Virus record (IMG/VR): IMGVR_UViG_3300050821_001527
Coordinates: 128,001-192,000 of that record
Length of the DNA stretch: 64,000 nucleotides
Source of the DNA: a virus
Taxonomy: Duplodnaviria; Caudoviricetes
Direction: 5' to 3' (one strand)
Each line of letters starts with the position of its first letter. Positions within the stretch are counted from its first letter, which is position 1. Under the pieces are notes generated by a model that ran no database searches, had not been told where the DNA came from, and worked only from the letters and a program-made list of their open reading frames with translations. Below are positions 1-64,000 of this stretch, piece after piece. Both the position numbers and the translations under genes were made by a program.

Positions 1-10
1 ATAATATGGC

Positions 11-1357
11 ATGAGTCCGTCGTCTAATGCCGTTCAGCCGCTCAAGGTAGTTTTTTGCACTACCTGCAAGGGCCGCGTAAGTCACATCAAGAAAACCCTC
101 CCCAAGAATTTGGCCGATAATCCCGGCGCGACCTTTATCCTTCTGGATTACAATGATAGTGGTGAATTAGCTTACCACGTCCGCAACGCCTGCCAGTCCG
201 AAATTAAAGAGGGCAGGCTGGTGTATTATCAATACCGAGACAATGTTCCCTTCCGCATGGCTCACGCCAAAAACATGGCGCACAGGCTCGGAATCATGGA
301 AGGCGCGGATATTCTGGTGAACTTGGACGCCGACAATCGCACGGGCGAAGGCTTCGCTGAATACATCGCGGAAAACTTCACCCGCACCCGCAACGACCCG
401 CAGGAAATTTTCATGTGGAGCAGGATGATTAAAGGGGTTCTGAAACGCGGAATCACCGGGCGCATTGTGGTCAGCAAAAACGCTTTTCTTCTCGCTGGCG
501 GATACGACGAACAGTATGCCACTTACTCCCCGGACGATAAAGATTTTGAAGCCCGCTTACGCAGACTGGGATTCTGTGCCCAAGAGATTGACAGCAAGTA
601 TCTGGACGCGGTATATCACGACGACAACGTAAGATTCAAGGAATACGCCCATTTGCTTGAGACGAGCGCAGCATACGAAACCCCCTGCATCTCTCCGCAC
701 AACCGCGTAGTCAATAACGGTAAATTTGGTTGCGGGGTTGTTTACAAGAATTTCGACGAGACTCCAATCACGCTTGCTCCGGTTCCTACCCGTATTTTTG
801 GCATCGGGATGCACAAGACCGCAACGACCTCTTTAAGCGAAGCCCTGACCATCCTTGGGCTAAAGTCGGGTCATTGGGAACACCCGCGCTGGGCTAGACA
901 AGTCTGGTCTGACATGAAGAATGTCGGTAGCTCTCCATCCGTGGAAAAGTATTATGCGCTTAGTGATTTGCCAATCGGAATTCTGTTTAGAGAATTGGAC
1001 GTGGCTTATCCGGGGTCGAAGTTCATCCTGACTGTCCGCGATGAATATGAATGGTTGAAGTCGGTTGAGAAACACTTTGATAGAAACATCAATCCCTACC
1101 GTAATTCATGGGACAACGATGCCTTTACCCACAGACTACACAACGAAATCTATGGACAGAGAAAATTCTCTTACCGTGTGTTCGTGGAGAGATACAGGAA
1201 GCACAACGCGGAAGTCTTGGAGTATTTCAAGGACAGACCGAATGATTTGCTGGTTATGAACGTTGACGATAAGACTGGATGGACAGAGCTATGCGCCTTT
1301 TTGGGCCAGCCAGTTCCTTCTATGAGCTATCCGAGAAAGTTCGTGACCAAGAAATAA
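11..1357 (+). CDS. Glycosyltransferase (GT2/GT7C-like) fused to C-terminal sulfotransferase domain
   Basis: N-half: LDADN DxD motif and GGYDEQY...DDKDFEARL; C-half: RIFGIGMHKTATTS PAPS-binding loop, KFILTVRD, GWTELCAFLG. Confidence 0.8.
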   Translation: MSPSSNAVQPLKVVFCTTCKGRVSHIKKTLPKNLADNPGATFILLDYNDSGELAYHVRNACQSEIKEGRLVYYQYRDNVPFRMAHAKNMAHRLGIMEGADILVNLDADNRTGEGFAEYIAENFTRTRNDPQEIFMWSRMIKGVLKRGITGRIVVSKNAFLLAGGYDEQYATYSPDDKDFEARLRRLGFCAQEIDSKYLDAVYHDDNVRFKEYAHLLETSAAYETPCISPHNRVVNNGKFGCGVVYKNFDETPITLAPVPTRIFGIGMHKTATTSLSEALTILGLKSGHWEHPRWARQVWSDMKNVGSSPSVEKYYALSDLPIGILFRELDVAYPGSKFILTVRDEYEWLKSVEKHFDRNINPYRNSWDNDAFTHRLHNEIYGQRKFSYRVFVERYRKHNAEVLEYFKDRPNDLLVMNVDDKTGWTELCAFLGQPVPSMSYPRKFVTKK

Positions 1358-1370
1358 ATTGAATTTTATT

Positions 1371-1460
1371 GGAAGATAAAGTAGTGAGGCAGCTACAACG
1401 CGGTGCTAACGCGATTGCCCCTCTAAAGGGGGTGGGGTTCGAGTCCTCTATCTTCCGCCA
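1371..1460 (+). tRNA. tRNA-Ser(GCT)
   Basis: GGAAGAT/ATCTTCC acceptor, GCT loop, long variable arm, TTCGAGT T-loop, G73, CCA. Confidence 0.92.
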
Positions 1461-1465
1461 AATTT

Positions 1466-1678
1466 ATGACCACTAACGAAAAAATACTAGCGACACTCGG
1501 CGAGATGCCAGCGGGCGCGAAAATCATGTATTTCGCATTTGACGGCGACACGGGAGAGCTTTTGTCTGCTGTATATTTCAACAAGACGTATTTCCTGAAT
1601 GGACGAGAGGACGTGGCCGAAAAAGCTGCCGAACGCTTGGGTTCGGAAGTCTGCTCCAAGATGCCAGAAGCTCCATAA
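1466..1678 (+). CDS. Hypothetical protein
   Basis: 70 aa ORF between tRNA and next promoter. Confidence 0.65.
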   Translation: MTTNEKILATLGEMPAGAKIMYFAFDGDTGELLSAVYFNKTYFLNGREDVAEKAAERLGSEVCSKMPEAP

Positions 1679-1683
1679 ATTTC

Positions 1684-1712
1684 TTGACTTCCCATGAAAA
1701 TTTTCATAGGAT
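1684..1712 (+). promoter_or_regulatory. sigma70-type promoter
   Basis: TTGACT-17-TAGGAT; GTG start 6 nt downstream. Confidence 0.75.
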
Positions 1713-1718
1713 AATGGG

Positions 1719-2432
1719 GTGTTAATCAAGACTTACAAGGCCAGCGATGAAGTAAAAATCGTTACGATAAACGTGACGAAATTTCCACTGGTCATAATCA
1801 CAGACAGCCATACGAACGTAGCCAACGTCCGTCAACTCAAGGAGTTGTATCCAGACAGTCCGTTCGTTAGTCTCGGAGACATTACTTTTCTCTTTGCCAA
1901 ACCGGGCGAAAAATACAACGCAAGGTCTGTCCAGTATTTCATTGACAACAAAATCCCCTGCCTCAAGGGAAACCATGAAGAACACCTTGTCTCCTGCGCG
2001 GCCTCTGATAACGGGGACAGTCTGGTGATTTTCAAGGCCATCCCGCGATTCGACGAGCATTCCAGCCTGTATGACAAATACGACCTGTCGCAGCAGCATA
2101 CGGATTATCTCAAGGGTCTGCCAATGGGCTTCAAGCTGGTTTTGCCGAATAAGGACGAGTATCTTTGCTTCCATAACCGTCCGTCCGATTTGTGGAGTTT
2201 CACAGAGGAAGCCTTTACACAAGAAGCCTTTGAAAAGACCTACCCGCTTTCGGAGCGAACCAAGTCGGTTATCATTGGCCACAATCATCGCCATTTTGTC
2301 AAGCAATATCCTTCCGGCAAGAGCCTGACGTGTATCGGCAGGTTGAGCGTTGACGGCGATTATGCGCTCTTGACCGAGCGAGGGATTGAGCAAAAAAGGC
2401 TCCCGAAGTCCTTGACTTACTTAGAAAAGTAA
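1719..2432 (+). CDS. Calcineurin-like metallophosphoesterase
   Basis: DSH, LGD, KGNHE, GHNH motifs. Confidence 0.85.
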   Translation: MLIKTYKASDEVKIVTINVTKFPLVIITDSHTNVANVRQLKELYPDSPFVSLGDITFLFAKPGEKYNARSVQYFIDNKIPCLKGNHEEHLVSCAASDNGDSLVIFKAIPRFDEHSSLYDKYDLSQQHTDYLKGLPMGFKLVLPNKDEYLCFHNRPSDLWSFTEEAFTQEAFEKTYPLSERTKSVIIGHNHRHFVKQYPSGKSLTCIGRLSVDGDYALLTERGIEQKRLPKSLTYLEK

Positions 2433-2440
2433 CGTAGTAT
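2412..2440 (+). promoter_or_regulatory. sigma70-type promoter for tRNA-like RNA
   Basis: TTGACT-17-TAGTAT, 8 nt before RNA 5' end. Confidence 0.7.
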
Positions 2441-2448
2441 CATTTTAC

Positions 2449-2526
2449 GCATCAGTATTGGCACTCTTTCCTAAAGAGGACGCGCATAATTGGACGATGT
2501 GGGTTCGACTCCCTCCTGATGCACCA
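2449..2526 (+). tRNA. Non-canonical tRNA-Arg(CCT)-like RNA lacking a D-arm
   Basis: GCATCAG/CTGATGC-A-CCA acceptor, CTCT-TTCCTAA-AGAG anticodon arm, TTCGACT T-loop; only 7 nt between acceptor and anticodon stems. Confidence 0.7.
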
Positions 2527-2532
2527 ATCTAC

Positions 2533-3006
2533 ATGAAAGAAACCATTTGCCCATCTTGCGAGAACGAGATAGACCCCGAGGTTTGTCATTGCGGAGACGC
2601 AATCAAGAATCACTCGTTTCTCAACAGTAACCACGGCCCAATCCCTATGGGATGCACCTGTGGATACGCAGAACCGCCGCCGAAGCCGCTCAAGATGTAT
2701 ATTTTGGTCAAGGCGTCCCTGCCGTCTCACAAGATGATTGTGGTCGCCCACGGGGTTCTAATGGCTCACAAAGCCTTCTCTCACCTGATGTTCGAGAACA
2801 CGAAGACCTACCACGAATGGTTGGAAAAATCCTTCCGCAAGGTGGTCTGCGAAGTGAGCGATGGAGATTTTGAAAGGTTCAAGCAGTTCGATGACAAGGT
2901 GATTGTCACCGAATCCGGCTTGGATAACATGGAAGTCGGGATGGTGTTTTGCCCCCGACAGGAATGGCCGAAAGCCTTCAAGTTCCTCTCCATGAGCAAA
3001 TACTGA
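2533..3006 (+). CDS. Peptidyl-tRNA hydrolase PTH2-like protein with N-terminal Cys/His-rich region
   Basis: KMYILVK...VAHG...SFRKVVCEV...VTESGL...FCPRQEWPKAFKFL resembles bacterial PTH2-like family; start moved to ATG 2533 after the tRNA. Confidence 0.7.
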   Translation: MKETICPSCENEIDPEVCHCGDAIKNHSFLNSNHGPIPMGCTCGYAEPPPKPLKMYILVKASLPSHKMIVVAHGVLMAHKAFSHLMFENTKTYHEWLEKSFRKVVCEVSDGDFERFKQFDDKVIVTESGLDNMEVGMVFCPRQEWPKAFKFLSMSKY

Positions 3007-3157
3007 TTTACGATAGCCGTCACACGCCCGCTGGCGGTCAATCCAGATTGCGGGCTTTAGAGTTCTCTGGAATTGTATGCCTTGTTCGTCTAAAAGTAAA
3101 GACACGTCATTGGTAATGATGAAACGACGGAGCGTTACCGTCACTCGGCTCCATTTT

Positions 3158-3364
3158 ATGAAACTCTTATCCCAAGAGGAAGCGGACGAGCAGAAAGCCC
3201 AAGAAAACTTTGAGAACCAAATCAGAGATACTTGCAGGGCGTTCTGTCGCGGTTTGCTAGACCGTCAGAAGCTCGCTGGTTATCACGGCTGGAATTTGAG
3301 CAACACAACACTCGAAACCGCTTACAGTATCGGCTGGAACTATGATTTCTCCAAGCCGTTATGA
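3158..3364 (+). CDS. Hypothetical protein
   Basis: ORF with ATGA overlap to next gene. Confidence 0.6.
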   Translation: MKLLSQEEADEQKAQENFENQIRDTCRAFCRGLLDRQKLAGYHGWNLSNTTLETAYSIGWNYDFSKPL

Positions 3365-3603
3365 AAAAACTTTGCCCGAAATGCAAGGTCGAACTGGAAT
3401 TAGTTCCGGCCTGCCCGACTGGTTGGAGCGACGAGCATCTAGCCTGTCCGAAATGCGACGGGACATTCAATCTCGGTGATGGGACGTATATGCTCATGCC
3501 CGATGACGAGTGGGAATGGCTTAAAAAAGTGAGGGCGCAATGGAAAGCTTCCGCCGAATTTGGTTGGAAGGGCACCTACGACGATGTTGATTACATCCGT
3601 TAA
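3361..3603 (+). CDS. Hypothetical Zn-ribbon protein
   Basis: CPKC ... CPKC. Confidence 0.65.
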   Translation: MKKLCPKCKVELELVPACPTGWSDEHLACPKCDGTFNLGDGTYMLMPDDEWEWLKKVRAQWKASAEFGWKGTYDDVDYIR

Positions 3604-3608
3604 AAGAC

Positions 3609-3637
3609 TTGACAATCCCTGAAAATACCCCTAATAT
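3609..3637 (+). promoter_or_regulatory. sigma70-type promoter
   Basis: TTGACA-17-TAATAT, ATG 6 nt downstream; first 18 nt identical to promoter at 11661. Confidence 0.85.
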
Positions 3638-3643
3638 CAGAAG

Positions 3644-4183
3644 ATGACAGGAATCCTTAGTAAAACTAAAGTCTATACCATCGGAGCGATGCAGTATGAG
3701 AATGGCGAAGGTTGGCGCAACAGGGTGAAGGAAGTCCTTTACCCAATGGGAGTCACGGTTTTCGACCCCTATCACAAGCCGTTCATCAACGAAGTCAAAG
3801 AGGACGAGGAAGCCCGCTCCTGCCTTAAAGAGTGGATGGAGAACGGCGAGTTCGACAAGGTGGCCGGAAGGATGAAGGCCGTTCGTCGTGATGATTTACG
3901 CTTGGTTGACTTGAGCGATTTTTTCATCGTTTACATCAACCCGACGATTGCCTCTTGGGGCAGCGCCGAGGAACTGTATTGGGCGAACCGCTTGAAGAAA
4001 CCCATCTTCATTTGCATCGAAGGCGGAAAGAAAAAGACGCCTTACTGGTTGATGGGCACAGTCCCGCACAAGTATATCTATGATGACTTGGAAGATATTT
4101 TGACAGTCCTCACCAAAATCAACGACGGTGAGAAGGTCATTGATAATGACAGATGGCGTTTGCTCAAGCCGGAATACCGATAA
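3644..4183 (+). CDS. Nucleoside 2-deoxyribosyltransferase-like protein
   Basis: VYTIGAM...WR...FDPY...DLRLVDLSD...SWGSAEE. Confidence 0.75.
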   Translation: MTGILSKTKVYTIGAMQYENGEGWRNRVKEVLYPMGVTVFDPYHKPFINEVKEDEEARSCLKEWMENGEFDKVAGRMKAVRRDDLRLVDLSDFFIVYINPTIASWGSAEELYWANRLKKPIFICIEGGKKKTPYWLMGTVPHKYIYDDLEDILTVLTKINDGEKVIDNDRWRLLKPEYR

Positions 4184-4186
4184 TTT

Positions 4187-4468
4187 ATGCCATACATTGA
4201 GAAGAAAGACCGAGAAAAACTCGATTCCGAAATCGAGGACGTTATTGACGCTCTCACCAACCACGGGTTTAAAACCGCAGTCGTGGGGGACGTGAACTAC
4301 GTTTTCTCCAAAATCATCTGGACGTTGTTCCAGAAAAACCGCAGCTACACGAACGGTAACAACCTAGTCGGGGTGCTGGAATGTGTGAAGCAAGAGTTTA
4401 TCCGCCGTCAGCTTAATCCCTACGAGAACGAGAAGATTGCTCAAAACGGGGACATTTGTGAAGCTTAA
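4187..4468 (+). CDS. Conserved phage hypothetical protein (DUF6899-like)
   Basis: MPYI..GDVNY...GVLECVKQEFIRRQLNPYENEK. Confidence 0.65.
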   Translation: MPYIEKKDREKLDSEIEDVIDALTNHGFKTAVVGDVNYVFSKIIWTLFQKNRSYTNGNNLVGVLECVKQEFIRRQLNPYENEKIAQNGDICEA

Positions 4469-4911
4469 ATGCGACAGATGTAAAAAACCCATTAAGCACC
4501 CCGGCGCGTTGGTTTTCAGTCCACCAAAGGGAAAAAACTGTCAGAAGTTCCACATTTGCGAATATTGCTGGTTTGAATTGAATCTTTGGGTTCAAGGAAT
4601 CCAATACCGCAGGATAATTTAACGCCTTTGCCTTCAGCAAGGCCACCGCTTTCGTAAAGCGGCGGAAGTCGGGGCAGCACCGACCATTGGCTCCATTTAT
4701 GTTCTGGTTCACCAAAAAGACAATATGCCCAAGCTGCATCAAGGATAAAACCGTGCCAGCCGACGCCCGACTGCAACTCTGCAAGTCCTGCGCGAAAGAC
4801 TCCGAGTATTTCGTATTCCGCCTGCCGGGAGACAAGTATATCGTCATCGTGGCTCTCAAGGCAAGGAAGCAAGCCTTTACCGTCAAGAAGGTGAATTAAA
4901 ATTCAATTTAT

Positions 4912-5022
4912 ACCCGTTCCGAATGAGAGAGACGAGAATTCCGTCTCATGGCAGAAAGGTCGCCCCTTACGAGTCATAATCTTGGCAGCGGACAGAGATG
5001 GTGCGATGCCCGTCTCCGGGGT
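4912..5022 (+). ncRNA. Candidate tRNA-like structured RNA (CAT loop)
   Basis: ACCC/GGGT ends, GAGACG/CGTCTC hairpins, GTCATAA loop; directly before tRNA-Ser(CGA). Confidence 0.35.
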
Positions 5023-5024
5023 TT

Positions 5025-5115
5025 GGATAGTCAACCAGTCAGGGCTACTGGAACCGTCTCGAAAGCGGATTGTCCCCGATGAGGGGATGGGTTTCGATTA
5101 CTCGGCTATCCGCCA
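5025..5115 (+). tRNA. tRNA-Ser(CGA)
   Basis: GGATAGT/GCTATCC, CT-CGA-AA loop, variable arm, TTCGATT, G73, CCA. Confidence 0.9.
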
Positions 5116-5118
5116 TTT

Positions 5119-5292
5119 ATGCACCCGGAAATTCGTTGCGACAAGTGCAAGCATTGGACATTAACCAAGCCAGAGGTCAAACACGGCTGGTGCAACGTGT
5201 TCCAATACCAAACTGAAGCCGGTGCGGGAGTCAGGTTGAGCAGCCCGAGAAAATTCATCCCATGTCCGTCATTCCAGAAACTAAAGTCGTAA
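5119..5292 (+). CDS. Small Cys-rich hypothetical protein (57 aa, not in ORF track)
   Basis: Manual translation MHPEIRCDKCKHW...WCN...CPSF. Confidence 0.55.
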   Translation: MHPEIRCDKCKHWTLTKPEVKHGWCNVFQYQTEAGAGVRLSSPRKFIPCPSFQKLKS

Positions 5293-5582
5293 ATATCCGT
5301 TTCGAGCCTTACGACGTTTACGTTGGCCGCGCCGGGATGGGACTGTCAGGAGAGTTTGGGAACTCGCATCCCGTGGACAAATATTGCTGGCTCTGTAAAA
5401 AGGTGCATAACCGAAAAGAGTCCATCGAGGCTTTCCGAAAAGATTTTCAGAAACAAATCCAAGACCCGGTATTTCGAGCGCGAGTATTGACGCTGAAAGG
5501 GAAAAAGCTTGGTTGTTTCTGCCACCCGGCCCCGTGTCACGCAGGCGTTTACAAAGAGTGGCTTGATAATTTGGTAGAGTAA
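5262..5582 (+). CDS. DUF4326 family protein
   Basis: DVYVGR...GN...LKGKKLGCFCHPAPCHA. Confidence 0.85.
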   Translation: MSVIPETKVVNIRFEPYDVYVGRAGMGLSGEFGNSHPVDKYCWLCKKVHNRKESIEAFRKDFQKQIQDPVFRARVLTLKGKKLGCFCHPAPCHAGVYKEWLDNLVE

Positions 5583-5666
5583 ATAATCCGGCGATTATCA
5601 CCGCCTTGAAAGCGGCTGGAACGTGCTAATACCACGTTTGGGGGTCGGCACCTCACTTTACCGCCA
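5573..5666 (+). tRNA. tRNA-Ser(TGA), atypical T-loop
   Basis: GGTAGAG/CTTTACC, CCGC-CTTGAAA-GCGG, T-loop GTCGGCA, G73, CCA; overlaps stop of upstream ORF. Confidence 0.82.
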
Positions 5667-5731
5667 ATTTGGATTACGTCCGATATATGTTACATAATGT
5701 CGCTTAACGACTCATATATAAGACGTTATCT

Positions 5732-5825
5732 GGAACAGACAAGCCGTGGAGAACGGTCTGTGATTGGAAATCACAAGGCTCGCGCTTATACCGCGAGTTC
5801 GGAGCGTAACCGAGTTGTTCCGCCA
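5732..5825 (+). tRNA. tRNA-Ser(GGA), atypical T-loop
   Basis: GGAACAG/TTGTTCC, TGTGA-TTGGAAA-TCACA, T-loop AGCGTAA, G73, CCA. Confidence 0.82.
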
Positions 5826-5829
5826 TTTT

Positions 5830-5864
5830 AGCCCTTACCCCTTGACCGGGGTAGGGGCTTTTTT
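5830..5864 (+). terminator. Rho-independent terminator
   Basis: AGCCCTTACCCC/GGGGTAGGGGCT hairpin + T tract. Confidence 0.9.
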
Positions 5865-5870
5865 ATTGCC

Positions 5871-5899
5871 TTGACACCAACAGAAAACGCGGCTATTAT
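5871..5899 (+). promoter_or_regulatory. sigma70-type promoter
   Basis: TTGACA-17-TATTAT. Confidence 0.8.
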
Positions 5900-5907
5900 T
5901 GATAATA

Positions 5908-6435
5908 ATGAGCCACGAAAGACGTTCAGTATTGCAGGACTGGGTGATGGAATTGCCGTTCATGCAGCAGTCGGTATTGATTGCCGCCATGCGCGGAGCC
6001 GACGGCGTGAACAAGATGCACCCTTCAAAGTATTTGGGCCGCTGGCTTCGACGCTGCATTGTTATTTCAGCTTTTGACCGCAAAGCCTTGGATGACCCTT
6101 ACTATCCCGGTGGAGGCTCCTATACCGGCCCTAGCGTGACTGGTGACGAACTGGGTGCCTCTACGGATTGGGAAAAGCCCATGAATAAAAAGGTCAAGGC
6201 TTACATGGACAGCATGGATGAAATTCCGCTCCATTATCACTTGCACCTGCTTCACGCGGTTGAAATTTTGGGATACAAGCATTCCAACGAGCGAGTCAGG
6301 GCTTGGTGGTTACAGACTTACAAGGCTCTCGCGCACGACATGCACTTGGCGGTGGAAACCGAAGAACAACTCAATGCCCGCCTGAACGATAACGAGTCCG
6401 ACTGGCGCAAGGACGAAACCAGATTTAAGAAATGA
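5908..6435 (+). CDS. Hypothetical protein
   Basis: ~175 aa ORF after promoter. Confidence 0.75.
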   Translation: MSHERRSVLQDWVMELPFMQQSVLIAAMRGADGVNKMHPSKYLGRWLRRCIVISAFDRKALDDPYYPGGGSYTGPSVTGDELGASTDWEKPMNKKVKAYMDSMDEIPLHYHLHLLHAVEILGYKHSNERVRAWWLQTYKALAHDMHLAVETEEQLNARLNDNESDWRKDETRFKK

Positions 6436-6644
6436 ACCTCCCACACAAAACCGCCCTGCACGAAATTTCGCTTAACCTTTCTACCCCCAATATGGGAGAG
6501 CGCGAGAAGTCGTGGCGCAAATTCGCCGCAGGCATGGAGAATTTTATCATGGGACTCCGCAAGCCCTGCGAATACGCGGTTCCATGCAAGTTTTGCGATA
6601 CGTGTAAAACCAATAGCGAGATTGAATCATTTCTGGCCAAGTAA
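6432..6644 (+). CDS. Hypothetical protein
   Basis: Overlap chain. Confidence 0.6.
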   Translation: MNLPHKTALHEISLNLSTPNMGEREKSWRKFAAGMENFIMGLRKPCEYAVPCKFCDTCKTNSEIESFLAK

Positions 6645-6645
6645 A

Positions 6646-6861
6646 ATGCACCTATGGGAAATATATTGGTTGTGTGCCGCGCTCCTGACTTGGATGTTTG
6701 AGTTAAGGGCTTACCTTGCTGGTGAATACGGCCAGCAGAGGGATATGTTCAATATTGACTACGAGAAGGTAGGGATAATGGGTGTGTGCCTGTTCTTCTT
6801 TTGCTTGGTGTTTTGGTGGACTTTTTGGTTGGCGATGATTTTCGGTAGGATTAAGCGATGA
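6646..6861 (+). CDS. Hypothetical membrane protein
   Basis: Two hydrophobic segments. Confidence 0.6.
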   Translation: MHLWEIYWLCAALLTWMFELRAYLAGEYGQQRDMFNIDYEKVGIMGVCLFFFCLVFWWTFWLAMIFGRIKR

Positions 6862-7676
6862 AAACGAAATGGATAATTGAAAACTTCACGGATTCCGAAG
6901 ACTACCGCGAGCTTATTCAGGCGGTGAAAGATTCGGGACGCTCCTGCTTTGTCATTGATAAAAACAATCATTTTGACTTTGACCCGTCCGGGTTCGCAGA
7001 GAACGACAGGGTTATTGTCCAAGGCTCTATCCAGATGACAAAGAACATCGGAAGTCGTCTGCCCAAAGGTTGTTTTCCTGTCGCTTTTTCTTCGTGGGAG
7101 AACTATCTATGCACGTCCTATTACCCGCATTTCCGCAGATTTTTGTTCAACGATAATCATGCGGTTACGACTGTAGCCAATCTGAAAGAGGACAAGTTCT
7201 ACTTTTACAAGACATTCGGCAAGGACGCCCTTATCTTTATTCGTCCCGACAGCGGGGAAAAAAGCTTTTCTGGCCAGCTTCTCGACCTGCAAGATTTTGA
7301 TAGGTTTTGGAAGGGCGCGGTTCATGGCGGCGGAAACTGTGCCGACAATGACACTATTTTCGTTTCAACCCCCAAGAATATCAACGGGGAATGGAGATTC
7401 GTGTGCGCTCCGGGTGAGATTATCGCTTACTCGACTTATCAATACCAAGGCCAACGCACTCTTATTCCTTCCGCTCCAACCGGGGCCATTGATAAGTGCA
7501 AGGAAATTTTGGCCGTGGGCTACTATCCCGACCCGATTTTTTGCGTGGATATTTGCGAGGACGCGGACGGTAATTTCTGGCTGCTTGAACTTACGTCGTT
7601 CTCGTCTGCCGGACTATATGCTTCCGACAAAAGAAAAATTGTCGCTAAGGTCAATGAAATCGTAGAATCATTATGA
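6858..7676 (+). CDS. ATP-grasp protein (DUF4343/R2K-like)
   Basis: IFIRPDSGEKSFSG, EWRFV, VDI...LLELTSFSSAGLY. Confidence 0.8.
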   Translation: MKTKWIIENFTDSEDYRELIQAVKDSGRSCFVIDKNNHFDFDPSGFAENDRVIVQGSIQMTKNIGSRLPKGCFPVAFSSWENYLCTSYYPHFRRFLFNDNHAVTTVANLKEDKFYFYKTFGKDALIFIRPDSGEKSFSGQLLDLQDFDRFWKGAVHGGGNCADNDTIFVSTPKNINGEWRFVCAPGEIIAYSTYQYQGQRTLIPSAPTGAIDKCKEILAVGYYPDPIFCVDICEDADGNFWLLELTSFSSAGLYASDKRKIVAKVNEIVESL

Positions 7677-8110
7677 GCCGTGATATACGCTGCCGAGTAT
7701 GGCACCCCGAGCATGACAGGATGATTTACTTTCATCCCCTCTATATGATTTTTGAGGGAGAGAGGCACATACTTACTGCCGACGCGGTTAAAGACCTACC
7801 ACACACTTTCATGGCCGAAGATGCCCCGGTGATGCTCTCTACTGGTCTGAAAGACAAGAACGACAAGGAAGTTTTCGCCGGGGATATTGTCGTGCTGGAC
7901 GAGGAATACGAAGGTAGGGAAGCCTGCTCTCCGACCATCCCCGGAAAGAGTCAGGCGATGGAAGTCTATTACGACGAAGAATTTTCGATGTTCAAGCTTC
8001 GTCGCGGGGCCGAAAGGAACTATCTGCCGATTTCTTGGCGCAGTAAATACGTCGTTGAAGTTATCGGCAATGTTTACGAGAACCCCAAGCTTTTGAAGGA
8101 GACTAAATAA
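7673..8110 (+). CDS. YopX family protein
   Basis: IRCRVW...STGLKDKNDKEVFAGDIV...EVIGNVYENP. Confidence 0.9.
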   Translation: MSRDIRCRVWHPEHDRMIYFHPLYMIFEGERHILTADAVKDLPHTFMAEDAPVMLSTGLKDKNDKEVFAGDIVVLDEEYEGREACSPTIPGKSQAMEVYYDEEFSMFKLRRGAERNYLPISWRSKYVVEVIGNVYENPKLLKETK

Positions 8111-8394
8111 TGTTCGATATATTGAAATTTTTTAAGCCGAAGGTAGGACAAAAGACTTCCTACAATCCAAGTAGCCGCCGCGCCTTTTTCAGAAAACTGG
8201 GCGGGGCCGCAATCGTTGCAACGGTGGCTCCGAAGTTGATTGCCACGCAGAAAATCACCCCTGAGAATTACGAGTCAACGTTTAAGGCCAATTCCCGTCC
8301 CGCCTTGGATGGCATTTATTGCTCAGGCGTATCATCGGGGGTATCTGGCCGATACTATATTACGGGCATGGGCGGCTTTCCGTTTTCGGGATAA
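8110..8394 (+). CDS. Hypothetical protein with twin-arginine-like motif
   Basis: SRRAFFRKLGGAAIVA. Confidence 0.6.
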   Translation: MFDILKFFKPKVGQKTSYNPSSRRAFFRKLGGAAIVATVAPKLIATQKITPENYESTFKANSRPALDGIYCSGVSSGVSGRYYITGMGGFPFSG

Positions 8395-8397
8395 TCT

Positions 8398-8673
8398 ATG
8401 CAAGACTGGATTTTCAAAGTCGGCAACTCCATCAATCGAATCGCCACTCACGATTCCAGTGACGGCGGGACGTGGAACGACGGCACCATATTGACGGAAT
8501 ATGGCATGGTAGATTGTATGGCCCAAGGTTCAAGCAATTTTACGCCGCACAGCCGATTTGATTTCGTCCACAAGGGTAAATGCTACAGCCGTTCTTACGA
8601 CAGGCGTTTTACCAAGCGTGGCCTGTCCATGATTGCAAAACGCTTTGCCAAGGAAATTTCGGAAACAAGATAA
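8398..8673 (+). CDS. Hypothetical protein
   Basis: Co-directional ORF. Confidence 0.65.
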   Translation: MQDWIFKVGNSINRIATHDSSDGGTWNDGTILTEYGMVDCMAQGSSNFTPHSRFDFVHKGKCYSRSYDRRFTKRGLSMIAKRFAKEISETR

Positions 8674-8674
8674 C

Positions 8675-8962
8675 ATGAAACTCACCAAAAAACTCATATC
8701 GCGCTGTGCCCCCATCATCAAATACAACGAAGCGGGGGAACGCCTGCTCGTCGGATACCGCCGCAAGTCCTCGGTGTCCAAAAAGGCCCGCGATACCTAC
8801 ATGCTTTCGATGCCGCAGGTTTTACCGCCAGTCATTGCACCGGACGGAAACCCGCTCTCGAAAATCGTAAGGGATTTGGTCGAGAAGGCCCAATCGGAAA
8901 TTGACAAGGAAAAACTGGAACAAGCCCTAAAGGAAGCCGAAGCCAATGAAAAAGCATCTTAA
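8675..8962 (+). CDS. Hypothetical protein
   Basis: Co-directional ORF. Confidence 0.6.
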   Translation: MKLTKKLISRCAPIIKYNEAGERLLVGYRRKSSVSKKARDTYMLSMPQVLPPVIAPDGNPLSKIVRDLVEKAQSEIDKEKLEQALKEAEANEKAS

Positions 8963-9260
8963 CAAGATTATCGCCCTGTTCGCGGCGGGAGGGCTAGTGA
9001 TAGGTGGCTATCATTTCGGCTCTCAAAGCAAACCTCGCCCGCGCATAATGCTCTATTGGACGAATCCCATGTCGGCCAATACGAATGCGTTCGTCGAGAT
9101 ATGGGCGACCACCAACCTGCATAACTGGAACCTCAAGACTACCATCCCGTCCAGTCAAACCAATATCTACTTCCCGACCACGGAGATTGCGGAATTTTTC
9201 CGACTCAGAAATGCCTTGGTTTCTGGAAGTGTGACGCAGTATTCGGGCTGGAACCAATAA
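8946..9260 (+). CDS. Membrane-anchored/secreted small protein
   Basis: N-terminal hydrophobic helix; EIWATTNLHNW...FFRL. Confidence 0.7.
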   Translation: MKKHLNKIIALFAAGGLVIGGYHFGSQSKPRPRIMLYWTNPMSANTNAFVEIWATTNLHNWNLKTTIPSSQTNIYFPTTEIAEFFRLRNALVSGSVTQYSGWNQ

Positions 9261-9838
9261 TGAAAATCACCCCCAACAGTTTCTTCGACGGGGATTTCTA
9301 TAAGATAAATCTCAACGTTTATCTGTCGAACGGAGGCTTCAAGGATTGCCAGAAGCCCGAAGTCGCGCAAAGGCTGATAAACAAGTTGGGGCGTTTGACG
9401 TGGGGCGGATACGGGGAAAACCGCAAGGATATTTTTCAAAACAGTTATCTGGCCAAGACGGGGAACTTTTATCACTTGGGGGTTGACATTAACGTTCCAA
9501 AGGGAACGCCGGTTAAGGCTCCATTCGATTGCGAAGTCCTGCAAGCGTGGCCCGACCCCGATACCGACATTGGTTGGGGCGGAAGGGTCATCCTCAAGGC
9601 AAGCGATTGGCTACCGTTGCTTGTTCTCGGTCATTTGCACCCAAAGAAACTGCCCTTTTGCCGAGCCTACAAACAGGGAGAAGTTCTTGGGGAAGTCGGG
9701 ACATGGCCGCTCAACGGGAACACGTTTGAACATCTGCATGTCCAATGTATCAAGCATAATAAATTCGATAAATTTGACGGCTACGGAAGTCTTGCCCAGT
9801 TGAGGCACAACCCCGACCCGATGGAAGTAGATTTTTAG
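9260..9838 (+). CDS. M23 family peptidase
   Basis: HLGVD.NVPKGTPVKAP, GWGG, LGHL, HLH. Confidence 0.85.
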   Translation: MKITPNSFFDGDFYKINLNVYLSNGGFKDCQKPEVAQRLINKLGRLTWGGYGENRKDIFQNSYLAKTGNFYHLGVDINVPKGTPVKAPFDCEVLQAWPDPDTDIGWGGRVILKASDWLPLLVLGHLHPKKLPFCRAYKQGEVLGEVGTWPLNGNTFEHLHVQCIKHNKFDKFDGYGSLAQLRHNPDPMEVDF

Positions 9839-9840
9839 GC

Positions 9841-9869
9841 TTGACAACAACCGAATGATTTGATAGATT
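9841..9869 (+). promoter_or_regulatory. sigma70-type promoter for ncRNA
   Basis: TTGACA-17-TAGATT followed by non-coding structured region. Confidence 0.8.
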
Positions 9870-9872
9870 GAG

Positions 9873-10139
9873 GGTTCTGTTTTAAGAGCAAGTCCTACGC
9901 TGTGACGGGTGTAAGCCCCGGCATAGAGGACAAGTTCTCGGCTCTACAGCAGCCGTGGGAGGGAAAACCCGCTATTCACCACATGGTATGAGCAATCCTA
10001 AAGTCCCAAAGGCTAGTGCTGGCCGTAGTAAAGGGAAGGTTGGAGCAGCGACTATTAGCACGTCGCCACCGTAAGGTGAGAAAAATGTAGGACACCCGCA
10101 AGGGAACATAACCGAGGCCATTGCTCTTAAAACAGAATC
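9873..10139 (+). ncRNA. Unassigned ~265-nt structured ncRNA
   Basis: Perfect 17-bp terminal stem (9875-9891/10121-10137), GTCCTAC/GTAGGAC helix, GNRA hairpins, no ORF. Confidence 0.75.
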
Positions 10140-10175
10140 TTTGGTAGCGAGTTGGTTTTTGGTGTAATATCAGGT

Positions 10176-10787
10176 ATGAACAGTGGTATCTACTTGATAA
10201 CCAACATAATCAACGGCAAGAAATACATCGGGTCTTCGTCAAGATTGCATAGGCGTTGGCGCGAACACGTTAGAGATTTGGAGAGGGGAGTTCATCAAAA
10301 CCCCTATTTTCAAAAGGCATGGGACAAACATGGCCTTGCGAGCTTCCAATATTCCGTGCTTGAGGAATGTGATAGGACTCAACTCCTTGCGAGAGAGTCA
10401 TTTTGGATAGAAGCCCACCAGAGCTTTCAGAGGGAATTGGGATATAACCTATGCCGATTCCCTCAACATTATGCCCTTGGCCTCAAACGCCGTCCTGAAA
10501 CGATTGCCCGTATGAGCAAAGCTCTTAGCGGCCAAAACCATCCCGGTTGGGGCAAGAAGCTCCCCAAGTCTCAAGTTAAAAAAATGGCAGATGCTCAACG
10601 AGGGGTTTCTAAACCTACTTCCGGCAGCGAAAGGAAGATATTTGAATTGCTGTCGCCCGAAGGCAAACTCTTGAGAATAAAGGGATTAAGAGTATTTTGT
10701 CGTGAGCAAGACCTTAGCCCTTCCATGATTTGTCGGGTTCTCAGTGGGAAACAGGCCGTTCATAAAGGGTGGTCACTATCTTCTTAA
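10176..10787 (+). mobile_element. GIY-YIG homing endonuclease with NUMOD3-like motif
   Basis: SGIYLITNIINGKKYIGSS; RRPETIARMS...HPGWGKK; flanked by 11-bp direct repeat TCTTAAAACAG. Confidence 0.9.
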
Positions 10788-10811
10788 AACAGTGTAATAA
10801 AAGGTAATAAT

Positions 10812-11477
10812 ATGAAATATTTTACCTTATTGGTGTTGGCCCTTTGTTTGGGATTCGGGTTTCAATCCTATGCGGGTTTTTCGTTTTCGGTCAAGCCACG
10901 TCATTCCATTTTCGCGCCTGCCGCAGCCCCAACGACTGCTTTGCAGCTTCAATTACTGGCTTTACAGCAACAGTTTAACACCCAAAGCCGCAAACTGGAT
11001 TTGGTCAATCAGGCTAAAAACCTCGTAAATGGCAACGCTTTAGACAAGGTTGACCTCATGTGCCTCGAATTGGAAGCCGTGAGCCGTATTGAGAAACTTC
11101 CTTATATCAAGGACGGGCCGAGTGATACTTTGGCTGATTTGCCGAACTGGACTGTCCATGTCATGTCTTTTCTCCCGCCGCCCATTTCCTCGACCAACCC
11201 GCCAGTCGGAACCGCTGCCCAATTACAGGCTCAAATCAGCAGCCTCGAAATCCAAGTAACCATTCAGGAACAACAACTTCTGGAGATTCAGGCGTCGGCC
11301 AACAACCCGTCTCAAATCGTCAATGACGCTTGGTGGCAGAGCCAAGTGGACTGGGCAGCTTGGACGATGGCGTCTGTGGCTCAAACCCTTGCATTGCCGG
11401 TCAGCACCCCCATTTCTAACCTTCCTGCTTGGGCAGCTTCCGTCATGCTTCGTTTGCCACCCAATACCAAACTCTAA
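10812..11477 (+). CDS. Secreted protein with internal duplication
   Basis: Signal peptide; two Q-rich coiled-coil + LPxW..VM..LPP units. Confidence 0.75.
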   Translation: MKYFTLLVLALCLGFGFQSYAGFSFSVKPRHSIFAPAAAPTTALQLQLLALQQQFNTQSRKLDLVNQAKNLVNGNALDKVDLMCLELEAVSRIEKLPYIKDGPSDTLADLPNWTVHVMSFLPPPISSTNPPVGTAAQLQAQISSLEIQVTIQEQQLLEIQASANNPSQIVNDAWWQSQVDWAAWTMASVAQTLALPVSTPISNLPAWAASVMLRLPPNTKL

Positions 11478-11482
11478 AACGT

Positions 11483-11653
11483 ATGAGGGTTATCCTTCTC
11501 TTGATAGCCTTGCTAACGTGTTCTGGTTGCGAGAGTTACTCTCATACCGGAAAGTGGGCACCTGACGGCTTTAATTTCACCGAATATCACGCCCTTGGCA
11601 CACCATTTAGGGGAGACACCCTTGCTGCCGGTTTTAGTTGGAGCCTCAAGTAA
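11483..11653 (+). CDS. Small putative lipoprotein
   Basis: MRVILLLIALLTCSGC lipobox-like. Confidence 0.55.
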   Translation: MRVILLLIALLTCSGCESYSHTGKWAPDGFNFTEYHALGTPFRGDTLAAGFSWSLK

Positions 11654-11660
11654 CTTCTCC

Positions 11661-11689
11661 TTGACAATCCCTGAAAATCTCCCTAGTAT
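11661..11689 (+). promoter_or_regulatory. sigma70-type promoter
   Basis: TTGACA-17-TAGTAT, ATG 6 nt downstream. Confidence 0.85.
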
Positions 11690-11695
11690 TTAGGG

Positions 11696-12331
11696 ATGAC
11701 TGATTTCTTAGACAGAAGCACCGTTTTGGTTCTGAACTCGCTCTATCAACCGATAGGGACGATTTCTCCCAAGAAGGCGCTGGTTGCCCTTAATTCGGCC
11801 TCAGACCAATGTGATATAGCCGCCAAAGCTATTGACATTCAGTATGCTGTAGGCGAAGACGGCAAGTATGACCTCGAAACCGTGGAGACGTTTACTCCAT
11901 GTTCTTTTGAGGAATGGCTGAACGTTACTGTTCGTCCGGGGCTTGACCAGATTATTCACACGTCGAAGATGCAGATTCGCTGCCCGACTGTGGTAATCAC
12001 GAACTACAGCAAGATTCCCATGCGTCGTTTCAGGGCCACGAAGTCCGTCCTTTACGAAATGCAGAAGGGCATCTGCGGTTATTCGGGCGTCAAGTGCAAC
12101 CCGAAGCAACTCAACATCGAACACAAGCTTCCGCGCAGCAAGGGCGGGAAGGACACGTTCGAGAACCTGATGCTCGTCAAGAAGGAAATCAACTTCGCTC
12201 GCGGCAACAAGCCGATGAAGGAACTTGGCCTCAAGCCGCTGTTCCGCCACCAAGAGCCGAAGCCGATTCCGGCGAGCTTCACAATCAAGACGGCTGTGCA
12301 TCCTGATTGGGGTTATTTTATTCAAAAATAA
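11696..12331 (+). CDS. HNH endonuclease family protein (McrA/HNH_5-like)
   Basis: VLVLNSLYQP...ICGYSG...NIEHKLPRSKGGKDTFENL...N..RGNK. Confidence 0.85.
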   Translation: MTDFLDRSTVLVLNSLYQPIGTISPKKALVALNSASDQCDIAAKAIDIQYAVGEDGKYDLETVETFTPCSFEEWLNVTVRPGLDQIIHTSKMQIRCPTVVITNYSKIPMRRFRATKSVLYEMQKGICGYSGVKCNPKQLNIEHKLPRSKGGKDTFENLMLVKKEINFARGNKPMKELGLKPLFRHQEPKPIPASFTIKTAVHPDWGYFIQK

Positions 12332-12345
12332 CCAATAAAATTCAG

Positions 12346-12378
12346 AGCGGGGTCATCGAAAGGTGGCCCCGCTTTTTT
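12346..12378 (+). terminator. Rho-independent terminator
   Basis: GCGGGGTCATC-GAAA-GGTGGCCCCGC-TTTTTT. Confidence 0.9.
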
Positions 12379-12410
12379 GTTAGTATGGGCGGGGACGAGA
12401 TAGAATAGGT

Positions 12411-12725
12411 ATGGAAATTAAGCATACGGACGGCAAAGTCACGGATACCAGTGACATGGATGACATTACGGCGATGATTTTGGAGAAGGCCGAGGAATTT
12501 CGCATTATGTGCAATGAAAACGGGCGTCCTTTCGTGCTTATCGTCGAAGCCAACCCCAAGAAAGTCCACCACAATATGTTTTGGGGCTTGAACCGCGCCG
12601 GTCTGCATCCCGGCAAGAACGAGAAAGACAGCCAAACCTGTTTTAACAACATGATGGAAATGGTCAATGGCTTCGTCAGGCACATTTCCAACGGGGTATT
12701 CACAATCGGCAGACCGCAGCAATAA
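12411..12725 (+). CDS. Hypothetical protein
   Basis: 104 aa ORF. Confidence 0.7.
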   Translation: MEIKHTDGKVTDTSDMDDITAMILEKAEEFRIMCNENGRPFVLIVEANPKKVHHNMFWGLNRAGLHPGKNEKDSQTCFNNMMEMVNGFVRHISNGVFTIGRPQQ

Positions 12726-12730
12726 TTTAC

Positions 12731-12759
12731 TTGACTTTGCCCGAACAAGGGTATATCAT
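12731..12759 (+). promoter_or_regulatory. sigma70-type promoter
   Basis: TTGACT-17-TATCAT, ATG 6 nt downstream. Confidence 0.8.
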
Positions 12760-12765
12760 CAGGTA

Positions 12766-13011
12766 ATGAAACTTAAATTTATCCTATCCTTGGTCGTCCT
12801 TGCCTTTTACGCCCTCGGACTCAAATTGGTGGACTTCTTCTACTCCCCGATTACCGGCACACTTTCCGCACAGCAAGTGAATGACTCCACCACCGATTAC
12901 GCATTAGCCAAGTTTGTCCGTGACGGGCATCTTCAAGGCTCCATGCTCATTCTCACGGTGCTGGCCATCGTCCTGATTTGGCTTATCGTCCCCAACCGCA
13001 AAACCGTTTAA
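12766..13011 (+). CDS. Two-TM membrane protein
   Basis: Two hydrophobic helices; precedes SPFH-like gene. Confidence 0.7.
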   Translation: MKLKFILSLVVLAFYALGLKLVDFFYSPITGTLSAQQVNDSTTDYALAKFVRDGHLQGSMLILTVLAIVLIWLIVPNRKTV

Positions 13012-13039
13012 CTGTCCCTAATCAAAAAAAACAAAAACA

Positions 13040-14059
13040 ATGAAAACACTAAAGTCCCTGCTCATGCTCGCAATGCTCGGCGGTCTGTTGACCGTCACGG
13101 GCTGTATCAAACCCCCGAAGGTGCCAACCTGCGTCGAAATCAAGCCGAATGCTACGGCATGGGTTATCCCGCTGGACGGGAACTCCCAATCAGGACAGGC
13201 TCAGTTCAACTCCGTTGCCTTCTTGGAGGCCAAGAAAGTCGCCACCAAGCGCATCTGGATTGACAAGGTGGAACAGCCCATTGGCCGTTTCAGTTGGGAA
13301 ATTCAATGGATTGATGCCGTCAGGGTTATCGCTGTTGACCGCTCCCTCGTTACCCGCGAATGGACTGCCGATGCCGAAACCGGGACTGCTCAAGCCGACC
13401 AGAGCATCCACGTTAATACCAAGGACAACATCGGTTTGAAAATCGGCATTAACATCACTGTCAGCATTGACGAAAGTGACGCCTCGACGTATCTGTATTA
13501 CCACGGCGAACGCCCTTTGGCTGACGTGACCGACCAGAACCTACGTGGTTTCGTCCTGACAACCTTGAGTGGCGAAGTGGCATCCATGAATCTTGTGGAC
13601 TTCCAAGAAAATCAGGCGGTTATCTACAAAAAATTGTCTGACGTTGTGACCGCCGAATGCAAGAGCAAGGGTATCACCGTGCAGAGTATCGGCAACGCGA
13701 AGGGCTGGCAGTTCATTGACCCGAAGATTCAGGAGTCAATCAACAAGAGTTACATCGCTCAACAGGACAACAAGACGGCGGAAATGGAACAGAACGCCAC
13801 CAAGACGCGCAACGCCACCGCCGTCCTCGTCAATGCGAACGAGAACTCCATCAAGGTCGCTACCGCGCAGGCCCAAGCTGACGCAGCTATCAAGCTCGCG
13901 TCTGCCAAGGAAGCCGCCTCGTTCCAGAACGAGTTGCAAATCAACCTGCTGCTCGCGCAAGCGAAAATGGCGATGGCTACCAAGTGGAACGGCTCGATGC
14001 CCGCGAGCATCCTACCAAGCACGTCACCGCTGCTGTTGAACCTTGGCGACGGCAAGTAA
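13040..14059 (+). CDS. SPFH/band-7-like lipoprotein
   Basis: Lipobox (VTGC), VNTKDNIG..I, C-terminal AQAQADA coiled coil, KWNG.MP. Confidence 0.75.
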   Translation: MKTLKSLLMLAMLGGLLTVTGCIKPPKVPTCVEIKPNATAWVIPLDGNSQSGQAQFNSVAFLEAKKVATKRIWIDKVEQPIGRFSWEIQWIDAVRVIAVDRSLVTREWTADAETGTAQADQSIHVNTKDNIGLKIGINITVSIDESDASTYLYYHGERPLADVTDQNLRGFVLTTLSGEVASMNLVDFQENQAVIYKKLSDVVTAECKSKGITVQSIGNAKGWQFIDPKIQESINKSYIAQQDNKTAEMEQNATKTRNATAVLVNANENSIKVATAQAQADAAIKLASAKEAASFQNELQINLLLAQAKMAMATKWNGSMPASILPSTSPLLLNLGDGK

Positions 14060-14081
14060 AGTTTATCAGCCAATACCCGAG

Positions 14082-14120
14082 ACGCCCGCCAGCGAAAGTT
14101 GGTGGGCGTTTCCTATTTTT
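14082..14120 (+). terminator. Rho-independent terminator
   Basis: 12-bp stem, GAAA loop, T-rich tail. Confidence 0.85.
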
Positions 14121-14158
14121 ACTTGACATTTATTGCCATTTATCGTATTATTTTGAAT

Positions 14159-14647
14159 ATGGAAACCAACGAACGAATCTCTACGCCCAAACTCGAATCC
14201 CTTATGGAATATCTGGAATACCAGTATCCGGCCACCAAGGGGGATATTAAATTGAAACACTTGTGCGCGGAAATTTCGTGCCTCGCCGGGGAGCGCGACA
14301 CCTACAAGGAAGTTTACGAAAGCGCGGTGAAGGACTTGAGCGACCTGCGAGTATTTTTGAGTGGGGGAACGCCGGAAACTTATTCCCTGCACATCAAAAT
14401 CTTGGCAGACACGCTGCTCAAACAGGCAAGAGATTTATTATTCACCAAAAGGCTTATCGCCACCCAAGCCCTTTGGAATTGGCAGACGGGCGACCTTGTG
14501 CATGTGGTCAGTTCCAATAGGACGTATGTGCAAGCCTGCGTTGACCGCTATAACGACAATTTGGGGGCGAGCAATCGCCTCCGCGCCACGGTTGTCCCCG
14601 CCAACGACGCTGCAAGGGTCATTTGGATGCTTGAAAATGAGTCTTGA
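14159..14647 (+). CDS. Hypothetical protein
   Basis: After TTGACA-17-TATTAT promoter (14123-14151). Confidence 0.7.
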   Translation: METNERISTPKLESLMEYLEYQYPATKGDIKLKHLCAEISCLAGERDTYKEVYESAVKDLSDLRVFLSGGTPETYSLHIKILADTLLKQARDLLFTKRLIATQALWNWQTGDLVHVVSSNRTYVQACVDRYNDNLGASNRLRATVVPANDAARVIWMLENES

Positions 14648-14912
14648 GGAACTAATTTGGAGAAAATACCACGAATACTTCCATGAGCTTGGGGTCGCTC
14701 CAAAGACCCTTTCCCTTAGCTATCAAACGTATTACAGGGAATTCCATCAGACTCTCGCCCTACATGACTGGATTGGGCTTGGGTGTCATAGAGGACAGGA
14801 ATTTAGAGGCATGAAAATCAAATGGGTGCAGAAAAAGGGCCATATTCAATGCCTTCCGCGCCCGAAAAAGTATTTGACTTATGCAGAAACGTCAGCTAGT
14901 ATGAATGTATGA
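14637..14912 (+). CDS. Hypothetical protein
   Basis: Overlap chain. Confidence 0.55.
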   Translation: MSLEELIWRKYHEYFHELGVAPKTLSLSYQTYYREFHQTLALHDWIGLGCHRGQEFRGMKIKWVQKKGHIQCLPRPKKYLTYAETSASMNV

Positions 14913-15151
14913 CTAGATACTCTGGAAAAGCTTGGGCCGAAATCCTCAAGGTCGAGATTCTCGAACCGACGGGATGGGATAACGCCACGCACTATGAAAA
15001 CGGCTTGATTGGCAAGCTGGAATTCTGCAATCGCGCTTCCAACAGCAAGCTCAAGACCCAAACCGCCTCGACCCGCCGCGAAGCTTCTGAGAAGCTCCAA
15101 CAGCACTTCAAGAATAATGAGTTGCTGAGAAAATCCGCCGAATCGAAATGA
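14909..15151 (+). CDS. Hypothetical protein
   Basis: Overlap chain. Confidence 0.65.
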   Translation: MTRYSGKAWAEILKVEILEPTGWDNATHYENGLIGKLEFCNRASNSKLKTQTASTRREASEKLQQHFKNNELLRKSAESK

Positions 15152-15498
15152 TTAGGCTGGCAATCATAGGCGGGAGGGATTTTGAGGACTGGGACTCTGC
15201 CAAGCTGTTTTTTGACCGTTGGTTTTTCGGTCGAAAGCTGGAATGTATCGTCTCTGGCGGGGCCGTGGGTGCTGACGCCATTGGTGCGCGACTGGCGAAG
15301 TTATATGATATTCCGCTAGTCGAATACCTTCCCGATTGGGCGACCTACGGTAAACGTGCTGGCTTCATGCGTAACGAGACAATCATCAGAGATTGCACCC
15401 ACGTCCTCGCCTTTTGGGACGGCGTGAGCAAGGGCACGAAGAACAGCCTCGGATGGGCGAAACTTCTCAAGAAGCCTACATTTATTTCATTTTATTGA
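15148..15498 (+). CDS. SLOG family protein (DUF2493/YspA-like)
   Basis: IIGGRDF, IVSGGAVGAD, RAGFMRN, AFWDGVSKGT. Confidence 0.88.
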   Translation: MIRLAIIGGRDFEDWDSAKLFFDRWFFGRKLECIVSGGAVGADAIGARLAKLYDIPLVEYLPDWATYGKRAGFMRNETIIRDCTHVLAFWDGVSKGTKNSLGWAKLLKKPTFISFY

Positions 15499-15503
15499 AT
15501 TTT

Positions 15504-16549
15504 ATGTTTAAACAAGCATACTACTTTTTCGACAGGGAAGTCTTTAGCAAGCTCCCGTATGGCACCACGACCAAGACAAGCAAGCTCTTTGAAAGGGCGG
15601 AAATGGTCATTGGGGAGGACGGGAAGATTCTCAAGGGTGGGGTTGGCCTTATCGGTTGGCTGGCTCCCGAAGCCCTTGGGATATTGAGGAAAAGCTATCG
15701 CGGGCAAATCGTGTTGACGGCGGCACCTTTATGAAAAAATTTAAAGGTGTGCCGGTCAAAGTTCTTCGCCCTCTGGTTGTAAAACAGCCTTACGTCGCCG
15801 GTAAGCCCCAACAAGGGACTCCCATCGTGGACAAGGAAGGCACTTGGGTTCAAGTCGAAATACTCCGTGGTGTTGATAAAGGAAATCGCAGGCCGCTAAC
15901 TTTGGAACAACTAACATGAAACAATCACCCTTTCAAAAATGGTATGTAAAAAACATCAAGGGCACCAGTATGGATTTGGGCGTGGGTGACGGAGCAACCC
16001 GAGGATGGAACGGGGCCATTCTGAAAATCCTTCGTCGCATCCAATACCGAAATCGTATTTTCGAGGGAAACTGGCAGCACGAAGATATTGACACCCTAAT
16101 ATCCGAATTGAAAGAAATGCTTGAAGAATGAGTAAAACCTACGCCATTTCCGAGGAACACTACGAGGCAATCAAGAAATTTGCCCGTAATTTCGCCTACC
16201 ATGACAGGGATTGCGGAATGCACCCGAGTAACATGATGTCCCTAGAGGACTATTGCACTTGCGGATATTCCGACTGGATTGCCTATTTGAAGAAAAAGGA
16301 AGCCACCTTAAAGGAAATTGACCCTTCCAAAATTCTCGCATGATACCCGACCATCTACAAGCCCTTCTGGACAAGCTCTCATTAGATAAACTTGATTACA
16401 GGGAGGAGGGTAACTTTTATCACCACCTTGCGGAAGTGACCGGCGCGGCTGATGCCGAGTGTCTGGACAAGTGCGTGGAAAGAATTTTGGGAGCCTCCCA
16501 CGCCGACTTTAGAAAGGCGTTCGACCTGACTATCGGTAAAACTCCTTGA
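15504..16549 (+). CDS. Run of five short hypothetical ORFs (15504-15734, 15731-15919, 15916-16131, 16128-16343, 16340-16549)
   Basis: Contiguous ATGA-overlap chain. Confidence 0.6.
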
Positions 16550-16608
16550 CTTATACCGCATTTTCCTCTATCATAAAAGAAAAAGAAAAAGAATAAAAGA
16601 GGAAAAAG

Positions 16609-17247
16609 ATGAGAACATTTTTTACATCGGATACACACTTTCACCATGCCAATATTATCAAGTATTGCAATCGTCCATTCAGGGACACGGCTGAAATGAA
16701 CAACACCATTATCACCAACTGGAACGCAAAAGTTGGGGGGAATGACCTGATTTACCATTTGGGAGATTTCGCCTTCGGGCGCGAGGACTGGCATCTGACC
16801 ATGCTCCTTGAAAAGCTGAAAGGCAAGATTATCTTCCTCAAGGGGAACCACGACAGACTCGCTTGGCGCAACCGTCAGCGTTTCTTCGCCTGCTCTGACT
16901 CGTATCGAGAGATTGAAGTCAACGGCCAAGAGATTACCCTGTGTCATTACGCTTTGCGCGTTTGGAACAAGAGCCATCATGGAGCATGGCACCTTTACGG
17001 GCACAGCCACGGCACCCTGCCCGATGACCCGCATTCCCGCAGCTTCGATTGTGGAGTGGACAGCCATAACTTCACGCCATTATCGTTCGAGGAAGTCAAG
17101 GTTATCATGGATAAGAAACTTTGGAAGCCGATTGACCACCACGGCGAAAGACAGGAAGGCGGCGGGGTTGGTCTAAGCGCAGAAGATTACGCGAAGGCAG
17201 ACCGTAAACGCCAGTATGAACAACTGAAAAAGGAATTTGAATTATGA
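16609..17247 (+). CDS. Calcineurin-like phosphoesterase
   Basis: SDTHF.H, LGDF, KGNHD, CHY, GHSH. Confidence 0.92.
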   Translation: MRTFFTSDTHFHHANIIKYCNRPFRDTAEMNNTIITNWNAKVGGNDLIYHLGDFAFGREDWHLTMLLEKLKGKIIFLKGNHDRLAWRNRQRFFACSDSYREIEVNGQEITLCHYALRVWNKSHHGAWHLYGHSHGTLPDDPHSRSFDCGVDSHNFTPLSFEEVKVIMDKKLWKPIDHHGERQEGGGVGLSAEDYAKADRKRQYEQLKKEFEL

Positions 17248-17660
17248 GTTGGAAATTTTGGAAGAAAAAAGTCACACCAGCACCAAAGCCAGAGCCGGTA
17301 ATTCCCGTGCCCGAGCCTCGTTGTTACGTTAAGGCTATCTTGAAAGACCTTGACGACAAGGTTAATTGGGAAGCAAAATACGAGGGCGATTCGAGATTTC
17401 TGTCCTACTCGAACAAGTCCCCAAACCAATACAGACTCCATATCTCAAATAGCGGTTGGTATAGCGGCTGCTACGTCTATGTCAGCTTGGAAGGAATTTC
17501 TTCCAGCGAAATGCAATTCACCGCTCACGAAAGGGAGCTTGTTGGGGAAAAAGCCGCCAAGTTACTCAAATGGATGGACGAAAAACTTTCCCAGTCCAAG
17601 GTGGAGGCAGACGAGAAAAAGTTGAAGAAGCTGTTCCCCGAATGCTATCCGCGCAAATGA
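17244..17660 (+). CDS. Hypothetical protein
   Basis: Overlap chain. Confidence 0.7.
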   Translation: MSWKFWKKKVTPAPKPEPVIPVPEPRCYVKAILKDLDDKVNWEAKYEGDSRFLSYSNKSPNQYRLHISNSGWYSGCYVYVSLEGISSSEMQFTAHERELVGEKAAKLLKWMDEKLSQSKVEADEKKLKKLFPECYPRK

Positions 17661-18052
17661 TTTACTACCTATTCTTAGACGACGTTCGTAAGCCGTTCCA
17701 AGTCACATGGGAGGAACTCCCCTTGGTGAACTGGACTGTCGCCAGAAGCTATGACGACTTCGTAAAGCTTGTAACTTTGATGGGCGTCCCGTCCTGCGTG
17801 TCCTTCGACCACGACTTAGCGGACGAACATTACGAGGATTACCGCGCCGTGGCCCCAAACGAGGCGAGAATCATTGACCCCCTCAAATTAAATTACAAAA
17901 AATATAAAGTCAAAAGTGGATACCACGCCGCCAAGTGGCTCGCGGCCTACTGCGCCAAGCATAAGCAACCCATCCCCGAATACCATATCCACACACTCAA
18001 TCACATAGGCCGACGCAATATCAGCAACCTTCTGGAAGGGGCCAAGAAATGA
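17657..18052 (+). CDS. Cyclic-phosphate-processing receiver-like domain protein
   Basis: YLFLDDVR.P, ARSYDDFV, SFDHDL, IHTLN. Confidence 0.8.
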   Translation: MIYYLFLDDVRKPFQVTWEELPLVNWTVARSYDDFVKLVTLMGVPSCVSFDHDLADEHYEDYRAVAPNEARIIDPLKLNYKKYKVKSGYHAAKWLAAYCAKHKQPIPEYHIHTLNHIGRRNISNLLEGAKK

Positions 18053-18270
18053 AATACGTCTGCTACATGAATTACTACGGGTGGGCGAAGTTCGATGAAT
18101 ACAATGTCTTGATGTTTACTGACAGGGATATTGACCACGCCACCGAATTCAACAATGAGGATGCCGCGTATGCAGCACTCTGGAAGAATTCCGGTTACGA
18201 AGGCCACGTCCTGCAAAAGACTGAAAGCACCCGCATGATTGGACTTGACAGCCCGGAATATAAGAGGTAA
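18049..18270 (+). CDS. Hypothetical protein
   Basis: Overlap chain. Confidence 0.6.
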   Translation: MKYVCYMNYYGWAKFDEYNVLMFTDRDIDHATEFNNEDAAYAALWKNSGYEGHVLQKTESTRMIGLDSPEYKR

Positions 18271-18279
18271 TATTGGTAT

Positions 18280-19056
18280 ATGATTGAACAGCTTTCGAGC
18301 AAGAATCAGCGCATCCTTGTTTTCGCCGACCCGCATCAGGAGATTGACAAGGTGAGCAACATTCTGAAAAGGGAACAGGCCGACAAGGTGGTTTGTTTGG
18401 GTGACTGGTTTGACAGTTTTCATCTTGAGAACGTCCGCTACAGCATCAAGACCGCCGCCTATCTTCAAAAGCTGGTCTTCCAACCCAACTTCCTTACCCT
18501 GTTCGGGAACCACGACGTTCATTACTTTTGGGGCAAGAACGAACACGCGCTTTGCAGCGGGTGGACGAAGGATAAGGACAAGGCCATCATAGGCGCGTTC
18601 GAGGGCAAGATGGCGGAAGTCAGGGACAAATTTCAGTGGTTCGTCTGGATTGACGACTATCTTTGCACCCACGCCGGGGTTCATCCTTACCACTTCCCTC
18701 CCATGCTTGAAGCCGACAAGAAAGGCATCAGCACATGGTTGAAGAAAGCCGGTGAACACGCAGAATTGAGTCTCGCCAGTGGAGGCTCGCATTGGTTCTT
18801 CCGTGCCGGGGAAGCCAGAGGCGGCAGTCAAAGAATCGGCGGAATCGTTTGGGCGGATTTTGATGACGAGTTTGAACCGATTGACGGGGTTAAGCAGTTG
18901 GTGGGCCACACCTATCATCGCCGCGCCGTCACGCATTACTCGAACAGGAATCTCGCCCGTGCCGAAGCGAACGATTTGGACATTGACTGCAATCTAACGG
19001 AGTATCTAATCATTCACAACGGCAAACTCGAAATCAAATCCTACTACGATTTATGA
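18280..19056 (+). CDS. Metallophosphoesterase
   Basis: DPH, LGDWFD, GNHD, THAG, VGHT. Confidence 0.9.
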   Translation: MIEQLSSKNQRILVFADPHQEIDKVSNILKREQADKVVCLGDWFDSFHLENVRYSIKTAAYLQKLVFQPNFLTLFGNHDVHYFWGKNEHALCSGWTKDKDKAIIGAFEGKMAEVRDKFQWFVWIDDYLCTHAGVHPYHFPPMLEADKKGISTWLKKAGEHAELSLASGGSHWFFRAGEARGGSQRIGGIVWADFDDEFEPIDGVKQLVGHTYHRRAVTHYSNRNLARAEANDLDIDCNLTEYLIIHNGKLEIKSYYDL

Positions 19057-19318
19057 TGGCAACCCTGAAAAAGTCCGTAGAAGTCGAAGGCCAGAAACTC
19101 GAAAAGGGAGCATTCGGGAAAGTCCTTGGTCATTGCTGGAATGAGGCCCATGAGGATTCTGTCTATGTCGAATTCCCAGCGGGAAAATTTCCTGTGGATA
19201 AAGCCTTGGTTGACTTAAAATAATCATGGGCAGAATCTTGGAATACTTTTCTGAACCACCGAATGAGAATGATTTCTTCGGAGTAAATTTACGCGAAACA
19301 ATACAAACACTTCCTAAA

Positions 19319-19717
19319 ATGAGCAAAGCAACAAAAATCCTACTCGTTCTGTCCCTTCTAACGGTCATTTGGACAGCAGACGTAATCGTCGGCCACTACC
19401 ACCACCCTGTCGCCCCGGCCCCTTCACAAAGGTCGCTGGTTTATGGTGTGAGCAATTACATCAAGGACGCCAACCACATTATCCTTCTTGGCAACCGCAT
19501 TGGAGTCGTGGGAACGAACAACCTGTTCATTTTGGGAGGATGGGACGCCAGCCTGCCGGTTATCTCCACCAAGATTAGCGAAAGCGAGTTTCAGACAATC
19601 AGCAACGTTATTGTGAGGGCGGCAATCGAAAAAAGCAAGCAACCACGCCCGCAAGCCAAGGTTGTTCCCGCGCCCGCAGCCCCAACCAACGCTCCAAACC
19701 CACTCGACCACCCCTAA
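19319..19717 (+). CDS. Membrane-anchored hypothetical protein
   Basis: N-terminal TM helix. Confidence 0.65.
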   Translation: MSKATKILLVLSLLTVIWTADVIVGHYHHPVAPAPSQRSLVYGVSNYIKDANHIILLGNRIGVVGTNNLFILGGWDASLPVISTKISESEFQTISNVIVRAAIEKSKQPRPQAKVVPAPAAPTNAPNPLDHP

Positions 19718-20097
19718 TGAAGCTCTATGTAGTCCAAAATCGTGAAGGTAAGTTCTTCCGTTCGGTAGGCTACAACGGAGGACATACGGGCGGTGTCAAG
19801 GGGAACTGGGTTGACACTCTCGACAAGGCGAAATTCTATGCCAAAATCGGTCAGGCCAAAAGCCGAGTCACTTTCTTCTACAAGGCGTGGCCATCGTTCG
19901 GATGCCCCGATATTCTCGAATTTGAGATAGACGTGGCGATGGCGAAAGTCCTCGACATGAAGGCTGCTACTGACAAGAAAATTGCCAAGGCCCGCAAGGT
20001 TGAAGCAGAAAAACAGAGCGAACGCGCCGAAAGACACAGGCAATATCTGGAAAGTGAGCAGGCCAGAATCGCCAGCGAGCTTAAAAAATTGAATTAA
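19717..20097 (+). CDS. Hypothetical protein
   Basis: 126 aa ORF, TAATG overlap. Confidence 0.7.
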   Translation: MKLYVVQNREGKFFRSVGYNGGHTGGVKGNWVDTLDKAKFYAKIGQAKSRVTFFYKAWPSFGCPDILEFEIDVAMAKVLDMKAATDKKIAKARKVEAEKQSERAERHRQYLESEQARIASELKKLN

Positions 20098-20099
20098 AT

Positions 20100-20547
20100 A
20101 TGGACAAGGAAATAGCTCTTGACCTTCTCAAAGATACCTTTGACGAGGAAATTGCCCATTTGAGGTTGCGTATCATTCGTGACGCGCAGGCTCCGCGTTT
20201 TGAGGCTTTACGTGCCACGCACCCGGAAATCCACGCGGATTTTGTGAAGGCGCGAACCGGCCCGCATGAAGTGCTGCTGCAAGCCCGCAGAAAACGCATA
20301 CAAGTTCTCACCAAGCTTATCGAAAATGGATAAACCCACACAATCAGGCGCGGGTAAAGGAGACAAACCCCGCCCAACCAATCCAAAAGTTTTCGCGGAG
20401 AATTTTGATGCGATTGATTGGGGACATGCCCCCAAAATCACGGATGCCGCGCTCCATCAGTTTTATAAGAACACCTGTAACACCCGACAGGTTTCATTCG
20501 CGGAATTCAAAAGGAACTATTATGCTACTAGCAGCCCTAACAGGTAG
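20100..20547 (+). CDS. Two short hypothetical ORFs (20100-20333, 20326-20547)
   Basis: Co-directional chain. Confidence 0.55.
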
Positions 20548-20650
20548 GGAGATTTTTGCGGTGCTGTTTTGGGCCATGCTGATTGTTTCCGCATTTATGT
20601 GTGGAAAGGAAAGCTCTTGACAACCAAAGAGTAATGGGATAATATTAGGT

Positions 20651-20896
20651 ATGACTTTTCTTAATGTCGAACAAGTAATGGACGGGCAGAACGGGACTAT
20701 TACAAGAGCCATCATCTGCACCGCAGTCGTCGCGGAAACCTTCGTGGAAGCGATTCAGAAGTTGAAGGACAACGCTGCCAGGATAAATCTCAAATGGGAA
20801 GTCGAGAAGGAGGACGACCAAGACTTTGAATACGTCATTAAGCAGGCGTATCCGGTCTATGGCTCCATGAAGAATCGCCAGTTGAGGATTATATGA
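20651..20896 (+). CDS. Hypothetical protein, tandem paralog A
   Basis: After promoter 20617-20645; similar to 20893-21132. Confidence 0.7.
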   Translation: MTFLNVEQVMDGQNGTITRAIICTAVVAETFVEAIQKLKDNAARINLKWEVEKEDDQDFEYVIKQAYPVYGSMKNRQLRII

Positions 20897-21132
20897 TATT
20901 AATTCTTACCGAGCAGCCCATGAATGGCTCGAAATCAATGGCCGTTTACACAACGGGCGTCGAGGCTGACTCTTTCAAGGAGGCTGTGGCGCGTGTTAAA
21001 AACGCCGGGGCGGAAAAGAATCTCAAGCCTGTAATCCATTCGGATAACGATGCGGAATTTTCATTTACCATTCCGTCCGATATGTTTCCGATATTTGGGG
21101 TCATGCGTAACTCGGCTCTGAAAATGCTATGA
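20893..21132 (+). CDS. Hypothetical protein, tandem paralog B
   Basis: Similar to 20651-20896. Confidence 0.7.
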   Translation: MILILTEQPMNGSKSMAVYTTGVEADSFKEAVARVKNAGAEKNLKPVIHSDNDAEFSFTIPSDMFPIFGVMRNSALKML

Positions 21133-21515
21133 GCAAGCTCAATAACACCGTGGTCTGTAAACATTGTCAGGCCGAAATGAAGGCAATTTACGCGGTCTGC
21201 CCGGTTTGCGGCATGAGACAGGACGGCAAGAATACAACCGAGCTATGTCAGAAGTGCGGGACGCAATATCTCAAGGGCGGCTCCTGCGATTGCGAGGGCG
21301 AGACACGATTGTTCTTTGGTCGCCCGATTAGGAAAGATACCACGGCGCAGTTTTTCCAAGACCCGTTGACCATCGAAGAATTTAAGGCGACCATCGCAGG
21401 CAGCTTCGACGCTTTCGCGCAGAACATGAAAACTATCGGTCATGCCGGGGACAAACACGTCGAGCTATGGGCCGAGCAATACCTTGCGTGGCTGGAAATT
21501 GAACAGGAACGATAA
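21129..21515 (+). CDS. Double zinc-ribbon hypothetical protein
   Basis: CKHC, CPVC, CQKC, SCDC. Confidence 0.7.
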   Translation: MSKLNNTVVCKHCQAEMKAIYAVCPVCGMRQDGKNTTELCQKCGTQYLKGGSCDCEGETRLFFGRPIRKDTTAQFFQDPLTIEEFKATIAGSFDAFAQNMKTIGHAGDKHVELWAEQYLAWLEIEQER

Positions 21516-21516
21516 T

Positions 21517-21711
21517 ATGGACTGGTGCTGCGAAGATTTGAAAAGAAATTTCACGCTGTCTGTGGATTACCAAGACATTCGTGAACTCTATAATGGCAAG
21601 TGTCCGTATTGCAAATCCGTAGCGAAGATTGGAGCGGAAAGGCCGGTTGGCAGAGTCATCCCCATGTCCGAGTTAAAGGCTTGGGCCGAAAAAACGTGGA
21701 GTCCTCTATGA
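21517..21711 (+). CDS. Hypothetical protein
   Basis: CC...CPYC. Confidence 0.55.
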   Translation: MDWCCEDLKRNFTLSVDYQDIRELYNGKCPYCKSVAKIGAERPVGRVIPMSELKAWAEKTWSPL

Positions 21712-22094
21712 GAGAGATAAGATTCCGCGTTTGGGACAAAAAGTATCAGCGATTCGTCAGCATCGAACCATTTGATACTGACCTGAACGACACGTTCGCC
21801 AACGACTCTTTCATCTTCCAGCAATGGACTGGCCTGCAAGACAGGAATGGCAAGGATATTTACGAAGGCGACATAGTTAGTGTCTATGACCCGGACAACA
21901 AGTTCGTGGTATCTTTTGGGAAAACGGAAAGGCAAGTTCTTTCCTATGATGGGCACACGATATTGCCCATTGAAATCGTTGGGTTCTATTTCAAGGCTCT
22001 GGATAACGGTCAGCCTTACTATAGCATCACCAATAATACCTTGGGCGAACACGACCTTAAAGGCACAATAGTCGTAGGACACGTTTTAAGCTAA
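21708..22094 (+). CDS. YopX family protein (second copy)
   Basis: MREIRFRVWD...QWTGLQDRNGKDIYEGDIV. Confidence 0.92.
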   Translation: MREIRFRVWDKKYQRFVSIEPFDTDLNDTFANDSFIFQQWTGLQDRNGKDIYEGDIVSVYDPDNKFVVSFGKTERQVLSYDGHTILPIEIVGFYFKALDNGQPYYSITNNTLGEHDLKGTIVVGHVLS

Positions 22095-22100
22095 CACAAT

Positions 22101-23192
22101 ATGAACAACACCGACCAAGAATACTTCCGTCTCCTGCGCCTTATCCTCGATAATGGCCGCACGAAAGTCAATCGAACCGGCGTGGATACCATCGGCGTTT
22201 TCGGCGCACAGGCGCGTTTCAATCTCGCCGAAGGCTTCCCACTTCTAACTACCAAGAAAGTCTTTCTCAAGGCCATCATCCACGAACTGCTCTGGTTCAT
22301 CAAGGGCGACACGAATATCAAGTATCTGGTTGATAACGACGTTCACATTTGGGACGAGTGGGCCTACAAGCGTTTCTGCGATGCTCAAAAAGGGACGGAC
22401 GGAGTTATTACGAAAGCCCTTATTGACCAAAAGCAATTCATTCAGAATATCAAGGAATTTCCTGAATTTGCCGCTAGATGGGGCGACCTTGGAGAAGGCA
22501 CCTACGGAGGCATGTGGAGGGCGTTTCCTTACTACCGCGAATACGATGACGGCGAGGATGGTTCCGACTGCGCTACTATACAACGCGCCCATGAAACGAT
22601 TGACCAACTCAAAAAAGTCGTGGATAAGCTGAAAACCAATCCCGATGACCGTCGCATGATTGTCAGCGCGTGGCATCCTTACTGGGTTGACCATTGTGCC
22701 CTACCGCCGTGTCATTGTCTTTTCCACTTCAACACGGAAGAACTAACCGTCTCTGAGCGACTGGACGTGTATCACAAGGGAGGCTACAACTTGCTTCCGA
22801 AGTATCTTGGCGCGGACGATGCCACGGCGCACAAGAATCTGGATGATATTGGCGTTCCCAAACGCAGGCTTAACTGCTTGCTCTATCAACGCTCCTGTGA
22901 CACGTTCTTAGGCGTTCCATTCAATATCGCCAGCTACGCGCTCTTGACGAGCATGATTGCCAAGGTGGTCAACATGGTTCCCGGCGAGTTTGTCCACACC
23001 TACGGCGACTTGCACATTTACAAGAACCATCTGGAACAGGTCAAGGAACAGCTTTCGCGCAAACCGTTCGACAAGCTTCCTACCTTGAAACTGAACCCCG
23101 CCGTCACCGATTTATTTCAATATAAATACGAGGACATTTCAGTCATGGGATATGAATGTCATCCCGCCATCAAAGCCCCCATCGCTGTCTAA
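22101..23192 (+). CDS. thyA: Thymidylate synthase
   Basis: [44 protein letters not shown]. Confidence 0.97.
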
Positions 23193-23193
23193 T

Positions 23194-23648
23194 ATGAAAA
23201 CCAACGAACGTAAAGACGCGGAAGAAATCGTCAGAAGGCTGCGCGAGCGCAATCCCGCAGCTTTCAATGGACTCATAGACGAGAACATTACATTGGAGGA
23301 CTTCGCTGAAATAGTCATTGTCCAATACAAGGCTTTCAACGCGGGAGCCAAAGAGTTGAGGCCCGACAAGAACGTAAAGGTTCCAGATTACGTTTGGTCA
23401 ACCGAAGGCTACGACCCAAGCAGATTGCCAAAATGAAATTCGACCACGAACATTGCGATAAGTGCGAGAAAGTAACCCCGCACTACAACGGGAAGTGCGG
23501 CCCCTGTGAAACGGCAGCGGGAAACAAGGCCCGCCGCCTGCACTTTGCTTCCCTAAAGGGCTTGACAGTTGAGGAAAGGCTTGATAGGATTGAAAAGTGG
23601 CAATACGAAATGCAAATCAGTCCCCCGTGGATTGAGCCAACCTACTAA
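23194..23648 (+). CDS. Two short hypothetical ORFs (23194-23436, 23433-23648)
   Basis: Overlap chain; second has CDKC/CGPC. Confidence 0.55.
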
Positions 23649-23857
23649 ACCATGAACTACCGAAACGAAATACCTGCTGGAATCCCCCGAAATAAGACCG
23701 AACTGCGAGAAATGCAAGCCGCCCAAGTCAAGACCCCTCCGCTTACGGCTGGATTGGTTATTTTGGGTGCGGCGTTCGTCATTTTACTGGGCGTTTTGAC
23801 GATTATCCACATGGTTCGCTAATACGAATCAATAAAATTCAATAAATTGAAATAAAT

Positions 23858-24361
23858 ATGGCAACTTTTCGCGCAATCGTGGCAATGGGTGAAAATCGTG
23901 AAATCGGCGAGGGAGACAAGATTCCTTGGCGTCTCAAGGCCGATATGCAGCACTTTAAACGCACCACCATGAACGGCCATGTCCTTTTTGGCCGCAAGAC
24001 GTTTGATTGCCTGCCCAATAAGACCCTCGTAAACCGCACCATTTGGGTTCTGACGCGCCGTAACCCTGACGGATGGACTAAGACGACCAACCACGGTCTG
24101 ACGCTCTCCTGCGCCACCAACGTCGTGGAATCGCTATCCCAGCTTCCCGACGGACAGGACTATTGGGTTTGTGGAGGTTCTCAAATCTATTCCCTGCTCT
24201 TGGACAAGCTGGACGAGGTAGTCTGCACCCATGTTTCGGGTAAATTTTCCCAAGCGGACGCCCACATGTCTGCATTCGAGCATCTTTTCGCCCGAAAAGA
24301 CATCTTGACTACCGGCGAAGGATACAGTATCGTCAGGTATTATGATAAGATTACTGGTTAG
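23858..24361 (+). CDS. folA: Dihydrofolate reductase
   Basis: IVAMGENREIG...IPWRLKADMQHFK...GRKTF...VCGGSQIY. Confidence 0.95.
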   Translation: MATFRAIVAMGENREIGEGDKIPWRLKADMQHFKRTTMNGHVLFGRKTFDCLPNKTLVNRTIWVLTRRNPDGWTKTTNHGLTLSCATNVVESLSQLPDGQDYWVCGGSQIYSLLLDKLDEVVCTHVSGKFSQADAHMSAFEHLFARKDILTTGEGYSIVRYYDKITG

Positions 24362-24500
24362 AATTTTCTGCGCTTTAGTTTTTGGGAAGCAGCCCCATTT
24401 TCATACGTGGGGCAAATGGGAAACTGAATGCCGCAGCACTTGGTCAAGACAGCATCGCCAATGTCGCACCTGTGGCAAGGAACAATCTAGGATATTTTAA
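24342..24500 (+). CDS. Small HxWxKW...RxCxxCG protein (52 aa, not in ORF track)
   Basis: Manual translation ...HTWGKW...RQCRTCGKEQ. Confidence 0.6.
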   Translation: MIRLLVRIFCALVFGKQPHFHTWGKWETECRSTWSRQHRQCRTCGKEQSRIF

Positions 24501-24636
24501 GTGTTGAAGATGGCCCTGCCGATGCCTTTGACGAAGAACCAAAGGTTATTCCAGCGCAGGACGAGAATGCTCAATAGGAAGCATTGAACATTGAGTAGCA
24601 AACTTTCGAGACGTTCGTTCACTTATTATATTACAC

Positions 24637-25227
24637 ATGGATGGCCTGAAAAACAGAACTGGTTGGCAGAATGCCAGCAGCCTCAAAGCTTCCGCGACTG
24701 AAAGCAGCTTCGCACAGGCCATGAGCGCGGCTTTCGTGGGAACGGATTTTCGTTTGAGGCATAAGCCAAGGGAGTTCCGAAACATCTATCTACAAATTCC
24801 CTTGGATGCAGCCATCGCCGCCTCCATTTATCAGCCGATTAAGCCTTACAAGCACGGTGTTATTCCCGACTATGCCATTGACAACATTGTCACTGGGAAA
24901 ACGCTCTACGTCGAAGTCAAACGTCAGGATGGCTGGGTGGAGGGAAAGACCAGTTCGGCAGGGAGAGGAAACGCCCATGAAAGGTCTTGTAAATTCTTTA
25001 CGCCCGGATTGCTGCAAATTTTAAGGGCCAAAGGGAAGCTGGATGATTCAGTTTTGCCGTTTTGGGCCGTATATCAGGGAGATATTGCGCGTGACCCGAA
25101 GCGTGTCCGTGAAATCCATTGCTGGTTCAGCGGGTATTCCAACCACTTCTTTCTGTGGCAGGACATAAATATCTCGCATCCTTTAGTTACCCATTTTCAA
25201 ACCAAACTGAAACAAATCCTCGAATGA
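24637..25227 (+). CDS. munIR: Type II restriction endonuclease, MunI-like (CAATTG); no adjacent methyltransferase
   Basis: PDYAI..EVKRQDGWVEGK..SAGRGNAHERSCKFFTPGLL..LPFW..GDI.RDPKRVREI matches recalled R.MunI. Confidence 0.88.
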   Translation: MDGLKNRTGWQNASSLKASATESSFAQAMSAAFVGTDFRLRHKPREFRNIYLQIPLDAAIAASIYQPIKPYKHGVIPDYAIDNIVTGKTLYVEVKRQDGWVEGKTSSAGRGNAHERSCKFFTPGLLQILRAKGKLDDSVLPFWAVYQGDIARDPKRVREIHCWFSGYSNHFFLWQDINISHPLVTHFQTKLKQILE

Positions 25228-26798
25228 ATCCCATCCCTCTAATCCCGTTCGACAAACCCGAGTGGCGCGTGGTCAAAGAAAAGCACGTCCGCTACAAGAT
25301 TGTCAACTACAAGAAATATTACCAGCGTTCGCCCGGAACACCGCGCAACGGCAAGACGATTTTCGTTTATGACTTCGGTGACGGGTTGAACGTCATTCGC
25401 ATGAGCTATTCCGCCTCCAAGGGTGCAACCGGAGTGGAATTCGCCCGCCAAGGAGCCGACACGTTTCGTTTGCGTGTCAGGAACGGCAGGCTGGTCATTT
25501 GGAAAACCCAACTTACCCCGGACAGGGGCCGCATCGTCCGCAATGTTTCCAACCGCATTGACGACCTGAAAAGAATTTTGCTGAACTTTGGCAATAAGAA
25601 TACCTATTCCAAACCTTTCCAGAAGCCTGAACCAAAGCCTAAGCAGGAACAGTCCGATGAAATCCCCCTGAGCCACAGAATCTCCGAGCTTATGGACAGT
25701 AGTAGCGACTGGCCAGAAGTTACGAAAACCCAAGTGCGTGTGATTAAGTCTGTAAACGCACGTCTGAACAAGATTTTGATTCACTTCCTCAAGCGTCACG
25801 GAATCAAGTTCAAATACGGCAGGGACTTCTTCGAGAATCTGCGTGTCGCCTGCTATCCCTTCACGGAAGGTTTCGCCCTCAAGAGCAATTCGCTCAACGC
25901 GGTTTACTCGCGCCATTTTATTCACGGGGACATTAAGCATGTAGTCAAGAAATGCTTCGGCACGGACGGCGGAAAGCTTACCCGCATGGTCTGCGAACGA
26001 ATCCGTAAAGACCAAAACTTCGATGTTCTGTGTCTAGGCGCGGTCATCAAGGGACTCATGCCCGTGGATTATGTCTATCAGGCTTTGGAGAAGGCCAACG
26101 TCACCAAAATCAAGGACGTTGACAAAAATCGAGTAGGCGTCAAATTGAACGTCGTCAGGGCATTACTCAAGAACTACAACGCCTCCCGCGTTTTGAAGCT
26201 CGTTCTCGACGAGAATTTCGGAGAATGGTATTTCAACGACTCCATCATCATTTACGGCCAGCGTAAAGCCGAGCCTGACTTCCAGATTATCGAAAAGCCG
26301 AAAAGCTGGCAGGAAATACACGACTATCTCGCGCCCCGCCGTCTAGCAGCTTCCGTCAAGACCGAAGAAATGGAACTGCCCGTCTCGCCGAAATACAAGG
26401 AGATAGACGGATTGGAATACGAAGGATTCAAGATAGAAGTCCCCAAGCACACGAACGACCTTGTTTCCTACGCCAACCAGATGCAGAACTGTATTCGCTG
26501 GTATGGCTCACAGGTAGTCGCCAAGCAATGCAACATCCTTGGTATCTACAAGGAGGATAAGCTGGTTTACAACATTTCGATTCGCAGCAAGGTCATTGAC
26601 CAGTTCAGGGGTAAGTGTAATTCCGAACCAGACCCGGAGGATAAGTCAAAGATTCTCAAGGCTCTCTTGGAGAAGGGAATCATTTCCTCGCTACCCGACG
26701 ACAGACGAGACTCTTTGGCTCTGGCCCGCGCAGTTATCGCCCCGCCCGTCCCGGTTCCCCTTGTAGTGGCAAACGACGACGGAGGCGTTCCATTCTAA
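25224..26798 (+). CDS. PcfJ domain-containing protein
   Basis: C-terminal VPK...L..YANQMQNCI..Y...QFRGKCN. Confidence 0.8.
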   Translation: MNPIPLIPFDKPEWRVVKEKHVRYKIVNYKKYYQRSPGTPRNGKTIFVYDFGDGLNVIRMSYSASKGATGVEFARQGADTFRLRVRNGRLVIWKTQLTPDRGRIVRNVSNRIDDLKRILLNFGNKNTYSKPFQKPEPKPKQEQSDEIPLSHRISELMDSSSDWPEVTKTQVRVIKSVNARLNKILIHFLKRHGIKFKYGRDFFENLRVACYPFTEGFALKSNSLNAVYSRHFIHGDIKHVVKKCFGTDGGKLTRMVCERIRKDQNFDVLCLGAVIKGLMPVDYVYQALEKANVTKIKDVDKNRVGVKLNVVRALLKNYNASRVLKLVLDENFGEWYFNDSIIIYGQRKAEPDFQIIEKPKSWQEIHDYLAPRRLAASVKTEEMELPVSPKYKEIDGLEYEGFKIEVPKHTNDLVSYANQMQNCIRWYGSQVVAKQCNILGIYKEDKLVYNISIRSKVIDQFRGKCNSEPDPEDKSKILKALLEKGIISSLPDDRRDSLALARAVIAPPVPVPLVVANDDGGVPF

Positions 26799-27265
26799 TG
26801 CAAAACAAAACATTCGGTTTCCAAACCCAAATGGCGATAGGCGACAAGGGAGAGCAGGACTTCAAACAATACTACGCTCATCTAGGCCCGGTCAAAAGCG
26901 AGGATAGGGCGATTGACTTCATTCTGGCCGATGGCACGACTGTCGAACTAAAATCCGACAGCTACCCGATGGAAAAGACCGAGAACTTTTTCATGGAAAC
27001 TTTGAGCGATACCAAGTCCGGCAAGCTTGGGGGTGTCTTTAGGGCAAGGAATGATAAAATTCATTTTTTTGTATATTATTACCCCGCCAACAAGACGTTC
27101 TTCTGGTTCGAGGTTGAAAAACTTTGTGCCGAAGTCGAAAGGCTGATTGGCACCGGAAAATACAGGGTCAAGTCCATCAAAAACAGGTCATGGACTACCG
27201 AGGGTTACGCCCTGTCCCGCAGCCTGTTCGAGAAGGTCATGCTGAGAAAAGACGTTTTTCCTTGA
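26798..27265 (+). CDS. PD-(D/E)XK-like nuclease fold protein
   Basis: IDFIL...VELKSD...NFFME. Confidence 0.6.
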   Translation: MQNKTFGFQTQMAIGDKGEQDFKQYYAHLGPVKSEDRAIDFILADGTTVELKSDSYPMEKTENFFMETLSDTKSGKLGGVFRARNDKIHFFVYYYPANKTFFWFEVEKLCAEVERLIGTGKYRVKSIKNRSWTTEGYALSRSLFEKVMLRKDVFP

Positions 27266-27290
27266 CTTTAGGCGTAAATACTGTCAATAT
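27262..27290 (+). promoter_or_regulatory. sigma70-type promoter for rtcB
   Basis: TTGACT-17-CAATAT, ATG 6 nt downstream. Confidence 0.7.
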
Positions 27291-27296
27291 CAGTAA

Positions 27297-28466
27297 ATGA
27301 AAATCTACGCCGAAAACACTCGCGTCCCAATCAAGTCTTGGTGTGAAAACCCGGAAGCCGGGGCTATCAAGCAGGCCGAGAACATGGCCAACCTGCCATT
27401 CACTTTCAGACACGTCGCCCTCATGCCCGACACCCATCAAGGCTTTGGTATGCCTATCGGTGGAGTTCTGGCTACCGATAACGTCATCATTCCGAACGCT
27501 GTCGGAGTTGACATTGGGTGCGGTATGTGTTCCATCGAATCCAACATCCAAACTTGGGACAGGGAACTGTTGACGGAAGCCATCAAGGAAATCCGCTACA
27601 ACGTTCCTGTCGGATTCAGCCGCCATCTTACCGCGAAGCCTGTGGACAAGCTGCCCGCCAGCACGTCCCCGAACGCCTACTATGAGAAGTTCCTTGAGCC
27701 GTCCCTGTTCCAACTCGGAACCTTGGGCGGCGGGAATCACTTCATCGAATTACAGAAGAACCCGAACGGAAATCTGTGCGTGATGATTCACTCTGGTAGC
27801 CGCAACATCGGGAAGCAGGTTGCCGACTATTACAACAAGCTCGCCCTCGCTCTGAACCAGCGTTATTTCAGTCAGGTCACGAAGGAAACCGACTTGGCGT
27901 TCCTGCCGCTTGACTCTGCCGAGGGTCAGGCTTACTTGGCGGAAATGACTTACTGTGTCGCGTTTGCCTTGGCGAACCGCATGGAAATGATGAACGCTTG
28001 CCAGCAAGCCATCTACAAGGTTTTCAAGCCTTTGCAACAGGTCGAGTTCACGAACTTCATCAACATTCCGCACAATTATGCGAAGGTTGAAAAGCACTTC
28101 GGCAAGGAAGTCGTCGTCCACCGCAAGGGCGCGACGAATGCCAGCGAGGGCGTCATTGGGCTAATCCCCGGCTCGCAGGGCACCAAGAGCTACGTGGTGC
28201 GCGGCAAGGGTAATCGTGAGAGCTTCGAGAGTTGCTCCCACGGCGCAGGCCGCAAGATGGGCCGCATGGTCGCCAAACGCACTCTGAACATCGAAGACGA
28301 GCAACGCAAGCTGGACGAACTTGGAGTCATTCATGCCGTCCGCGCCAACTCTGACTTGGACGAGGCTCCGGGTTCCTATAAGGACATTGACGTGGTTATG
28401 AGCGAGCAAACCGACCTGATTGACGTTATCGAAGAACGCACTCCTTTGGGAGTCGTGAAGGGGTAA
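27297..28466 (+). CDS. rtcB: RNA ligase RtcB
   Basis: MPDTHQG, VGVDIGCG, GTLGGGNHF, HSGSR, HRKGA, SHGAGR, DEAPGSYK. Confidence 0.97.
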   Translation: MKIYAENTRVPIKSWCENPEAGAIKQAENMANLPFTFRHVALMPDTHQGFGMPIGGVLATDNVIIPNAVGVDIGCGMCSIESNIQTWDRELLTEAIKEIRYNVPVGFSRHLTAKPVDKLPASTSPNAYYEKFLEPSLFQLGTLGGGNHFIELQKNPNGNLCVMIHSGSRNIGKQVADYYNKLALALNQRYFSQVTKETDLAFLPLDSAEGQAYLAEMTYCVAFALANRMEMMNACQQAIYKVFKPLQQVEFTNFINIPHNYAKVEKHFGKEVVVHRKGATNASEGVIGLIPGSQGTKSYVVRGKGNRESFESCSHGAGRKMGRMVAKRTLNIEDEQRKLDELGVIHAVRANSDLDEAPGSYKDIDVVMSEQTDLIDVIEERTPLGVVKG

Positions 28467-28823
28467 GGGGGCTATCCCCCATTTACGTTATGGGCTAATC
28501 GTGCTATGATGGAGTATGAAGTCAAAAATGAAAAAATTAGTCCATCAATGTTCAGCCGCAATATACGCGGCGACCAGCATTAAACCCGAGTTCACTGAAC
28601 TTGGGGAGTTCGTGTTATGGCAAATCGCGGTGGGTGTCGGCGATAAGGAGTCTTATCTCGACGCCCCGCGACCATGCCACAAAGACAGATAAATATGAGC
28701 AGACGATACAAGCAAGACGACGATACGACCCTGATGGGGATTGGGATGTTTTTCTTGTTCGTGGTTATCTCCTGAGTAGAAACCCTTGACACCAACCGAA
28801 AGCTGGGCTATTATTATAGAACG

Positions 28824-29243
28824 ATGAAAATACAGCAAAAATCTCCCCCTCCCGAAAAGCGAATTCTCGACAGCGGTTCCCGCCAGCAGTTTAAAACCGG
28901 CTCAGTCCGTGACACTTCCGAGGGTAAGGGGCGATTCGATTTGCTCCCGTTTTACGCTCTTTTGAAGGTCGCGCAGCACTTTGAGGAAGGTGCGAAGAAA
29001 TACGCGGAAGACAACTGGCGCAAGGGCCAGCCCGCTTCCCGCCTGTTTGATAGCTGCCAACGTCATTTGGCGAAATACGCAATGGGGTTCGAGGACGAGC
29101 CGCATTTGACCGCTGCCGCGTGGAATCTGCTTGCGCTTATCGAAACGCTCAAGCGAGTTGAGCTTGGTCAACTTCCGGCTGAACTAAACGATTTCCCGCG
29201 TGTCAAGATGGAATTTGACACCAAAGAGGACAAGAAAATCTAA
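28824..29243 (+). CDS. dATP/dGTP diphosphohydrolase (DUF5664)
   Basis: GKGRFDLLP...GAKKYAEDNWRKG...RHL...HLTAAAWN. Confidence 0.88.
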   Translation: MKIQQKSPPPEKRILDSGSRQQFKTGSVRDTSEGKGRFDLLPFYALLKVAQHFEEGAKKYAEDNWRKGQPASRLFDSCQRHLAKYAMGFEDEPHLTAAAWNLLALIETLKRVELGQLPAELNDFPRVKMEFDTKEDKKI

Positions 29244-29458
29244 TGGAAAAGCATGGTTTAATGGCGCGATACCCGAGGGACACAGGACACCACTCTTGGG
29301 CGAGCCGTGACTATGAGGATGTGGATTGCAAGGCGGTTGGATGCCTTTTCAATCTACAAGAGAAATGTTCCGTTCCGTCCAGATGCAAGATAAATAGCGA
29401 AGGAAGATGCGAGGGATTTATGGCGCGTCCGACGCCCAAAAAAATTGACGGAGATTAA
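29243..29458 (+). CDS. Four-Cys small protein (DUF1540-like)
   Basis: C...C.FN...C......I...G.C. Confidence 0.55.
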   Translation: MEKHGLMARYPRDTGHHSWASRDYEDVDCKAVGCLFNLQEKCSVPSRCKINSEGRCEGFMARPTPKKIDGD

Positions 29459-29625
29459 CATGCCCAAGACACAAGAACGTCCCAGTAAGAAAAAGGTGGA
29501 GAAATCCAGCCAACCCAAATCCGCGCCCGCAACGGAGCGCACGTCTCCGCGTCATTTGGGGTTTGGGCTTTACGATACGAGTGGCGGGCATTTAGGCTTT
29601 GGACTCTACAAGGTGGACAGATAAC

Positions 29626-30258
29626 ATGACAGACCGAGAACGCATCCTTTCAGCCGTGGTTTCCGAACTGGCAACGACACAACTTTTGTGTCGTGGCGGG
29701 TATTCGGAGCAGGATTTTAAGGGGCGTGGCTTGGGTGATACAGATGCTCCTTACGTTCATTTTGCGTATTATCGTGAGCCTGTCGCGGGTGATTTGGTCT
29801 TAGCTAAGACCGGCCATAACAGCGAGTGGAAAATTGGCTGGTATGTTCGCCGTCTTGATGCAGCTTTGGGTGGAGCAGTTATCCGCGAAATTGGTTCTGA
29901 AAGACTTTGTAACTACAGTAACGAGGGATTTGTCCCTATCGTTGGCATGTATAAGTCGGAAATACTGGAAGGGTTGCAATATAAGATTTCCAGACTCGTT
30001 CAGATGGCCTTTAAGAAGGGTGACGAATATTCCTACAGGTTTGCGGGAGTAGAATTCGTTGAAGGAAATAAGGCGATTATTTGGGTGCGTGAAGTTTGGG
30101 GCGGTTTATCCAAGCCTTCAAAACCGTTCTCAATCGAACTGATTTACGACAAGAAGACGACTATCAAGAAGATTCTGGAAGTCCTCCGCGCTGGCGGATA
30201 CGGAACAAGAAAATTCGAGTTGGTGAATCCCGACCCGTCCCCAAATTTAATTCAATAA
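29626..30258 (+). CDS. Hypothetical protein
   Basis: ~210 aa ORF. Confidence 0.75.
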   Translation: MTDRERILSAVVSELATTQLLCRGGYSEQDFKGRGLGDTDAPYVHFAYYREPVAGDLVLAKTGHNSEWKIGWYVRRLDAALGGAVIREIGSERLCNYSNEGFVPIVGMYKSEILEGLQYKISRLVQMAFKKGDEYSYRFAGVEFVEGNKAIIWVREVWGGLSKPSKPFSIELIYDKKTTIKKILEVLRAGGYGTRKFELVNPDPSPNLIQ

Positions 30259-30260
30259 AT

Positions 30261-30881
30261 ATGAGAATGCAAACAGTAAGATACAAGGCGTTTAATCCCG
30301 AGCTTCCCGTCATCGCCCCCAAGCGTGGGACTGCGAGTGCTGCCGGTTATGATTTGACCTACGTGGGCTATCCGGTCATTCTTGAACCGGGCAAGCGTTA
30401 TGCCTTTCCCACGAATCTCATTCTTGAAATACCTGAGTCGTTTTACGGACGCATCGCCCCTCGTTCCGGCCTCGCCTTCAAACAGGGCATTGATGTTCTC
30501 GCCGGGGTCATAGACTCTGACTACAGGGGCGAAGTCAAGGTAATCCTCGTTAATTTGGGGGACAAGTCAGCTTCGTTTTTGAACGGGGACAAGATTGCTC
30601 AAATAATCTTTGAGCGTTATTACGACTTCGTGGTTGAGCCTGCCGACCAGCTTGAGGAATCCGAGCGCGGCGAAGGCGGTTTCGGAAGCACCGACAAGAA
30701 AAGCAAGGTAGAGTTACTCTGCAAAATCTGCGGAGGCTCATGGGATAAAGCGCACAGTGATACGGTGGGGTGTCCTGTCAAGAATGAGGAAGTAGTCTGC
30801 GCGACTTGCGGGGCACCCCCGGCATTTCCTACGGCTGTCAAAACGCCTTATTACTGCTCGTCTTGTCAAGGAATGGCCTAA
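30261..30881 (+). CDS. dut: Trimeric dUTPase with C-terminal Cys-rich extension
   Basis: SAAGYDL, RIAPRSGLA, GVIDSDYRGE, KIAQII, RGEGGFGST. Confidence 0.93.
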   Translation: MRMQTVRYKAFNPELPVIAPKRGTASAAGYDLTYVGYPVILEPGKRYAFPTNLILEIPESFYGRIAPRSGLAFKQGIDVLAGVIDSDYRGEVKVILVNLGDKSASFLNGDKIAQIIFERYYDFVVEPADQLEESERGEGGFGSTDKKSKVELLCKICGGSWDKAHSDTVGCPVKNEEVVCATCGAPPAFPTAVKTPYYCSSCQGMA

Positions 30882-30884
30882 TTT

Positions 30885-31739
30885 ATGAATACGACAGTCA
30901 TCTATCATCGTGCTGACTATGACGGGATTTTCTCCCGCGAAGTAGCCAAGCGTTTCCTTCCGGCCACGACCAATTACATTGGTTGGGACTACGGCGACCC
31001 CGTGCCGGAAATTCCGCTGGATACTAAGTTGTATATGATTGACCTGTCTATTGACGCCTTAATGACCTTTCCGGGGCTTATCTGGATTGACCATCACAAG
31101 TCGGCGATTGAAAAGTTTCCCGCCGCGCTCAAGGGCTATCGCATTGACGGGGTGGCGGCTTGTCGTTTGGCCTATCAATGGTTCCTGAAAGAACAACGCG
31201 ACCTTGCCGGGATGGTTTGGATGCTCCCCGACAAGCTGGAATTTGATGAACGCAGGGTTGAAGAACCCCTTGCACTTACTCTGGCGGGTGAATACGATGT
31301 TTGGGTGCATAAGGGTGATGGCGCGGTAGAGTTCCAATTTGGCCTTGACGCCCAACCGGAACTTGATTGGGACGAGCTATTCGACTCAGCCGATTACGTC
31401 AACAAGCTTGTCGGCGAAGGAGCGATTGCCATGCGTTGTTACACCAAGCGTGACGCCGTGAATGTCACGGAGCGCGGGTTCATTCACCAATGGGAAGGTC
31501 TGAATTTCCTCACGTTGAATACCGTTCGCAGCAACTCGAACAGCTTCGCCGCAAGGGACGTTCCTGAAACCGGCCACGACGCTTTGATGACCTACTTCTG
31601 GAATGGCAAGGTCTGGACATTCTCGCTCTATCACGCGAAGCACAACAAGGAAATTGACCTTTCCGCCATCGCCTCGAAATACAAGGGTGGCGGGCACAAA
31701 GGAGCCTGTGGATTCCAGTTGGCCCAACTCCCGTTCTAA
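30885..31739 (+). CDS. DHH/DHHA1 family phosphoesterase
   Basis: YHRADYDG, DLS, WIDHH, GGGHKGACGF. Confidence 0.88.
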   Translation: MNTTVIYHRADYDGIFSREVAKRFLPATTNYIGWDYGDPVPEIPLDTKLYMIDLSIDALMTFPGLIWIDHHKSAIEKFPAALKGYRIDGVAACRLAYQWFLKEQRDLAGMVWMLPDKLEFDERRVEEPLALTLAGEYDVWVHKGDGAVEFQFGLDAQPELDWDELFDSADYVNKLVGEGAIAMRCYTKRDAVNVTERGFIHQWEGLNFLTLNTVRSNSNSFAARDVPETGHDALMTYFWNGKVWTFSLYHAKHNKEIDLSAIASKYKGGGHKGACGFQLAQLPF

Positions 31740-31740
31740 C

Positions 31741-32298
31741 ATGAAATTTTTCAAAAATCTGTTCGCCAAACGTCCACCATCCGAAAAACCCTCACCACCG
31801 AAGGCCGGGGACAGATTCGTGGACAAGGTTTGGGGCGATACCATTCTCGCCATTACCCAAATAAGCGATAAGGGCGACCTGATTCGCTACAGGTTCGACC
31901 AGATTGATGGCAAGAACTACGAAGGCTTGAAATATCGCAGCCTATGCACTATGCCCGTTTGGTTGCTGAAAAGTCAATATAAGTTCCTTGACAGGAAGTA
32001 AAATGTTGATTATTATTGATTTATGAAATACGAAACACGTTCTCAAATCACTGGCAGGTTCATTTCCCGCTCTCACGCCCGTCGCATCGCTACCCTTCGC
32101 CGTCAACAGCGCACACGCCCTGAAACGGTTGTCACGGGGCGTCTCTACGGATGGAAGGGCGCGGTTGTCCGTGCTGGCCGAAAAGTCAACCAGTTGCGCC
32201 TCGTCACTCTGCATAAGAGTCTCGTTGGTTACGTGCCCGACAATGAACTGTCGTTGGTTACACCTGAAACGGTCAAGGGTTACTTAAAAACAGCCTAA
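31741..32298 (+). CDS. Two short hypothetical ORFs (31741-32001, 32023-32298)
   Basis: Second follows promoter 31988-32016 by 6 nt. Confidence 0.6.
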
Positions 32299-32459
32299 CC
32301 CAAAACTTTTTGGACTCGCGCTCCCGTCGAGTGTAATATAGAATAAGAGTGGAAAAATGGTCAAGTCAGGAGTCTTTCTCCATCTACCATAAAAGGCCAC
32401 AACTTATTGCACTCTACGAGATAGCCGAGCAATTCGGTTATTTTTCGTCCCCATAAACC

Positions 32460-32977
32460 ATGACCATCACGATAGGATACTGGGCATTCCCCTTGGCCGC
32501 GACAGTTATATGTCTCGTTCTGATGTTTCGACCTTATCATAGAAGCGGGAGTTATGACTTCGGGGAAATCTTCCGACTGCTTTGGTTGGTTCCTATCTCG
32601 GTGGCGTGGCTGCTTTACTTTGGTATTCGAGCCTTACTAACGTGAACCATCGCCGCCCATTCAGGATTAAGAGAAGCGATGCGGAGAAAATAATCCGCGA
32701 GGCAATGTCAATGACGCCGCAGGTTTGGTGCGACCAGCTTGATGGCAGCGTCAGTTTCTCTCGCCAGCCCACCGACAAGACGCCCGAAGAAGTTTTGCAG
32801 ATTGGCTTGCGAGAGGTAAATACCTTGTGGAATTTCATTAAGCGCGAGGCAATGTGCGGCGACGAGGCTTACTATGACGTTGGCTGCTGCACTTTGGGTA
32901 AAAGGCCCGAATACTTTCTGTGGATTAAGCTATCCATAGAGGACGGAGACAAGTTAGTCAAGAAATACAAATTATGA
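32460..32977 (+). CDS. Small two-TM protein (32460-32645) and hypothetical protein (32642-32977)
   Basis: Overlap chain. Confidence 0.55.
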
Positions 32978-33477
32978 ACCTTCCAATACCTTCATGGGAC
33001 GAGCTATTCATGCGCGACGTTTATCTGCGAGCGTCCAAGTCGAAAGACCCAAGCACGAAGATAGGCGCGGTATTGGTCAAGGATGGACACGACATTCTCA
33101 AAGGCTACAACGGCTTTCCGAAGGGCGTTAAAGACCTTCCAGAACGATACGCTGATAGGGCGGTTAAATACGGAATGGTGGCTCACGCGGAAGCCAATGC
33201 TGTTTTCATGGGTGCGCGTTTTGGAATTTCGACGTTGGGCACGACGCTTTATACCCAAAGTCCTCCCTGCCATAATTGCGCTATTGCCGTCATTCAAGGT
33301 GGTATCAAAGACATTGTTGTCCACGCTCAATGGCCGGAAATGAACCACGTCGAGGAATGGGTGAAGTCAATCGCTCTTGCGAAGGTCATGTTAGGGGAAG
33401 CGGGAATCTCAATTCGCGTCTTTGACAAGGTGTTGGGACTCCAAGGGCTAATCGGAGGCAAGATTGTTGATGTATGA
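32974..33477 (+). CDS. dCMP deaminase
   Basis: SKDPSTKIGAV, GYNGFP, HAEANA, PCHNC. Confidence 0.93.
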   Translation: MNLPIPSWDELFMRDVYLRASKSKDPSTKIGAVLVKDGHDILKGYNGFPKGVKDLPERYADRAVKYGMVAHAEANAVFMGARFGISTLGTTLYTQSPPCHNCAIAVIQGGIKDIVVHAQWPEMNHVEEWVKSIALAKVMLGEAGISIRVFDKVLGLQGLIGGKIVDV

Positions 33478-34020
33478 GAAATGAGATTTACTTTACCACC
33501 AACCTTACTGAGAATGAACACTACATCGTAGAGGACATTATCAGGCAGTTTTGCAAGGCTAAGGGCTGGCAGGTTTTGTATTATCGAAAGTTCAAGAATG
33601 GCCATGTTTCGGGCTACCGTGAATGCAAGATTGTCGGACATATCCCCTCTATCCTCAAAGAGTTGGAATTAAATTCAATAAATATCGGCAACGCCAATAG
33701 ACAGGTCAAGTTTAAGGAGAAAACCGTCCCTGAATGGCTGGCCGAACGCTTGGCCAAACTTTTCTCTTGACAGGTTGGGAATTGTTGGATAGTCTGATGG
33801 TATGTCTGATTACTCAACATTGAAATCAAAACTGCTCACCCTCCAAGAGCAAATGGAGGGACTCGAAGCCGAACTGAAAACCTTCAAGTTCGAGAGTGAA
33901 TTTAACCGCGAAGAAGCCTTCGACGAAATCGCCACCGCCATTGTCGCCTTCGATGACCTCGAAGAAATCCTTGACAGGGATGAAGAACTTGTTAGAATGA
34001 AGGAAGCAACAGCAGAATAA
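33474..34020 (+). CDS. Two short hypothetical ORFs (33474-33770, 33802-34020)
   Basis: Second follows promoter 33767-33795 by 6 nt. Confidence 0.6.
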
Positions 34021-34171
34021 CAAATACAAAATGAAACCCAAACCAAAAACCAGCCAGTATCGCAACCGCGCCAGCCGCCTCGTCCGCAAGTCCAAGACCA
34101 AGGAAGGCTTGACGCCCGCGCAGAAGGAACGCCTCAAGGAACTCTCCCAGTTCGTGTAAGCTTCCCATCAC

Positions 34172-34603
34172 ATGAGATTTACACCAGAGCAAATAACAAC
34201 CCTCGAACCGAACGAAGTCTTCGTTTTCGGTTCAAACCGCGCCGGGGTTCATGGTGCGGGGGCCGCGAAGCTGGCAGTCGAGAAATTCGGCGCACACTTC
34301 GGCGAGGGCGAGGGTGTCCAAGGGCGAAGCTATGCTTTCCCAACCAAGGACGAGAACATCCAGACCCTTCCGTTGGAGGAAATCGAAATCTCCGTCCAAA
34401 GGCTATTGAAAGCCTGCCGCATGGCTCCCTCCAAGACGTTTCTGTTGACGAAGGTGGGATGCGGACTGGCCGGTTTGACGGTCAAGGACGTGGCGACCTT
34501 GTTTAAGAATTACACGTTGCCTAAGAACCTTGTGCTGCCGATGGAGTTCCACGAAGTCATCTACCCGATGCCGAAACCGCGCTGCCGTTGCTCTTGTAAA
34601 TGA
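34172..34603 (+). CDS. Conserved phage protein, possibly macro-domain-like
   Basis: EVFVFGSN.AG.HGAGAAK.A...FGA...SYAFPT...KVGCGLAG. Confidence 0.7.
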   Translation: MRFTPEQITTLEPNEVFVFGSNRAGVHGAGAAKLAVEKFGAHFGEGEGVQGRSYAFPTKDENIQTLPLEEIEISVQRLLKACRMAPSKTFLLTKVGCGLAGLTVKDVATLFKNYTLPKNLVLPMEFHEVIYPMPKPRCRCSCK

Positions 34604-34760
34604 AGCCTTGGTGCCAGCATATCAAATTCGACTACCTTTTCGGGGATGACCCGTATCCCCGCTGGATTTTAACCAGCCGAGGAATCGAAGCGGGCGACGA
34701 TTGGAAGTGCTGCCCGGTTTGCGCTCAGAAACGACCCCGCAGAAATAAAAAGAAAAACAC

Positions 34761-35378
34761 ATGAACTTGGAAGTGGGACAACGAGTAAAGTATTGGGACG
34801 CGGATAATATCCTGCGTTTCGGCTTTTTCTGCTCTGGAAACGAGAAGAAGGTGGTTCTCGCGCTTTTCCCAACTGGCCATAAGCTTTCGGATAATTTTTC
34901 GCCGCCGAACATGACTTGGGAAGTTCAAAGGGAGAGAATCTATGAGGGCTAAGGACTTGGAAATTTGCTATAAGGGCATGTCGGCTCCCGTCAAGGAGTT
35001 GATTGAAGTTGCCCGCGCTGCCCAAAAGGAATGCGATAAATTCAACTTCCCCGACGAGGACAGACCGATTTTGCACGAAGCACTCGAAAAATTGAAGAAA
35101 GCCTGCCCGGACTTTTTCGCATGAAAATCAAACGAACAATCGCAAATACCCTCTATTGGGGCATGGCCGGAACGGTTACGCTATTGATTGGCGGCATTGC
35201 CGTCGCCGGGATTTTCAAGGTTGTAGCGTCAATGGTGCAATTTCTTTCCGATTTCTTCTCCGACCCCAAGGCTCGCTTGGCTGTCGGTTTGGTCATTGCG
35301 TTCTACGGAACCGGGATTACGGTGCTGCTCCTGATTTTCAAGCTCTTTGAGTGGGCAAATAAAAATCGAAAAATATGA
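34761..35378 (+). CDS. Three short ORFs (34761-34952, 34942-35124, 35121-35378 two-TM)
   Basis: Overlap chain. Confidence 0.55.
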
Positions 35379-35578
35379 GCTTCCATTTCATACACCGATG
35401 GGAGAAATACTCCCTTGAGGGAAAAGATGGCAGCGAACAGCTTTGGCGTCAATGCCGCGTGTGCCACGTCACCCAATTTCTCGCAGTCATCAGCCCTTCT
35501 CTGGAACTTCATTCTTCCGCCCGAACCAGTCATCCATATCCCTTGACAGACCCCGAAAAAGTCGTTAGGCTGTATTGA
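35375..35578 (+). CDS. Small HxWxKY...RxCxxC protein
   Basis: HRWEKY...RQCRVCHVTQ. Confidence 0.6.
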   Translation: MSFHFIHRWEKYSLEGKDGSEQLWRQCRVCHVTQFLAVISPSLELHSSARTSHPYPLTDPEKVVRLY

Positions 35579-36000
35579 TGAAAGTTTTATACGAAGTGTT
35601 GGTTCCAACAATGTATGGCTTCCCAAAAGTCACGCCCATCTCCACCCGCCATCACAAAAACTGGGACAAAGAAGTTCAAAAAATCACTGGTGGTTTAACC
35701 ATTATGAAGCCCGCGCAGGGCAGATGGGTGGACAAGGGCGTAGAGTATCCCGAACGTATTATCCCTGTTAGGATTATGTGCGAAGAAAGGGAAAACTCAT
35801 TTAAAGCATCCCCCGGTGGAATGACTTCTTGCCCCGACAATACACAAATAACCAAAATTATCCAGTTGACCTTGAGACACTACCGACAGAAGGCCGTGAT
35901 GTATTATGTTGTCTCCAATGATGTTAGGGTAGTCTATGCTACGGAGTTTAAACTGACTTCATCGCGCAATGGTCAGCGTCCGTGCAACCCCCGCTCGTAG
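35578..36000 (+). CDS. Hypothetical protein
   Basis: ATG 6 nt after promoter 35543-35571; 3' end overlaps antisense HNH. Confidence 0.7.
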   Translation: MKVLYEVLVPTMYGFPKVTPISTRHHKNWDKEVQKITGGLTIMKPAQGRWVDKGVEYPERIIPVRIMCEERENSFKASPGGMTSCPDNTQITKIIQLTLRHYRQKAVMYYVVSNDVRVVYATEFKLTSSRNGQRPCNPRS

Positions 36001-36469
36001 TTTTAGCTTGATGACAATTAGCGCAAAGCAGTTGCAAAATTTTAGGGAATTTCTGGCGGAAGGCCCAAGTATAAATGCTCCCTTTGGTGCCATTGAATAC
36101 TTCCTGACGGTGTTTTGCCCCGTCGTTATTGATATGGTCAAGCTGTAGATATTTATGCACACCCAAGCCACAACACTTGCATTTTCCTCCGTAGGCTTCG
36201 ATACAGGCCGCACGGTGTTTGGCGTAAATCTCTCGATTACGCTCGGAATGCTTGTCCAAACACGATTCGCACATGCTTTTGCCTTCAACGCGGGGATTGA
36301 TGCAACAATATCTGCACAAGCCATTTTGGATAGCTTTTTCTTTAAATGAATGACCGTAACTCAGGTGTTCAAGGTGGTGCTTTTCGCATCGGGTTTTCCC
36401 TTCCATGCGTGGGGCACCGCAACGGGTGCAAAGTCCTGCCGCCTTGTATTCAAAATATCTACTGTTCAT
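35948..36469 (-). mobile_element. HNH homing endonuclease (antisense to neighbours)
   Basis: N-terminal CxxC repeats; CKCCG..LQLDHINNDG..LLCANCHQAK. Confidence 0.85.
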
Positions 36470-36546
36470 ACCTTTCATTACACGTAGCCGTATGTGGAGA
36501 GAAATTAAATCTTGACACGCCCGGAAAGATAACCTAATCTTTGATT

Positions 36547-36783
36547 ATGGAATACACGCCTGATGACTTAATAAAGCTGGTTGGTGCGGTTGCCGGACTG
36601 GAACGCGCCGGACAACGTGCGTTTGTTGACTTTGGATATGGCAACGCCGTCCAAAAATGGGAGGAACTGAAATCCGCCCGCAAACAGGAACGCGAGAATC
36701 TCCAAAAGGAGTTGACCAGAATCCAAACCCGTTTACAGGAAATTGACGGCAGGACGATTTACGCCGGAACAAAGGAAGTCTAA
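36547..36783 (+). CDS. Hypothetical protein
   Basis: ATG 6 nt after promoter 36512-36540. Confidence 0.7.
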   Translation: MEYTPDDLIKLVGAVAGLERAGQRAFVDFGYGNAVQKWEELKSARKQERENLQKELTRIQTRLQEIDGRTIYAGTKEV

Positions 36784-36786
36784 TTT

Positions 36787-37470
36787 ATGAATGACATACG
36801 CGAACCAGTTTGGACGGCGGAAAACCAAAACCGCAAATGCGGCGACACGACCTTCGATATTTGTGGATGGTGCAAACACCGTGGCTGCGGCACGATGCGC
36901 TACGACACCATGCTCCGAGGCTCCTGTGACCTGATGAAGCGTTACGGGAACGAAGTCGAGTGGGACACCCCCTGTAAAATCAAGGGTTTGGGCAAGGATG
37001 ACCTCAAGGACATTGTTGAGTCCAAGGGCTACGAAATCAGGGAACACGAAGCCGGTATCAAGCGCACCAACGAGGAAATCGTTGAACTGCAAAAACTGAT
37101 TCGCAAGGCTCCCAAAAAGCCCTGTCTCCCTGATGCTCGCGGTTGCGACCACTTTCCCCTGAATGCCCGCGTATGGGTGTTCTTGAACGGGAAAAATATC
37201 CAATCCACGACTGTCAAGACCGGCTGGTATGCAGGGGTCACGGTCAACGGCTATCGTTCCGGGGATGGGTGCGTCTCGTATGTCTTGGACGAGCTTCCTG
37301 AATCTCGCAAGGGTTGGGGCTGTGGTTTCGCGGTGCCCGTGGTCTTGCTGGCTTGGGAATACGAATACTTCAAGCAGAACACCGGCGACTTCAACGACTG
37401 GCTGCTGGCCTGCGACAAGAGCTACAACGGGGACAAGATTATCTGTCCCGCAATGAAGAACCTGAAATGA
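36787..37470 (+). CDS. Hypothetical protein
   Basis: 227 aa, Cys-rich N-terminus. Confidence 0.75.
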   Translation: MNDIREPVWTAENQNRKCGDTTFDICGWCKHRGCGTMRYDTMLRGSCDLMKRYGNEVEWDTPCKIKGLGKDDLKDIVESKGYEIREHEAGIKRTNEEIVELQKLIRKAPKKPCLPDARGCDHFPLNARVWVFLNGKNIQSTTVKTGWYAGVTVNGYRSGDGCVSYVLDELPESRKGWGCGFAVPVVLLAWEYEYFKQNTGDFNDWLLACDKSYNGDKIICPAMKNLK

Positions 37471-37805
37471 AAAATCCCTACATCGTCCCGCCTTTCGCGG
37501 TTCCCGACCATTACAAGCCCACTGTGAGATTTTTCTGGTGGTCTTGGCATCCGAACTACTCCTATTGGTCGAAGTCCTGTTGGGGCGGCAACACGGAGGA
37601 CGAGGCATGGGACGCCTTGGCGAAACCGATGGCCGACAGTATGCGCTATTATGACAACAGGCTTGTGCGCGAAGGTGACGGACAGTTCACGGTAGTCGCC
37701 GCCTCGCCTTGCAAGGAATTAGGAGCTTGGCAGGAAATTGCCCGCGATGCAAATGGCTGGCGCAAACCCACTGACGCCAAACCGATTAAGGGGTGGGATA
37801 AATAA
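37467..37805 (+). CDS. Hypothetical protein
   Basis: Overlap chain. Confidence 0.65.
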   Translation: MKNPYIVPPFAVPDHYKPTVRFFWWSWHPNYSYWSKSCWGGNTEDEAWDALAKPMADSMRYYDNRLVREGDGQFTVVAASPCKELGAWQEIARDANGWRKPTDAKPIKGWDK

Positions 37806-38174
37806 TTCAATATATGTCTGCCCGCCAAAAGAAAGTCGAACAACTTGCGGAAGTCATCTACCGCGCCCTGTATGCCACGTCCTATGACGGTGGCAACAAT
37901 TTGAGATACCATGCCGAGCAACTGGCTCAGGTGCTAGTGGACATGATTGACCCGATTGAGTAAAAGTATGACCCAAGCCGAAATAGACGCGGAAAAGCGC
38001 GGGAAACTAGAAGGGCTGCGCTATGCGGCCTCCCTTTGCGAGTTTCGCCGATTGCCCATGTATAATGCGTCTTACCATGCGGCCTGCAACGACATACAGA
38101 TTTTCTGTCTTGCGGCAGTTGAGCGTGTCGAAGCCGGGGAACAAATGGAAAGCCTAGCTATCGCACATTGATTT

Positions 38175-38324
38175 ATGAAGCTGCGTATCTACCACGAATG
38201 GCGCAAATACACCCTCCGCGATGACAGTCGTAGATTCTACCTGCGTAAGTGCATCCATTGCGGCAAAATACAGCTACGCGGAATATTGCCCTTGACACCA
38301 TCGGAAATCCTCAATAGAGTCTAA
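38175..38324 (+). CDS. Small HxWxKY...RxCxxCG protein (49 aa, not in ORF track)
   Basis: Manual translation ...HEWRKY...RKCIHCGKIQ. Confidence 0.6.
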   Translation: MKLRIYHEWRKYTLRDDSRRFYLRKCIHCGKIQLRGILPLTPSEILNRV

Positions 38325-38326
38325 TC

Positions 38327-39085
38327 ATGCGACCTGAATCCGAAAGAAACGTTGACAAAGAATTTCTCCGTAAGAAAGGCTGGTGGCCTACTTCCGCAGA
38401 CGAAATGACTTGGCTCTGCGAAGGCATGAATCCTAAATACGGCGGGCACACGCTTTCCGAAGCGGTCAAACGCCAGCAGGAAATGGAAATCATCGAGCGC
38501 AACGGGGCGTATTTCTACTACGTGCCTGACCGCATGGGTTTTGGCTACTGGATTGGCAAATACATTGACCGAAACCAGACTCCCCGCCGCACTCAATTCA
38601 CTGGTCTGACGAAAGAGGAAGCTCAAAAACTCGTCACCAAACTCAACAAGGACTCGAAATACGAGCCTATCTTGGGCGTTGACTATCAAGAGCATCAGTG
38701 GAACCGCATCATCATCTTCAAAGAGAAGCATGGCGACAGGCATTTCATTGCCCAAACCCGCAGCGACATGGAGAAAATCGCCCTCAAGATTGTCTTGGAG
38801 CGCGAGGACGAGGGCTGGTATGATTTTGAATACGAGGAACCTGTCCTGCCGAAAATCGCCTTGGAAAAGGCTGACGAATATGGCGCGACCCTTGCGGAAG
38901 CTATCAAGGCCGAATGGAAGTCCTATGAATACTCCCAAAAGCAATGCGCCCAAAGCAAGAAACTCGCCGAAGCTTTGAAGAAAATTGTCAAGGAAAAAGA
39001 CGGCGACGTGGCTATCCGCTTCCTGAATGAAATGAAGGGCGGCGAATACGAAGCCTTTGAAGTAACCGGCAGCGAAGAATTTTAA
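38327..39085 (+). CDS. Hypothetical protein
   Basis: 252 aa; ATG 6 nt after promoter 38292-38320. Confidence 0.8.
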   Translation: MRPESERNVDKEFLRKKGWWPTSADEMTWLCEGMNPKYGGHTLSEAVKRQQEMEIIERNGAYFYYVPDRMGFGYWIGKYIDRNQTPRRTQFTGLTKEEAQKLVTKLNKDSKYEPILGVDYQEHQWNRIIIFKEKHGDRHFIAQTRSDMEKIALKIVLEREDEGWYDFEYEEPVLPKIALEKADEYGATLAEAIKAEWKSYEYSQKQCAQSKKLAEALKKIVKEKDGDVAIRFLNEMKGGEYEAFEVTGSEEF

Positions 39086-39095
39086 TTCAATAAAT

Positions 39096-39656
39096 ATGCA
39101 AACACTACTTAAATTCACAATCCTGAATCGCAAAACGAAGGAACGCACGGAGATAGGCAAATACTACGAAGGATTCCTGCCTTTCTCGGAAGGCACCATC
39201 GTCACGACTGGTTTGTATATGCTTCGTGTCGAGCGTGTTTCGTTCTCCGCAGCCCTCTCGCCGACCCTCACCGTGGATTTGGACGAGGCCGTTGCCAGCA
39301 GCGACCAAGACAAGATGAATTGCATTGCCATGCTTGAACGTTTCGGTTGGGAAGTGATTTGACTTGACAGGCCCGGAAACATCATCTAATCTCTAAATAT
39401 GAAGTTACAAAAAGCCCCCGCCCGTAAAATCGAACCCACGATTGCGCTCAAGGACATTAAGCCCGGAGCCTGCGTCCGTTTCGCCCACGATACCATTGAG
39501 GACGCTTTCAAGTCCGACCTGTTTTTCATGCGCCTCGACGCCCCGGAAGCCAAAGACCGAGTTCGTCTGGTCAATCTGGCAGACGGCAAGCAACTTGAAC
39601 GCGACGGCGACCACCGCGTAGTCGTCCATACCTGCACCCTCAATCTCGACCTGTAA
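39096..39656 (+). CDS. Two short hypothetical ORFs (39096-39362, 39399-39656)
   Basis: Preceded by ATTCAATAAAT and by promoter 39364-39392 respectively. Confidence 0.65.
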
Positions 39657-39660
39657 TTCT

Positions 39661-50270: not shown

Positions 50271-52337
50271 ATGATTCAACTCGACAAACCCAACACGGTA
50301 ATTTCCAGCGGCATCGAAAACGCTGTCTCCTTCGGCATCAAGCAGGAAGGACTGGCCCACATCTTCTCCGTTCTCCGCAATCAACTGTATTCTGACAAGA
50401 CCCTCGCCGTAATCCGCGAGTATTGCACGAATGCCGTTGACGCCCATGTCGAAGCCGGGAAAGCCCTACTGCCCATCAAGGTCACGCTGCCCTCCCGCTT
50501 CAATCTGGTGTTCAAGGTGCGCGATTTCGGCTTGGGCCTGACCGAGCAGGACATTCAGGACATTTACGCCTTCTACGGCGAATCCACGAAGCGCAAGAGC
50601 AACGCCATGATTGGGCAGTTGGGCTTGGGCAGCAAGTCGGCTTTCGCCTACGGTGACAATTTCGTCATCACTTCCTACACCAACGGAACCAAGACCACCT
50701 ACAACGCCTTCATTGACGTGACGCAGATTGGTCAAATCGCCAAGTTGGGCAGCGAACCCACCGACGAGCCGAATGGTGTTGAGATTTCCATTGGCGTCCG
50801 CGAGGATGACGTGGAAGATTTCCACAGCAAGGCCGAGAACCTTTTCAAGTATTTCAAGGTCAAGCCGGAAATTGACGGCGCGGATTTCAAGTTTGAAGCC
50901 CGTGTTCCCATCATGGAAGGCAAGGGCTGGCGCGTGTTCAGCGGCACTTCCGTTGCCGTCATGGGCAACATCGGCTACCCGCTCGAAAACCACACGAAGG
51001 ACAACCAGATTGCCGAAGCTTTGACGGCGGGCATTGAAGTTGATTTCAACATCGGCGACTTGGAAATTTCCGCCTCCCGCGAAAAGCTGCAATACACTGA
51101 CCGCACCAAGGCTGCGGTGGAAGCCAAGCTGCGTGAAGTCATCAAGGAAGCGGGCGAGCAGTTGAACAAGCGTTTCGCCGCCTGCGCGACGTTGTTTGAC
51201 GCGATGAAGCTGTATGGACAGGTCATGGACTACGGTTCTAGTCTGTATCCCCTGCGCGGCCTGTTGAAGAAGAATCTGATGTTCAACGGCACTTCGATTT
51301 CGAGTAGCCGCCTACACTTCCAAACGCCGAATGACGGTAGTTGGAACGTGCGTGAATACAGCCTGACCTACCGCTCGAAGCGCGTCCGCTCGAATCAGGT
51401 CAACGTGATTGACTGTGACGAAAAGACGGTTGTGGTTCTGAACGACTTGGGCCTGCGCGGTGGGATTCCGAATCGCGTCCATGCCAATGTCATGGCGGGC
51501 AAGCGTGTCTATGTCGCCTACTATGCGAACAAGGACAGCGCGAAGTTCTTGAAGGAAACCGGACTGGTGGATGCGAACTGCATCCTCCTTAGCTCGCTGC
51601 CGAAAGTCAGCTTGGCGACTGCCGGTAATTCCGGTGGCGGGGCGAAGAACAGCAAGCACGGTCTTAGCGTGTTCTCCTTCGATTACGCCGCTTCCAAGAA
51701 CATGACCCGCTATTCCAGCCGCAATTCCGACTACTGGAAGCCCGAAACGGTGGACGTGGCGAATGATGCCGGTGTCTATGTCATCATTGACCAGTTCAAC
51801 TTCCAGACCCGCAACAGTGGTTGGGATAGCCCGAGCGACATGCGCCGTCTGATTGAACGCTTGGAAAAGTTGGGCATCACGGTGCCGACCATCTACGGGT
51901 TCAAGGCCAAGCAGTTTGAGAAGGCCCGCAAGAACGCCAAGATGGTTAGCCTGTGGAACTGGCTCGACACCACGCTGGCCGCGTATTTCACCACGAATGA
52001 CATTTCGCAGAAGCTCGCCAATCGCATCGAGTTCAACAACAACAGGGGTTCTGAAAGTTGGATTCGCACCTTGATGGCCCACGCCAGCGAGTTGACTCCC
52101 AAGACGAGTGCTGCCGGGACTGCGGAGTTCCTGCGCCATCTGGAATGCTCTGGCGAAGCTGCGAAGCTGGACGCTTGCGCCGAGTTTTCGGGTTACGTGA
52201 CGCTGGTGAAGCCCGAGTTCACCATGTCCGAAATTGCGAAGGACTTCAACGCGAAGTATCCCTTGCTCAAGTTCGTCAACTTCGGCCAGCCGAATAGCTG
52301 GATTGCGACACTCGCATACATCAACTTGGTTGGGTAA
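50271..52337 (+). CDS. rIIA: rIIA-like protein (N-terminal GHKL/HATPase domain)
   Basis: QLYSDK.LAVIREYCTNAVDAH, VRDFGLGL, YGESTK, GQLGLGSKSAFAY; promoter 50201-50229. Confidence 0.9.
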   Translation: MIQLDKPNTVISSGIENAVSFGIKQEGLAHIFSVLRNQLYSDKTLAVIREYCTNAVDAHVEAGKALLPIKVTLPSRFNLVFKVRDFGLGLTEQDIQDIYAFYGESTKRKSNAMIGQLGLGSKSAFAYGDNFVITSYTNGTKTTYNAFIDVTQIGQIAKLGSEPTDEPNGVEISIGVREDDVEDFHSKAENLFKYFKVKPEIDGADFKFEARVPIMEGKGWRVFSGTSVAVMGNIGYPLENHTKDNQIAEALTAGIEVDFNIGDLEISASREKLQYTDRTKAAVEAKLREVIKEAGEQLNKRFAACATLFDAMKLYGQVMDYGSSLYPLRGLLKKNLMFNGTSISSSRLHFQTPNDGSWNVREYSLTYRSKRVRSNQVNVIDCDEKTVVVLNDLGLRGGIPNRVHANVMAGKRVYVAYYANKDSAKFLKETGLVDANCILLSSLPKVSLATAGNSGGGAKNSKHGLSVFSFDYAASKNMTRYSSRNSDYWKPETVDVANDAGVYVIIDQFNFQTRNSGWDSPSDMRRLIERLEKLGITVPTIYGFKAKQFEKARKNAKMVSLWNWLDTTLAAYFTTNDISQKLANRIEFNNNRGSESWIRTLMAHASELTPKTSAAGTAEFLRHLECSGEAAKLDACAEFSGYVTLVKPEFTMSEIAKDFNAKYPLLKFVNFGQPNSWIATLAYINLVG

Positions 52338-52361
52338 GTTTTAGGTCTTACTCGATTACTC

Positions 52362-52396
52362 AGGGCGGCGGGGAGAGTTCCTCGCCGCCCTTATTT
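52362..52396 (+). terminator. Probable terminator
   Basis: AGGGCGGCG/CGCCGCCCT hairpin + TATTT. Confidence 0.75.
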
Positions 52397-52407
52397 AATT
52401 CAATTTA

Positions 52408-52797
52408 ATGCAACGCACACTCAAAGATGCAAGTTGGGATAAGCCTTATGCCGTCATCGGCATCATAGACGCTTACGGGGCCATCCACCATCGCCCTGTG
52501 ACCCTCAACAATGATGCGAAGTCCCATGACCATTACTGGCCGGGGCAGACCCATAAGCGTTGGCGTTTGACGATTTCCGAATGGCAGTTGGAGAACAGCG
52601 TCCTGTCCCGCGAAAACAAACTGACCCCGGAGGAAGCGGAGGACGTGTATGCCGTGTGTCGTAAAGCCTATACCCCGCCTCGCTGGTTGGTCAAGGGCGA
52701 GGAATGGGAGGCGTTAGGTCGTCCGCGCTCTGGCAAGGCTTACGACGCCCACTGTGCCAAGTGGGACGCTATTATGGCCAAACCGCAATGGCCATGA
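52408..52797 (+). CDS. Hypothetical protein
   Basis: After ATTCAATTTA motif. Confidence 0.7.
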   Translation: MQRTLKDASWDKPYAVIGIIDAYGAIHHRPVTLNNDAKSHDHYWPGQTHKRWRLTISEWQLENSVLSRENKLTPEEAEDVYAVCRKAYTPPRWLVKGEEWEALGRPRSGKAYDAHCAKWDAIMAKPQWP

Positions 52798-52973
52798 GAT
52801 ACGAACGCCGCTCCTATCATACGTGGTATGTCTGGACGCCCAAGGGCAGGCTCTATTGTGTCTCCACCCTCAACCGCAAGCGCATGATGAAACAGCTTAA
52901 ACGCTCTAGGAAAAACCTGCGAAAATTGGGCCATTGGGCTTGACAGGCGGGAAAAGACTGGTAGATTCATTAT

Positions 52974-53747
52974 ATGGCCCGAAGCAAAAAGACTAATCCG
53001 AGTCCCAAGAAGGTTGTTGATTTGTCCAAGGTGGACATTAGCAACGATTTCCGCGATTTTCCTCAACTCTACTCGACCCCCGAGGACATTCAGAAGTATA
53101 TCGGCGAGCGCAAGTTGGACGTGCCCGTCCTGAGCCATATCTTGAAGCTGCGCGAAACCGGGAAACTCGATGCAACCCCCACGGAATTAGAGTTTTACTT
53201 CGCGGAACTGTTCGATTACATCTACGACGTTTACCGTGTCCCGGTGCCGGAAACTTATCGCCGCATGGACGACTGGTTGCAGCATATCGAACTGGAACTG
53301 GTCTATGGTGGCTTTGCCCATGTTCGTGCCCATGCGTATGAATTTGCCCTTAACCGCTACCGCACCCACAAAGAGTCCGAGGCCATATTCAAGGACATTG
53401 GTGTTGAGCGCGACCCGCTGCCCCAAATCAACTGTGTCACCAAATTGGAGATAGAACACCATCCCCAATTCTACATCAGCACGAACCCGAAGCTGATTGA
53501 GTCGTTTTGGATTCACTCGTCCCGCCACTCAGGGCAACCCGAACGTGTTGGCGATGAAGCCTATATGCGAGTCCATGTTTACCCGGACAGGGTTTACATC
53601 ATGGGCTGCGACGACTGCTCCTACACCTTGCGAACCAAGAACGCTGACGAGGCTAAGGCTTTCGCGGAGTATCTGAAAACCGCCGCCCCGGTCTGGTGCT
53701 TTGGGAATTTTAAGCAGATTCACAAAGACCTTGAATTTACGAATTGA
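52974..53747 (+). CDS. Hypothetical protein
   Basis: 257 aa; ATG 6 nt after promoter 52940-52967. Confidence 0.8.
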   Translation: MARSKKTNPSPKKVVDLSKVDISNDFRDFPQLYSTPEDIQKYIGERKLDVPVLSHILKLRETGKLDATPTELEFYFAELFDYIYDVYRVPVPETYRRMDDWLQHIELELVYGGFAHVRAHAYEFALNRYRTHKESEAIFKDIGVERDPLPQINCVTKLEIEHHPQFYISTNPKLIESFWIHSSRHSGQPERVGDEAYMRVHVYPDRVYIMGCDDCSYTLRTKNADEAKAFAEYLKTAAPVWCFGNFKQIHKDLEFTN

Positions 53748-53777
53748 CAAGGGTAGAAAACCTGCTAGGATTAGATT

Positions 53778-56111
53778 ATGGACTGGCAACCGACAATGCG
53801 ACATGCTGAAATTAACGGAGTCAAGCTTACCGAAGGACAGGCTATGACAATCCATGCCGCTTTAGTGGGTTTCTCGCAGGATTTGAGGGCCAACGGTCTT
53901 GGCGAGGACGAGCATGGAAAAACGATGACCCGTCTCTATCTCAAAAACATCCAGAGCCTTTTTGACCTTTACCTGAACAAGTAAACTATGGGTTACGAAT
54001 ACATCCAAACCACGGAAGTCAAAGGCGTTACAGCCGAGAAAGTCGCCGACGAAATCTCGAAGCTGATGCAGCTACGCTGTGTCAACAAAATCGTCGTAAA
54101 GCACGTCGGCGGTTGGATTTACGACATTTCCTGCGAGAACGAGGAACATGGAGTCACTTACTAACATGCCTAAAGTAACCAAAGAACTGATTCGCAAATT
54201 TGAAATCGGCGACCCGTTGACCGATAACGAATGCCGCGCCCTGTATGACTTTTTCGCGGAGCTACAGGATAGCCTGTCACTGATGGGTGCGGAATACCAT
54301 ATCGCTTGGGTGCCAATCATGCACAAACGAAACGCGGTGGAGGGTTATCTTCGCGCCCGCAACAAGAATGTATGAACTGGTGGAAGCAACGCCGCAATGG
54401 TCAACCGACCAAATCCAAGTCCAAAAAAGGCTCGTTCTTTAACAGCGCGAACGTTACTTGGGTTTGCCTCAAGCACGGTAAGACTTCCCGCTCCCGTTTT
54501 GGCGCGTCCTGCCCGGTCTGCCGCGAACCTATGAAGTCTATGGGCTATCGTTGGCGTGTGGGACGCAATGGGCAGCTAACCAAGCAAGAAAACTTTACAA
54601 AGTCCAAGCTAGACCGCAGAGCATCAAGAATATGAGAACATCACAACTCGAACCGGCTCTCAAAGAGTCATTCACTGAAATCGAATCGGCCACCAGCCGT
54701 AAACGCGGCAAAAAGCTTTACATGACTGTCAAGCTTAAAAAGTGGAGTCTGGACAACCATCGCCTCATGTTGAAGATTCAGGAGGCGTTGAAAAGCTACT
54801 TCCCGCGCATTTCCATGACCAGTTTCGGCGGGGAGAATGCCACGTTCCGACTTAACCCTTGACACGCCCGAAAATCCTGATAGATTAAGTATATGAAAGA
54901 CCTACTCGAAGCGTTGCAAATCATGGCGAAGTATATGGACGACGAGTATGCTCCCACCTGTTGCGAGCATGACGTGCTGTATGTCCCCACGGTTGACTAC
55001 GACAAGGTATCCGCTGCCGACAAAAAGCGTCTGGATGAATTGGGATTCATTGAAAACACGGACGGCGGGCAGGGGTTCATGTCTTATCGTTTCGGAAGTT
55101 GCTGATTTATGACTACGTTATCCAAAGCCCGCGCAGACCAAATCGCCGACGAGTGGAGTGGAGCTTATCGCGCTGATTACAATGGCCGCGAAGTTTCCGT
55201 CCAGATTATCCGCGCATTGTTCGAGGAAGGAATTAACAAGGCCGACGCGAGGGAAATCTATTTCTCGAAACACCTTCGCTGGTTCTTCGACGGACAGGGC
55301 GACAATGTGCCGGTGAAGGTCGCGGCGGAACGCTTCAAGGCGTATCTTAAACGCAACGCCAACTCCGTAAAAAGCATGTTCAAGAGCGAACTGCAACGCC
55401 CCTTGTCCGTTCAAGGACTGGGATGGAACGAGTGATTTATGAAATTCCGAGAGCTAAAGGTAGGCGACACGTTCCGATTCAGGTCGGAACATAGCCCGGA
55501 AGAAATCCGCAAGAAAGTCGCCTATCGAAAGTATGTGGACTTTCAAACTCGCACCATTTATGGTCTTGGCCCCGGCGACCCGAATTACGTGAAAAAAGCA
55601 AGGGGCGAATCGCCAGTAGTAAAAGTATGAAGCCCGGATATACGCTGGTCTATTTTGAATGTTGGACACACCCGCAGTCGGGTAGAGTCTTTCGCCAAAA
55701 GACCACAGAGCATTCTAGGTCGCTGGCAAAGTTGCAGAAACTTATCGTTTCTCGCAGGAAGCTTTACAAACAATGGAACAACGGACGCTTCATAAGGGGC
55801 ATACGTTATTTCGAGACTTTTGAGATATGTTAGACATAGCACCAAACGAATTTTTCCTCGAAGAAATTGTCTTCCTCGAAACCGTCATCAAGCGCATGGC
55901 GGGGCGAGACGTTGATTCGTGGGCAGTCTTTACCAAGGAACCGGCGAACCAAAAAGGATACGTCTGGTGGGTGAACAGATACGAGCATGGCGGGCACATC
56001 CTATCTCCCATGTGGGTGAAGGAAACCCGCAAGAAACTCGTTGGCAGGCCATTGGCTGAGTGCATTAAGCTCGCCCTGTCTTACGAGAGGTCTTACGCGG
56101 ACGGTTGGTAA
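53778..56111 (+). CDS. Run of short hypothetical ORFs (53778-53984, 54166-54375, 54372-54635, 54632-54862, 54893-55105, 55109-55435, 55439-55630, 55627-55833, 55827-56111)
   Basis: Co-directional; promoters at 53744 and 54859. Confidence 0.6.
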
Positions 56112-56126
56112 TTTAATTCAATTTAT

Positions 56127-56504
56127 ATGGAATTTCACAAGCATTGGACTTTTCAGGAGCGAAGCGTGGATTGGGCGCACAAGTGTTTCGGCCCCGTCAT
56201 CGTGAACAACACGAAGGAGCGCGGGCATCGTTTCCTTGAGGAAGCTGTAGAACTGTTCCAGTCAATCGGACGCCCCAAAGAGGAAGCTCTGGCGTTGGTG
56301 GATTATGTCTATGGTCGCCCGGTGGGTGACAGGCAGCAGGAGATTGGCGGGGTAATGGTCACGCTGGCCGTTCTCTGCGCGGCTCTAGGCGAGGACATGC
56401 ACGAACTTGGCGACACGGAACTGGGGCGAGTCATCCAGAAGATTGATAAAATCCGCGCCAACCATCAAGCAAAAATTGCAATCAGACCACCAACAGAAAT
56501 TTAA
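56127..56504 (+). CDS. Possible MazG-like all-alpha NTP pyrophosphohydrolase
   Basis: ERGHRFLEEAVEL...QEIGGVMVTL. Confidence 0.5.
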   Translation: MEFHKHWTFQERSVDWAHKCFGPVIVNNTKERGHRFLEEAVELFQSIGRPKEEALALVDYVYGRPVGDRQQEIGGVMVTLAVLCAALGEDMHELGDTELGRVIQKIDKIRANHQAKIAIRPPTEI

Positions 56505-56509
56505 CCATT

Positions 56510-56773
56510 ATGATTACTGACTCCATTGTGTCCAGTTGTGGTGGGTGGGACGAGGCCGGTGAATACGGCGACGTTCAACTCTATCAAGCCGTTCTTGCCA
56601 TTGATACCAAAAAGTTCAAAAAGGGGCAGACCGTCGAGACTATAAGCTTCGTATTCTCCAAGAGCCTGTGCCAAATTTGGGACAAGGCGGGCTGCGAAAG
56701 CGCAGATGGGTGTCAGCCTATGGAAGTAATTGAGGAATTTGCGCTCGTTCTCACGCCCGTCTTTAACCTGTAA
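56510..56773 (+). CDS. Hypothetical protein
   Basis: Co-directional ORF. Confidence 0.6.
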   Translation: MITDSIVSSCGGWDEAGEYGDVQLYQAVLAIDTKKFKKGQTVETISFVFSKSLCQIWDKAGCESADGCQPMEVIEEFALVLTPVFNL

Positions 56774-57105
56774 TGCGCGTAAAATTCCAAGTCCCCATTC
56801 ACGACGTTGCCGTGGTTGTAACAGTCACGGATAACATTCCCGCCGCCTACAAGAAAGAGTTCGGTATAGAGATAGGCGACAGTCGGATGGCGTGTCTAGG
56901 CTATCATGGCCGCAAGTTCGGATTGTTTTTCGAGCCTGCCGCCAAACGCAGACTGGAAATCGTCGCACATGAAATCTTTCACCTGACCCACCGCATTCTT
57001 GAGAAGAACTGCATGAATTTTGACGAGTTGCACCATGAGCAGGGTGCGTATCTCTGCGAATATCTGACCAAGCGAGTGCTGAAAATTCTGAACCAAAAGC
57101 AATGA
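56773..57105 (+). CDS. HExxH motif protein (putative Zn-metallopeptidase fold)
   Basis: VAHEIFHL...HEQGAY. Confidence 0.6.
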   Translation: MRVKFQVPIHDVAVVVTVTDNIPAAYKKEFGIEIGDSRMACLGYHGRKFGLFFEPAAKRRLEIVAHEIFHLTHRILEKNCMNFDELHHEQGAYLCEYLTKRVLKILNQKQ

Positions 57106-57773
57106 AACCCAAACGCATCTATCTAGTCCGTCACGGCCAGTCGGAAGGCAACGTGGATAGGGCTGTTCGCGCTCTAAAGCCCGATTACGCCCTCAAGCTT
57201 ACCGAAACGGGCATTAGGCAGGCCGATGCCGTGGGCAGGGAGCTACTGCAACAGATAGGATTGCAGCCAGTCCAGTTCTATATCTCCCCGTTCTGGCGCA
57301 CACGTCAGACCTATCAGCAAATCGTGAAGTTTTTCCCGCTCTCCAATTTTTACGAAGACCCTCGCCTTCGTGAACAGGAATGGGGTCATTTCAGGGACGA
57401 GCAGCGTGACGTGCCTTTGGAAAAGGAGCGCGACAGCTATGGACACTTCTACTATCGCCTGCCTGATGGCGAGTCGTGCGCTGATGTTTACGACAGGGTA
57501 AGCGACATGATTCAAACCATGTGGCGTGACTTTGCCAAGCCGGAATATCCGAGCGAGGTTATCGTGGTCAACCACGGCATGACCATGCGTGTGTTTCTCA
57601 TGCGCTGGCTACACTGGTCGGTGGAAGAATTTGAAATCATTGCCAACCCCGGCAACTGCGAATATCACTTGTTGGAACTGGACGAGCGCACCGACAGGTA
57701 TAAACTGGTCACAAAGCCGCGCCGTTACGAGAGTTACAATCACCCTTACCAGTTTGATTGGAAAACCGCGTGA
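57102..57773 (+). CDS. Histidine phosphatase (phosphoglycerate mutase family)
   Basis: LVRHGQSEGN, SPFWRTRQT, DPRLREQEWG, GES..DV..R, VNHG. Confidence 0.93.
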   Translation: MKPKRIYLVRHGQSEGNVDRAVRALKPDYALKLTETGIRQADAVGRELLQQIGLQPVQFYISPFWRTRQTYQQIVKFFPLSNFYEDPRLREQEWGHFRDEQRDVPLEKERDSYGHFYYRLPDGESCADVYDRVSDMIQTMWRDFAKPEYPSEVIVVNHGMTMRVFLMRWLHWSVEEFEIIANPGNCEYHLLELDERTDRYKLVTKPRRYESYNHPYQFDWKTA

Positions 57774-57962
57774 ACCAATATATTTCATTTTTAATCGCCA
57801 CCGGGGACTTACGCTGTGTCGAGCAAAGGTTTGGCAAGCGCAAGTATCAGTGGTTCCAAACAGTTAGCCCTTGGCTGGACAACGGAAGGGAATTGGATGC
57901 GTGGATGATTCCAATTCTTAATTGTGCTTGACAGACCCCGAATGCTTTGGTAGGGTTAGAAC

Positions 57963-58199
57963 ATGCAAGACGAACCAGTAATCGGGTGGCCTTTGGAAGA
58001 TGCCTTGAAATTGATTTCCGAGGCGTATGACATTTACGCTTGGCTGGACGTGAACAAAACTACCCATCGTTCCATTCGCCTGACGCCCGAAAACGCGAGA
58101 CAGTGGTGCATCGAAGTCGCCGGGGATGGATTCAAGAAAATCCCCCTGTTTCGCAACGGCACCACGATTTTTCTCGGCAGCGTCGAGGGAAGAATTTAA
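57963..58199 (+). CDS. Hypothetical protein
   Basis: ATG 6 nt after promoter 57928-57956. Confidence 0.7.
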   Translation: MQDEPVIGWPLEDALKLISEAYDIYAWLDVNKTTHRSIRLTPENARQWCIEVAGDGFKKIPLFRNGTTIFLGSVEGRI

Positions 58200-58202
58200 C
58201 CC

Positions 58203-58231
58203 TTGACAAGCGGGGAAAAGGTGTGTAGGGT
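58203..58231 (+). promoter_or_regulatory. sigma70-type promoter for non-coding region
   Basis: TTGACA-17-TAGGGT. Confidence 0.75.
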
Positions 58232-58273
58232 TAGAGTATAAGATTTTTCGTTCTTTTGACAATTATAGTCTCC

Positions 58274-58345
58274 GTGTCATTCGTCTAATGAAGGACAATC
58301 GGGCCTTGAACCCGAAAAGTATAGGACGCAATGCCTTTATGATAA
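58274..58345 (+). pseudogene. Degenerate tRNA-Gln(TTG)-like
   Basis: TGTCAT/ATGATA, GTCT..AGGAC D-arm, TCGGG-CCTTGAA-CCCGA; T-loop degenerate, no CCA. Confidence 0.55.
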
Positions 58346-58451
58346 ACGGCGGCAAGGGATTGAGTTTTGATTGTAAAACATGCCGTGCATGGCCTGTTTC
58401 TTAGTCCCGCGTTTTTTTCCTGCAAGAAACTCGTTCGGTGGGTATTGCGAT

Positions 58452-58533
58452 AGACTAAAAACCCTCCAAGGCGGCAAGTGCCCCGGTTCTGATACAGCCG
58501 AAAACTTGCATGTGGATTGCATCTACCAGTCCA
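58452..58533 (+). pseudogene. Degenerate tRNA-Ile(GAT)-like element
   Basis: CGGTT-CTGATAC-AGCCG arm, GTGG/CTAC hairpin, GACT/AGTC-CA ends. Confidence 0.35.
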
Positions 58534-58717
58534 GCTTTTAGACTTTTGTGCTACAACAATAATCCGTTAGGTTGCTGATTCGATAATATGCAAACAGTGT
58601 TAGCTCTTTGACTACAACAAAGACCGCCGTTTTATTCCTCCTAGAAAGGGTTTTGGGGCGCAATCCAAAATTACAATTTCAGTTGACAATGGTAGAAACA
58701 TTTGCTTAAATTAGACT

Positions 58718-59104
58718 ATGAAAATCAAAATCAATCGTGAATCTCTCGACGCTTTCGCTTCCCGCCTGTTCTATCTGGCGTGGCAGGCTTGTGGTGGCCC
58801 GCTTGGTATGGGTGTCTTTCAAGACCGTCCCGGTGCCTCCGAAAAGGACGTTTTCAACAATGTAATCACGGCGGGCGACTACGCCGGGGCGTTTGGTCGC
58901 GGCAAAAACGAGGTCTATGGCGACTACGTGTTTGGCCGAATGATGAAGTTCGGATTCACCATCTTGGACGATGGCGTTATCCAGTTCCGCAACACGGACT
59001 TCCGCCCCGATTATCAAGGGTTCTCGCGCAAGTATCCCACGATTGAAGCCTTGTTGAAGGCCACCGTGGAAAGCACCGGCATCCCATACGAAGTTGTGGA
59101 GTAA
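58718..59104 (+). CDS. Hypothetical protein
   Basis: 128 aa; promoter at 58683. Confidence 0.75.
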   Translation: MKIKINRESLDAFASRLFYLAWQACGGPLGMGVFQDRPGASEKDVFNNVITAGDYAGAFGRGKNEVYGDYVFGRMMKFGFTILDDGVIQFRNTDFRPDYQGFSRKYPTIEALLKATVESTGIPYEVVE

Positions 59105-59107
59105 TTT

Positions 59108-59236
59108 GGTCTGCCCCATACGCTCTGGTTAATGCGGACGGGTTAAGCGGGATGCTTCCTATCCAAAGACAGATGGCAGACAGGTTCCGCGTGTTCGCGG
59201 ACGCACCGCTAGATTGAACCAGCAAGACTAGCGGGG
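59108..59236 (+). ncRNA. Candidate structured RNA
   Basis: GTCTGCC/GGCAGAC, CCGC/GCGG, CCGCTAG/CTAGCGG stems; no ORF. Confidence 0.4.
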
Positions 59237-59240
59237 AATT

Positions 59241-59514
59241 TGACGTGTGGCGGAATGTAAAGACGCAAGGCGAAAACACGGTCTAGCTGAGTAAGTCGGG
59301 GAGAACGCTACCCGAAAGTAAACTACTGAAATGCGGCAAGTCCTGAATTGACAGGCAGCGCGAACTGACCAGAACCAACTGGTGATACCGTTGATGGCGT
59401 AAGTAGCTCCACCATCAATCTGTGTGTAAGACCAATGGCTGAAATATGCCGACAGAAAGCGCATAAGATTAGTGAGCCGATATATCCATGCAGGTTTAAA
59501 TCCTGCCACGTCAA
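59241..59514 (+). ncRNA. tRNA-shell RNA (Leu-type D-arm) with ~220-nt insert replacing the anticodon arm
   Basis: TGACGTG/CACGTCA acceptor, TGGCGGAATGTAAAGACGC D-arm, GCAGG-TTTAAAT-CCTGC T-arm. Confidence 0.7.
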
Positions 59515-59613
59515 AAAAATTCAATAAATATCAACGCTCAAGAGATTGACAACTACATCAAGGCGAATCACGCCGAAGCTTGGCCCGCAGTCAAGGCCGC
59601 TATCAGGCAGGCG

Positions 59614-61887
59614 ATGGCTTATGCCGTCGAGGTCAACAACCAGAAGCCAAGGACAGTGATGGTTGAACACAATGGTCTTTGGGCTGGACGTGTCGCCACT
59701 GATGTTGAGGGCGAACTGAGTGTTATCATCGCCAATGACAACGCTTTCGACTTGCTCCAAGGCCGTTCCCCGCTTCCTTACGTCAAAGACATTACCCCAA
59801 GCGAGGCGACCCGCAAAAGACTTGTTGAAATTGCCACCGCATGAACGCATTCGAGCAGGGCTATCAAGCTAACTTGCTCTCTGAAAACCCCTTTTGGAAG
59901 GACTATCCTAACCAGAAAACCCCGGACGACGAAAAGATTCGAGCGTGGCAATGGGTGGACGGTTACGTGCAGAAAATCATTGACAATCACTGACAACCTT
60001 GATAGTCTCATTCTATGCTTGACATTCCCAAAGGCACAAACATCTATCGTGCGGCTGAAATGGCCGTTGCGGAAGCCCGTCGTTTCCGTATGGAAGTGCA
60101 GTTCGAGTTTAACGAGATTTACTTGAGCGTTTCCCCGCTTTCCTGCGCCGACGATATTGCCGTCATCTACAGCCTGAAATCTGAAATCCGCCGTTTAAAG
60201 GCTTGACAAACACTGAAAGAGCCGTTAAGGTCTAATCATGTTCTTCCTCGAAAAATTCAAAATCCGCGAATGGGGACAGGTCATTCGTGACGGCAACGAC
60301 AAGTTGGTGTTGTTGTATGGCGGCGACCCTATCGCCTTCATCAATCACCGCTGTATGTATATCCGTCGTGCCCCGCTTGGTAAGAACGACGATTTGACCC
60401 AAACCATCGCCGATTTTTCCAAAATGTATAAGCATTGGATTGAGTCCACGGTTATGGAGGACTCGGCTATCACCAATCTGACAATCTCAAACTGATGAAA
60501 AACATCGTCAAAACCCTCGTCCAACTCGCCCTGCAAGCCGAACCCCTTCGTCGCCAGATTGATGAACAGGTCAAAAGGGTGGCTATCGAATGGTCGCAGG
60601 CTGATTCGTGGCGTTACCAGCATGGTGTTGACCGTCCCACCAAAACCGATTCGATTAACTCATGGAGCATTGACGGGGGCGGCATGGTGACTGTCCGCTG
60701 GTCGGAAACGTGGAACTACGGCGGCTATGCCGATGGTGACTTTGACTTTCCCGCGAAGTATATCTATGACGCTGACGCCCTCGTCCAGTGGACGCAGGAC
60801 TGTCGCGCCGTTCAGAAGTCCAATGAGGCCGACGAAGCCGCAAGGCAGCGTGAGATTGACAGGGCGCAGTTGGAACGTTTACAGGCGAAACTGGCACAGG
60901 CTTGATTATGGAAAAAGACCGCAAAGATTGGACGTTTGAGGAACTGAATTTGCATTGCTGCAAAATCATCTTGGAGCATCTGTTGAACGGCTCGTTTAAA
61001 ACGGGCGTCTATATGGCCCTCCAAGTCGCCGTCATGTGGCACGATGAACAGAAACCACAAACAGAGCTTGACAAGAGGCGAAACAGTCGTTAAGGTTATT
61101 CTATGCCGAATAATCCGTTAGTCAAAAGCCGCATTCTTTTAAATCCGATGAACGAAAAGTCTTTTTCTCACGTCTCCCGTTGGGGCACTGAGTTCCAATC
61201 GTTTCGTTGCGATTTTCGTAACGGAGTGGCGGTTAAGAATGCTCCGAAGGATAAGGCTAAACTTGCGAGCGACGTAGCTGAAATGATTGGTTATCATTCT
61301 GTCGCAATCTGGCCCAACTTGAACGGGTTTCAGGGCTATGACTGCATCCAGTGGGCGTTTATATGAAGTGGAGTAAGACCAGACCCAAGACGGTAGGCCA
61401 TTACTGGTTTCAGGATGGCCTGACGAACAACCCAAGGATACTTCGTGTGACCAAGGAAGATGGTAAACTTTGGGCACAGGACGAGGAAATCAGTTGCTCT
61501 TTCAAGCCGGGAAGTAAAATCACAGACCCGGATGACCTTGAGGAATGGGGCAGCGAACCCATCCCCGAACCGACGGAATAAAAATTCAATTTAATGAAAA
61601 TCCATCGCTACAGGAAAACCGTTTACCGCTCCTTCAAGGGCCGTATCATCTGGAAAGACTCGGAAGGGTATTTCATTGATGGCTGGCCTTTCGAGGGCGT
61701 TAATGGTCTGCGCTTTTCCAGTCTTAGGAAAGTGAGAGTGGCGATTAGATTGTGGATAACCTTCTGCATGAACGTCTTTAAGCTCAACCGCTACCTGAAC
61801 ATGCTAACGGTTGACCCGAGCAACTACAGTGGTTGTTATGGGAAATTCATTAGCATTGAGAAACTCGAAAAACTTGTCAAACGATGA
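59614..61887 (+). CDS. Run of short hypothetical ORFs (59614-59844, 60015-60206, 60238-60495, 60495-60905, 60908-61093, 61103-61366, 61363-61581, 61594-61887)
   Basis: Co-directional; promoters at 59980, 60203, 61068 each 6 nt before ATG. Confidence 0.6.
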
Positions 61888-62423
61888 AAAACCTAGCCTC
61901 CCATGACGAATCCCCGGAAAACGTCGCCTCGACGGACACCGCCCTGATTGCCGAACTGACTGCTGCGGGCATCCCCTGCGAAATCCAGCCGAAACAGGTT
62001 GGTGGCGAAGTCCAGACCCGAGTGATGGGCAAGGCCGGGAACTTCGTCTTTGACCGTCGTTGGTATTATTGGGCGGTTGACGGGCGAGTCCCGCTGGAAG
62101 TAGCCAAGGAAATCTACGCCCTTGACTCAGGGAAGGTCGTTCGCGTTTCCGGTCACTGTATGGCTCCCACGCCCGAAGAATGGGCCATAGCCTACGAGGA
62201 CGCCACCGGACGCATGGTGGTGGATGACGTGGAATGGGAAAAGGGACTCAAGATGTTCAGTGGCGAGCATTGGAAGGATACTTTGGTCAGGTGGAACACG
62301 GAACACGTCCCGCAAAGCAAGGCCGGGGCATCCTCGACCTTCGTGACTTCGTATCATATTGACACGCAGGAGGGTTTGAACCTGTTTACGTCGGTGCTAC
62401 GCAAGCACAAACTAATCCCTTGA
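61884..62423 (+). CDS. Hypothetical protein
   Basis: 179 aa ORF. Confidence 0.75.
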   Translation: MKNLASHDESPENVASTDTALIAELTAAGIPCEIQPKQVGGEVQTRVMGKAGNFVFDRRWYYWAVDGRVPLEVAKEIYALDSGKVVRVSGHCMAPTPEEWAIAYEDATGRMVVDDVEWEKGLKMFSGEHWKDTLVRWNTEHVPQSKAGASSTFVTSYHIDTQEGLNLFTSVLRKHKLIP

Positions 62424-62453
62424 CACAGGTGCAATTTTTGATAGGATGATTAT

Positions 62454-63375
62454 ATGCTAGAGACTTTCTGGAAAAGCAAACGCGCCAATTACCGTGTCAT
62501 CCTCAAAAGCGGGGCGGATTATCGCTTGAGCGCGGAAAATTGCAAAATCAAATGGAACGAAGCAACCGGGAGTTTAATTTCCTATGAGTTTATCAGGCCC
62601 AAGGGCGAGGTTCCGTTCCATTGTTCGCCGCTTGAAATCGCCGCAATTCTTAAATTGGCTTGACAGCAATCGAAAATCAGGTAGGATAACTATATGACGC
62701 GAGACATTCCACTCTATCCAGACCGAACGCCAACCGAGGAAGGTCACTACATCTTCAAGGGTAAGTATTCCGGTCATGTGGAGTTGATTCATGTGCTGAA
62801 TGCTGTGGGTTTTCGCGGCACCTATCTTGGGATTGTGAGTCATCGTGGCCGAAACGTCCTCGCGCTCCAAGGTTCGTTCAGCGAGAAACTCAACTTCCCC
62901 GTCCAATAAAATTCAATTTATATATGAGCAAGAACAAAGAACTCGCCCTCCGTGGACTCAGTTACCTTCGTGGTGACGATTTGGAACGTGCCCGTGCCGC
63001 CTTTCGCGGACTGACTTCAAGGCAAATGCAGGAGCAGTATGGCCAGAGTGGGCAGACGCGCCAGCAAATTCTCGACGGGTATGAACAACACGCCCGCGAA
63101 GTCGAAGGGGCTGTTGCTTGGGTGAACGCTCAACGCGATTAACCATGAAGATTGTTGATTTTCAAATCCGTTTCGTGCTGGAATGTCCTGTCTATGACGG
63201 GGCCGGGAAGGTTTGGCGAGTGCTGAACCTGAATACCGGGACAGTCTATTCCAACGCATACGAGACGGTTCACGCCGCCCGTAAGTCAATCGCCGTCGGC
63301 GAAGTGCGCGGGGGCTTGACTGTCAAGGCAGTTGACCTTCCCTACCTTTGCTCGCTCGTTGAACAGGATAACTAA
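62454..63375 (+). CDS. Four short hypothetical ORFs (62454-62663, 62694-62909, 62924-63142, 63145-63375)
   Basis: Promoters at 62420 and 62660; ATTCAATTTA at 62911. Confidence 0.6.
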
Positions 63376-63376
63376 T

Positions 63377-63571
63377 ATGTCGTGGTGTCTTTTCAAACAT
63401 AATTGGAGCAAGTGGGGCAGAGTCCTCCCTTTGCATCACAGCTACGAAGCCATTCAAACGCGCCGTTGTTGGGACTGCGGTGCCGTCCAAACTCGCAAGA
63501 TAAAGAGCGAAGTCGGTTTCGCCCACGCACAAAATTTACAACAAATCAACCAGCAACACAACATACCATGA
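63377..63571 (+). CDS. Small HxWxKW...RxCxxCG protein
   Basis: HNWSKW...RRCWDCGAVQ. Confidence 0.65.
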   Translation: MSWCLFKHNWSKWGRVLPLHHSYEAIQTRRCWDCGAVQTRKIKSEVGFAHAQNLQQINQQHNIP

Positions 63572-63759
63572 ACCCACTCCGTCGCCTTTACATCGCCATC
63601 TTCAAGCCTACTCGCGTCGTTGACTCGCAACTCATGTCTTTTTCCGAGGCCGACATTCTGATTCGTGCCGGTTTCGGCTGGCAACTCGCCAAGACCGACG
63701 AGGCTCTGTTGGAGGAAAACATGACTTGGGTTGAGAAACGCGAACCAATCACGCAATGA
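63568..63759 (+). CDS. Hypothetical protein
   Basis: Overlap chain. Confidence 0.5.
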   Translation: MNPLRRLYIAIFKPTRVVDSQLMSFSEADILIRAGFGWQLAKTDEALLEENMTWVEKREPITQ

Positions 63760-64000
63760 AAATGACACCCAAGCAACGCAGGCTCTATGATGGCCTGACG
63801 CGCAAGCAGAAAGTCATCTTCGACTCGGCCTTGGAAAGCTTTCCGGCCAGCAAGTTCGACTCGCTCTACGATATTGCCATACAGGGCGGCGTGAAGTGGG
63901 ATTTCAAGGGCCGATATTAAATTCAATTTATATGGACGCCAGAAGTAGAATGTTTTTCAACTGCACAATGTCGTTTATGATTGGGGCTATCATTATCGAA

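Follow-up and report, generated by a model that had tools for sequence, protein, structure and literature searches.

The tRNA-related RNAs and RNA-repair genes on this stretch of an uncultured soil jumbo phage are best explained, and we think on balance probably, as three separate things carried by one phage: the end of a tRNA array, a set of scattered repair genes, and a transcribed stretch at 58.0-59.5 kb. The original prediction had joined them into a single system in which dispersed tRNA mimics act together with repair and translation-rescue enzymes. The window (the whole stretch of DNA analysed, 64,000 bp) is bases 128001-192000 of the 202,882 bp phage genome; coordinates below are window positions, and those written with two dots are on the plus strand. 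The genes, the RNAs with the conservation and covariation described, and the abundance of RNA in a single library are observations; every function discussed is inferred.

The end of a tRNA array

A phage tRNA array of about 55 genes, their T and D loops altered, has its far end at window bases 1-5825. The window RNAs were scored with the phage's own tRNA model (R1) beside the Rfam tRNA model and ARAGORN; R1 picks out seven tRNA-type genes within the window and about 50 tRNAs in the preceding 20 kb, and the array tRNAs that it recognizes cover 19 amino acids. The part of the array inside the window contains all four Ser isoacceptors, two Thr tRNAs, a D-arm-less tRNA-Arg(CCU)-like RNA and a 113-nt structured RNA, and small genes, including one for a zinc-ribbon/PTH2-fold hydrolase, are interspersed among the array tRNAs. 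The array would most likely free the phage from the host tRNA pool, either in codon supply or when the host cuts its own tRNAs.

The four predicted Ser tRNAs are all there, as follows: tRNA-Ser(GCU) (1371..1460; canonical T loop, CCA encoded) is the only one called by ARAGORN at default settings, and relaxed thresholds are needed for tRNA-Ser(CGA) (5025..5115; -ps), tRNA-Ser(UGA) (5573..5666; -ps90, R1 18.6 bits) and tRNA-Ser(GGA) (5732..5825; -ps, R1 23.3 bits over the 3' part). Two tRNA-Thr genes had been overlooked. One is tRNA-Thr(GGU) at 3079..3153, with a phage-type AGCGUUA T loop and two acceptor-stem mismatches (R1 50.9 bits, E 1e-14; ARAGORN -ps90), and the other is tRNA-Thr(CGU) at 4624..4695, with a miniature D arm (R1 20.4 bits, E 5e-5) and a T arm identical to that of tRNA-Thr(UGU), which sits upstream of the window.

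Two conserved RNAs within the array

The RNA at 2449..2526 is, as predicted, an atypical tRNA-like RNA; it is conserved, covarying and without a D arm (Rfam tRNA 26.5 bits, cut-off 29; R1 21.2 bits). It has a 7-bp acceptor stem, UAUUGGC where the D arm would be, an anticodon loop UUCCUAA (CCU, Arg) and a variable region of ~20 nt that contains the invariant GCAUAAUUGG; its T loop, UUCGA, is canonical, and its ACCA end is encoded. A putative sigma-70-like promoter (TTGACT-17-TAGTAT, 2414..2442, read from the sequence as a consensus match only) stops 6 nt upstream of its 5' end. Its family comprises six distinct sequences on five distinct phage contigs from about four kinds of phage (the L142 copy is identical on L143 and L144). 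In the family alignment 95.8% of the cells are paired, against 47-55% in slid-partner controls, and 9 of the 16 pairs show a compensatory change.

The anticodon loop retains U33 and A37 throughout the family, and the anticodon is CCU in five members and UCU in one paralogue, which also has two compensatory anticodon-stem changes; both anticodons read Arg AGR codons. AGG is the second most used Arg codon of the phage (9.1 per 1000 codons), and a search of the array for a second CCU tRNA found none besides this RNA. The D-arm-less RNA would most likely serve as the phage's AGG (AGR) decoder. Two observations count against a decoder: the array also holds a normal tRNA-Arg(UCU) that could read AGG by wobble, and the RNA lacks the D-loop A20 (a tRNA-Arg identity element) that ArgRS normally requires.

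The predicted RNA at 4912..5024 also proved to be real, conserved and structured. This 113-nt element directly abuts tRNA-Ser(CGA) on its upstream side and has a homologue at L137:6728-6842 (nhmmer, E 1.6e-6). Its fold comprises a closing stem, three internal helices and, on the 3' side, a hairpin with a T-loop-like (G)UGCGAU in its loop; it does not encode CCA, and 11 of its 32 consensus pairs are compensatory against the single relative.

Small genes near the array

The prediction of a PTH2-like hydrolase directly after the 2449 RNA was borne out. The gene (2533..3006) begins 6 nt past the RNA and encodes a zinc ribbon (residues 1-50) followed by a PTH2-fold domain (residues 53-157), as judged by Pfam family matches and an AlphaFold2 model (pLDDT 82). 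Against PF01981 the protein in the window itself reaches 20.1 bits, below the cut-off of 23, and 37 of the 48 members of its family match PF01981. All of the Foldseek ranks 1-13 (PDB) are Pth2/Bit1-family chains with probability 1.00, and at rank 14 the same AF2095 recurs as an NMR model (probability 0.95). The enzyme would most likely recycle peptidyl- or N-acyl-aminoacyl-tRNA.

No gene for the predicted cyclic-phosphate receiver-like protein was identified; the nearest candidates are a nucleoside 2-deoxyribosyltransferase-like protein (3644-4183, match below cut-off) and a possible calcineurin-like phosphoesterase (1719..2432) with a weak metallophosphatase match (PF12850, E 0.002, 18.6 bits, below the cut-off of 27). 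An R2K-clade ATP-grasp protein is encoded at 6858..7676 (PF18299, 39.6 bits), and relatives L142-L144 have a copy of it, 73% identical, ~2 kb away from their 2449-type RNA (tblastn).

Predicted mimics outside the array

The four other RNAs predicted to be tRNA-like, at 45423, 46951, 58274/58452 and 59241, belong to leaders or intergenic sequence, and their tRNA likeness is at chance level by model score and by shape count. The first is a 136-nt promoter-proximal leader (45423..45558) whose ACCA end is 5 nt upstream of the next ORF (fold z-score -1.74; R1 7.9 bits, E 5) and is not present after the HAD gene in relatives L007 and L010. It shares with the 2449 RNA a layout of promoter, RNA with an ACCA end, and ATG 5-6 nt later, and it could still be a processed RNA invisible to the tests applied. 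The second is the hairpin-rich 5' leader (46951..47131) of an HNH endonuclease gene (47086/47132-47769, HNH PHROG families); its likeness to a tRNA 5' half is limited to the first ~40 nt (Rfam tRNA 16.6 bits, E 4.5; R1 9 bits, E 2.5), and a metatranscriptome RNA contig (46726-47141) covers the region. The 58274, 58452 and 59241 elements have no R1 or Rfam tRNA match, and the generic shape, an acceptor stem with a hairpin next to it, is seen 55 times in the window against ~46 times after shuffling. The "giant tRNA" proposed at 59241-59514 is not supported, with no match to either model and a shape expected by chance.

A transcribed, mostly non-coding stretch

The 58.0-59.5 kb stretch is highly transcribed and mostly non-coding, and it holds a new conserved RNA that is not tRNA-like. 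In one soil metatranscriptome (X4) its RNA is 5-30 times that of neighbouring genes: the contig 58001-58655 has a depth of 88.7 and the contig 58700-59476 a depth of 31.1, compared to 3-6 for other contigs, although depth over assembled contigs does not reveal where transcripts end, their strand or their true level. DNA depth is flat at ~8 across the same region, and a second library with the opposite ratio argues against DNA carry-over. The stretch comprises a non-coding part without a convincing ORF in the ORF list (58200..58717, abundant in X4), a gene for a conserved 128-aa protein of unknown family (58718..59104, 141 homologues) that in some relatives adjoins a CCA-adding-enzyme gene, the conserved RNA (59105..59235), and a further non-coding part (59236..59613) in which the abundant contig ends at 59476 and runs on into adapter sequence.

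The RNA at 59105..59235, which had also been overlooked, is structured and probably pseudoknotted. It has a homologue at L007:18945-19120 and no match in an Rfam search. A 7-bp closing helix is accompanied by a 3' hairpin whose 17-nt loop, GAUUGAACCAGCAAGAC, is invariant, and upstream lies CUGGUU, which could pair with AACCAG of that loop to form the putative pseudoknot. Seven of the 26 consensus pairs are compensatory, five of them in one helix, against one relative only. That it acts in trans as a small RNA would be a guess.

RNA-repair genes and the question of one system

The predicted RtcB RNA ligase (27297..28466; phrog_1075, E 3.6e-113) and the HAD phosphatase beside 45423 (HAD_SAK_2, 44728..45399; PF18143, 90.5 bits) are both present. 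The database form of HAD_SAK_2 has a length of 181 aa, which makes a true start near 44854 probable. RtcB lies among nucleotide-metabolism genes, with the array ~21 kb and the HAD gene 17 kb away. The two would be the usual jumbo-phage RNA end-healing and sealing genes, located elsewhere in the genome and unlinked to the RNAs.

Could the odd RNAs instead be processing signals? As tRNA punctuation, they might be cut by RNase P and RNase Z/E to free the mRNAs of small genes in and around the array, with decoding secondary or absent for the 2449, 4912 and 45423 elements. The layout that 2449 and 45423 share favours this, as do an ATG 4-14 nt past the 2449-type RNA in L142, L145 and L146 (it opens a 67-88-aa zinc-ribbon ORF in L145 and L146 and merely a 15-codon frame in L142) and the position of the CCA-less 4912 RNA against tRNA-Ser(CGA). 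However, the invariant anticodon arm, the Arg-to-Arg switch from CCU to UCU and the compensatory stem changes would be superfluous in a cutting signal, and we consider this account unlikely.

The single counter-defence system, in which six dispersed mimics serve as nuclease-resistant substitutes or decoys with RtcB, HAD and PTH2, has in its favour that every enzyme class is present in the window, that phage tRNAs have a known part in the evasion of anticodon nucleases (PMC10264068), and that a nuclease or modification enzyme dependent on reading the D arm might plausibly miss a tRNA without one. The 2449 RNA just precedes the PTH2-like gene here and lies 160 nt upstream of it in L140, and that gene is within the tRNA array in relatives L137 and L140 as well; but in L144 gene and RNA are 6 kb apart, and in L137 the gene has no 2449-type RNA in 12 kb. 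In the proposed co-occurrence test, a PTH2-like domain is found on three of the five contigs with a 2449-type RNA (one phage type) and also in L140, whereas RtcB and HAD_SAK_2 are on none of the five, which are fragments 6-75% complete where absence is weak evidence. The genes of the supposed system are 17-43 kb apart, the genome has no Ro/TROVE partner, and of the six RNAs only 2449 and 4912, both inside the array, are conserved RNAs, the other four being no more tRNA-like than chance. We set the integrated system aside as quite improbable. A reading of the odd RNAs as functionless, either tRNA pseudogenes in decay or shapes due to chance, suits the four elements outside the array (insignificant scores, no homologue in syntenic relatives, chance shape; 46951 may be what is left of a tRNA next to a homing HNH endonuclease), but we give this very little credence, as it is ruled out for 2449 and 4912 by covariation, leaves the conserved 59105-59235 RNA unexplained and must contend with the abundance of 58.0-59.5 kb as RNA. 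Three separate things in one phage remains our preferred reading.

Comparison with known systems

The 2449 RNA resembles the D-arm-less mitochondrial tRNAs of animals (mt-tRNA-Ser(AGY) and the minimal tRNAs of nematodes and mites; PMC6158502, PMC10412605) in keeping acceptor, anticodon and T arms and in having a short loop in place of the D arm. Unlike them it belongs to a bacteriophage, its long variable region is conserved and contains UUGG, its T loop is canonical, its CCA is encoded, and its anticodon is one for Arg (AGR). According to a 2024 paper, every known bacterial tRNA is cloverleaf-shaped (PMC11551756). YrlA, the bacterial Y RNA that acts with Ro60 (RF02553), is likewise a tRNA-like non-coding RNA tied to RNA repair and known from some phages, but the 2449 RNA is not permuted and has an anticodon loop; the window has no Rfam match to RF02553 and the genome no TROVE gene.

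The T4 tRNA cluster encodes two stable small RNAs, species 1 and 2 (rnaC, rnaD), which are structured non-tRNAs made from the same precursors. They parallel the 4912 element by position in a tRNA cluster. The PTH2-fold domain (residues 53-157) has a fold like that of archaeal/eukaryotic peptidyl-tRNA hydrolase 2 (PF01981; PDB 3erj, 1xty, 1q7s; target-normalised TM-score 0.6-0.69, probability 1.0), a likeness of fold and family-level Pfam matches, while the phage protein is just 13-19% identical, scores below the Pfam cut-off itself and has the extra N-terminal zinc ribbon.

A parallel to the whole is with jumbo-phage tRNA and repair sets (Iyer et al. 2021, PMC7824862; the T4 Pnkp/Rnl1 versus PrrC paradigm), which likewise have many tRNAs, RtcB and an end-healing phosphatase; Rnl1, Rnl2 and Ro/TROVE were looked for in this phage genome and none was found. 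In contrast to those sets, the tRNAs here have altered T and D loops and the repair genes are scattered, not in an operon. The pairing of phage tRNAs with RNA repair is an established concept: for jumbo phages the accepted reading is that the two are used jointly against host tRNA attack (PMC7824862; PMC10264068), the accepted role being to keep translation going while the host attacks its own tRNAs (PMC7824862), and the ~55 tRNAs of the present phage are far above the group means of 4.5-22 (PMC7824862).

A tRNA array that standard tools largely miss

The virus record is a single sequence of 202,882 bp, estimated to be 91% complete, and the window comprises its bases 128001-192000. No close relatives were found among deposited phages by megablast; proteins 40-75% identical to the phage's own are encoded on metagenome contigs, and the DNA and RNA runs that contain the phage are from soil metagenomes. 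ARAGORN at default settings reports one tRNA in the window, tRNA-Ser(GCU) at 1371-1460, and Rfam at its gathering threshold gives no match there. Three more, Ser-CGA (5025-5115), Ser-UGA (5573-5666) and Ser-GGA (5732-5825), appear with relaxed ARAGORN settings, which over the whole genome also reveal a tmRNA and a cluster of tRNAs spanning roughly 116.8-133.8 kb. An alignment of 25 array tRNAs has the T loops GGUGCGA, GGAGCGU or GGCGCGA in place of GGUUCGA and D loops that read AAAAGUA, and it is because these two loops are altered that the standard tools fail on them. The covariance model R1, built from the same aligned tRNAs (84% paired in the structure check), finds about 50 tRNAs covering 19 amino acids in the 20 kb before the window, and seven tRNA-type genes within it: the Ser genes, an RNA at 2449-2526 (below) and two Thr tRNAs absent from the original prediction, Thr(GGU) at 3079-3153 (50.9 bits) and Thr(CGU) at 4624-4695 (20.4 bits). 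The four predicted Ser tRNAs are real, one being found by default and three by relaxed ARAGORN, and they close a tRNA set that is almost complete. That most genes of such an array are missed by standard tRNA finders matters for the annotation of uncultured phages.

In most array tRNAs (positions 8600-19100 of contig L011, which holds the part of the array upstream of the window, and window 1-5825) T-loop position 55 is G (GGUGCGA, GGAGCGU) and the D loop has AG, not GG; a UUC T loop occurs in few members, among them Ser-GCU and the 2449-2526 RNA. Both Thr tRNAs in the window start with GCCUU, and in each the acceptor stem is mismatched at two pairs, 4-69 and 5-68. They share the ending GGCUCCA with a third, Thr-UGU, which lies before the window (L011:18345-18416); the D arm is miniature in the CGU and UGU tRNAs, whose T arms are identical. 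Some array members (L011:11494-11576, 10322-10437 and 1007-1122) match the tRNA model through the acceptor stem and T arm only; their middle is replaced, they are 83-116 nt long, and one lies directly after the tmRNA. Just before tRNA-Ser(GCU), window 11-1357 encodes a 448-aa protein with sulfotransferase and glycosyltransferase-like domains.

A family of tRNA-Arg-like RNAs without a D arm

The RNA at 2449-2526 scores 26.5 bits against the Rfam tRNA model RF00005 (E 0.29, whole window), under the 29-bit gathering cut-off, and its D arm is deleted in that alignment. A promoter-like TTGACT-17-TAGTAT ends 6 nt before its start, the RNA ends in ACCA, and the ATG of the next gene, the PTH2-like gene at 2533-3006, lies 6 nt further on. 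The closest homologues of that gene, on contigs with the same kind of tRNA array, led to a homologous RNA in contig L140, 160 nt upstream of the PTH2-like gene, and IMG/VR pattern scans gave four more. The six distinct sequences are those of the window, L140, L142 (identical on L143 and L144), L145 (two copies) and L146; a pattern match on a genome contig was judged to be chance.

All six have a 7-bp acceptor stem, an anticodon arm, a canonical UUCRA T loop, an encoded NCCA end and a variable segment of about 20 nt with the invariant GCAUAAUUGG. Between the acceptor and anticodon stems every member (6/6) has only UAAUGGC or UAUUGGC, and there is no D arm. The alignment (n=6) shows the features expected of a tRNA, namely a 7-nt anticodon loop, U33, a purine at 37 and the 3' NCCA; its acceptor and T stems are 92.9% and 96.7% paired, respectively, with compensatory changes in both. 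Overall, 95.8% of cells are paired and 9 of the 16 pairs show a compensatory change, and a control in which the partners were slid gave 47-55% pairing. The anticodon is CCU (loop UUCCUAA) in five of the six, and an L145 paralogue has UCU (loop CUUCUAA), accompanied by two compensatory changes in its anticodon stem; either anticodon reads the Arg AGR codons. AGG is the phage's second most used Arg codon (9.1 per 1000 codons), and the array contains no other CCU tRNA. From these sequence features we infer that the 2449 RNA is probably a working, or once-working, tRNA-Arg without a D arm. Against this stands that ArgRS normally reads A20 in the D loop, a base that the RNA lacks.

As a phage family, these D-arm-less tRNA-Arg-like RNAs are new. 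All known bacterial tRNAs have been stated to be cloverleaf-shaped (PMC11551756, a 2024 paper), a rule that a conserved, covarying tRNA-Arg look-alike of this shape would challenge; it would also be a natural test of how ArgRS, EF-Tu, the ribosome and anticodon nucleases deal with a missing arm. A bolder reading, to which we give somewhat less than even credence, is that a lineage of large soil and freshwater phages has a working tRNA-Arg without a D arm, in which the UUGG variable region would take over the elbow contact; that it would be the first known non-cloverleaf decoder outside organelles, may have evolved to escape a host enzyme that recognizes the tRNA-Arg D arm, and is often paired with a phage PTH2-fold hydrolase; and that at least two more new structured RNAs (4912-5024 and 59105-59235) are strongly expressed by the same phage.

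In L140 a second promoter and an RNA-like stretch of about 125 nt lie between the D-arm-less RNA and the PTH2-like gene (5850-5995); this stretch has the closing strands GCGCUG/CAGCGC and a UUCGUAA loop like that of Thr-CGU, and no CCA.

The neighboring PTH2-like gene

Residues 1-50 of the product of 2533-3006 are a zinc-ribbon-like module that is also found alone, and residues 53-157 are a domain of roughly 100 residues with 802 relatives. The window's protein scores 20.1 bits against PF01981, under the cut-off of 23, whereas 37 of 48 homologues match that profile (best E 1.1e-7). Residues H73, E127 and P141 are invariant. For the AlphaFold2 model (pLDDT 82, domain >90) the top 13 PDB matches in Foldseek are all Pth2/Bit1-family chains (probability 1.00, TMt up to 0.69), with an NMR model of the same AF2095 next at rank 14 (probability 0.95). 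The predicted PTH2 likeness thus holds at the level of the modeled fold, and the protein is a putative hydrolase. Its link with the 2449-type RNA is loose: the two adjoin in the window but are separated by 160 nt in L140 and by 6 kb in L144, and L137 has the gene with no such RNA within 12 kb. Other zinc-ribbon ORFs directly follow the RNA in L145 and L146, and the frame after it in L142 has only 15 codons. Contigs L002-L006, reached through the N-terminus of the PTH2-like protein, share only a short N-terminal stretch (36-56% over 41-89 residues), have no tRNA and were set aside.

Two further structured RNAs

The RNA at 4912-5024 is not detected by R1 or Rfam, and its fold alone is unremarkable (z-score -1.07). 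With nhmmer, L137 yields a homologue that occupies the corresponding position in the run of tRNAs following its PTH2-like gene. Sequence identity between the two RNAs is 68%, and of the 32 consensus pairs that they have in common 11 show compensatory change. A 3' hairpin abuts the closing stem and carries a T-loop motif that is UGCGAUG (the phage type) in the window and UUCGAUG (canonical) in L137. An IMG/VR pattern scan gave no match. As judged from this pair of sequences, the 4912 RNA is a real structured RNA with some tRNA flavor and no CCA, and it is new.

The 13-nt sequence AAATTCAATTTAT is repeated at a number of sites (window 4900-4912, 56115, 62910, 63920 and others), ahead of the 4912 RNA and some 12 nt upstream of start codons, and the related AAAATTCAATAAATATC is present at about 10 intergenic sites; these may be a phage-specific promoter or leader.

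The second RNA lies in a highly expressed region. There are no convincing ORFs in 58200-58717 or 59105-59613, between which a conserved 128-aa protein is encoded. In the soil metatranscriptome library X4, the depth of RNA contig 58001-58655 is 88.7 and that of 58700-59476 is 31.1, compared with 3-6 for other phage contigs (contig depths, indicative only); DNA depth is flat, near 8. DNA carry-over is argued against, since the ratio is reversed in library X3. Parts of the window have no RNA contig cover in X3 and X4. The contig 58700-59476 runs into adapter sequence at 59476, which hints at a discrete RNA end there.

The stretch 59105-59235, which follows the 128-aa gene directly, has a homologue at L007:18945-19120, with 26 consensus pairs, seven of them compensatory (five in one helix), and an invariant 17-nt loop, in which AACCAG could pair with an upstream CUGGUU as a candidate pseudoknot. 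The genes downstream differ between the two phages, so the RNA is more likely free-standing than a gene-specific leader. It has no Rfam match, no further members were found, and in its highly expressed non-coding setting it is new. Together with the 4912 RNA and the very abundant non-coding transcript, it is a new candidate phage regulatory RNA. Several other searches and readings of this region were rejected: a 14-mer scan for the loop gave 117 matches, all chance; a two-anchor pattern gave only chance matches in coding sequence (IMG/VR, JGI metagenomes and Latescibacterota genomes); 59105-59613 is not a decayed CCA-adding-enzyme gene, as the phage's copy sits elsewhere in the genome; tblastn gave no meaningful match that would make the non-coding stretches pseudogenes of relatives' proteins; and at 58349-58377 a weak resemblance to a CRISPR repeat (16 bits, E 1.9) was put down to chance.

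Directly upstream of the L007 homologue, 18838-18945 is closed by an 8-bp stem (GGUUAGUG/CACUAACU) and follows a promoter-like site. Window 58706-59119 is open on both strands (128 aa on the plus and 137 aa on the minus strand), and homologues support the plus-strand protein. In two relatives (L014:4427-5122 and L015:3231-3926) the 128-aa gene is followed by a CCA-adding-enzyme (PolyA_pol) gene; the window phage's copy of the latter (genome 9435-10115, minus strand) is about 177 kb from its 128-aa gene. Many sites resemble promoters, with TTGACA and, 16-17 nt on, TAGGGT or TAGATT, often after TG (57929-57957, 58203-58233, 52940, 53744, 54859); from its sequence the region looks early and under the control of host sigma-70.

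Other proposed tRNA mimics

Of the atypical tRNA-like RNAs originally predicted (at least six), 2449 stands as a member of a covarying family and 4912 as a structured RNA, but 45423, 46951, 58274/58452 and 59241 do not hold up as tRNA-like: none has a significant Rfam or R1 score. Element 45423-45558 has a promoter-like site upstream and a terminal ACCA, with an ATG 5 nt further on; it scores 7.9 bits with R1 (E 5), has a fold z-score of -1.74, and lacks a counterpart behind the HAD gene of the syntenic relatives L007 and L010. At 46951 lies the leader of an HNH endonuclease gene, in which the likeness to tRNA is confined to an acceptor strand and a D arm (best model match E 2.5), the 'anticodon arm' being a palindromic AAGCUU hairpin. 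A split or intron-bearing tRNA was rejected for this stretch, as no 3' half or complementary 3' acceptor strand lies nearby, and so was, with the HNH gene, a group I intron, for which there is no Rfam match at E up to 5. Elements 58274, 58452 and 59241 match neither Rfam tRNA nor R1; the supposed T arm of the last lies downstream of the possible RNA end at 59476. The 'giant tRNA' shape behind it combines a 7-bp stem that encloses at most 400 nt with a neighboring hairpin of 5 bp and a 7-nt loop; its frequency is that of chance, with 55 instances in the window against about 46 after shuffling.

Homing-type endonuclease genes in the window number one GIY-YIG and two HNH (10152-10787, 11696-12331 and 47086-47769), and the syntenic region of L007 has an IS605-type TnpB gene.

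RNA repair genes and known systems

Are the repair genes linked to these RNAs, as in the single integrated system of tRNA mimics, RtcB, HAD phosphatase and PTH2-like hydrolase that had been proposed? The genes themselves are sound: RtcB RNA ligase (27297-28466) is a full-length match to phrog_1075 (E 3.6e-113, residues 6-389), and the HAD_SAK_2 phosphatase (44728-45399) matches positions 1-139 of 139 of PF18143 with 90.5 bits (cut-off 27.5). RtcB is surrounded by thymidylate synthase, dUTPase, dCMP deaminase and DHH phosphoesterase genes, and HAD_SAK_2 sits after rIIB. A search for relative loci found none related through the HAD protein or a 559-aa protein. The PTH2-like domain is encoded on three of the five IMG/VR contigs that carry a 2449-type RNA and RtcB and HAD_SAK_2 on none of them, which is weak evidence with contigs 6-75% complete; nothing points to a linkage of these two genes with the RNA. 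No Rnl2 was found in the genome, and a search for Rnl1 gave no match, nor did its control. Next to RtcB is a protein with a dATP/dGTP diphosphohydrolase N-terminal domain (28824-29243), which hints at modified-base DNA metabolism.

The phage differs from the Ro60-Y RNA (YrlA) repair particle in that its genome has no TROVE/Ro60 gene (PF05731) and its window no Rfam match to a YrlA-type RNA. Phage tRNAs with RtcB, end-healing enzymes and tRNA-like partners have already been described for jumbo phages (PMC7824862), and the proposed interpretation survives in this general sense, not as a linked system. The combination of phage tRNAs and RNA repair being textbook for jumbo phages, an 'integrated system' adds little to it; the value here lies in the parts that survived testing, namely the D-arm-less tRNA-Arg-like family, the 4912 RNA and the 59105 RNA.

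What the first reader, a model, noticed from the sequence alone, without database searches (positions are those of the whole stretch)
9841..10792. ~265-nt structured ncRNA directly upstream of a GIY-YIG nuclease, with its 3' end duplicated after the nuclease
Seen: an own promoter, a perfect 17-bp terminal helix, GTCCTAC/GTAGGAC, TAGAG/CTCTA, GCGAC/GTCGC and GNRA-capped CACC-GTAA-GGTG and CCC-GCAA-GGG. TCTTAAAACAG occurs at 10125-10135 and again at 10782-10792, flanking the GIY-YIG ORF like a target-site duplication. I cannot match the RNA to RNase P, tmRNA, 6S, SRP or a group I intron. Inference: either a novel phage ncRNA whose conserved 3' end is the homing site, or an RNA-nuclease pair analogous in layout to omegaRNA-IscB.
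Basis: partly seen in the sequence, partly recalled or inferred. Interest (0 to 1): 0.8.

Follow-up and report, generated by a model that had tools for sequence, protein, structure and literature searches.

The report
Phage mini-RNase-P RNA with homing endonuclease
The folded RNA is a stripped-down, phage-encoded copy of RNase P RNA, the ribozyme that trims new tRNAs, and the nuclease gene after it is a selfish homing endonuclease that landed at the end of that RNA gene, not a partner of the RNA.

Summary
Window 9875-10137 (+) encodes a ~260-nt RNA behind a strong sigma-70-type promoter. The 11-mer TCTTAAAACAG really flanks the GIY-YIG ORF.

The RNA is not an orphan. It belongs to a family of at least 34 distinct sequences in uncultured phages, plus an unannotated copy in cultured Stenotrophomonas phage DLP6. 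The family has the catalytic domain of bacterial type A RNase P RNA:
- P1-P5, the P4 pseudoknot with its bulged U, the P6 pseudoknot, P15-P17;
- the GGU that reads tRNA 3'-CCA, J5/15 AA, J18/2, and ACAGAA-NNNN-GGCUA.

All helices are backed by compensatory changes. The specificity domain is cut to about 28 nt.

Rfam's RNase P model matches one member weakly (19.9 bits). The family model finds E. coli rnpB as its top hit (10.5 bits).

Family members sit in phage tRNA arrays. Only 3 of 34 carry the orthologous GIY-YIG/NUMOD3 gene, and one keeps a 15-codon stump. The nuclease is therefore a free-standing homing endonuclease, and the omegaRNA-like RNP idea fails.

This scan has already noted phage mini-RNase P RNAs on other genomes, and on this same stretch. 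I found no paper describing them.

The parts
9841..9869 (+). Sigma-70-type promoter TTGACA-17-TAGATT. The predicted start, about 9875-9877, is the first base of P1.
   Evidence: A comparable promoter ends 3-28 nt before P1 in 12 of 32 family members.
9875..10137 (+). RNase P RNA-like gene (type A catalytic domain, vestigial specificity domain), about 260 nt.
   Evidence: Family alignment A1 and covariation. Model R1 scores 196 bits here, and it is the only copy in the genome. An RF00010 match to family member L059 and an R1 match to E. coli rnpB link the family to RNase P.
9875..9891 (+). P1 5' strand. It pairs with 10121-10137.
   Evidence: RNAalifold predicts P1 in the family, and all 10 predicted P1 pairs show compensatory changes.
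9892..9898 (+). P2 5' strand (GUCCUAC). It pairs with 10087-10093.
   Evidence: 95% of cells paired; 0 of 1000 shuffles reach this.
9900..9926 (+). P3 hairpin.
   Evidence: 97% of cells paired, 30 extra pair types.
9927..9941 (+). J3/4 plus the P4 5' strand (AGGACA-AG-U-UCUCGG), the CR-I equivalent, with bulged U at 9935.
   Evidence: P4 is 97% paired with GC/AU/UA/CG swaps at four positions. It is aligned to GAGGAAAGUCCGGGC of RF00010 and of E. coli.
9942..9951 (+). P5 5' strand (9942-9944) and P6 5' strand (9947-9951, CAGCA).
   Evidence: P5 98% paired, P6 84% paired; 0 of 1000 shuffles for both.
9955..9982 (+). Remnant of the specificity domain: P7 (GUGG/CCAC) enclosing one hairpin (9961-9970). 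It is 28 nt here and 25-119 nt in the family.
   Evidence: In the RF00010 alignment, 140 model positions are replaced by 28 nt.
9990..9998 (+). P5 3' strand, J5/15 AA (9994-9995) and P15 5' strand (UCC).
   Evidence: AA is invariant in A1. P15 is 100% paired with UA/CG swaps.
10004..10044 (+). P16, then P17 with the P6 3' strand in its loop (10017-10021, UGCUG), then GGU (10038-10040) and the P15 3' strand (10042-10044).
   Evidence: GGU is invariant or nearly so in A1.
10048..10078 (+). Two hairpins at the P18 position. Hairpin A (10048-10066) has the conserved loop UAUUAGCAC. Hairpin B (10067-10078) has a GUAA tetraloop.
   Evidence: 100% and 95-98% paired with many swaps. Note that parts of the loop were fixed by my search pattern.
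10079..10093 (+). J18/2 (AGAAAAAU) plus the P2 3' strand.
   Evidence: Aligned to AGAUGAAUG of RF00010 and of E. coli.
10095..10104 (+). Extra GCAA-capped hairpin inserted in J2/4. Only L040 has a similar insert.
10105..10119 (+). J2/4 plus the P4 3' strand (AACAUAA-CCGAGGCC), the CR-V equivalent. The family consensus is ACAGAA-NNNN-GGCUA.
10121..10137 (+). P1 3' strand. Its last 11 nt within 10125-10135 are repeat copy 1.
10136..10792 (+). Inferred inserted cassette: a leader, the GIY-YIG ORF and repeat copy 2.
   Evidence: The junction after copy 2 (AAAACAG|TGTAATA) matches the RNA-end junction of L014 and L045. The boundaries are inferred.
10176..10787 (+). GIY-YIG + NUMOD3 free-standing homing endonuclease, 203 aa.
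   Evidence: Orthologs (47% and 44% identity) sit directly 3' of the RNA in L019 and L045, and L014 keeps a 15-codon remnant.
10782..10792 (+). Repeat copy 2 of TCTTAAAACAG. It contains the nuclease stop codon.

Best explanation
Window 9875-10137 is a phage gene for a miniature RNase P RNA. It keeps the whole catalytic (C) domain of bacterial type A RNase P RNA and has reduced the specificity (S) domain to a 28-nt stub.

It is transcribed from its own promoter, starting at the first base of P1. It belongs to the phage's tRNA toolkit: this phage has a large tRNA array about 10 kb upstream, and in relatives the RNA gene sits inside the tRNA arrays on the same strand.

Inferred, not shown:
- It folds through the P4 and P6 pseudoknots.
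- It binds the encoded 3'-CCA of phage pre-tRNAs with its GGU loop.
- Probably together with the host's RnpA protein, it cuts off their 5' leaders.

The GIY-YIG/NUMOD3 gene at 10176-10787 is a free-standing homing endonuclease of a lineage that repeatedly occupies the spot just 3' of this RNA gene. It was inserted after the last base of P1, is probably expressed by read-through from the RNA's promoter, and left an 11-nt repeat of the P1 3' strand as a recombination scar. It has no functional partnership with the RNA.
For: Family:
- A degenerate pattern found 13 viral and 37 metagenomic loci, giving 34 distinct members.
- On the 32-sequence alignment A1, P2, P3, P4, P5, P6, P15 and both 3' hairpins pair in 84-100% of cells. 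No column shuffle out of 1000 reaches the observed value.
- RNAalifold on its own picks P1, P3, P4, P15, P16 and both hairpins. 34 of its 43 pairs show compensatory changes.

RNase P hallmarks:
- P4 is a long-range helix with a bulged U. It is built from GAGGA(CA)AG-U-UC.. and ACAGAA-NNNN-GGCUA.
- The P6 pseudoknot joins the strand after P5 to the P17 loop.
- J5/15 AA, GGU and J18/2 AGAnAAAU are conserved.

Cross-matches to RNase P:
- RF00010 aligns end to end with member L059: 19.9 bits, E 0.0055 in an 11-kb search and 1.4e-4 in a 290-nt search.
- The family model R1, run without filters on a 4-kb E. coli locus, gives its best hit on the annotated rnpB gene, end to end (10.5 bits, E about 0.003).

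Context:
- 24 of 33 family loci hold tRNA genes, 19 of them within 500 nt of the RNA.
- All 125 of those tRNAs are on the RNA's strand, and 110 end in an encoded CCA. In the own genome 15 of 17 do.
- Cultured phage DLP6 has an unannotated copy in its tRNA array (89 bits, E 2e-25).

Nuclease:
- Pfam GIY-YIG plus NUMOD3, and PHROG 'homing endonuclease'.
- Orthologs lie directly 3' of the RNA in L019 and L045, and L014 keeps a stump MTGIYSITNLINNKI*. The other 30 members have none.
- There is no promoter or terminator between the RNA and the ORF.
Against: - No Rfam RNase P model reports the window's own copy, even at E up to 10.
- The two cross-family matches are weak, far below RF00010's gathering score of 100 bits.
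- The S domain, with its CR-II and CR-III modules, is missing. Bacterial enzymes use it to bind the tRNA elbow.
- The phage encodes no RnpA (PF00825).
- The window's copy is the most deviant in three ways: an A.C mismatch at the outer end of P4, shared only with L047 in A1 and, by its GGCCA sequence, with L059, which is outside A1; U where the family has R in ACAGAA; and a 10-nt hairpin in J2/4.
- Homing endonucleases do not normally leave direct repeats, and L019 and L045 have none. The scar explanation is therefore ad hoc.
Confidence: 0.8

Rival explanations
1. The RNA descends from RNase P but is not a working tRNA-processing enzyme. It acts as a decoy that soaks up host RnpA protein or pre-tRNAs, or has been recruited to cut some other phage or host RNA.
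For: - The S domain is almost absent.
- There is no phage RnpA.
- The only viral RNase P-like RNA I found in print, that of camelpox virus, was inactive in vitro (PMC3001073).
- The window's copy carries deviations in P4 and J2/4.
Against: - Every element needed for chemistry and CCA binding is conserved across 32 diverged sequences: the P4 bulge, J3/4, J5/15 AA, GGU and J18/2. A mere protein sponge would not need this.
- The genes sit inside tRNA arrays whose tRNAs encode CCA.
- T-type archaeal RNase P RNAs that lack the same region are reported to remain active (PMC7191817).
Confidence: 0.12
2. The RNA and the GIY-YIG protein form an RNA-guided or RNA-scaffolded nuclease, by analogy with omegaRNA-IscB.
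For: They are adjacent and on the same strand, with no terminator between them. The same pairing recurs in L019 and L045.
Against: - 30 of 34 RNA family members have no such nuclease, and one has only a 15-codon stump.
- The protein has the standard I-TevI/Seg-type build, GIY-YIG plus a NUMOD3 DNA-binding motif.
- The RNA is explained as RNase P RNA.
Confidence: 0.02
3. The structure is a cis-acting 5' leader, such as a riboswitch or an mRNA-stabilising element, for the nuclease mRNA or for the downstream operon.
For: The promoter, the structured RNA and the ORF lie in one transcription unit without a terminator.
Against: In relatives the RNA is followed by tRNA genes or unrelated sequence, and often directly preceded by tRNAs. 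It is closed by a covarying terminal helix, as stand-alone stable RNAs are.
Confidence: 0.03
4. It is a group I intron or intron-like ribozyme carrying a homing endonuclease ORF in a 3' extension.
For: Phage group I introns often carry GIY-YIG ORFs, and the nuclease ORF follows a folded core.
Against: - There is no Rfam group I match.
- The element has its own promoter and lies between complete genes.
- The flanking ORFs are not halves of one gene.
- The covarying helices map to RNase P, not to the P1-P10 helices of group I introns.
Confidence: 0.01

Closest known systems
Bacterial type A RNase P RNA (Rfam RF00010; E. coli M1 RNA, rnpB)
   Same: The order and pairing of P1, P2, P3, P4 (pseudoknot with bulged U), P5, P6 (pseudoknot with the P17 loop) and P15-P17. 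The GGU in the P15/16 loop, J5/15 AA, the A-rich J18/2, and the motifs GAGGAAGU.C and ACAGAA-NNNN-GGCUA. Reciprocal weak covariance-model matches.
   Different: - About 260 nt instead of 377.
- P7-to-P7 is 28 nt, whereas in the RF00010 alignment about 140 model positions are missing. P8-P14 and CR-II/III cannot be recognised.
- There are two hairpins where P18 sits, one with a conserved 9-nt loop.
- It is encoded by phages and scores far below the Rfam threshold.
T-type minimal RNase P RNA of Thermoproteaceae (Rfam RF02357; Lai et al. 2010, as cited in PMC7191817)
   Same: [quoted passage not shown]
   Different: It is archaeal and works with archaeal proteins. RF02357 gives no match in this genome. 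The phage RNA has the bacterial type A features P6, P16, P17 and the GGU loop, so the reduction is independent.
Reduced bacterial RNase P RNAs (Mycoplasma fermentans; CPR bacteria, PMC8172020)
   Same: Bacterial lineages that have lost P12-P14 and P18 and need lowered covariance-model thresholds to be found.
   Different: Those are the cell's only, chromosomal copy and, as described there, have lost single helices rather than the whole domain. The same paper saw only tRNAs and a tmRNA when scanning megaphages with Rfam.
Free-standing GIY-YIG homing endonucleases of T4-type phages (Seg proteins; I-TevI architecture)
   Same: An N-terminal GIY-YIG domain plus a NUMOD3 DNA-binding motif, about 200 aa. 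It sits between genes, has a patchy distribution among related genomes, and leaves decayed remnants. L045's copy weakly matches SegE_GIY-YIG.
   Different: The target here would be the end of a ribozyme gene. The cleavage site is unknown, and an 11-nt flanking repeat is present in this one locus.
[quoted passage not shown]
   Same: A virus-encoded RNA with resemblance to RNase P RNA.
   Different: It comes from a eukaryotic virus, has only partial structural similarity, and was inactive in vitro. The phage family keeps the full catalytic core with covariation.
omegaRNA-IscB / TnpB RNA-guided nucleases
   Same: Only the layout: a structured RNA next to a nuclease gene.
   Different: The RNA occurs mostly without the nuclease. 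The nuclease is a GIY-YIG homing enzyme with its own DNA-binding motif, and there is no guide segment.

Membership tests
RNase P RNA (catalytic core shared by all types) | P4: a long-range helix with a bulged U, formed by CR-I (GAGGAAAGUCC-like) and CR-V (ACAGAA-NNNN-GGCUUA-like). | tested here: met
   97% of cells paired, four positions with GC/AU/UA/CG swaps, shifted registers 20-39%. In the window: 9933-9941 with 10112-10119, bulged U at 9935.
RNase P RNA (catalytic core shared by all types) | P1-P2-P3 arranged so that the P2 3' strand precedes the P4 3' strand, with A-rich J18/2 and J2/4. | tested here: met
   P1, P2 and P3 covary. AGAnAAAU and ACAGAA align to the RF00010 consensus and to E. 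coli rnpB.
Bacterial type A RNase P RNA (RF00010) | P6 pseudoknot between the strand after P5 and the P17 loop, plus P15, P16 and P17. | tested here: met
   P6 is 84% paired with 13 extra pair types, 0 of 1000 shuffles. P15 is 100% paired. P16 and P17 reach 68-76% on a MAFFT alignment with indels.
Bacterial type A RNase P RNA (RF00010) | GGU in the P15/16 loop that pairs with tRNA 3'-CCA, and J5/15 adenines. | tested here: met
   GGU (10038-10040) and AA (9994-9995) are invariant or nearly invariant in A1. The phage tRNA genes encode CCA.
Bacterial type A RNase P RNA (RF00010) | A specificity domain (P7-P14) with CR-II and CR-III. | tested here: not met
   P7-to-P7 is 28 nt in the window and 25-119 nt in the family. 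In the alignment to RF00010, 140 model positions are replaced by 28 nt.
Bacterial type A RNase P RNA (RF00010) | Scores at or above the Rfam gathering threshold (100 bits). | tested here: not met
   No hit on the window's RNA or in five relatives' records. The best family score is 19.9 bits, on L059.
RNase P RNA (function) | Cleaves the pre-tRNA 5' leader, and works with RnpA in bacteria. | not testable with these tools
   There is no PF00825 gene in the phage, the host is unknown, and no activity data exist.
T-type RNase P RNA (RF02357) | Match to the archaeal minimal model. | tested here: not met
   No match at E up to 10 in the own genome.
GIY-YIG homing endonuclease (free-standing) | GIY-YIG catalytic domain plus a NUMOD-type DNA-binding module. 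| tested here: met
   PF01541 E 8e-12, PF07460 E 2e-6, phrog_314 E 8e-34. The same holds for the L019 and L045 orthologs.
GIY-YIG homing endonuclease (free-standing) | Patchy presence at one genomic site among related genomes, with empty sites and decayed copies. | tested here: met
   3 intact copies and 1 stump among 34 loci, always directly 3' of the RNA gene.
GIY-YIG homing endonuclease (free-standing) | Cuts the nuclease-free allele near the insertion site. | not testable with these tools
   Needs a cleavage assay.
RNA-guided nuclease with cognate RNA (IscB/TnpB-omegaRNA type) | The RNA and the nuclease gene always occur together. | tested here: not met
   30 of 34 RNAs have no nuclease.
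Group I intron | Match to the intron core, and interruption of a host gene. | tested here: not met
   No Rfam match. It has its own promoter and complete flanking ORFs.

The most novel reading that the evidence does not exclude
Large tRNA-rich phages carry their own working RNase P ribozyme: a natural bacterial-type enzyme made of the catalytic domain alone. It matures phage pre-tRNAs, with borrowed host RnpA, through CCA-GGU pairing and without reading the tRNA elbow. This would make phage tRNA supply independent of host RNase P. The ribozyme gene is conserved enough to serve as the landing site of a dedicated homing-endonuclease lineage.
Probability: 0.55. Interest if true: 0.85.

Novelty: new variant of a known kind. 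Interest (0 to 1): 0.75.

Why it matters
RNase P is treated as a cellular housekeeping ribozyme. Phage tRNA precursors such as those of T4 are textbook substrates of the host enzyme (PMC11143913).

A phage-borne RNase P RNA would add a ribozyme to the list of translation-related genes that viruses carry. It would also offer a natural experiment on what the catalytic domain can do without the specificity domain, independent of the archaeal T-type case.

It would explain why standard Rfam scans of large phages report only tRNAs and tmRNA (PMC8172020).

The copy in cultured phage DLP6 makes the question directly testable.

The nuclease result is a useful caution: a structured RNA next to a nuclease is not by itself an RNA-guided system.

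Tried and rejected
Searches that found nothing useful:
- Rfam at gathering score on the whole window, and at E up to 10 on 9700-10900, gave nothing relevant.
- RF00010 and RF02357 on the own genome, and RF00010 on five relatives' records, gave no hit on the RNA.
- blastn of the window's RNA and of two other family members against 50,697 GenBank phages gave no match. DLP6 was found only with the covariance model.
- Relatives of the flanking proteins (M23 peptidase, ORF 10812-11477) were not found. Synteny came from two genes further out.
- The pattern scan of 185,579 prokaryote species gave one hit, in a Bacteroides MAG. Model R1 does not confirm it, so it is a chance match. L032 is likewise spurious.

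Ideas tested and dropped:
- Pairing of the conserved hairpin-A loop (UAUUAGC) with GUUAAUA after the S-domain hairpin. The complementarity is 83%, but 244 of 1000 shuffles reach that, so there is no covariation evidence.
- Coupling of the lost S domain to this phage's unusual tRNA T-loops. 13 of 17 ARAGORN tRNAs here start the T-loop with TGC or AGC, but relatives with the same mini RNA mostly have the canonical TTC (85 of 125). The reduction is not tied to the rewired elbow.
- Reading the 11-nt repeat as a transposition-type target-site duplication. I rejected this as a general rule because L019 and L045 lack any such repeat.

I did not send a 391-character structure string to the count of structure pairs. 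The pair counts and shuffles were done in Python instead.
Full report
WHAT IS THERE. The window is bases 128001-192000 of a 202,882-bp IMG/VR virus record that CheckV rates 91% complete. Between an M23-peptidase gene (9260-9838) and a GIY-YIG/NUMOD3 ORF (10176-10787) lies a stretch with no credible ORF.

It starts with TTGACA-17-TAGATT (9841-9869), which scores 10 of 12 and has TG before the -10. A start 6-8 nt downstream coincides with the first base of a 17-bp Watson-Crick helix, 9875-9891 with 10121-10137.

The + strand folds to -103.4 kcal/mol (z = -4.56), better than the - strand. TCTTAAAACAG occurs at 10125-10135 and 10782-10792, with its complement in the 5' strand of the helix. That is 3 matches where 0.02 are expected.

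FINDING RELATIVES. Rfam gave nothing, blastn against GenBank phages gave nothing, and the immediate neighbour proteins have no relatives in IMG/VR. Two genes further out did have relatives, and a BLAST of the RNA against those records gave short matches.

Reading them showed homologous RNAs with conserved blocks. A degenerate pattern built from these blocks found 13 viral and 37 metagenomic loci. That makes 34 distinct family members after removing duplicates and one spurious hit.

IDENTITY. An earlier first-reader note on this same stretch (e1-5382760) called it a minimal RNase P RNA. I had also noticed RNase P-like motifs, and I tested the idea.

(a) Helices. On the 32-sequence alignment A1, these helices pair in 84-100% of cells with many compensatory swaps. 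None of 1000 column shuffles reaches the observed value, and shifted registers give 15-56%:
- P2 95%, P3 97%, P4 97%, P5 98%, P6 84%, P15 100%;
- the two 3' hairpins 95-100%.
RNAalifold independently predicts P1, P3, P4, P15, P16 and both hairpins, and 34 of its 43 pairs show compensatory changes.

(b) RNase P topology. P4 joins GAGGA(CA)AG-U-UCnnnn to nnnnGGCUA, which is preceded by ACAGAA. It has a bulged U, and its 3' strand lies after the 3' strand of P2. That is the RNase P pseudoknot topology, and the motifs correspond to CR-I and CR-V. P6 joins the strand after P5 to the loop of P17, as in type A RNAs. J5/15 AA, GGU in the P15/16 loop and J18/2 AGAnAAAU are conserved.

(c) Rfam's own model. 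RF00010 aligns end to end with member L059, which is cut at its 5' end by the contig. The score is 19.9 bits, with E 0.0055 in an 11-kb search and 1.4e-4 on 290 nt. The alignment places every one of these elements on its bacterial counterpart and replaces about 140 S-domain positions by 28 nt.

(d) Reciprocal test. I built model R1 from A1 and ran it without filters on a 4-kb E. coli K-12 locus. Its best hit coincides with the annotated rnpB gene: 1707-2106 against the annotated 1717-2093 in locus coordinates, 10.5 bits, E about 0.003 with rough calibration.

Both cross-matches are weak. The membership claim therefore rests mainly on topology and covariation. Two formal criteria fail: the Rfam threshold and the S domain.

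CONTEXT.
- 24 of 33 family loci contain tRNA genes, and in 19 a tRNA lies within 500 nt of the RNA.
- All 125 ARAGORN tRNAs in these loci lie on the RNA's strand, and 110 end in an encoded CCA.
- In the own genome 15 of 17 detected tRNAs end in CCA. This fits retention of the GGU loop.
- 12 of 32 members have a strong sigma-70-type promoter just before P1. Several others directly follow a tRNA gene, which suggests co-transcription and processing.
- The genome has one copy and no RnpA gene.
- Following a lead from an earlier scan note (e1-5325976), I fetched the tRNA region of cultured Stenotrophomonas phage DLP6 (accession from PMC5349666). R1 finds a full-length member there, 89 bits and E 2e-25. 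It lies between a hypothetical CDS and tRNA-Arg, where the record has no annotation.

THE S DOMAIN. P7-to-P7 is 28 nt in the window and 25-119 nt in the family. It consists of P7 around a single variable hairpin, with conserved junction bases.

I could not recognise CR-II or CR-III. The own genome's tRNAs do mostly have TGC or AGC T-loops (13 of 17), but relatives with the same mini RNA mostly have the canonical TTC (85 of 125). The reduction is a family trait and is not tied to the elbow change.

THE NUCLEASE. The ORF is a standard GIY-YIG + NUMOD3 homing endonuclease.
- Orthologs with 47% and 44% identity over the full length sit directly 3' of the RNA gene in L019 (a 279-kb phage) and in L045.
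- L014, a close relative of L045, keeps only the first 15 codons (MTGIYSITNLINNKI*) at the same place.
- The remaining 30 members have tRNA genes or unrelated sequence there.

This is the gain, decay and loss pattern of a selfish homing gene that uses the end of a conserved gene as its site. It refutes an obligate RNA-protein pair.

The sequence after repeat copy 2 in the window (AAAACAG|TGTAATA) matches the junction between RNA end and nuclease leader in L014 and L045. TGTAATAT also precedes the window's nuclease start codon. I read segment 10136-10792 as the insertion and the 11-nt repeat as a recombination scar. That step is inference, and L019 and L045 show no repeat.

No promoter or terminator separates the RNA from the ORF, so read-through expression is likely.

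LITERATURE. Searches for phage or viral RNase P RNA found the following:
- the inactive camelpox RNase P-like RNA (PMC3001073);
- the T-type minimal archaeal RNA (PMC7191817);
- reduced CPR RNAs, together with the remark that Rfam sees only tRNAs and a tmRNA in megaphages (PMC8172020).
A 2024 RNase P review turned up no phage-encoded RNase P RNA in the passages I searched (PMC11143913). The library is incomplete, so 'undescribed' is provisional.

Within this scan, several follow-up notes on other phage genomes reached the same reading. They are AI notes, and they do not count as independent support.

VERDICT.
- Homology to the catalytic domain of bacterial type A RNase P RNA: very likely.
- Function as a tRNA 5'-processing ribozyme with host RnpA: inferred, roughly 0.55-0.65.
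- Nuclease as a free-standing homing endonuclease: well supported.
- RNA-guided nuclease: rejected.

Noticed in passing
L014:11174-11221 (+): A 15-codon stump of the GIY-YIG gene (MTGIYSITNLINNKI*) remains directly after the RNA gene in a relative that otherwise lacks the nuclease. It is a decayed homing endonuclease.
   Followed up: partly
L067:15762-16033 (KU682439.2, about 105,761-106,032): Cultured Stenotrophomonas phage DLP6 has an unannotated member of the mini RNase P RNA family in its tRNA array (R1 89 bits, E 2e-25). It lies between AAY80_165 and tRNA-Arg-CCG.
   Followed up: yes
window 11696-12331 (+): A second putative homing-type nuclease (HNH, Pfam HNH_4 E 4e-6) lies about 900 nt downstream of the GIY-YIG gene. 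The region seems to collect selfish nuclease genes.
   Followed up: no
window 10048-10066, and A1 columns 285-293 versus 201-208: The loop of hairpin A (UAUUAGCAC) is nearly invariant, partly because my search pattern fixed it. It is complementary to GUUAAUA after the S-domain hairpin in most members. This may be a tertiary contact replacing lost S-domain contacts, but there is no covariation to test it.
   Followed up: partly
window 10095-10104; L040:2946-3226: Only the window and L040 carry an extra small hairpin inserted in J2/4, next to the catalytic P4 helix.
   Followed up: no
window 22101-23192 (+): The thymidylate synthase ORF has 363 aa against a 266-position Pfam profile matched end to end. 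It must carry about 100 aa of insertion, the nature of which I did not examine.
   Followed up: no
window 27297-28466 (+): An RtcB RNA ligase gene (Pfam E 4e-108) lies in the same window. It is another RNA repair or tRNA-related function of this phage.
   Followed up: no
G000:C1:118163-129460: ARAGORN detects only 17 tRNA genes in the whole genome, where an earlier scan note counts about 49. 13 of the 17 have TGC or AGC at the start of the T-loop. Standard finders seem to miss many of this phage's tRNAs.
   Followed up: partly
L041:575-849: In this family member the stretch before P3 reads like the 3' half of a tRNA (GGTTCGAGTCCCG), while R1 still matches full length (148 bits). It may be an RNA gene abutting or overlapping a tRNA-like element.
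   Followed up: no
L019:3108-3181 (tRNA-Ala) and L019:3161-3775 (-): The 3' end of the GIY-YIG ORF in L019 overlaps the start of the next tRNA gene, so the nuclease is wedged tightly between the RNA gene and a tRNA.
   Followed up: no

Follow-up and report, generated by a model that had tools for sequence, protein, structure and literature searches.

An uncultured jumbo phage from soil, with a genome of 203 kb, carries an intact gene for a MunI-family restriction endonuclease, no recognizable cognate methylase, and not a single copy of CAATTG, the site that the enzyme is predicted to cut. Restriction enzymes are host defenses tied to a methylase, being toxic alone. The best reading of the phage gene is that of a domesticated, offensive restriction enzyme, to which the phage is self-immune through the absence of the site and which would cut the DNA of the host or of co-infecting elements; taken together, the evidence makes this reading rather likely. 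Coordinates refer to the window, which is the whole 64 kb stretch of DNA that was analyzed (positions 128001–192000 of a single viral contig of 202,882 bp), unless they are given as genome positions. CheckV puts the completeness of the contig at ~91%, there is no terminal overlap, and open frames run off both ends.

24637–25227, plus strand: apparently solitary gene for a MunI-family type IIP restriction endonuclease, 196 aa, predicted site CAATTG (Pfam, PDB, model)

The translated ORF matches the Pfam family PF11407 (RestrictionMunI) over profile positions 8–192 of 193, with an E-value of 2.6e-61 and a score of 207 bits against a curated cut-off of 25 bits, and it matches the crystal structure of MunI (PDB 1D02) with an E-value of 1.4e-57. 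An earlier note, made from the letters of the window, had seen a MunI-like enzyme here from its signature motifs, and this identification is borne out. Identity to R.MunI and R.MfeI is 46–48% over the full length, and an AlphaFold2 model (pLDDT 79.6) has 1D02 as its best Foldseek match (TM 0.71, E 4.5e-18). The phage protein shares its fold, the PD...ExK triad and the segment R-G-N-A-H-E-R with these Mycoplasma enzymes (1D02; C^AATTG; PF11407). Its catalytic triad, PD78/E93/K95, is invariant in alignments of 18 and of 84 sequences, and D78, E93 and K95 align with D83, E98 and K100 of MunI, the PD-(D/E)XK catalytic residues; the numbering follows the 1D02 alignment, and position 83 of the PDB chain is an Ala, as a mutant was crystallized. 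The segment R110-G-N-A-H-E-R116 is identical to R115-G-N-A-H-E-R121 of MunI, which reportedly reads CAATTG, and is invariant across the family (18 sequences). None of the 33 strictly invariant columns of the 84-sequence alignment is changed in the phage protein, and at the 61 columns with a conservation of 95% or higher it deviates twice (G15S and F146Y), a level within the spread of the other members. This is a bona fide and apparently active MunI homologue, predicted to be a homodimeric PD-(D/E)XK endonuclease.

The surroundings of the gene are quite unlike those of R.MunI and R.MfeI. An MT-A70 methylase, detected with a local HMM, lies within 1.5 kb of MunI in 84 of 87 cellular and viral homologue loci, and the layout in close cellular homologues is an HTH controller gene, R.MunI and a convergent MT-A70 methylase, with an HTH_3 gene directly upstream of R.MunI. 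The phage copy sits in a lytic phage operon without either partner, so that the two marks of a MunI-type restriction-modification (RM) system, an adjacent MT-A70 methylase and an upstream C protein, are both missing from the locus. Neither flank holds a methyltransferase ORF, as the earlier note had observed, the neighbors being genes for DHFR, a 52-aa ORF, a PcfJ-like protein, a 155-aa ORF and RtcB; no HTH controller was found upstream, where the ORFs, of 52, 56, 84 and 94 aa, match nothing in Pfam or PHROGs. The search for a cognate methyltransferase was then extended to all of the ~91% of the genome in hand, and found none. The local MT-A70 HMM has no match anywhere in the 202,882 bp contig, six-frame searches of the phage genome with PF01555, PF00145, PF02086, PF05063, PF02384 and PF05869 gave zero matches, a six-frame search with the cognate methylase protein as query gave none either, and a scan of the genome for the motif (D/N/S)PP(Y/F/W/H) returned no plausible occurrence. 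A Pfam screen of 202 ORFs of 90–460 aa detected MunI as the sole restriction-enzyme family, and the only methyltransferase folds among them are of the small-molecule type, in a glycan locus. Within the sequenced ~91% of the genome, MunI is solitary. Four MunI homologues on other viral contigs have the same methylase as the cellular systems, and CAATTG counts there are normal. One IMG/VR contig listed as 'viral' (L001:1058-1663) carries the canonical system: it encodes a protein near-identical to the crystallized Mycoplasma MunI, with Asp at position 83, and an MT-A70-type methylase is found within 1.5 kb of the gene.

CAATTG is absent from the window, where shuffled sequences give 27.1 ± 5.5 matches on both strands, and from the entire 202,882 bp contig, where Markov models of orders 1–4 predict 47–106 copies; the claim of the earlier note that the segment was free of the site therefore holds well beyond the segment, and the exact count that it called for lies far below expectation. 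Its tally of roughly 40 CAATT pentamers was too low, with 51 on the plus strand of the window and 115 on both strands, but it was right that the next base is always A, C or T, and that GAATTG, AAATTG, TAATTG and GAATTC are present. Genome-wide, CAATT occurs 447 times on both strands and is never followed by G (P of zero ~1e-23). The shortage is equally evident at the codon level: the 169 Gln-Leu dipeptides include no CAA-TTG spelling (21.9 expected), and over the three reading frames there are no CAATTG where about 50 are expected, indicating that the site was lost through synonymous codon choice. TTCGAA and CCATGG are avoided at the codon level in the same way, while GAATTC and AAGCTT are not. 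The recognition site of the enzyme is thus missing from its carrier far below chance, as in a solitary enzyme protected by site absence, and a genome without CAATTG needs no methylase for self-protection, which supports that part of the earlier proposal.

CAATTG shares its fate with many other sites, more than 70 restriction specificities in all having been erased from the 203 kb genome. Hexamer palindromes are at exactly zero in 45 of 64 cases, and shorter motifs are at or near zero: GATC (0 versus 676 expected), GTAC (1 versus 476), GGWCC (0 versus 442) and CCWGG (1 versus 415). The sequences GWGCWC, GRGCYC, GTMKAC, RGGNCCY, GGTCTC (BsaI) and GCTCTTC (SapI) are at zero, as are split palindromes of the BglI, PflMI, EcoNI, AhdI, PshAI, BsaBI, DraIII, AlwNI, Tth111I, Bsu36I and BlpI types. 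The control words GAAN4TTC, GCN7GC, GANTC, GCNGC, GGATG, CGTCTC, GAATTC and AAGCTT are normal. In an unbiased enumeration, 44 of the 62 hexamer palindromes that should occur 15 times or more are missing, versus 3% of non-palindromic hexamers, and 17 split palindromes of the form XXX-N(1-9)-rc(XXX) are at zero versus one of ~18,000 non-palindromic split controls, so that type II-like palindromes have been lost selectively relative to the controls. Nineteen hexamer palindromes are retained, including AAATTT, ATATAT, TATATA, TAATTA, TAGCTA, TTGCAA and CTATAG; these are not known to be recognized by any enzyme, and a literature check of this point gave nothing.

The phage DNA is probably unmodified, since PurZ and TGT/DpdA were not found in the phage genome, ThyA is paired with DHFR as expected of ordinary dTMP synthesis, and the purge itself implies cleavable sites; the sites are probably missing as they would be cut. 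Protection via base hypermodification was rejected on the same grounds. The idea that many unseen restriction enzymes of the phage itself lie behind the purge was also rejected, there being one restriction-enzyme family among 202 ORFs and a shared purge in relatives that lack MunI. The purge is best explained by the pressure of host RM systems.

The relatives of the phage allow the purge and the gene to be placed in order. Nineteen relatives found through the terminase (TerL, 53–76% identity; GC 31–42%) show only mild palindrome depletion, and in them CAATTG occurs at about the expected frequency. Two relatives found through the PcfJ-like gene, L114 and L115 (43–47% identity; GC 40–42%), came from metagenome_contigs; viral_contigs gave no relatives of this gene with either a single sequence or an alignment as query. 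GATC, GGWCC and CCWGG are at zero in both, and the forbidden palindromes number nine versus 80 expected in one and nine versus 70 expected in the other. L114 and L115 share nearly the whole purge, and the terminase relatives do not. The gene backbone of L114 and L115 is YopX-ThyX-(small ORFs)-PcfJ-like-RtcB, with ThyX directly preceding the PcfJ-like gene and with neither DHFR nor MunI. In the phage, ThyA, DHFR and MunI fill that junction, and the identical gene and gene order are found on seven contigs from several samples. Since relatives without MunI share the purge, the purge is older than the gene, and since their backbone lacks it, MunI is a lineage-specific insertion. The same junction shows a non-orthologous replacement, with ThyA and DHFR at 22101–24361 in the phage and ThyX at L114:2365-3258 and L115:4664-5557.

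The suggestion of the earlier note that the phage had purged CAATTG on account of its enzyme does not stand in that form, given that more than 70 specificities are gone and that the MunI-less L114 and L115 share nearly the whole purge. A weaker version survives: these relatives retain three CAATTG in 18 kb (two in L114 and one in L115, versus 11.6 expected), about one per 6 kb, while the carrier of the enzyme has none in 203 kb. This contrast fits an enzyme that completed the purge of its own site, but CCATGG, CTTAAG, CGCGCG and TCGCGA show the same contrast between relatives and carrier with no matching phage enzyme found, and so the link between enzyme and purge is not established. The gene has been shaped like its surroundings: it contains none of the forbidden sites, of which seven homologue genes have 3–9 each, and in GC (0.49) and GC3 (0.55) it equals the genome means, from which it follows that the gene has had the time, or has been under selection strong enough, for such recoding. 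Among GenBank phages, a search for near-identical copies of the region came back empty, and no relative of the terminase was found in GenBank phages or GTDB genomes, so that it offers no host clue. One further contig, which carries P0124 and has the same Thy-PcfJ backbone, shows a weak C5 DNA-methylase match beside a dCMP deaminase (genes at 6402-7028); in this clade, methylation and site purge may thus take turns as means against restriction.

The features around the MunI gene, which fall within a co-oriented block running from ThyA (22101) to RtcB (28466) except for two on the opposite strand, are as follows.

22101–23192, plus strand: ThyA (Pfam Thymidylat_synt, E 4e-104)
23858–24361, plus strand: DHFR (Pfam DHFR_1, E 9e-31), with small ORFs between ThyA and DHFR
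24497–24622, minus strand: candidate 41-aa hydrophobic ORF, divergent from MunI, with a GTG start 4 nt past the control motif
24627–24636, minus strand: putative control motif GTGTAATATA (exact copy), abutting the MunI ATG and facing the opposite way
25224–26798, plus strand: PcfJ-like gene, 524 aa (Pfam PF14284, E 5e-11)
26798–27265, plus strand: 155-aa ORF with a PD-(D/E)XK-like motif order, E19, D39, E50-x-K52 (read from the translation)
27297–28466, plus strand: RtcB RNA ligase (Pfam RtcB, E 4e-108), the last gene of the co-oriented block

The stop codon of MunI overlaps the ATG of the PcfJ-like gene (ATGA, 25224–27), implying that the two are translationally coupled, as judged from the overlap. 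The PcfJ-like gene is conserved beside RtcB in the relatives; its PHROGs matches are all of unknown function, and a literature search for PcfJ returned only C. elegans plasmid names. The 155-aa ORF that follows has no Pfam, PHROG or NCBIfam match, its ESM Atlas neighbors are clusters of hypothetical viral proteins, in one of which 18% of the members have NOV_C, and a single-sequence AlphaFold model was discarded (pLDDT 44); from its motif order it may be a second nuclease, lying between the PcfJ-like gene and RtcB. A terminator-like hairpin follows RtcB at 28467, and no sigma-70-like promoter is found directly upstream of MunI on its own strand. Soil metatranscriptome contigs match 24397–24771 and 24809–24959 at 100% identity, which lends weak support to transcription through the 5' end of MunI; they were assembled from two small libraries and may reflect DNA carry-over or transcripts of either strand, and the stretch 24960–26159, covered by none of them, is uninformative.

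The motif that abuts the MunI start belongs to a family of sites. The form GTGTAATAT(A/C) has eight exact copies in the genome, all intergenic, versus about 0.4 expected, and besides 24627–24636 (minus strand) the motif is found at 21 other sites in the genome, e.g., 4781 (minus), 44550 (plus), 113007 (plus), 138162 (plus) and 175192 (plus). Nine sites are followed, at a distance of exactly 4 nt, by an ATG with which an ORF of 111–208 aa begins, and at one further site the spacing is 5 nt and the ORF 558 aa. The motif is probably a phage promoter for leaderless or near-leaderless mRNAs, or else a fixed-distance initiation signal. The start of the 41-aa ORF has the same spacing as the real genes; no homologue or family was found for it, and it could encode a small membrane peptide or a nuclease modulator. 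Of the 301 ORFs of the whole genome only 18 have a Shine-Dalgarno 5-mer core upstream, and the upstream regions are A/T-rich, a hint that the host makes no use of Shine-Dalgarno sequences or that translation is leaderless. The phage also has a tmRNA (L013:118-501, genome about 108,618–109,001) with a tag that ends in ...GFAAFAMA and not the common ...ALAA. Neither the tag nor the missing Shine-Dalgarno usage is diagnostic of the host.

The window is rich in genes of nucleotide metabolism. Other ORFs that were assigned to this category by the Pfam screen are a dUTPase, a dCMP deaminase and a dCTP-deaminase-like protein; also present are a dATP/dGTP diphosphohydrolase N-domain (MazZ-like), a nucleoside 2-deoxyribosyltransferase, DUF4326 and SLOG/YAcAr proteins.

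The gene order has a functional counterpart in phage T4, where the annotated cluster reads frd-td-nrdA-nrdB-denA-rnlA and denA encodes endonuclease II, which starts the degradation of cytosine-containing DNA. In both phages an endonuclease gene stands between genes for dTMP/dNTP synthesis and a tRNA-repair RNA ligase. The likeness is one of functional order and of proposed role, that is, the breakdown of host DNA by an enzyme to which the phage's own DNA is immune, and homology is not claimed. Immunity in T4 comes from hydroxymethyl-cytosine, and in the phage described here it would come from site absence, if the inferred function of the enzyme is correct. No integrase, resolvase or serine recombinase was found in the phage genome. 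The phage is hence probably strictly lytic, and would pay no price for leaving the host chromosome unprotected.

For the domesticated, offensive enzyme favored here, the following course of events can be proposed. The gene would have been captured from a cellular MunI RM system without its MT-A70 methylase and HTH controller, into a phage whose DNA had been left without CAATTG by the older, clade-wide purge that host restriction systems drove, so that no methylase was required. It would be expressed within the ThyA-DHFR-MunI-PcfJ-like-RtcB block. During infection the enzyme would cleave unmethylated CAATTG, chiefly in the host chromosome, which could bring host shut-off and supply nucleotides for dTMP synthesis by the neighboring genes; the DNA of co-infecting phages and plasmids would be a secondary target. 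Judged by this gene context, the suggestion of the earlier note that the phage may use the enzyme to shred DNA of the host or of competitors is plausible. As a counterpoint to host DNA as target, MunI systems are common among soil bacteria, and a host with M.MunI would be immune.

The same counterpoint favors a role chiefly as a weapon against other phages or mobile elements, through superinfection exclusion or homing-like marker exclusion. Suitable targets exist, as CAATTG is borne by the terminase relatives and, in two copies and one, by L114 and L115, and the phage genome also encodes free-standing, homing-type nucleases of the GIY-YIG and HNH families (Pfam). Competitors grown in a host with M.MunI would, however, be methylated as well, and the MunI gene sits among nucleotide-metabolism genes in the same context as T4 denA, which leaves exclusion of rivals as an unlikely primary role.

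Less still speaks for a neutral passenger, that is, a host defense gene that is tolerated through the absence of its site, without a role in infection and perhaps poorly expressed or inactive. In favor of such a passenger, the nearest protein in a collection of 5.8 billion has 65% identity, with no closer phage copy, there is no PHROG and no NCBIfam model for the family, and 50,697 GenBank phage records contain one partial match only. A further point is the maximum-likelihood tree, in which the phage protein groups with environmental sequences in a clade of mixed phyla and has a long terminal branch (1.02 versus a median of 0.23). Most of the divergence falls in the N- and C-terminal thirds, which have 39–46% identity to the family consensus; the core with the catalytic and recognition residues retains 82–89%, and the branch can be read, on this pattern, as the fast evolution of a working enzyme and not as decay. 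Against a passenger stand the conserved residues, none of which is lost, the full recoding of the gene to the forbidden words and composition of the genome, the coupling to a conserved PcfJ-like gene, the recurrence of the identical gene in the same order on seven contigs, and the RNA-library contigs over its 5' part, and together they make this explanation improbable.

An ordinary RM system whose methylase was missed, either in the unsequenced ~9% of a contig that ends inside ORFs (about 91% complete) or in a family that was not recognized, is very improbable even with most phage ORFs lacking a family assignment and a weak C5 methylase match on a related contig, because the cognate MT-A70 gene is directly adjacent in 84 of 87 loci where the phage has unrelated, conserved backbone genes, six methyltransferase families and the (D/N/S)PP(Y/F/W/H) scan were negative across the genome, and with zero CAATTG a lytic phage would offer a methylase no site to protect.

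Solitary enzymes and site avoidance are each known, and what is seen here is their combination, not a new mechanism. PacI is cited in Ershova et al. (2012, PMC3488263) as a solitary restriction enzyme protected by site absence. As with the phage enzyme, for which none was found in the sequenced ~91% of the genome, R.PacI of Pseudomonas alcaligenes has no cognate methylase, and self-protection comes from the absence of the site from the carrier; unlike the phage enzyme, PacI is an HNH enzyme of a bacterium with an 8 bp site, the absence of which is nearly expected by chance, whereas a 6 bp site should occur about 50–100 times in 203 kb and its absence from the phage reflects active selection. 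Solitary restriction endonucleases have been counted in phages, with 12 in 831 genomes and without functional study (Oliveira et al. 2014, PMC4176335). The avoidance of restriction sites (palindromes) is a classic phage strategy (Rusinov et al. 2018, PMC6286503), and as in known cases the sites have been removed by synonymous recoding, but the breadth is far greater here, with a count of exactly zero for more than 70 specificities in 203 kb, and one of the avoided sites, CAATTG, is tied to an intact enzyme of the same genome, unlike in general avoidance.

A broader proposal, made tentatively, is that a lytic phage has turned a bacterial defense enzyme into a methylase-free weapon, with the site-scrubbed genome as the prerequisite and the completion of the CAATTG purge as the footprint of the enzyme. 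If this is true, the zero count in 203 kb, set against about one CAATTG per 6 kb in the MunI-less relatives, would be the mark that the enzyme has left on its own carrier, and phage genomes freed of restriction sites would be pre-adapted to carry any solitary restriction enzyme for use against the DNA of hosts or rivals, a general and undescribed route by which restriction enzymes change sides. A site-purged genome of this kind may also act as a readout of the restriction specificities that circulate among soil hosts. If the enzyme is active, the phage would represent a simple route from defense gene to phage weapon, and a natural example of discrimination between self and non-self that is achieved through the recoding of a genome and not through the modification of its DNA.

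Follow-up and report, generated by a model that had tools for sequence, protein, structure and literature searches.

A putative tRNA-Leu-derived structured RNA gene in a soil phage genome

The locus and its tRNA-like shell

The window analyzed here is a stretch of 64,000 nucleotides, bases 128001-192000 of the 202,882-bp IMG/VR record IMGVR_UViG_3300050821_001527, a soil phage genome that is 91% complete. The genome contains about 27 tRNA genes, which ARAGORN and Rfam placed at 116.6-131 kb, a tmRNA gene at 108618-109001 and a gene for a PolyA_pol-family (CCA-enzyme-like) nucleotidyltransferase at 9726-10106 (genome coordinates). An RtcB RNA ligase is encoded at window positions 27297-28466, and all coordinates below are likewise those of the window. 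A gene for Ro60 (TROVE, PF05731) was not found in the phage genome.

The RNA locus spans 274 bases of the plus strand (59241-59514) and consists of a tRNA shell around about 223 nt (Table 1). It sits inside an ORF-free gap with stops in all three plus-strand frames. The upstream gene stops at 59104, and ATG 59659 is the most likely start of the downstream gene, rather than 59530 or 59614, because the gene caller's product P0121 and its sole homolog P0122 (MKIMIEHNGLW...) align only from 59659 on. The flanking genes are small, are all encoded on the plus strand and mostly have no assigned function. No convincing promoter or terminator was detected at the RNA element. Contigs holding homologs of the upstream 128-aa protein or of the downstream small protein did not contain the RNA, and blastn and nhmmer searches of the RNA against the loci with homologs of either neighbor gave no match, suggesting that the RNA is tied to neither flanking gene. 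Relatives of the neighboring proteins were absent from IMG/VR. Phage relatives reached via the terminase were short fragments away from the RNA locus, and those reached via a HATPase protein had neither the RNA nor its neighbor genes.

Table 1. Features of the RNA locus and its surroundings, in window coordinates
Feature	Position	Strand	Remarks
Upstream ORF-free spacer	59105..59240	+	Outside the conserved module except for the last 3 nt (TTT)
Acceptor stem, 5' strand, TGACGTG	59241..59247	+	Pairs perfectly with 59507-59513; stem in L051/L052 is GAGCGCG/CGCGCTC
U8-G9 linker and tRNA-Leu-type D-arm, GCG-GAATGTAAAGA-CGC	59248..59266 (arm 59250-59266)	+	Identical in L051/L052
H3, predicted 3-bp helix GGC/GCT with 14-nt loop, where an anticodon arm would start	59269..59288	+	RNAalifold; one pair changed on both sides, one on one side
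H4, predicted hairpin TCGGGGAG/CTACCCGA	59296..59315	+	One compensatory pair (G-C to A-U)
H5, predicted hairpin	59322..59341	+	One compensatory pair and one single-sided change
H6, predicted hairpin CCTG-AATTGA-CAGG	59342..59355	+	Stem invariant; loop AATCAA in L051 and in the second metatranscriptome contig
Multi-helix core domain	59358..59462	+	Closed by predicted long-range helices H7 (59358-61/59459-62) and H8 (59365-67/59453-55)
Predicted helices inside the core domain	H9 59368-83; H10/H11 59385-59427; H12 59437-50	+	RNAalifold
Near-invariant 52-nt block, mostly unpaired	59424..59475	+	Two differences from L051 (one compensated in H7), against about 20% overall divergence
Variable single-stranded linker before the T-arm	59476..59489	+	Diverged; 3 nt shorter in L051
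T-arm GCAGG-TTTAAAT-CCTGC, 5-bp stem and 7-nt loop	59490..59506	+	Abuts the 3' acceptor strand; stem identical in the relative
Acceptor 3' strand CACGTCA (59507-59513) and discriminator A59514	59507..59514	+	CCA not encoded; similarity to the relative stops here
Downstream ORF-free spacer	59515..59658	+	Next gene most likely from ATG 59659

The shell has the top half of a tRNA, with a 7-bp acceptor on a 5-bp T-stem with a 7-nt T-loop, and a D-arm. An earlier sequence-only reading of the window had proposed such an element at these positions. The perfect acceptor and the T-arm that it listed are present in the sequence, and its boundaries hold for the shell as a whole, although the 3' acceptor strand ends at 59513 and position 59514 is the discriminator. 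Its description of the D-arm as Leu/Ser-type was narrowed to class-II tRNA-Leu by comparison with the tRNA-Leu genes of related phage loci. The four interior hairpins that it named all exist (CGGG/CCCG in 59296-59315, CCAG/CTGG in 59368-59383, TTGATGG/CCATCAA in 59390-59419, and GGC/GCC in 59437-59450), and compensatory changes were found in a relative for three of the four.

The D-arm (TGGCGGAAT..AGACGC; TGGCGGAATGTAAAGACGC) is of the class-II tRNA-Leu type. Its 3-bp stem and GGAAU..AGA loop, together with discriminator A73, which is present in both homologs described below, agree with the ARAGORN-called tRNA-Leu(tag) genes of two related phage loci (L032 and L033). Relative to the tRNA-Leu(tag) of the first of these (TGGCGGAATTGGCAGACGC), four loop bases differ and nothing else, and these four differences amount to the loss of G18G19, whose positions read UA within the D-loop GAAUGUAAAGA. 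Neither G18G19 nor the long variable arm that follows the anticodon arm of class-II tRNAs is present. The covariance model R1, built from the alignment of the homologs, matched ordinary tRNA-Leu genes in related loci via the shell alone. No second D-arm of such a type occurs in the phage genome, and the phage's own tRNA-Leu genes look different from the shell, which fits a horizontally moving module. With no CCA, a U in place of C56 and no G18G19, this copy may be unable to form the canonical tRNA elbow; U56 could conceivably pair with the A at position 19.

The interior of the RNA does not include an anticodon arm. In this copy and in L051, a 5-bp stem with a 7-nt loop (U33, anticodon, R37) was found neither after the D-arm nor before the T-arm, and the RNA therefore cannot read codons. 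H3 lacks the 5-bp stem, the 7-nt loop and the U33 of such an arm, and its loop is 3 nt shorter in the relative recovered from the second metatranscriptome. Farther into the interior, the H10/H11 arm comprises 12 predicted pairs. The near-invariant block is a candidate functional site, as judged from its conservation.

Homologs, covariation and expression

A shell of this kind could by itself be a chance occurrence. A scan of the whole genome for perfect 7-bp acceptors with an abutting 5-bp/7-nt T-arm, allowing shells of up to 500 nt, gave five, about three of which were in coding sequence and probably arose by chance, so that about three chance shells per genome are to be expected. The single-sequence MFE z-score of the RNA was -1.15 relative to shuffles. 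What sets the shell apart from chance is that homologs covary in the acceptor and in six further helices.

The homologs were recovered with a two-anchor pattern made from words kept in the RNA contig of the second soil metatranscriptome. The pattern led to two metagenome contigs, L051 and L052, each of which holds a full-length homolog that is 80% identical over 275 nt. Similarity runs from 3 nt before the acceptor, where both contigs begin, to the discriminator, indicating that the conserved unit is exactly the tRNA-bounded RNA; no similarity to L051 is visible in the spacer at 59105-59240, since both contigs begin at -3. L051 is phage-like in content, and the rest of this 5.3-kb contig has no similarity to the phage genome, even by tblastx. 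On this evidence, the predicted RNA behaves as a mobile module in otherwise unrelated phage genomes.

The pattern of substitutions between the homologs preserves the predicted structure. In the relative, four of the seven acceptor pairs are changed on both sides and all seven are still paired, the T-loop has the canonical sequence TTCAAAT, and the 3' end reads CGCGCTC-A-CCA, so that ACCA is encoded. RNAalifold of the alignment with the relative predicted 68 pairs in 13 helices, with 97.8% of cells paired on this structure, and 38 of the 60 differences inside the RNA are located in helix columns. Both sides were changed in 14 of the 68 predicted pairs, compared with 0-3 in slid controls, and none of 500 shuffles reached the observed values; these statistics describe a single comparison of two independent full-length sequences. 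Within the core domain, a C-to-A change in H7 offsets a G-to-T change, and compensation was also detected in H9 (one pair) and H11 (five pairs). The aligned homologs demonstrate that the acceptor, D and T arms and at least nine predicted interior helices are kept by selection. The comparative data, a single comparison yet a clean one, decide that the predicted RNA is real and conserved.

The locus is transcribed, as it is present in RNA libraries from soil. In the first of two soil metatranscriptomes, one contig spans 58700-59476 at a k-mer depth of 31 and another spans 58001-58655 at a depth of 88.7, with no other bin of the 20 kb above a depth of 6, numbers that as contig data cannot prove RNA ends, strand or level. 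Contig cover is absent from 59477-60008, and absence of cover was not counted as evidence. An RNA contig from the second metatranscriptome, representing a third lineage, matches 59261-59328 at about 92%; its flanks are diverged yet homologous and retain TGGCGGAAT and AGTCCTGAAT..ACAGG. The RNA contigs from both metatranscriptomes read across the 5' boundary, the predicted RNase P site, and no spliced joints were seen in them. The sequence-only reading had named two outcomes as counting against its proposal, assignment to a known family by cmscan or an unconserved and untranscribed interior. Neither occurred, given the negative cmscan, the covariation in the relative and the presence of the locus in metatranscriptome contigs.

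The 3' end of the contig spanning 58700-59476 consists of 23 nt of Illumina adapter, whose first two bases (AG) coincide with 59475-76. The last base of the insert is therefore most likely G59474, which lies at the 3' edge of the invariant block, 15 nt before the T-arm. If the library was of the dUTP type, the orientation of the adapter presumably marks the 3' end of a plus-strand RNA. This is only a hint that the T-arm and the 3' acceptor strand may be missing from the abundant species, or that it may be nicked ahead of them.

Comparison with known RNAs

Database searches did not assign the RNA to a known family. Rfam returned nothing for the locus at gathering thresholds or at E <= 10; the gathering run on 64 kb also missed a true 35.8-bit tRNA. 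The tool performed correctly in a control run on another region, and the permissive run at E <= 10 was the one relied on. ARAGORN made no call at the locus, including with relaxed thresholds and introns of up to 400 nt. There was no match to the RNA in a phage BLAST collection and no match to an exact 24-mer of it in IMG/VR. One RNA pattern gave three matches in IMG/VR, all of them chance matches in coding DNA, and further RNA patterns found none in IMG/VR and genome_contigs. In the phage genome, the R1 model detected no paralog and complements of the conserved loops gave chance-level matches only. Literature searches found no published description of such an RNA. The absences recorded in the sequence-only reading were thus confirmed, whether of an anticodon loop (no anticodon arm, and ARAGORN empty even in relaxed mode with introns), an encoded CCA in this copy (an A-rich sequence follows the discriminator in its place), a group I core (RF00028 negative at E <= 10 across the locus and the genome) or a recognizable Rfam family (none from cmscan). 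The locus combines a tRNA-Leu acceptor, D-arm and T-arm shell with a structured insert that replaces the anticodon arm, and it is phage-borne and without an Rfam or ARAGORN call.

Class-II tRNA-Leu is the RNA to which the shell is most readily compared. The two share a 7-bp acceptor, U8-G9, a 3-bp D-stem with an 11-nt loop (GCGGAAU....AGACGC), a 5-bp/7-nt T-arm and discriminator A, and the relative in L051 also shares the encoded CCA. In contrast to tRNA-Leu, the phage RNA has about 223 nt in place of the anticodon and variable arms and has lost G18G19. A decoding tRNA was rejected on the missing anticodon arm, and neither RF00005 nor ARAGORN had a match at the locus. Group I intron-containing tRNA-Leu(UAA) genes likewise have 200-250 nt of structured RNA inserted into a tRNA-Leu body, but the phage insert is not flanked by an anticodon stem: complementary anticodon-stem halves are missing from the insert flanks in either homolog. 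An intron-bearing tRNA of this kind was rejected, as RF00028 was negative at E <= 10 with controls detected and neither exon halves nor joints were seen. An intron in a protein gene was rejected as well, since joining the flanks gives only three codons after a stop and the next gene starts at about 59659.

The phage RNA resembles tmRNA in having a tRNA-like acceptor and T-arm domain with the anticodon arm swapped for a large multi-helix RNA, but it differs in having a real D-stem and an identity that looks Leu-like rather than Ala. It was rejected as a tmRNA. At pair 3, this copy has A-U and L051 has G-C, whereas tmRNA requires G3-U70; indels of 1, 1 and 2 nt between the homologs leave no shared tag frame, and the one ORF that the homologs do share extends beyond the RNA. 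The ARAGORN tmRNA search and the Rfam models were also negative. RNase P RNA, considered for the motifs AGUCC and ACAGAA, was rejected because the P4 pairing is impossible and Rfam gave no match. The bacterial Y-RNA-like YrlA is a noncoding RNA in which one domain mimics tRNA; it is in some cases carried by phages and linked to RtcB operons (PMC4201824). The tRNA-like part of YrlA is internal and its ends form the Ro60-binding stem (PMC4201824), whereas the ends of the phage RNA form an acceptor. YrlA was rejected on its wrong topology, the absence of a Ro60 gene and the lack of an Rfam match.

Two other phages encode RNAs with a comparable plan. Bacillus phage SPP1 (X97918, about 6647-6760) contains an unannotated element reading AACACGG-TG-GCGGAATAGGTAGACGC-(about 56 nt)-GCTAGG-TGCAAAT-CCTAGC-CCGTGTT. 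Its parts follow the same order, namely a 7-bp acceptor (AACACGG/CCGTGTT), TG, the D-arm GCGGAATAGGTAGACGC, an insert for the anticodon arm and a T-arm; the differences are an insert of about 56 nt with unrelated sequence, a 6-bp T-stem and the retention of G18G19. The strict shell scan missed this element on account of its 6-bp T-stem and TGCAAAT loop, and it was the D-arm pattern that found it; the R1 covariance model had no match in SPP1. The SPP1 element overlaps a doubtful minus-strand ORF.

The stable RNAs C and D of phage T4 (species 1 and 2; rnaC and rnaD) are small RNAs of unexplained function encoded in the tRNA cluster. T4 rnaC ends in a canonical T-arm (CCGGG-TTCGAAT-CCCGG) on an acceptor-like stem (CGGAACG/CGTTTCG), and rnaD ends in CACCA. 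R1 gave a weak shell match to rnaC (E 0.09). The T4 RNAs differ from the RNA described here in their lengths (139 and 119 nt), in having no Leu-type D-arm and in their dissimilar interiors, so the relation is one of architecture only. Together, the SPP1 element and, more loosely, T4 rnaC and rnaD indicate that the tRNA-shell architecture is recurrent.

Possible function and implications

A free-standing phage gene for a tRNA-Leu-derived structured RNA is the best explanation for the locus. We favor, with moderate confidence, a stable, non-decoding phage RNA that derives from tRNA-Leu, is matured by tRNA-processing enzymes and binds some partner through its invariant core. The RNA would be co-transcribed with the upstream gene, and RNase P would recognize the tRNA-like top half and cut at 59240/59241. 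The 3' end would then be trimmed and CCA added, either by a host enzyme or by the phage's PolyA_pol-family enzyme, and maturation would release and stabilize the RNA. The core of about 223 nt, and above all the block at 59424-59475, would be the working part that binds a protein or RNA partner. The ACCA and the canonical T-loop of the relative appear to fit tRNA-type processing. The roughly 27 tRNAs, the tmRNA, the PolyA_pol-family enzyme and RtcB of the phage also count in favor of this explanation. Points against it are the RNA contigs that continue through the predicted RNase P site, the contig end before the T-arm, the loss of CCA, C56 and G18G19 in this copy, and the chance-level matches of the loop complements. 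The sequence-only reading had suggested a processing and stability scaffold or a decoy; its architecture of tRNA ends around a structured interior that does not decode is borne out, and its interpretation as a whole is partly supported.

The conservation of the shell itself allows other roles. Since selection keeps the shell even though the decoding part is gone, the RNA might be a decoy or sponge against host defense or host RNA enzymes that target tRNA at its top half or 3' end, for example nucleotidyltransferase or pyrophosphokinase toxins, acceptor-stem nucleases, RNase P or the CCA enzyme, with the core serving for stability or as a second site. Movement of the module between unrelated phages, as is seen for accessory counter-defense genes, and the investment of the phage in RNA repair (RtcB) are consistent with this role, but a decoy would not need a 223-nt core with an invariant 52-nt block, could not bait anticodon nucleases when anticodon-loop features are missing, and is not linked by any result here to a defense system or toxin; we consider it unlikely. 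We also give a low probability to a chargeable tRNA mimic that would be CCA-tailed and aminoacylated, the most plausible charging enzyme being LeuRS, for which the anticodon is irrelevant. Such a mimic would act via its aminoacyl end: it could work on the ribosome in a tmRNA-like manner, donate its amino acid to a non-ribosomal transferase, or sequester LeuRS or EF-Tu. Bacterial LeuRS identity depends on A73 and D/T tertiary elements and not on the anticodon. The shell is of the tRNA-Leu type with A73, and the relative has ACCA together with the canonical T-loop. The D-arm sequence does not vary at all, a constraint that RNase P processing by itself would not impose, and the phage has its own tmRNA and CCA-enzyme-like gene. 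Against charging, UA replaces G18G19 in all copies, and the placement of G18G19 matters for E. coli LeuRS; this copy has U56 and no CCA, there is neither a G3-U70 pair nor a conserved tag frame with a stop, and the RNA contig stops before the T-arm.

That same contig end, joined to adapter at 59474-59476 at the 3' edge of the invariant block, would be expected if the tRNA-like ends were a processing signal only and the core were a ribozyme or were cut out, with cleavage after G59474 freeing 59241-59474 from the T-arm piece and, possibly, re-ligation or circularization by the RtcB that the phage encodes. This seems improbable to us. It depends on where one contig stops, and RNA ends cannot be established from contigs; models of known self-cleaving ribozymes and introns gave no match, and the RNA contigs contain no joints. 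The 3' third could instead encode a small protein from ATG 59436 (MAEICRQKAHKIS...), 30 aa long here and 64 aa in L051, and four substitutions relative to L051 do lie at third codon positions, with a 3-nt indel in the linker that is in frame. RNA pairing explains the same substitutions (H7 compensation, T-loop and acceptor), and the ORF would cross the T-arm and continue past the end of the conserved module, for which reasons a coding role is very improbable; in addition, 13 codons have almost no synonymous changes despite 20% overall divergence, the C-termini and lengths differ between the homologs, and no conserved promoter or start context lies upstream. It is equally hard to view the locus as a degenerate, non-functional remnant of an intron-bearing tRNA-Leu gene. 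Group I introns do occur in tRNA-Leu(UAA) genes, the shell is that of tRNA-Leu, and CCA and C56 have been lost in this copy, but neither flank of the insert holds an anticodon stem, RF00028 does not match, and the strong compensatory evolution and the invariant block reflect ongoing selection, so that covariation largely refutes a remnant.

The main, long-standing example of a tRNA whose decoding arm has given way to a functional RNA domain is tmRNA. The locus described here appears to be another such design, built on tRNA-Leu, with a large core that is kept by compensatory evolution and is expressed in soil, and the same RNA is common to phages that otherwise share no sequence. Taken together with the SPP1 element and T4 rnaC and rnaD, it suggests by analogy that tRNA-shaped non-decoding RNAs may be a recurrent phage tool, of which the present copy is distinguished by the size of its insert and by a core conserved across unrelated phages. 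Genes of this kind go undetected by tRNA finders and Rfam, a warning for annotation, and SPP1, as a model phage, offers genetics for the class. Tentatively, and with considerable doubt, phages might use the top half of tRNA-Leu as a chassis that recruits the tRNA maturation machinery, and possibly the charging and EF-Tu machinery, to display exchangeable RNA cargos, with the 223-nt core acting as an effector that captures or reprograms a host translation, RNA-processing or defense factor. If so, these RNAs would form a second tmRNA-like class of tRNA-shaped effector RNA.

Genomic setting of the 274-nt RNA

Two independent metagenome contigs that carry full-length homologs of the 274-nt RNA, L051 and L052, both start exactly 3 nt 5' of the RNA (positions 5295-5297 and 1-3, respectively). 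The common start point could be where a genome physically ends, or else the assembly may have broken at the boundary of a module that both sequences share. In relatives, the 128-aa gene that lies upstream of the RNA has a homolog, and a gene of the PolyA_pol family (CCA-enzyme-like) lies directly 3' of this homolog and occupies the position that is held by the 274-nt RNA in this phage. RNA contig depth reached 88.7 at window positions 58001-58655, over the non-coding block next to the RNA; this was the maximum of the 20 kb compared, most of which had a depth of 6 or less.

The gene downstream of the RNA (window 59530-59844) probably encodes a product of only 61 aa that starts at ATG 59659. The N-terminus of its homolog, P0122, is MKIMIEHNGLW, and a promoter-like TTGACA box is located immediately 5' of the P0122 start. 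No ATG, GTG or TTG start codon was found before 59614 in the open frame upstream of 59659.

Features of this phage genome (L009) and of loci with homologs of the genes flanking the 274-nt RNA (L039, L043, L044, L045, and L047)
Feature	Location	Remark
112-nt tRNA-ended RNA	genome 109007-109122 (outside window)	5 bases 3' of the phage tmRNA
tRNA-like gene with large insert	window 46951-47153	anticodon arm intact; 128-nt insert in variable region
148-nt tRNA-ended element	genome 125416-125563	
tRNA-Ser(cga) with 62-nt insert	genome 126421-126556	ARAGORN call
ORF-free block	window 58203-58680	neighbor of the 274-nt RNA locus
Promoter-like box	window 58683-58718	TTGACA-17/18-TAnnnT
Promoter-like box	window 45389-45423	TTGACA-17/18-TAnnnT
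Promoter-like box	L047 257-290	TTGACA-17/18-TAnnnT
PolyA_pol-family gene	L039 3427-4122	after 128-aa gene homolog
PolyA_pol-family gene	L043 3231-3926	after 128-aa gene homolog
PolyA_pol-family gene	L044 1988-2683	after 128-aa gene homolog
PolyA_pol-family gene	L045 1497-2192	after 128-aa gene homolog

Other tRNA-shaped elements

The repertoire of tRNA-shaped RNAs in the phage genome includes a 112-nt RNA whose acceptor, GGGGCTA/TAGCTCC, contains G3-U70; its T-loop is TTTAACT, ACCA is encoded, and about 70 nt replace the D and anticodon arms. The 5' part of the tRNA-like gene with the variable-region insert scored 16.6 bits with RF00005. Several tRNAs of the cluster at genome 116.6-131 kb have non-canonical T-loops (e.g., AGCGTTA and TGCGACT) and D-loops without GG, and these atypical tRNAs still score well with RF00005. 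An Rfam cmscan run over the entire window (1-64000) at gathering thresholds reported no match despite the presence of a 35.8-bit tRNA at 3079-3150 (cut-off of 29), which a run over positions 1-4000 recovered.

In phage SPP1 (X97918), a tRNA-Leu-like element that lacks an anticodon arm and is absent from the annotation is located at about 6647-6760, between genes 9 and 11. The element overlaps gene 10, a doubtful minus-strand ORF for which the record flags a conflict with its translation.

Promoter-like boxes

Promoter-like boxes were detected a few bases 5' of ATG starts or RNA starts, and their placement suggests that transcripts are leaderless in this phage group.
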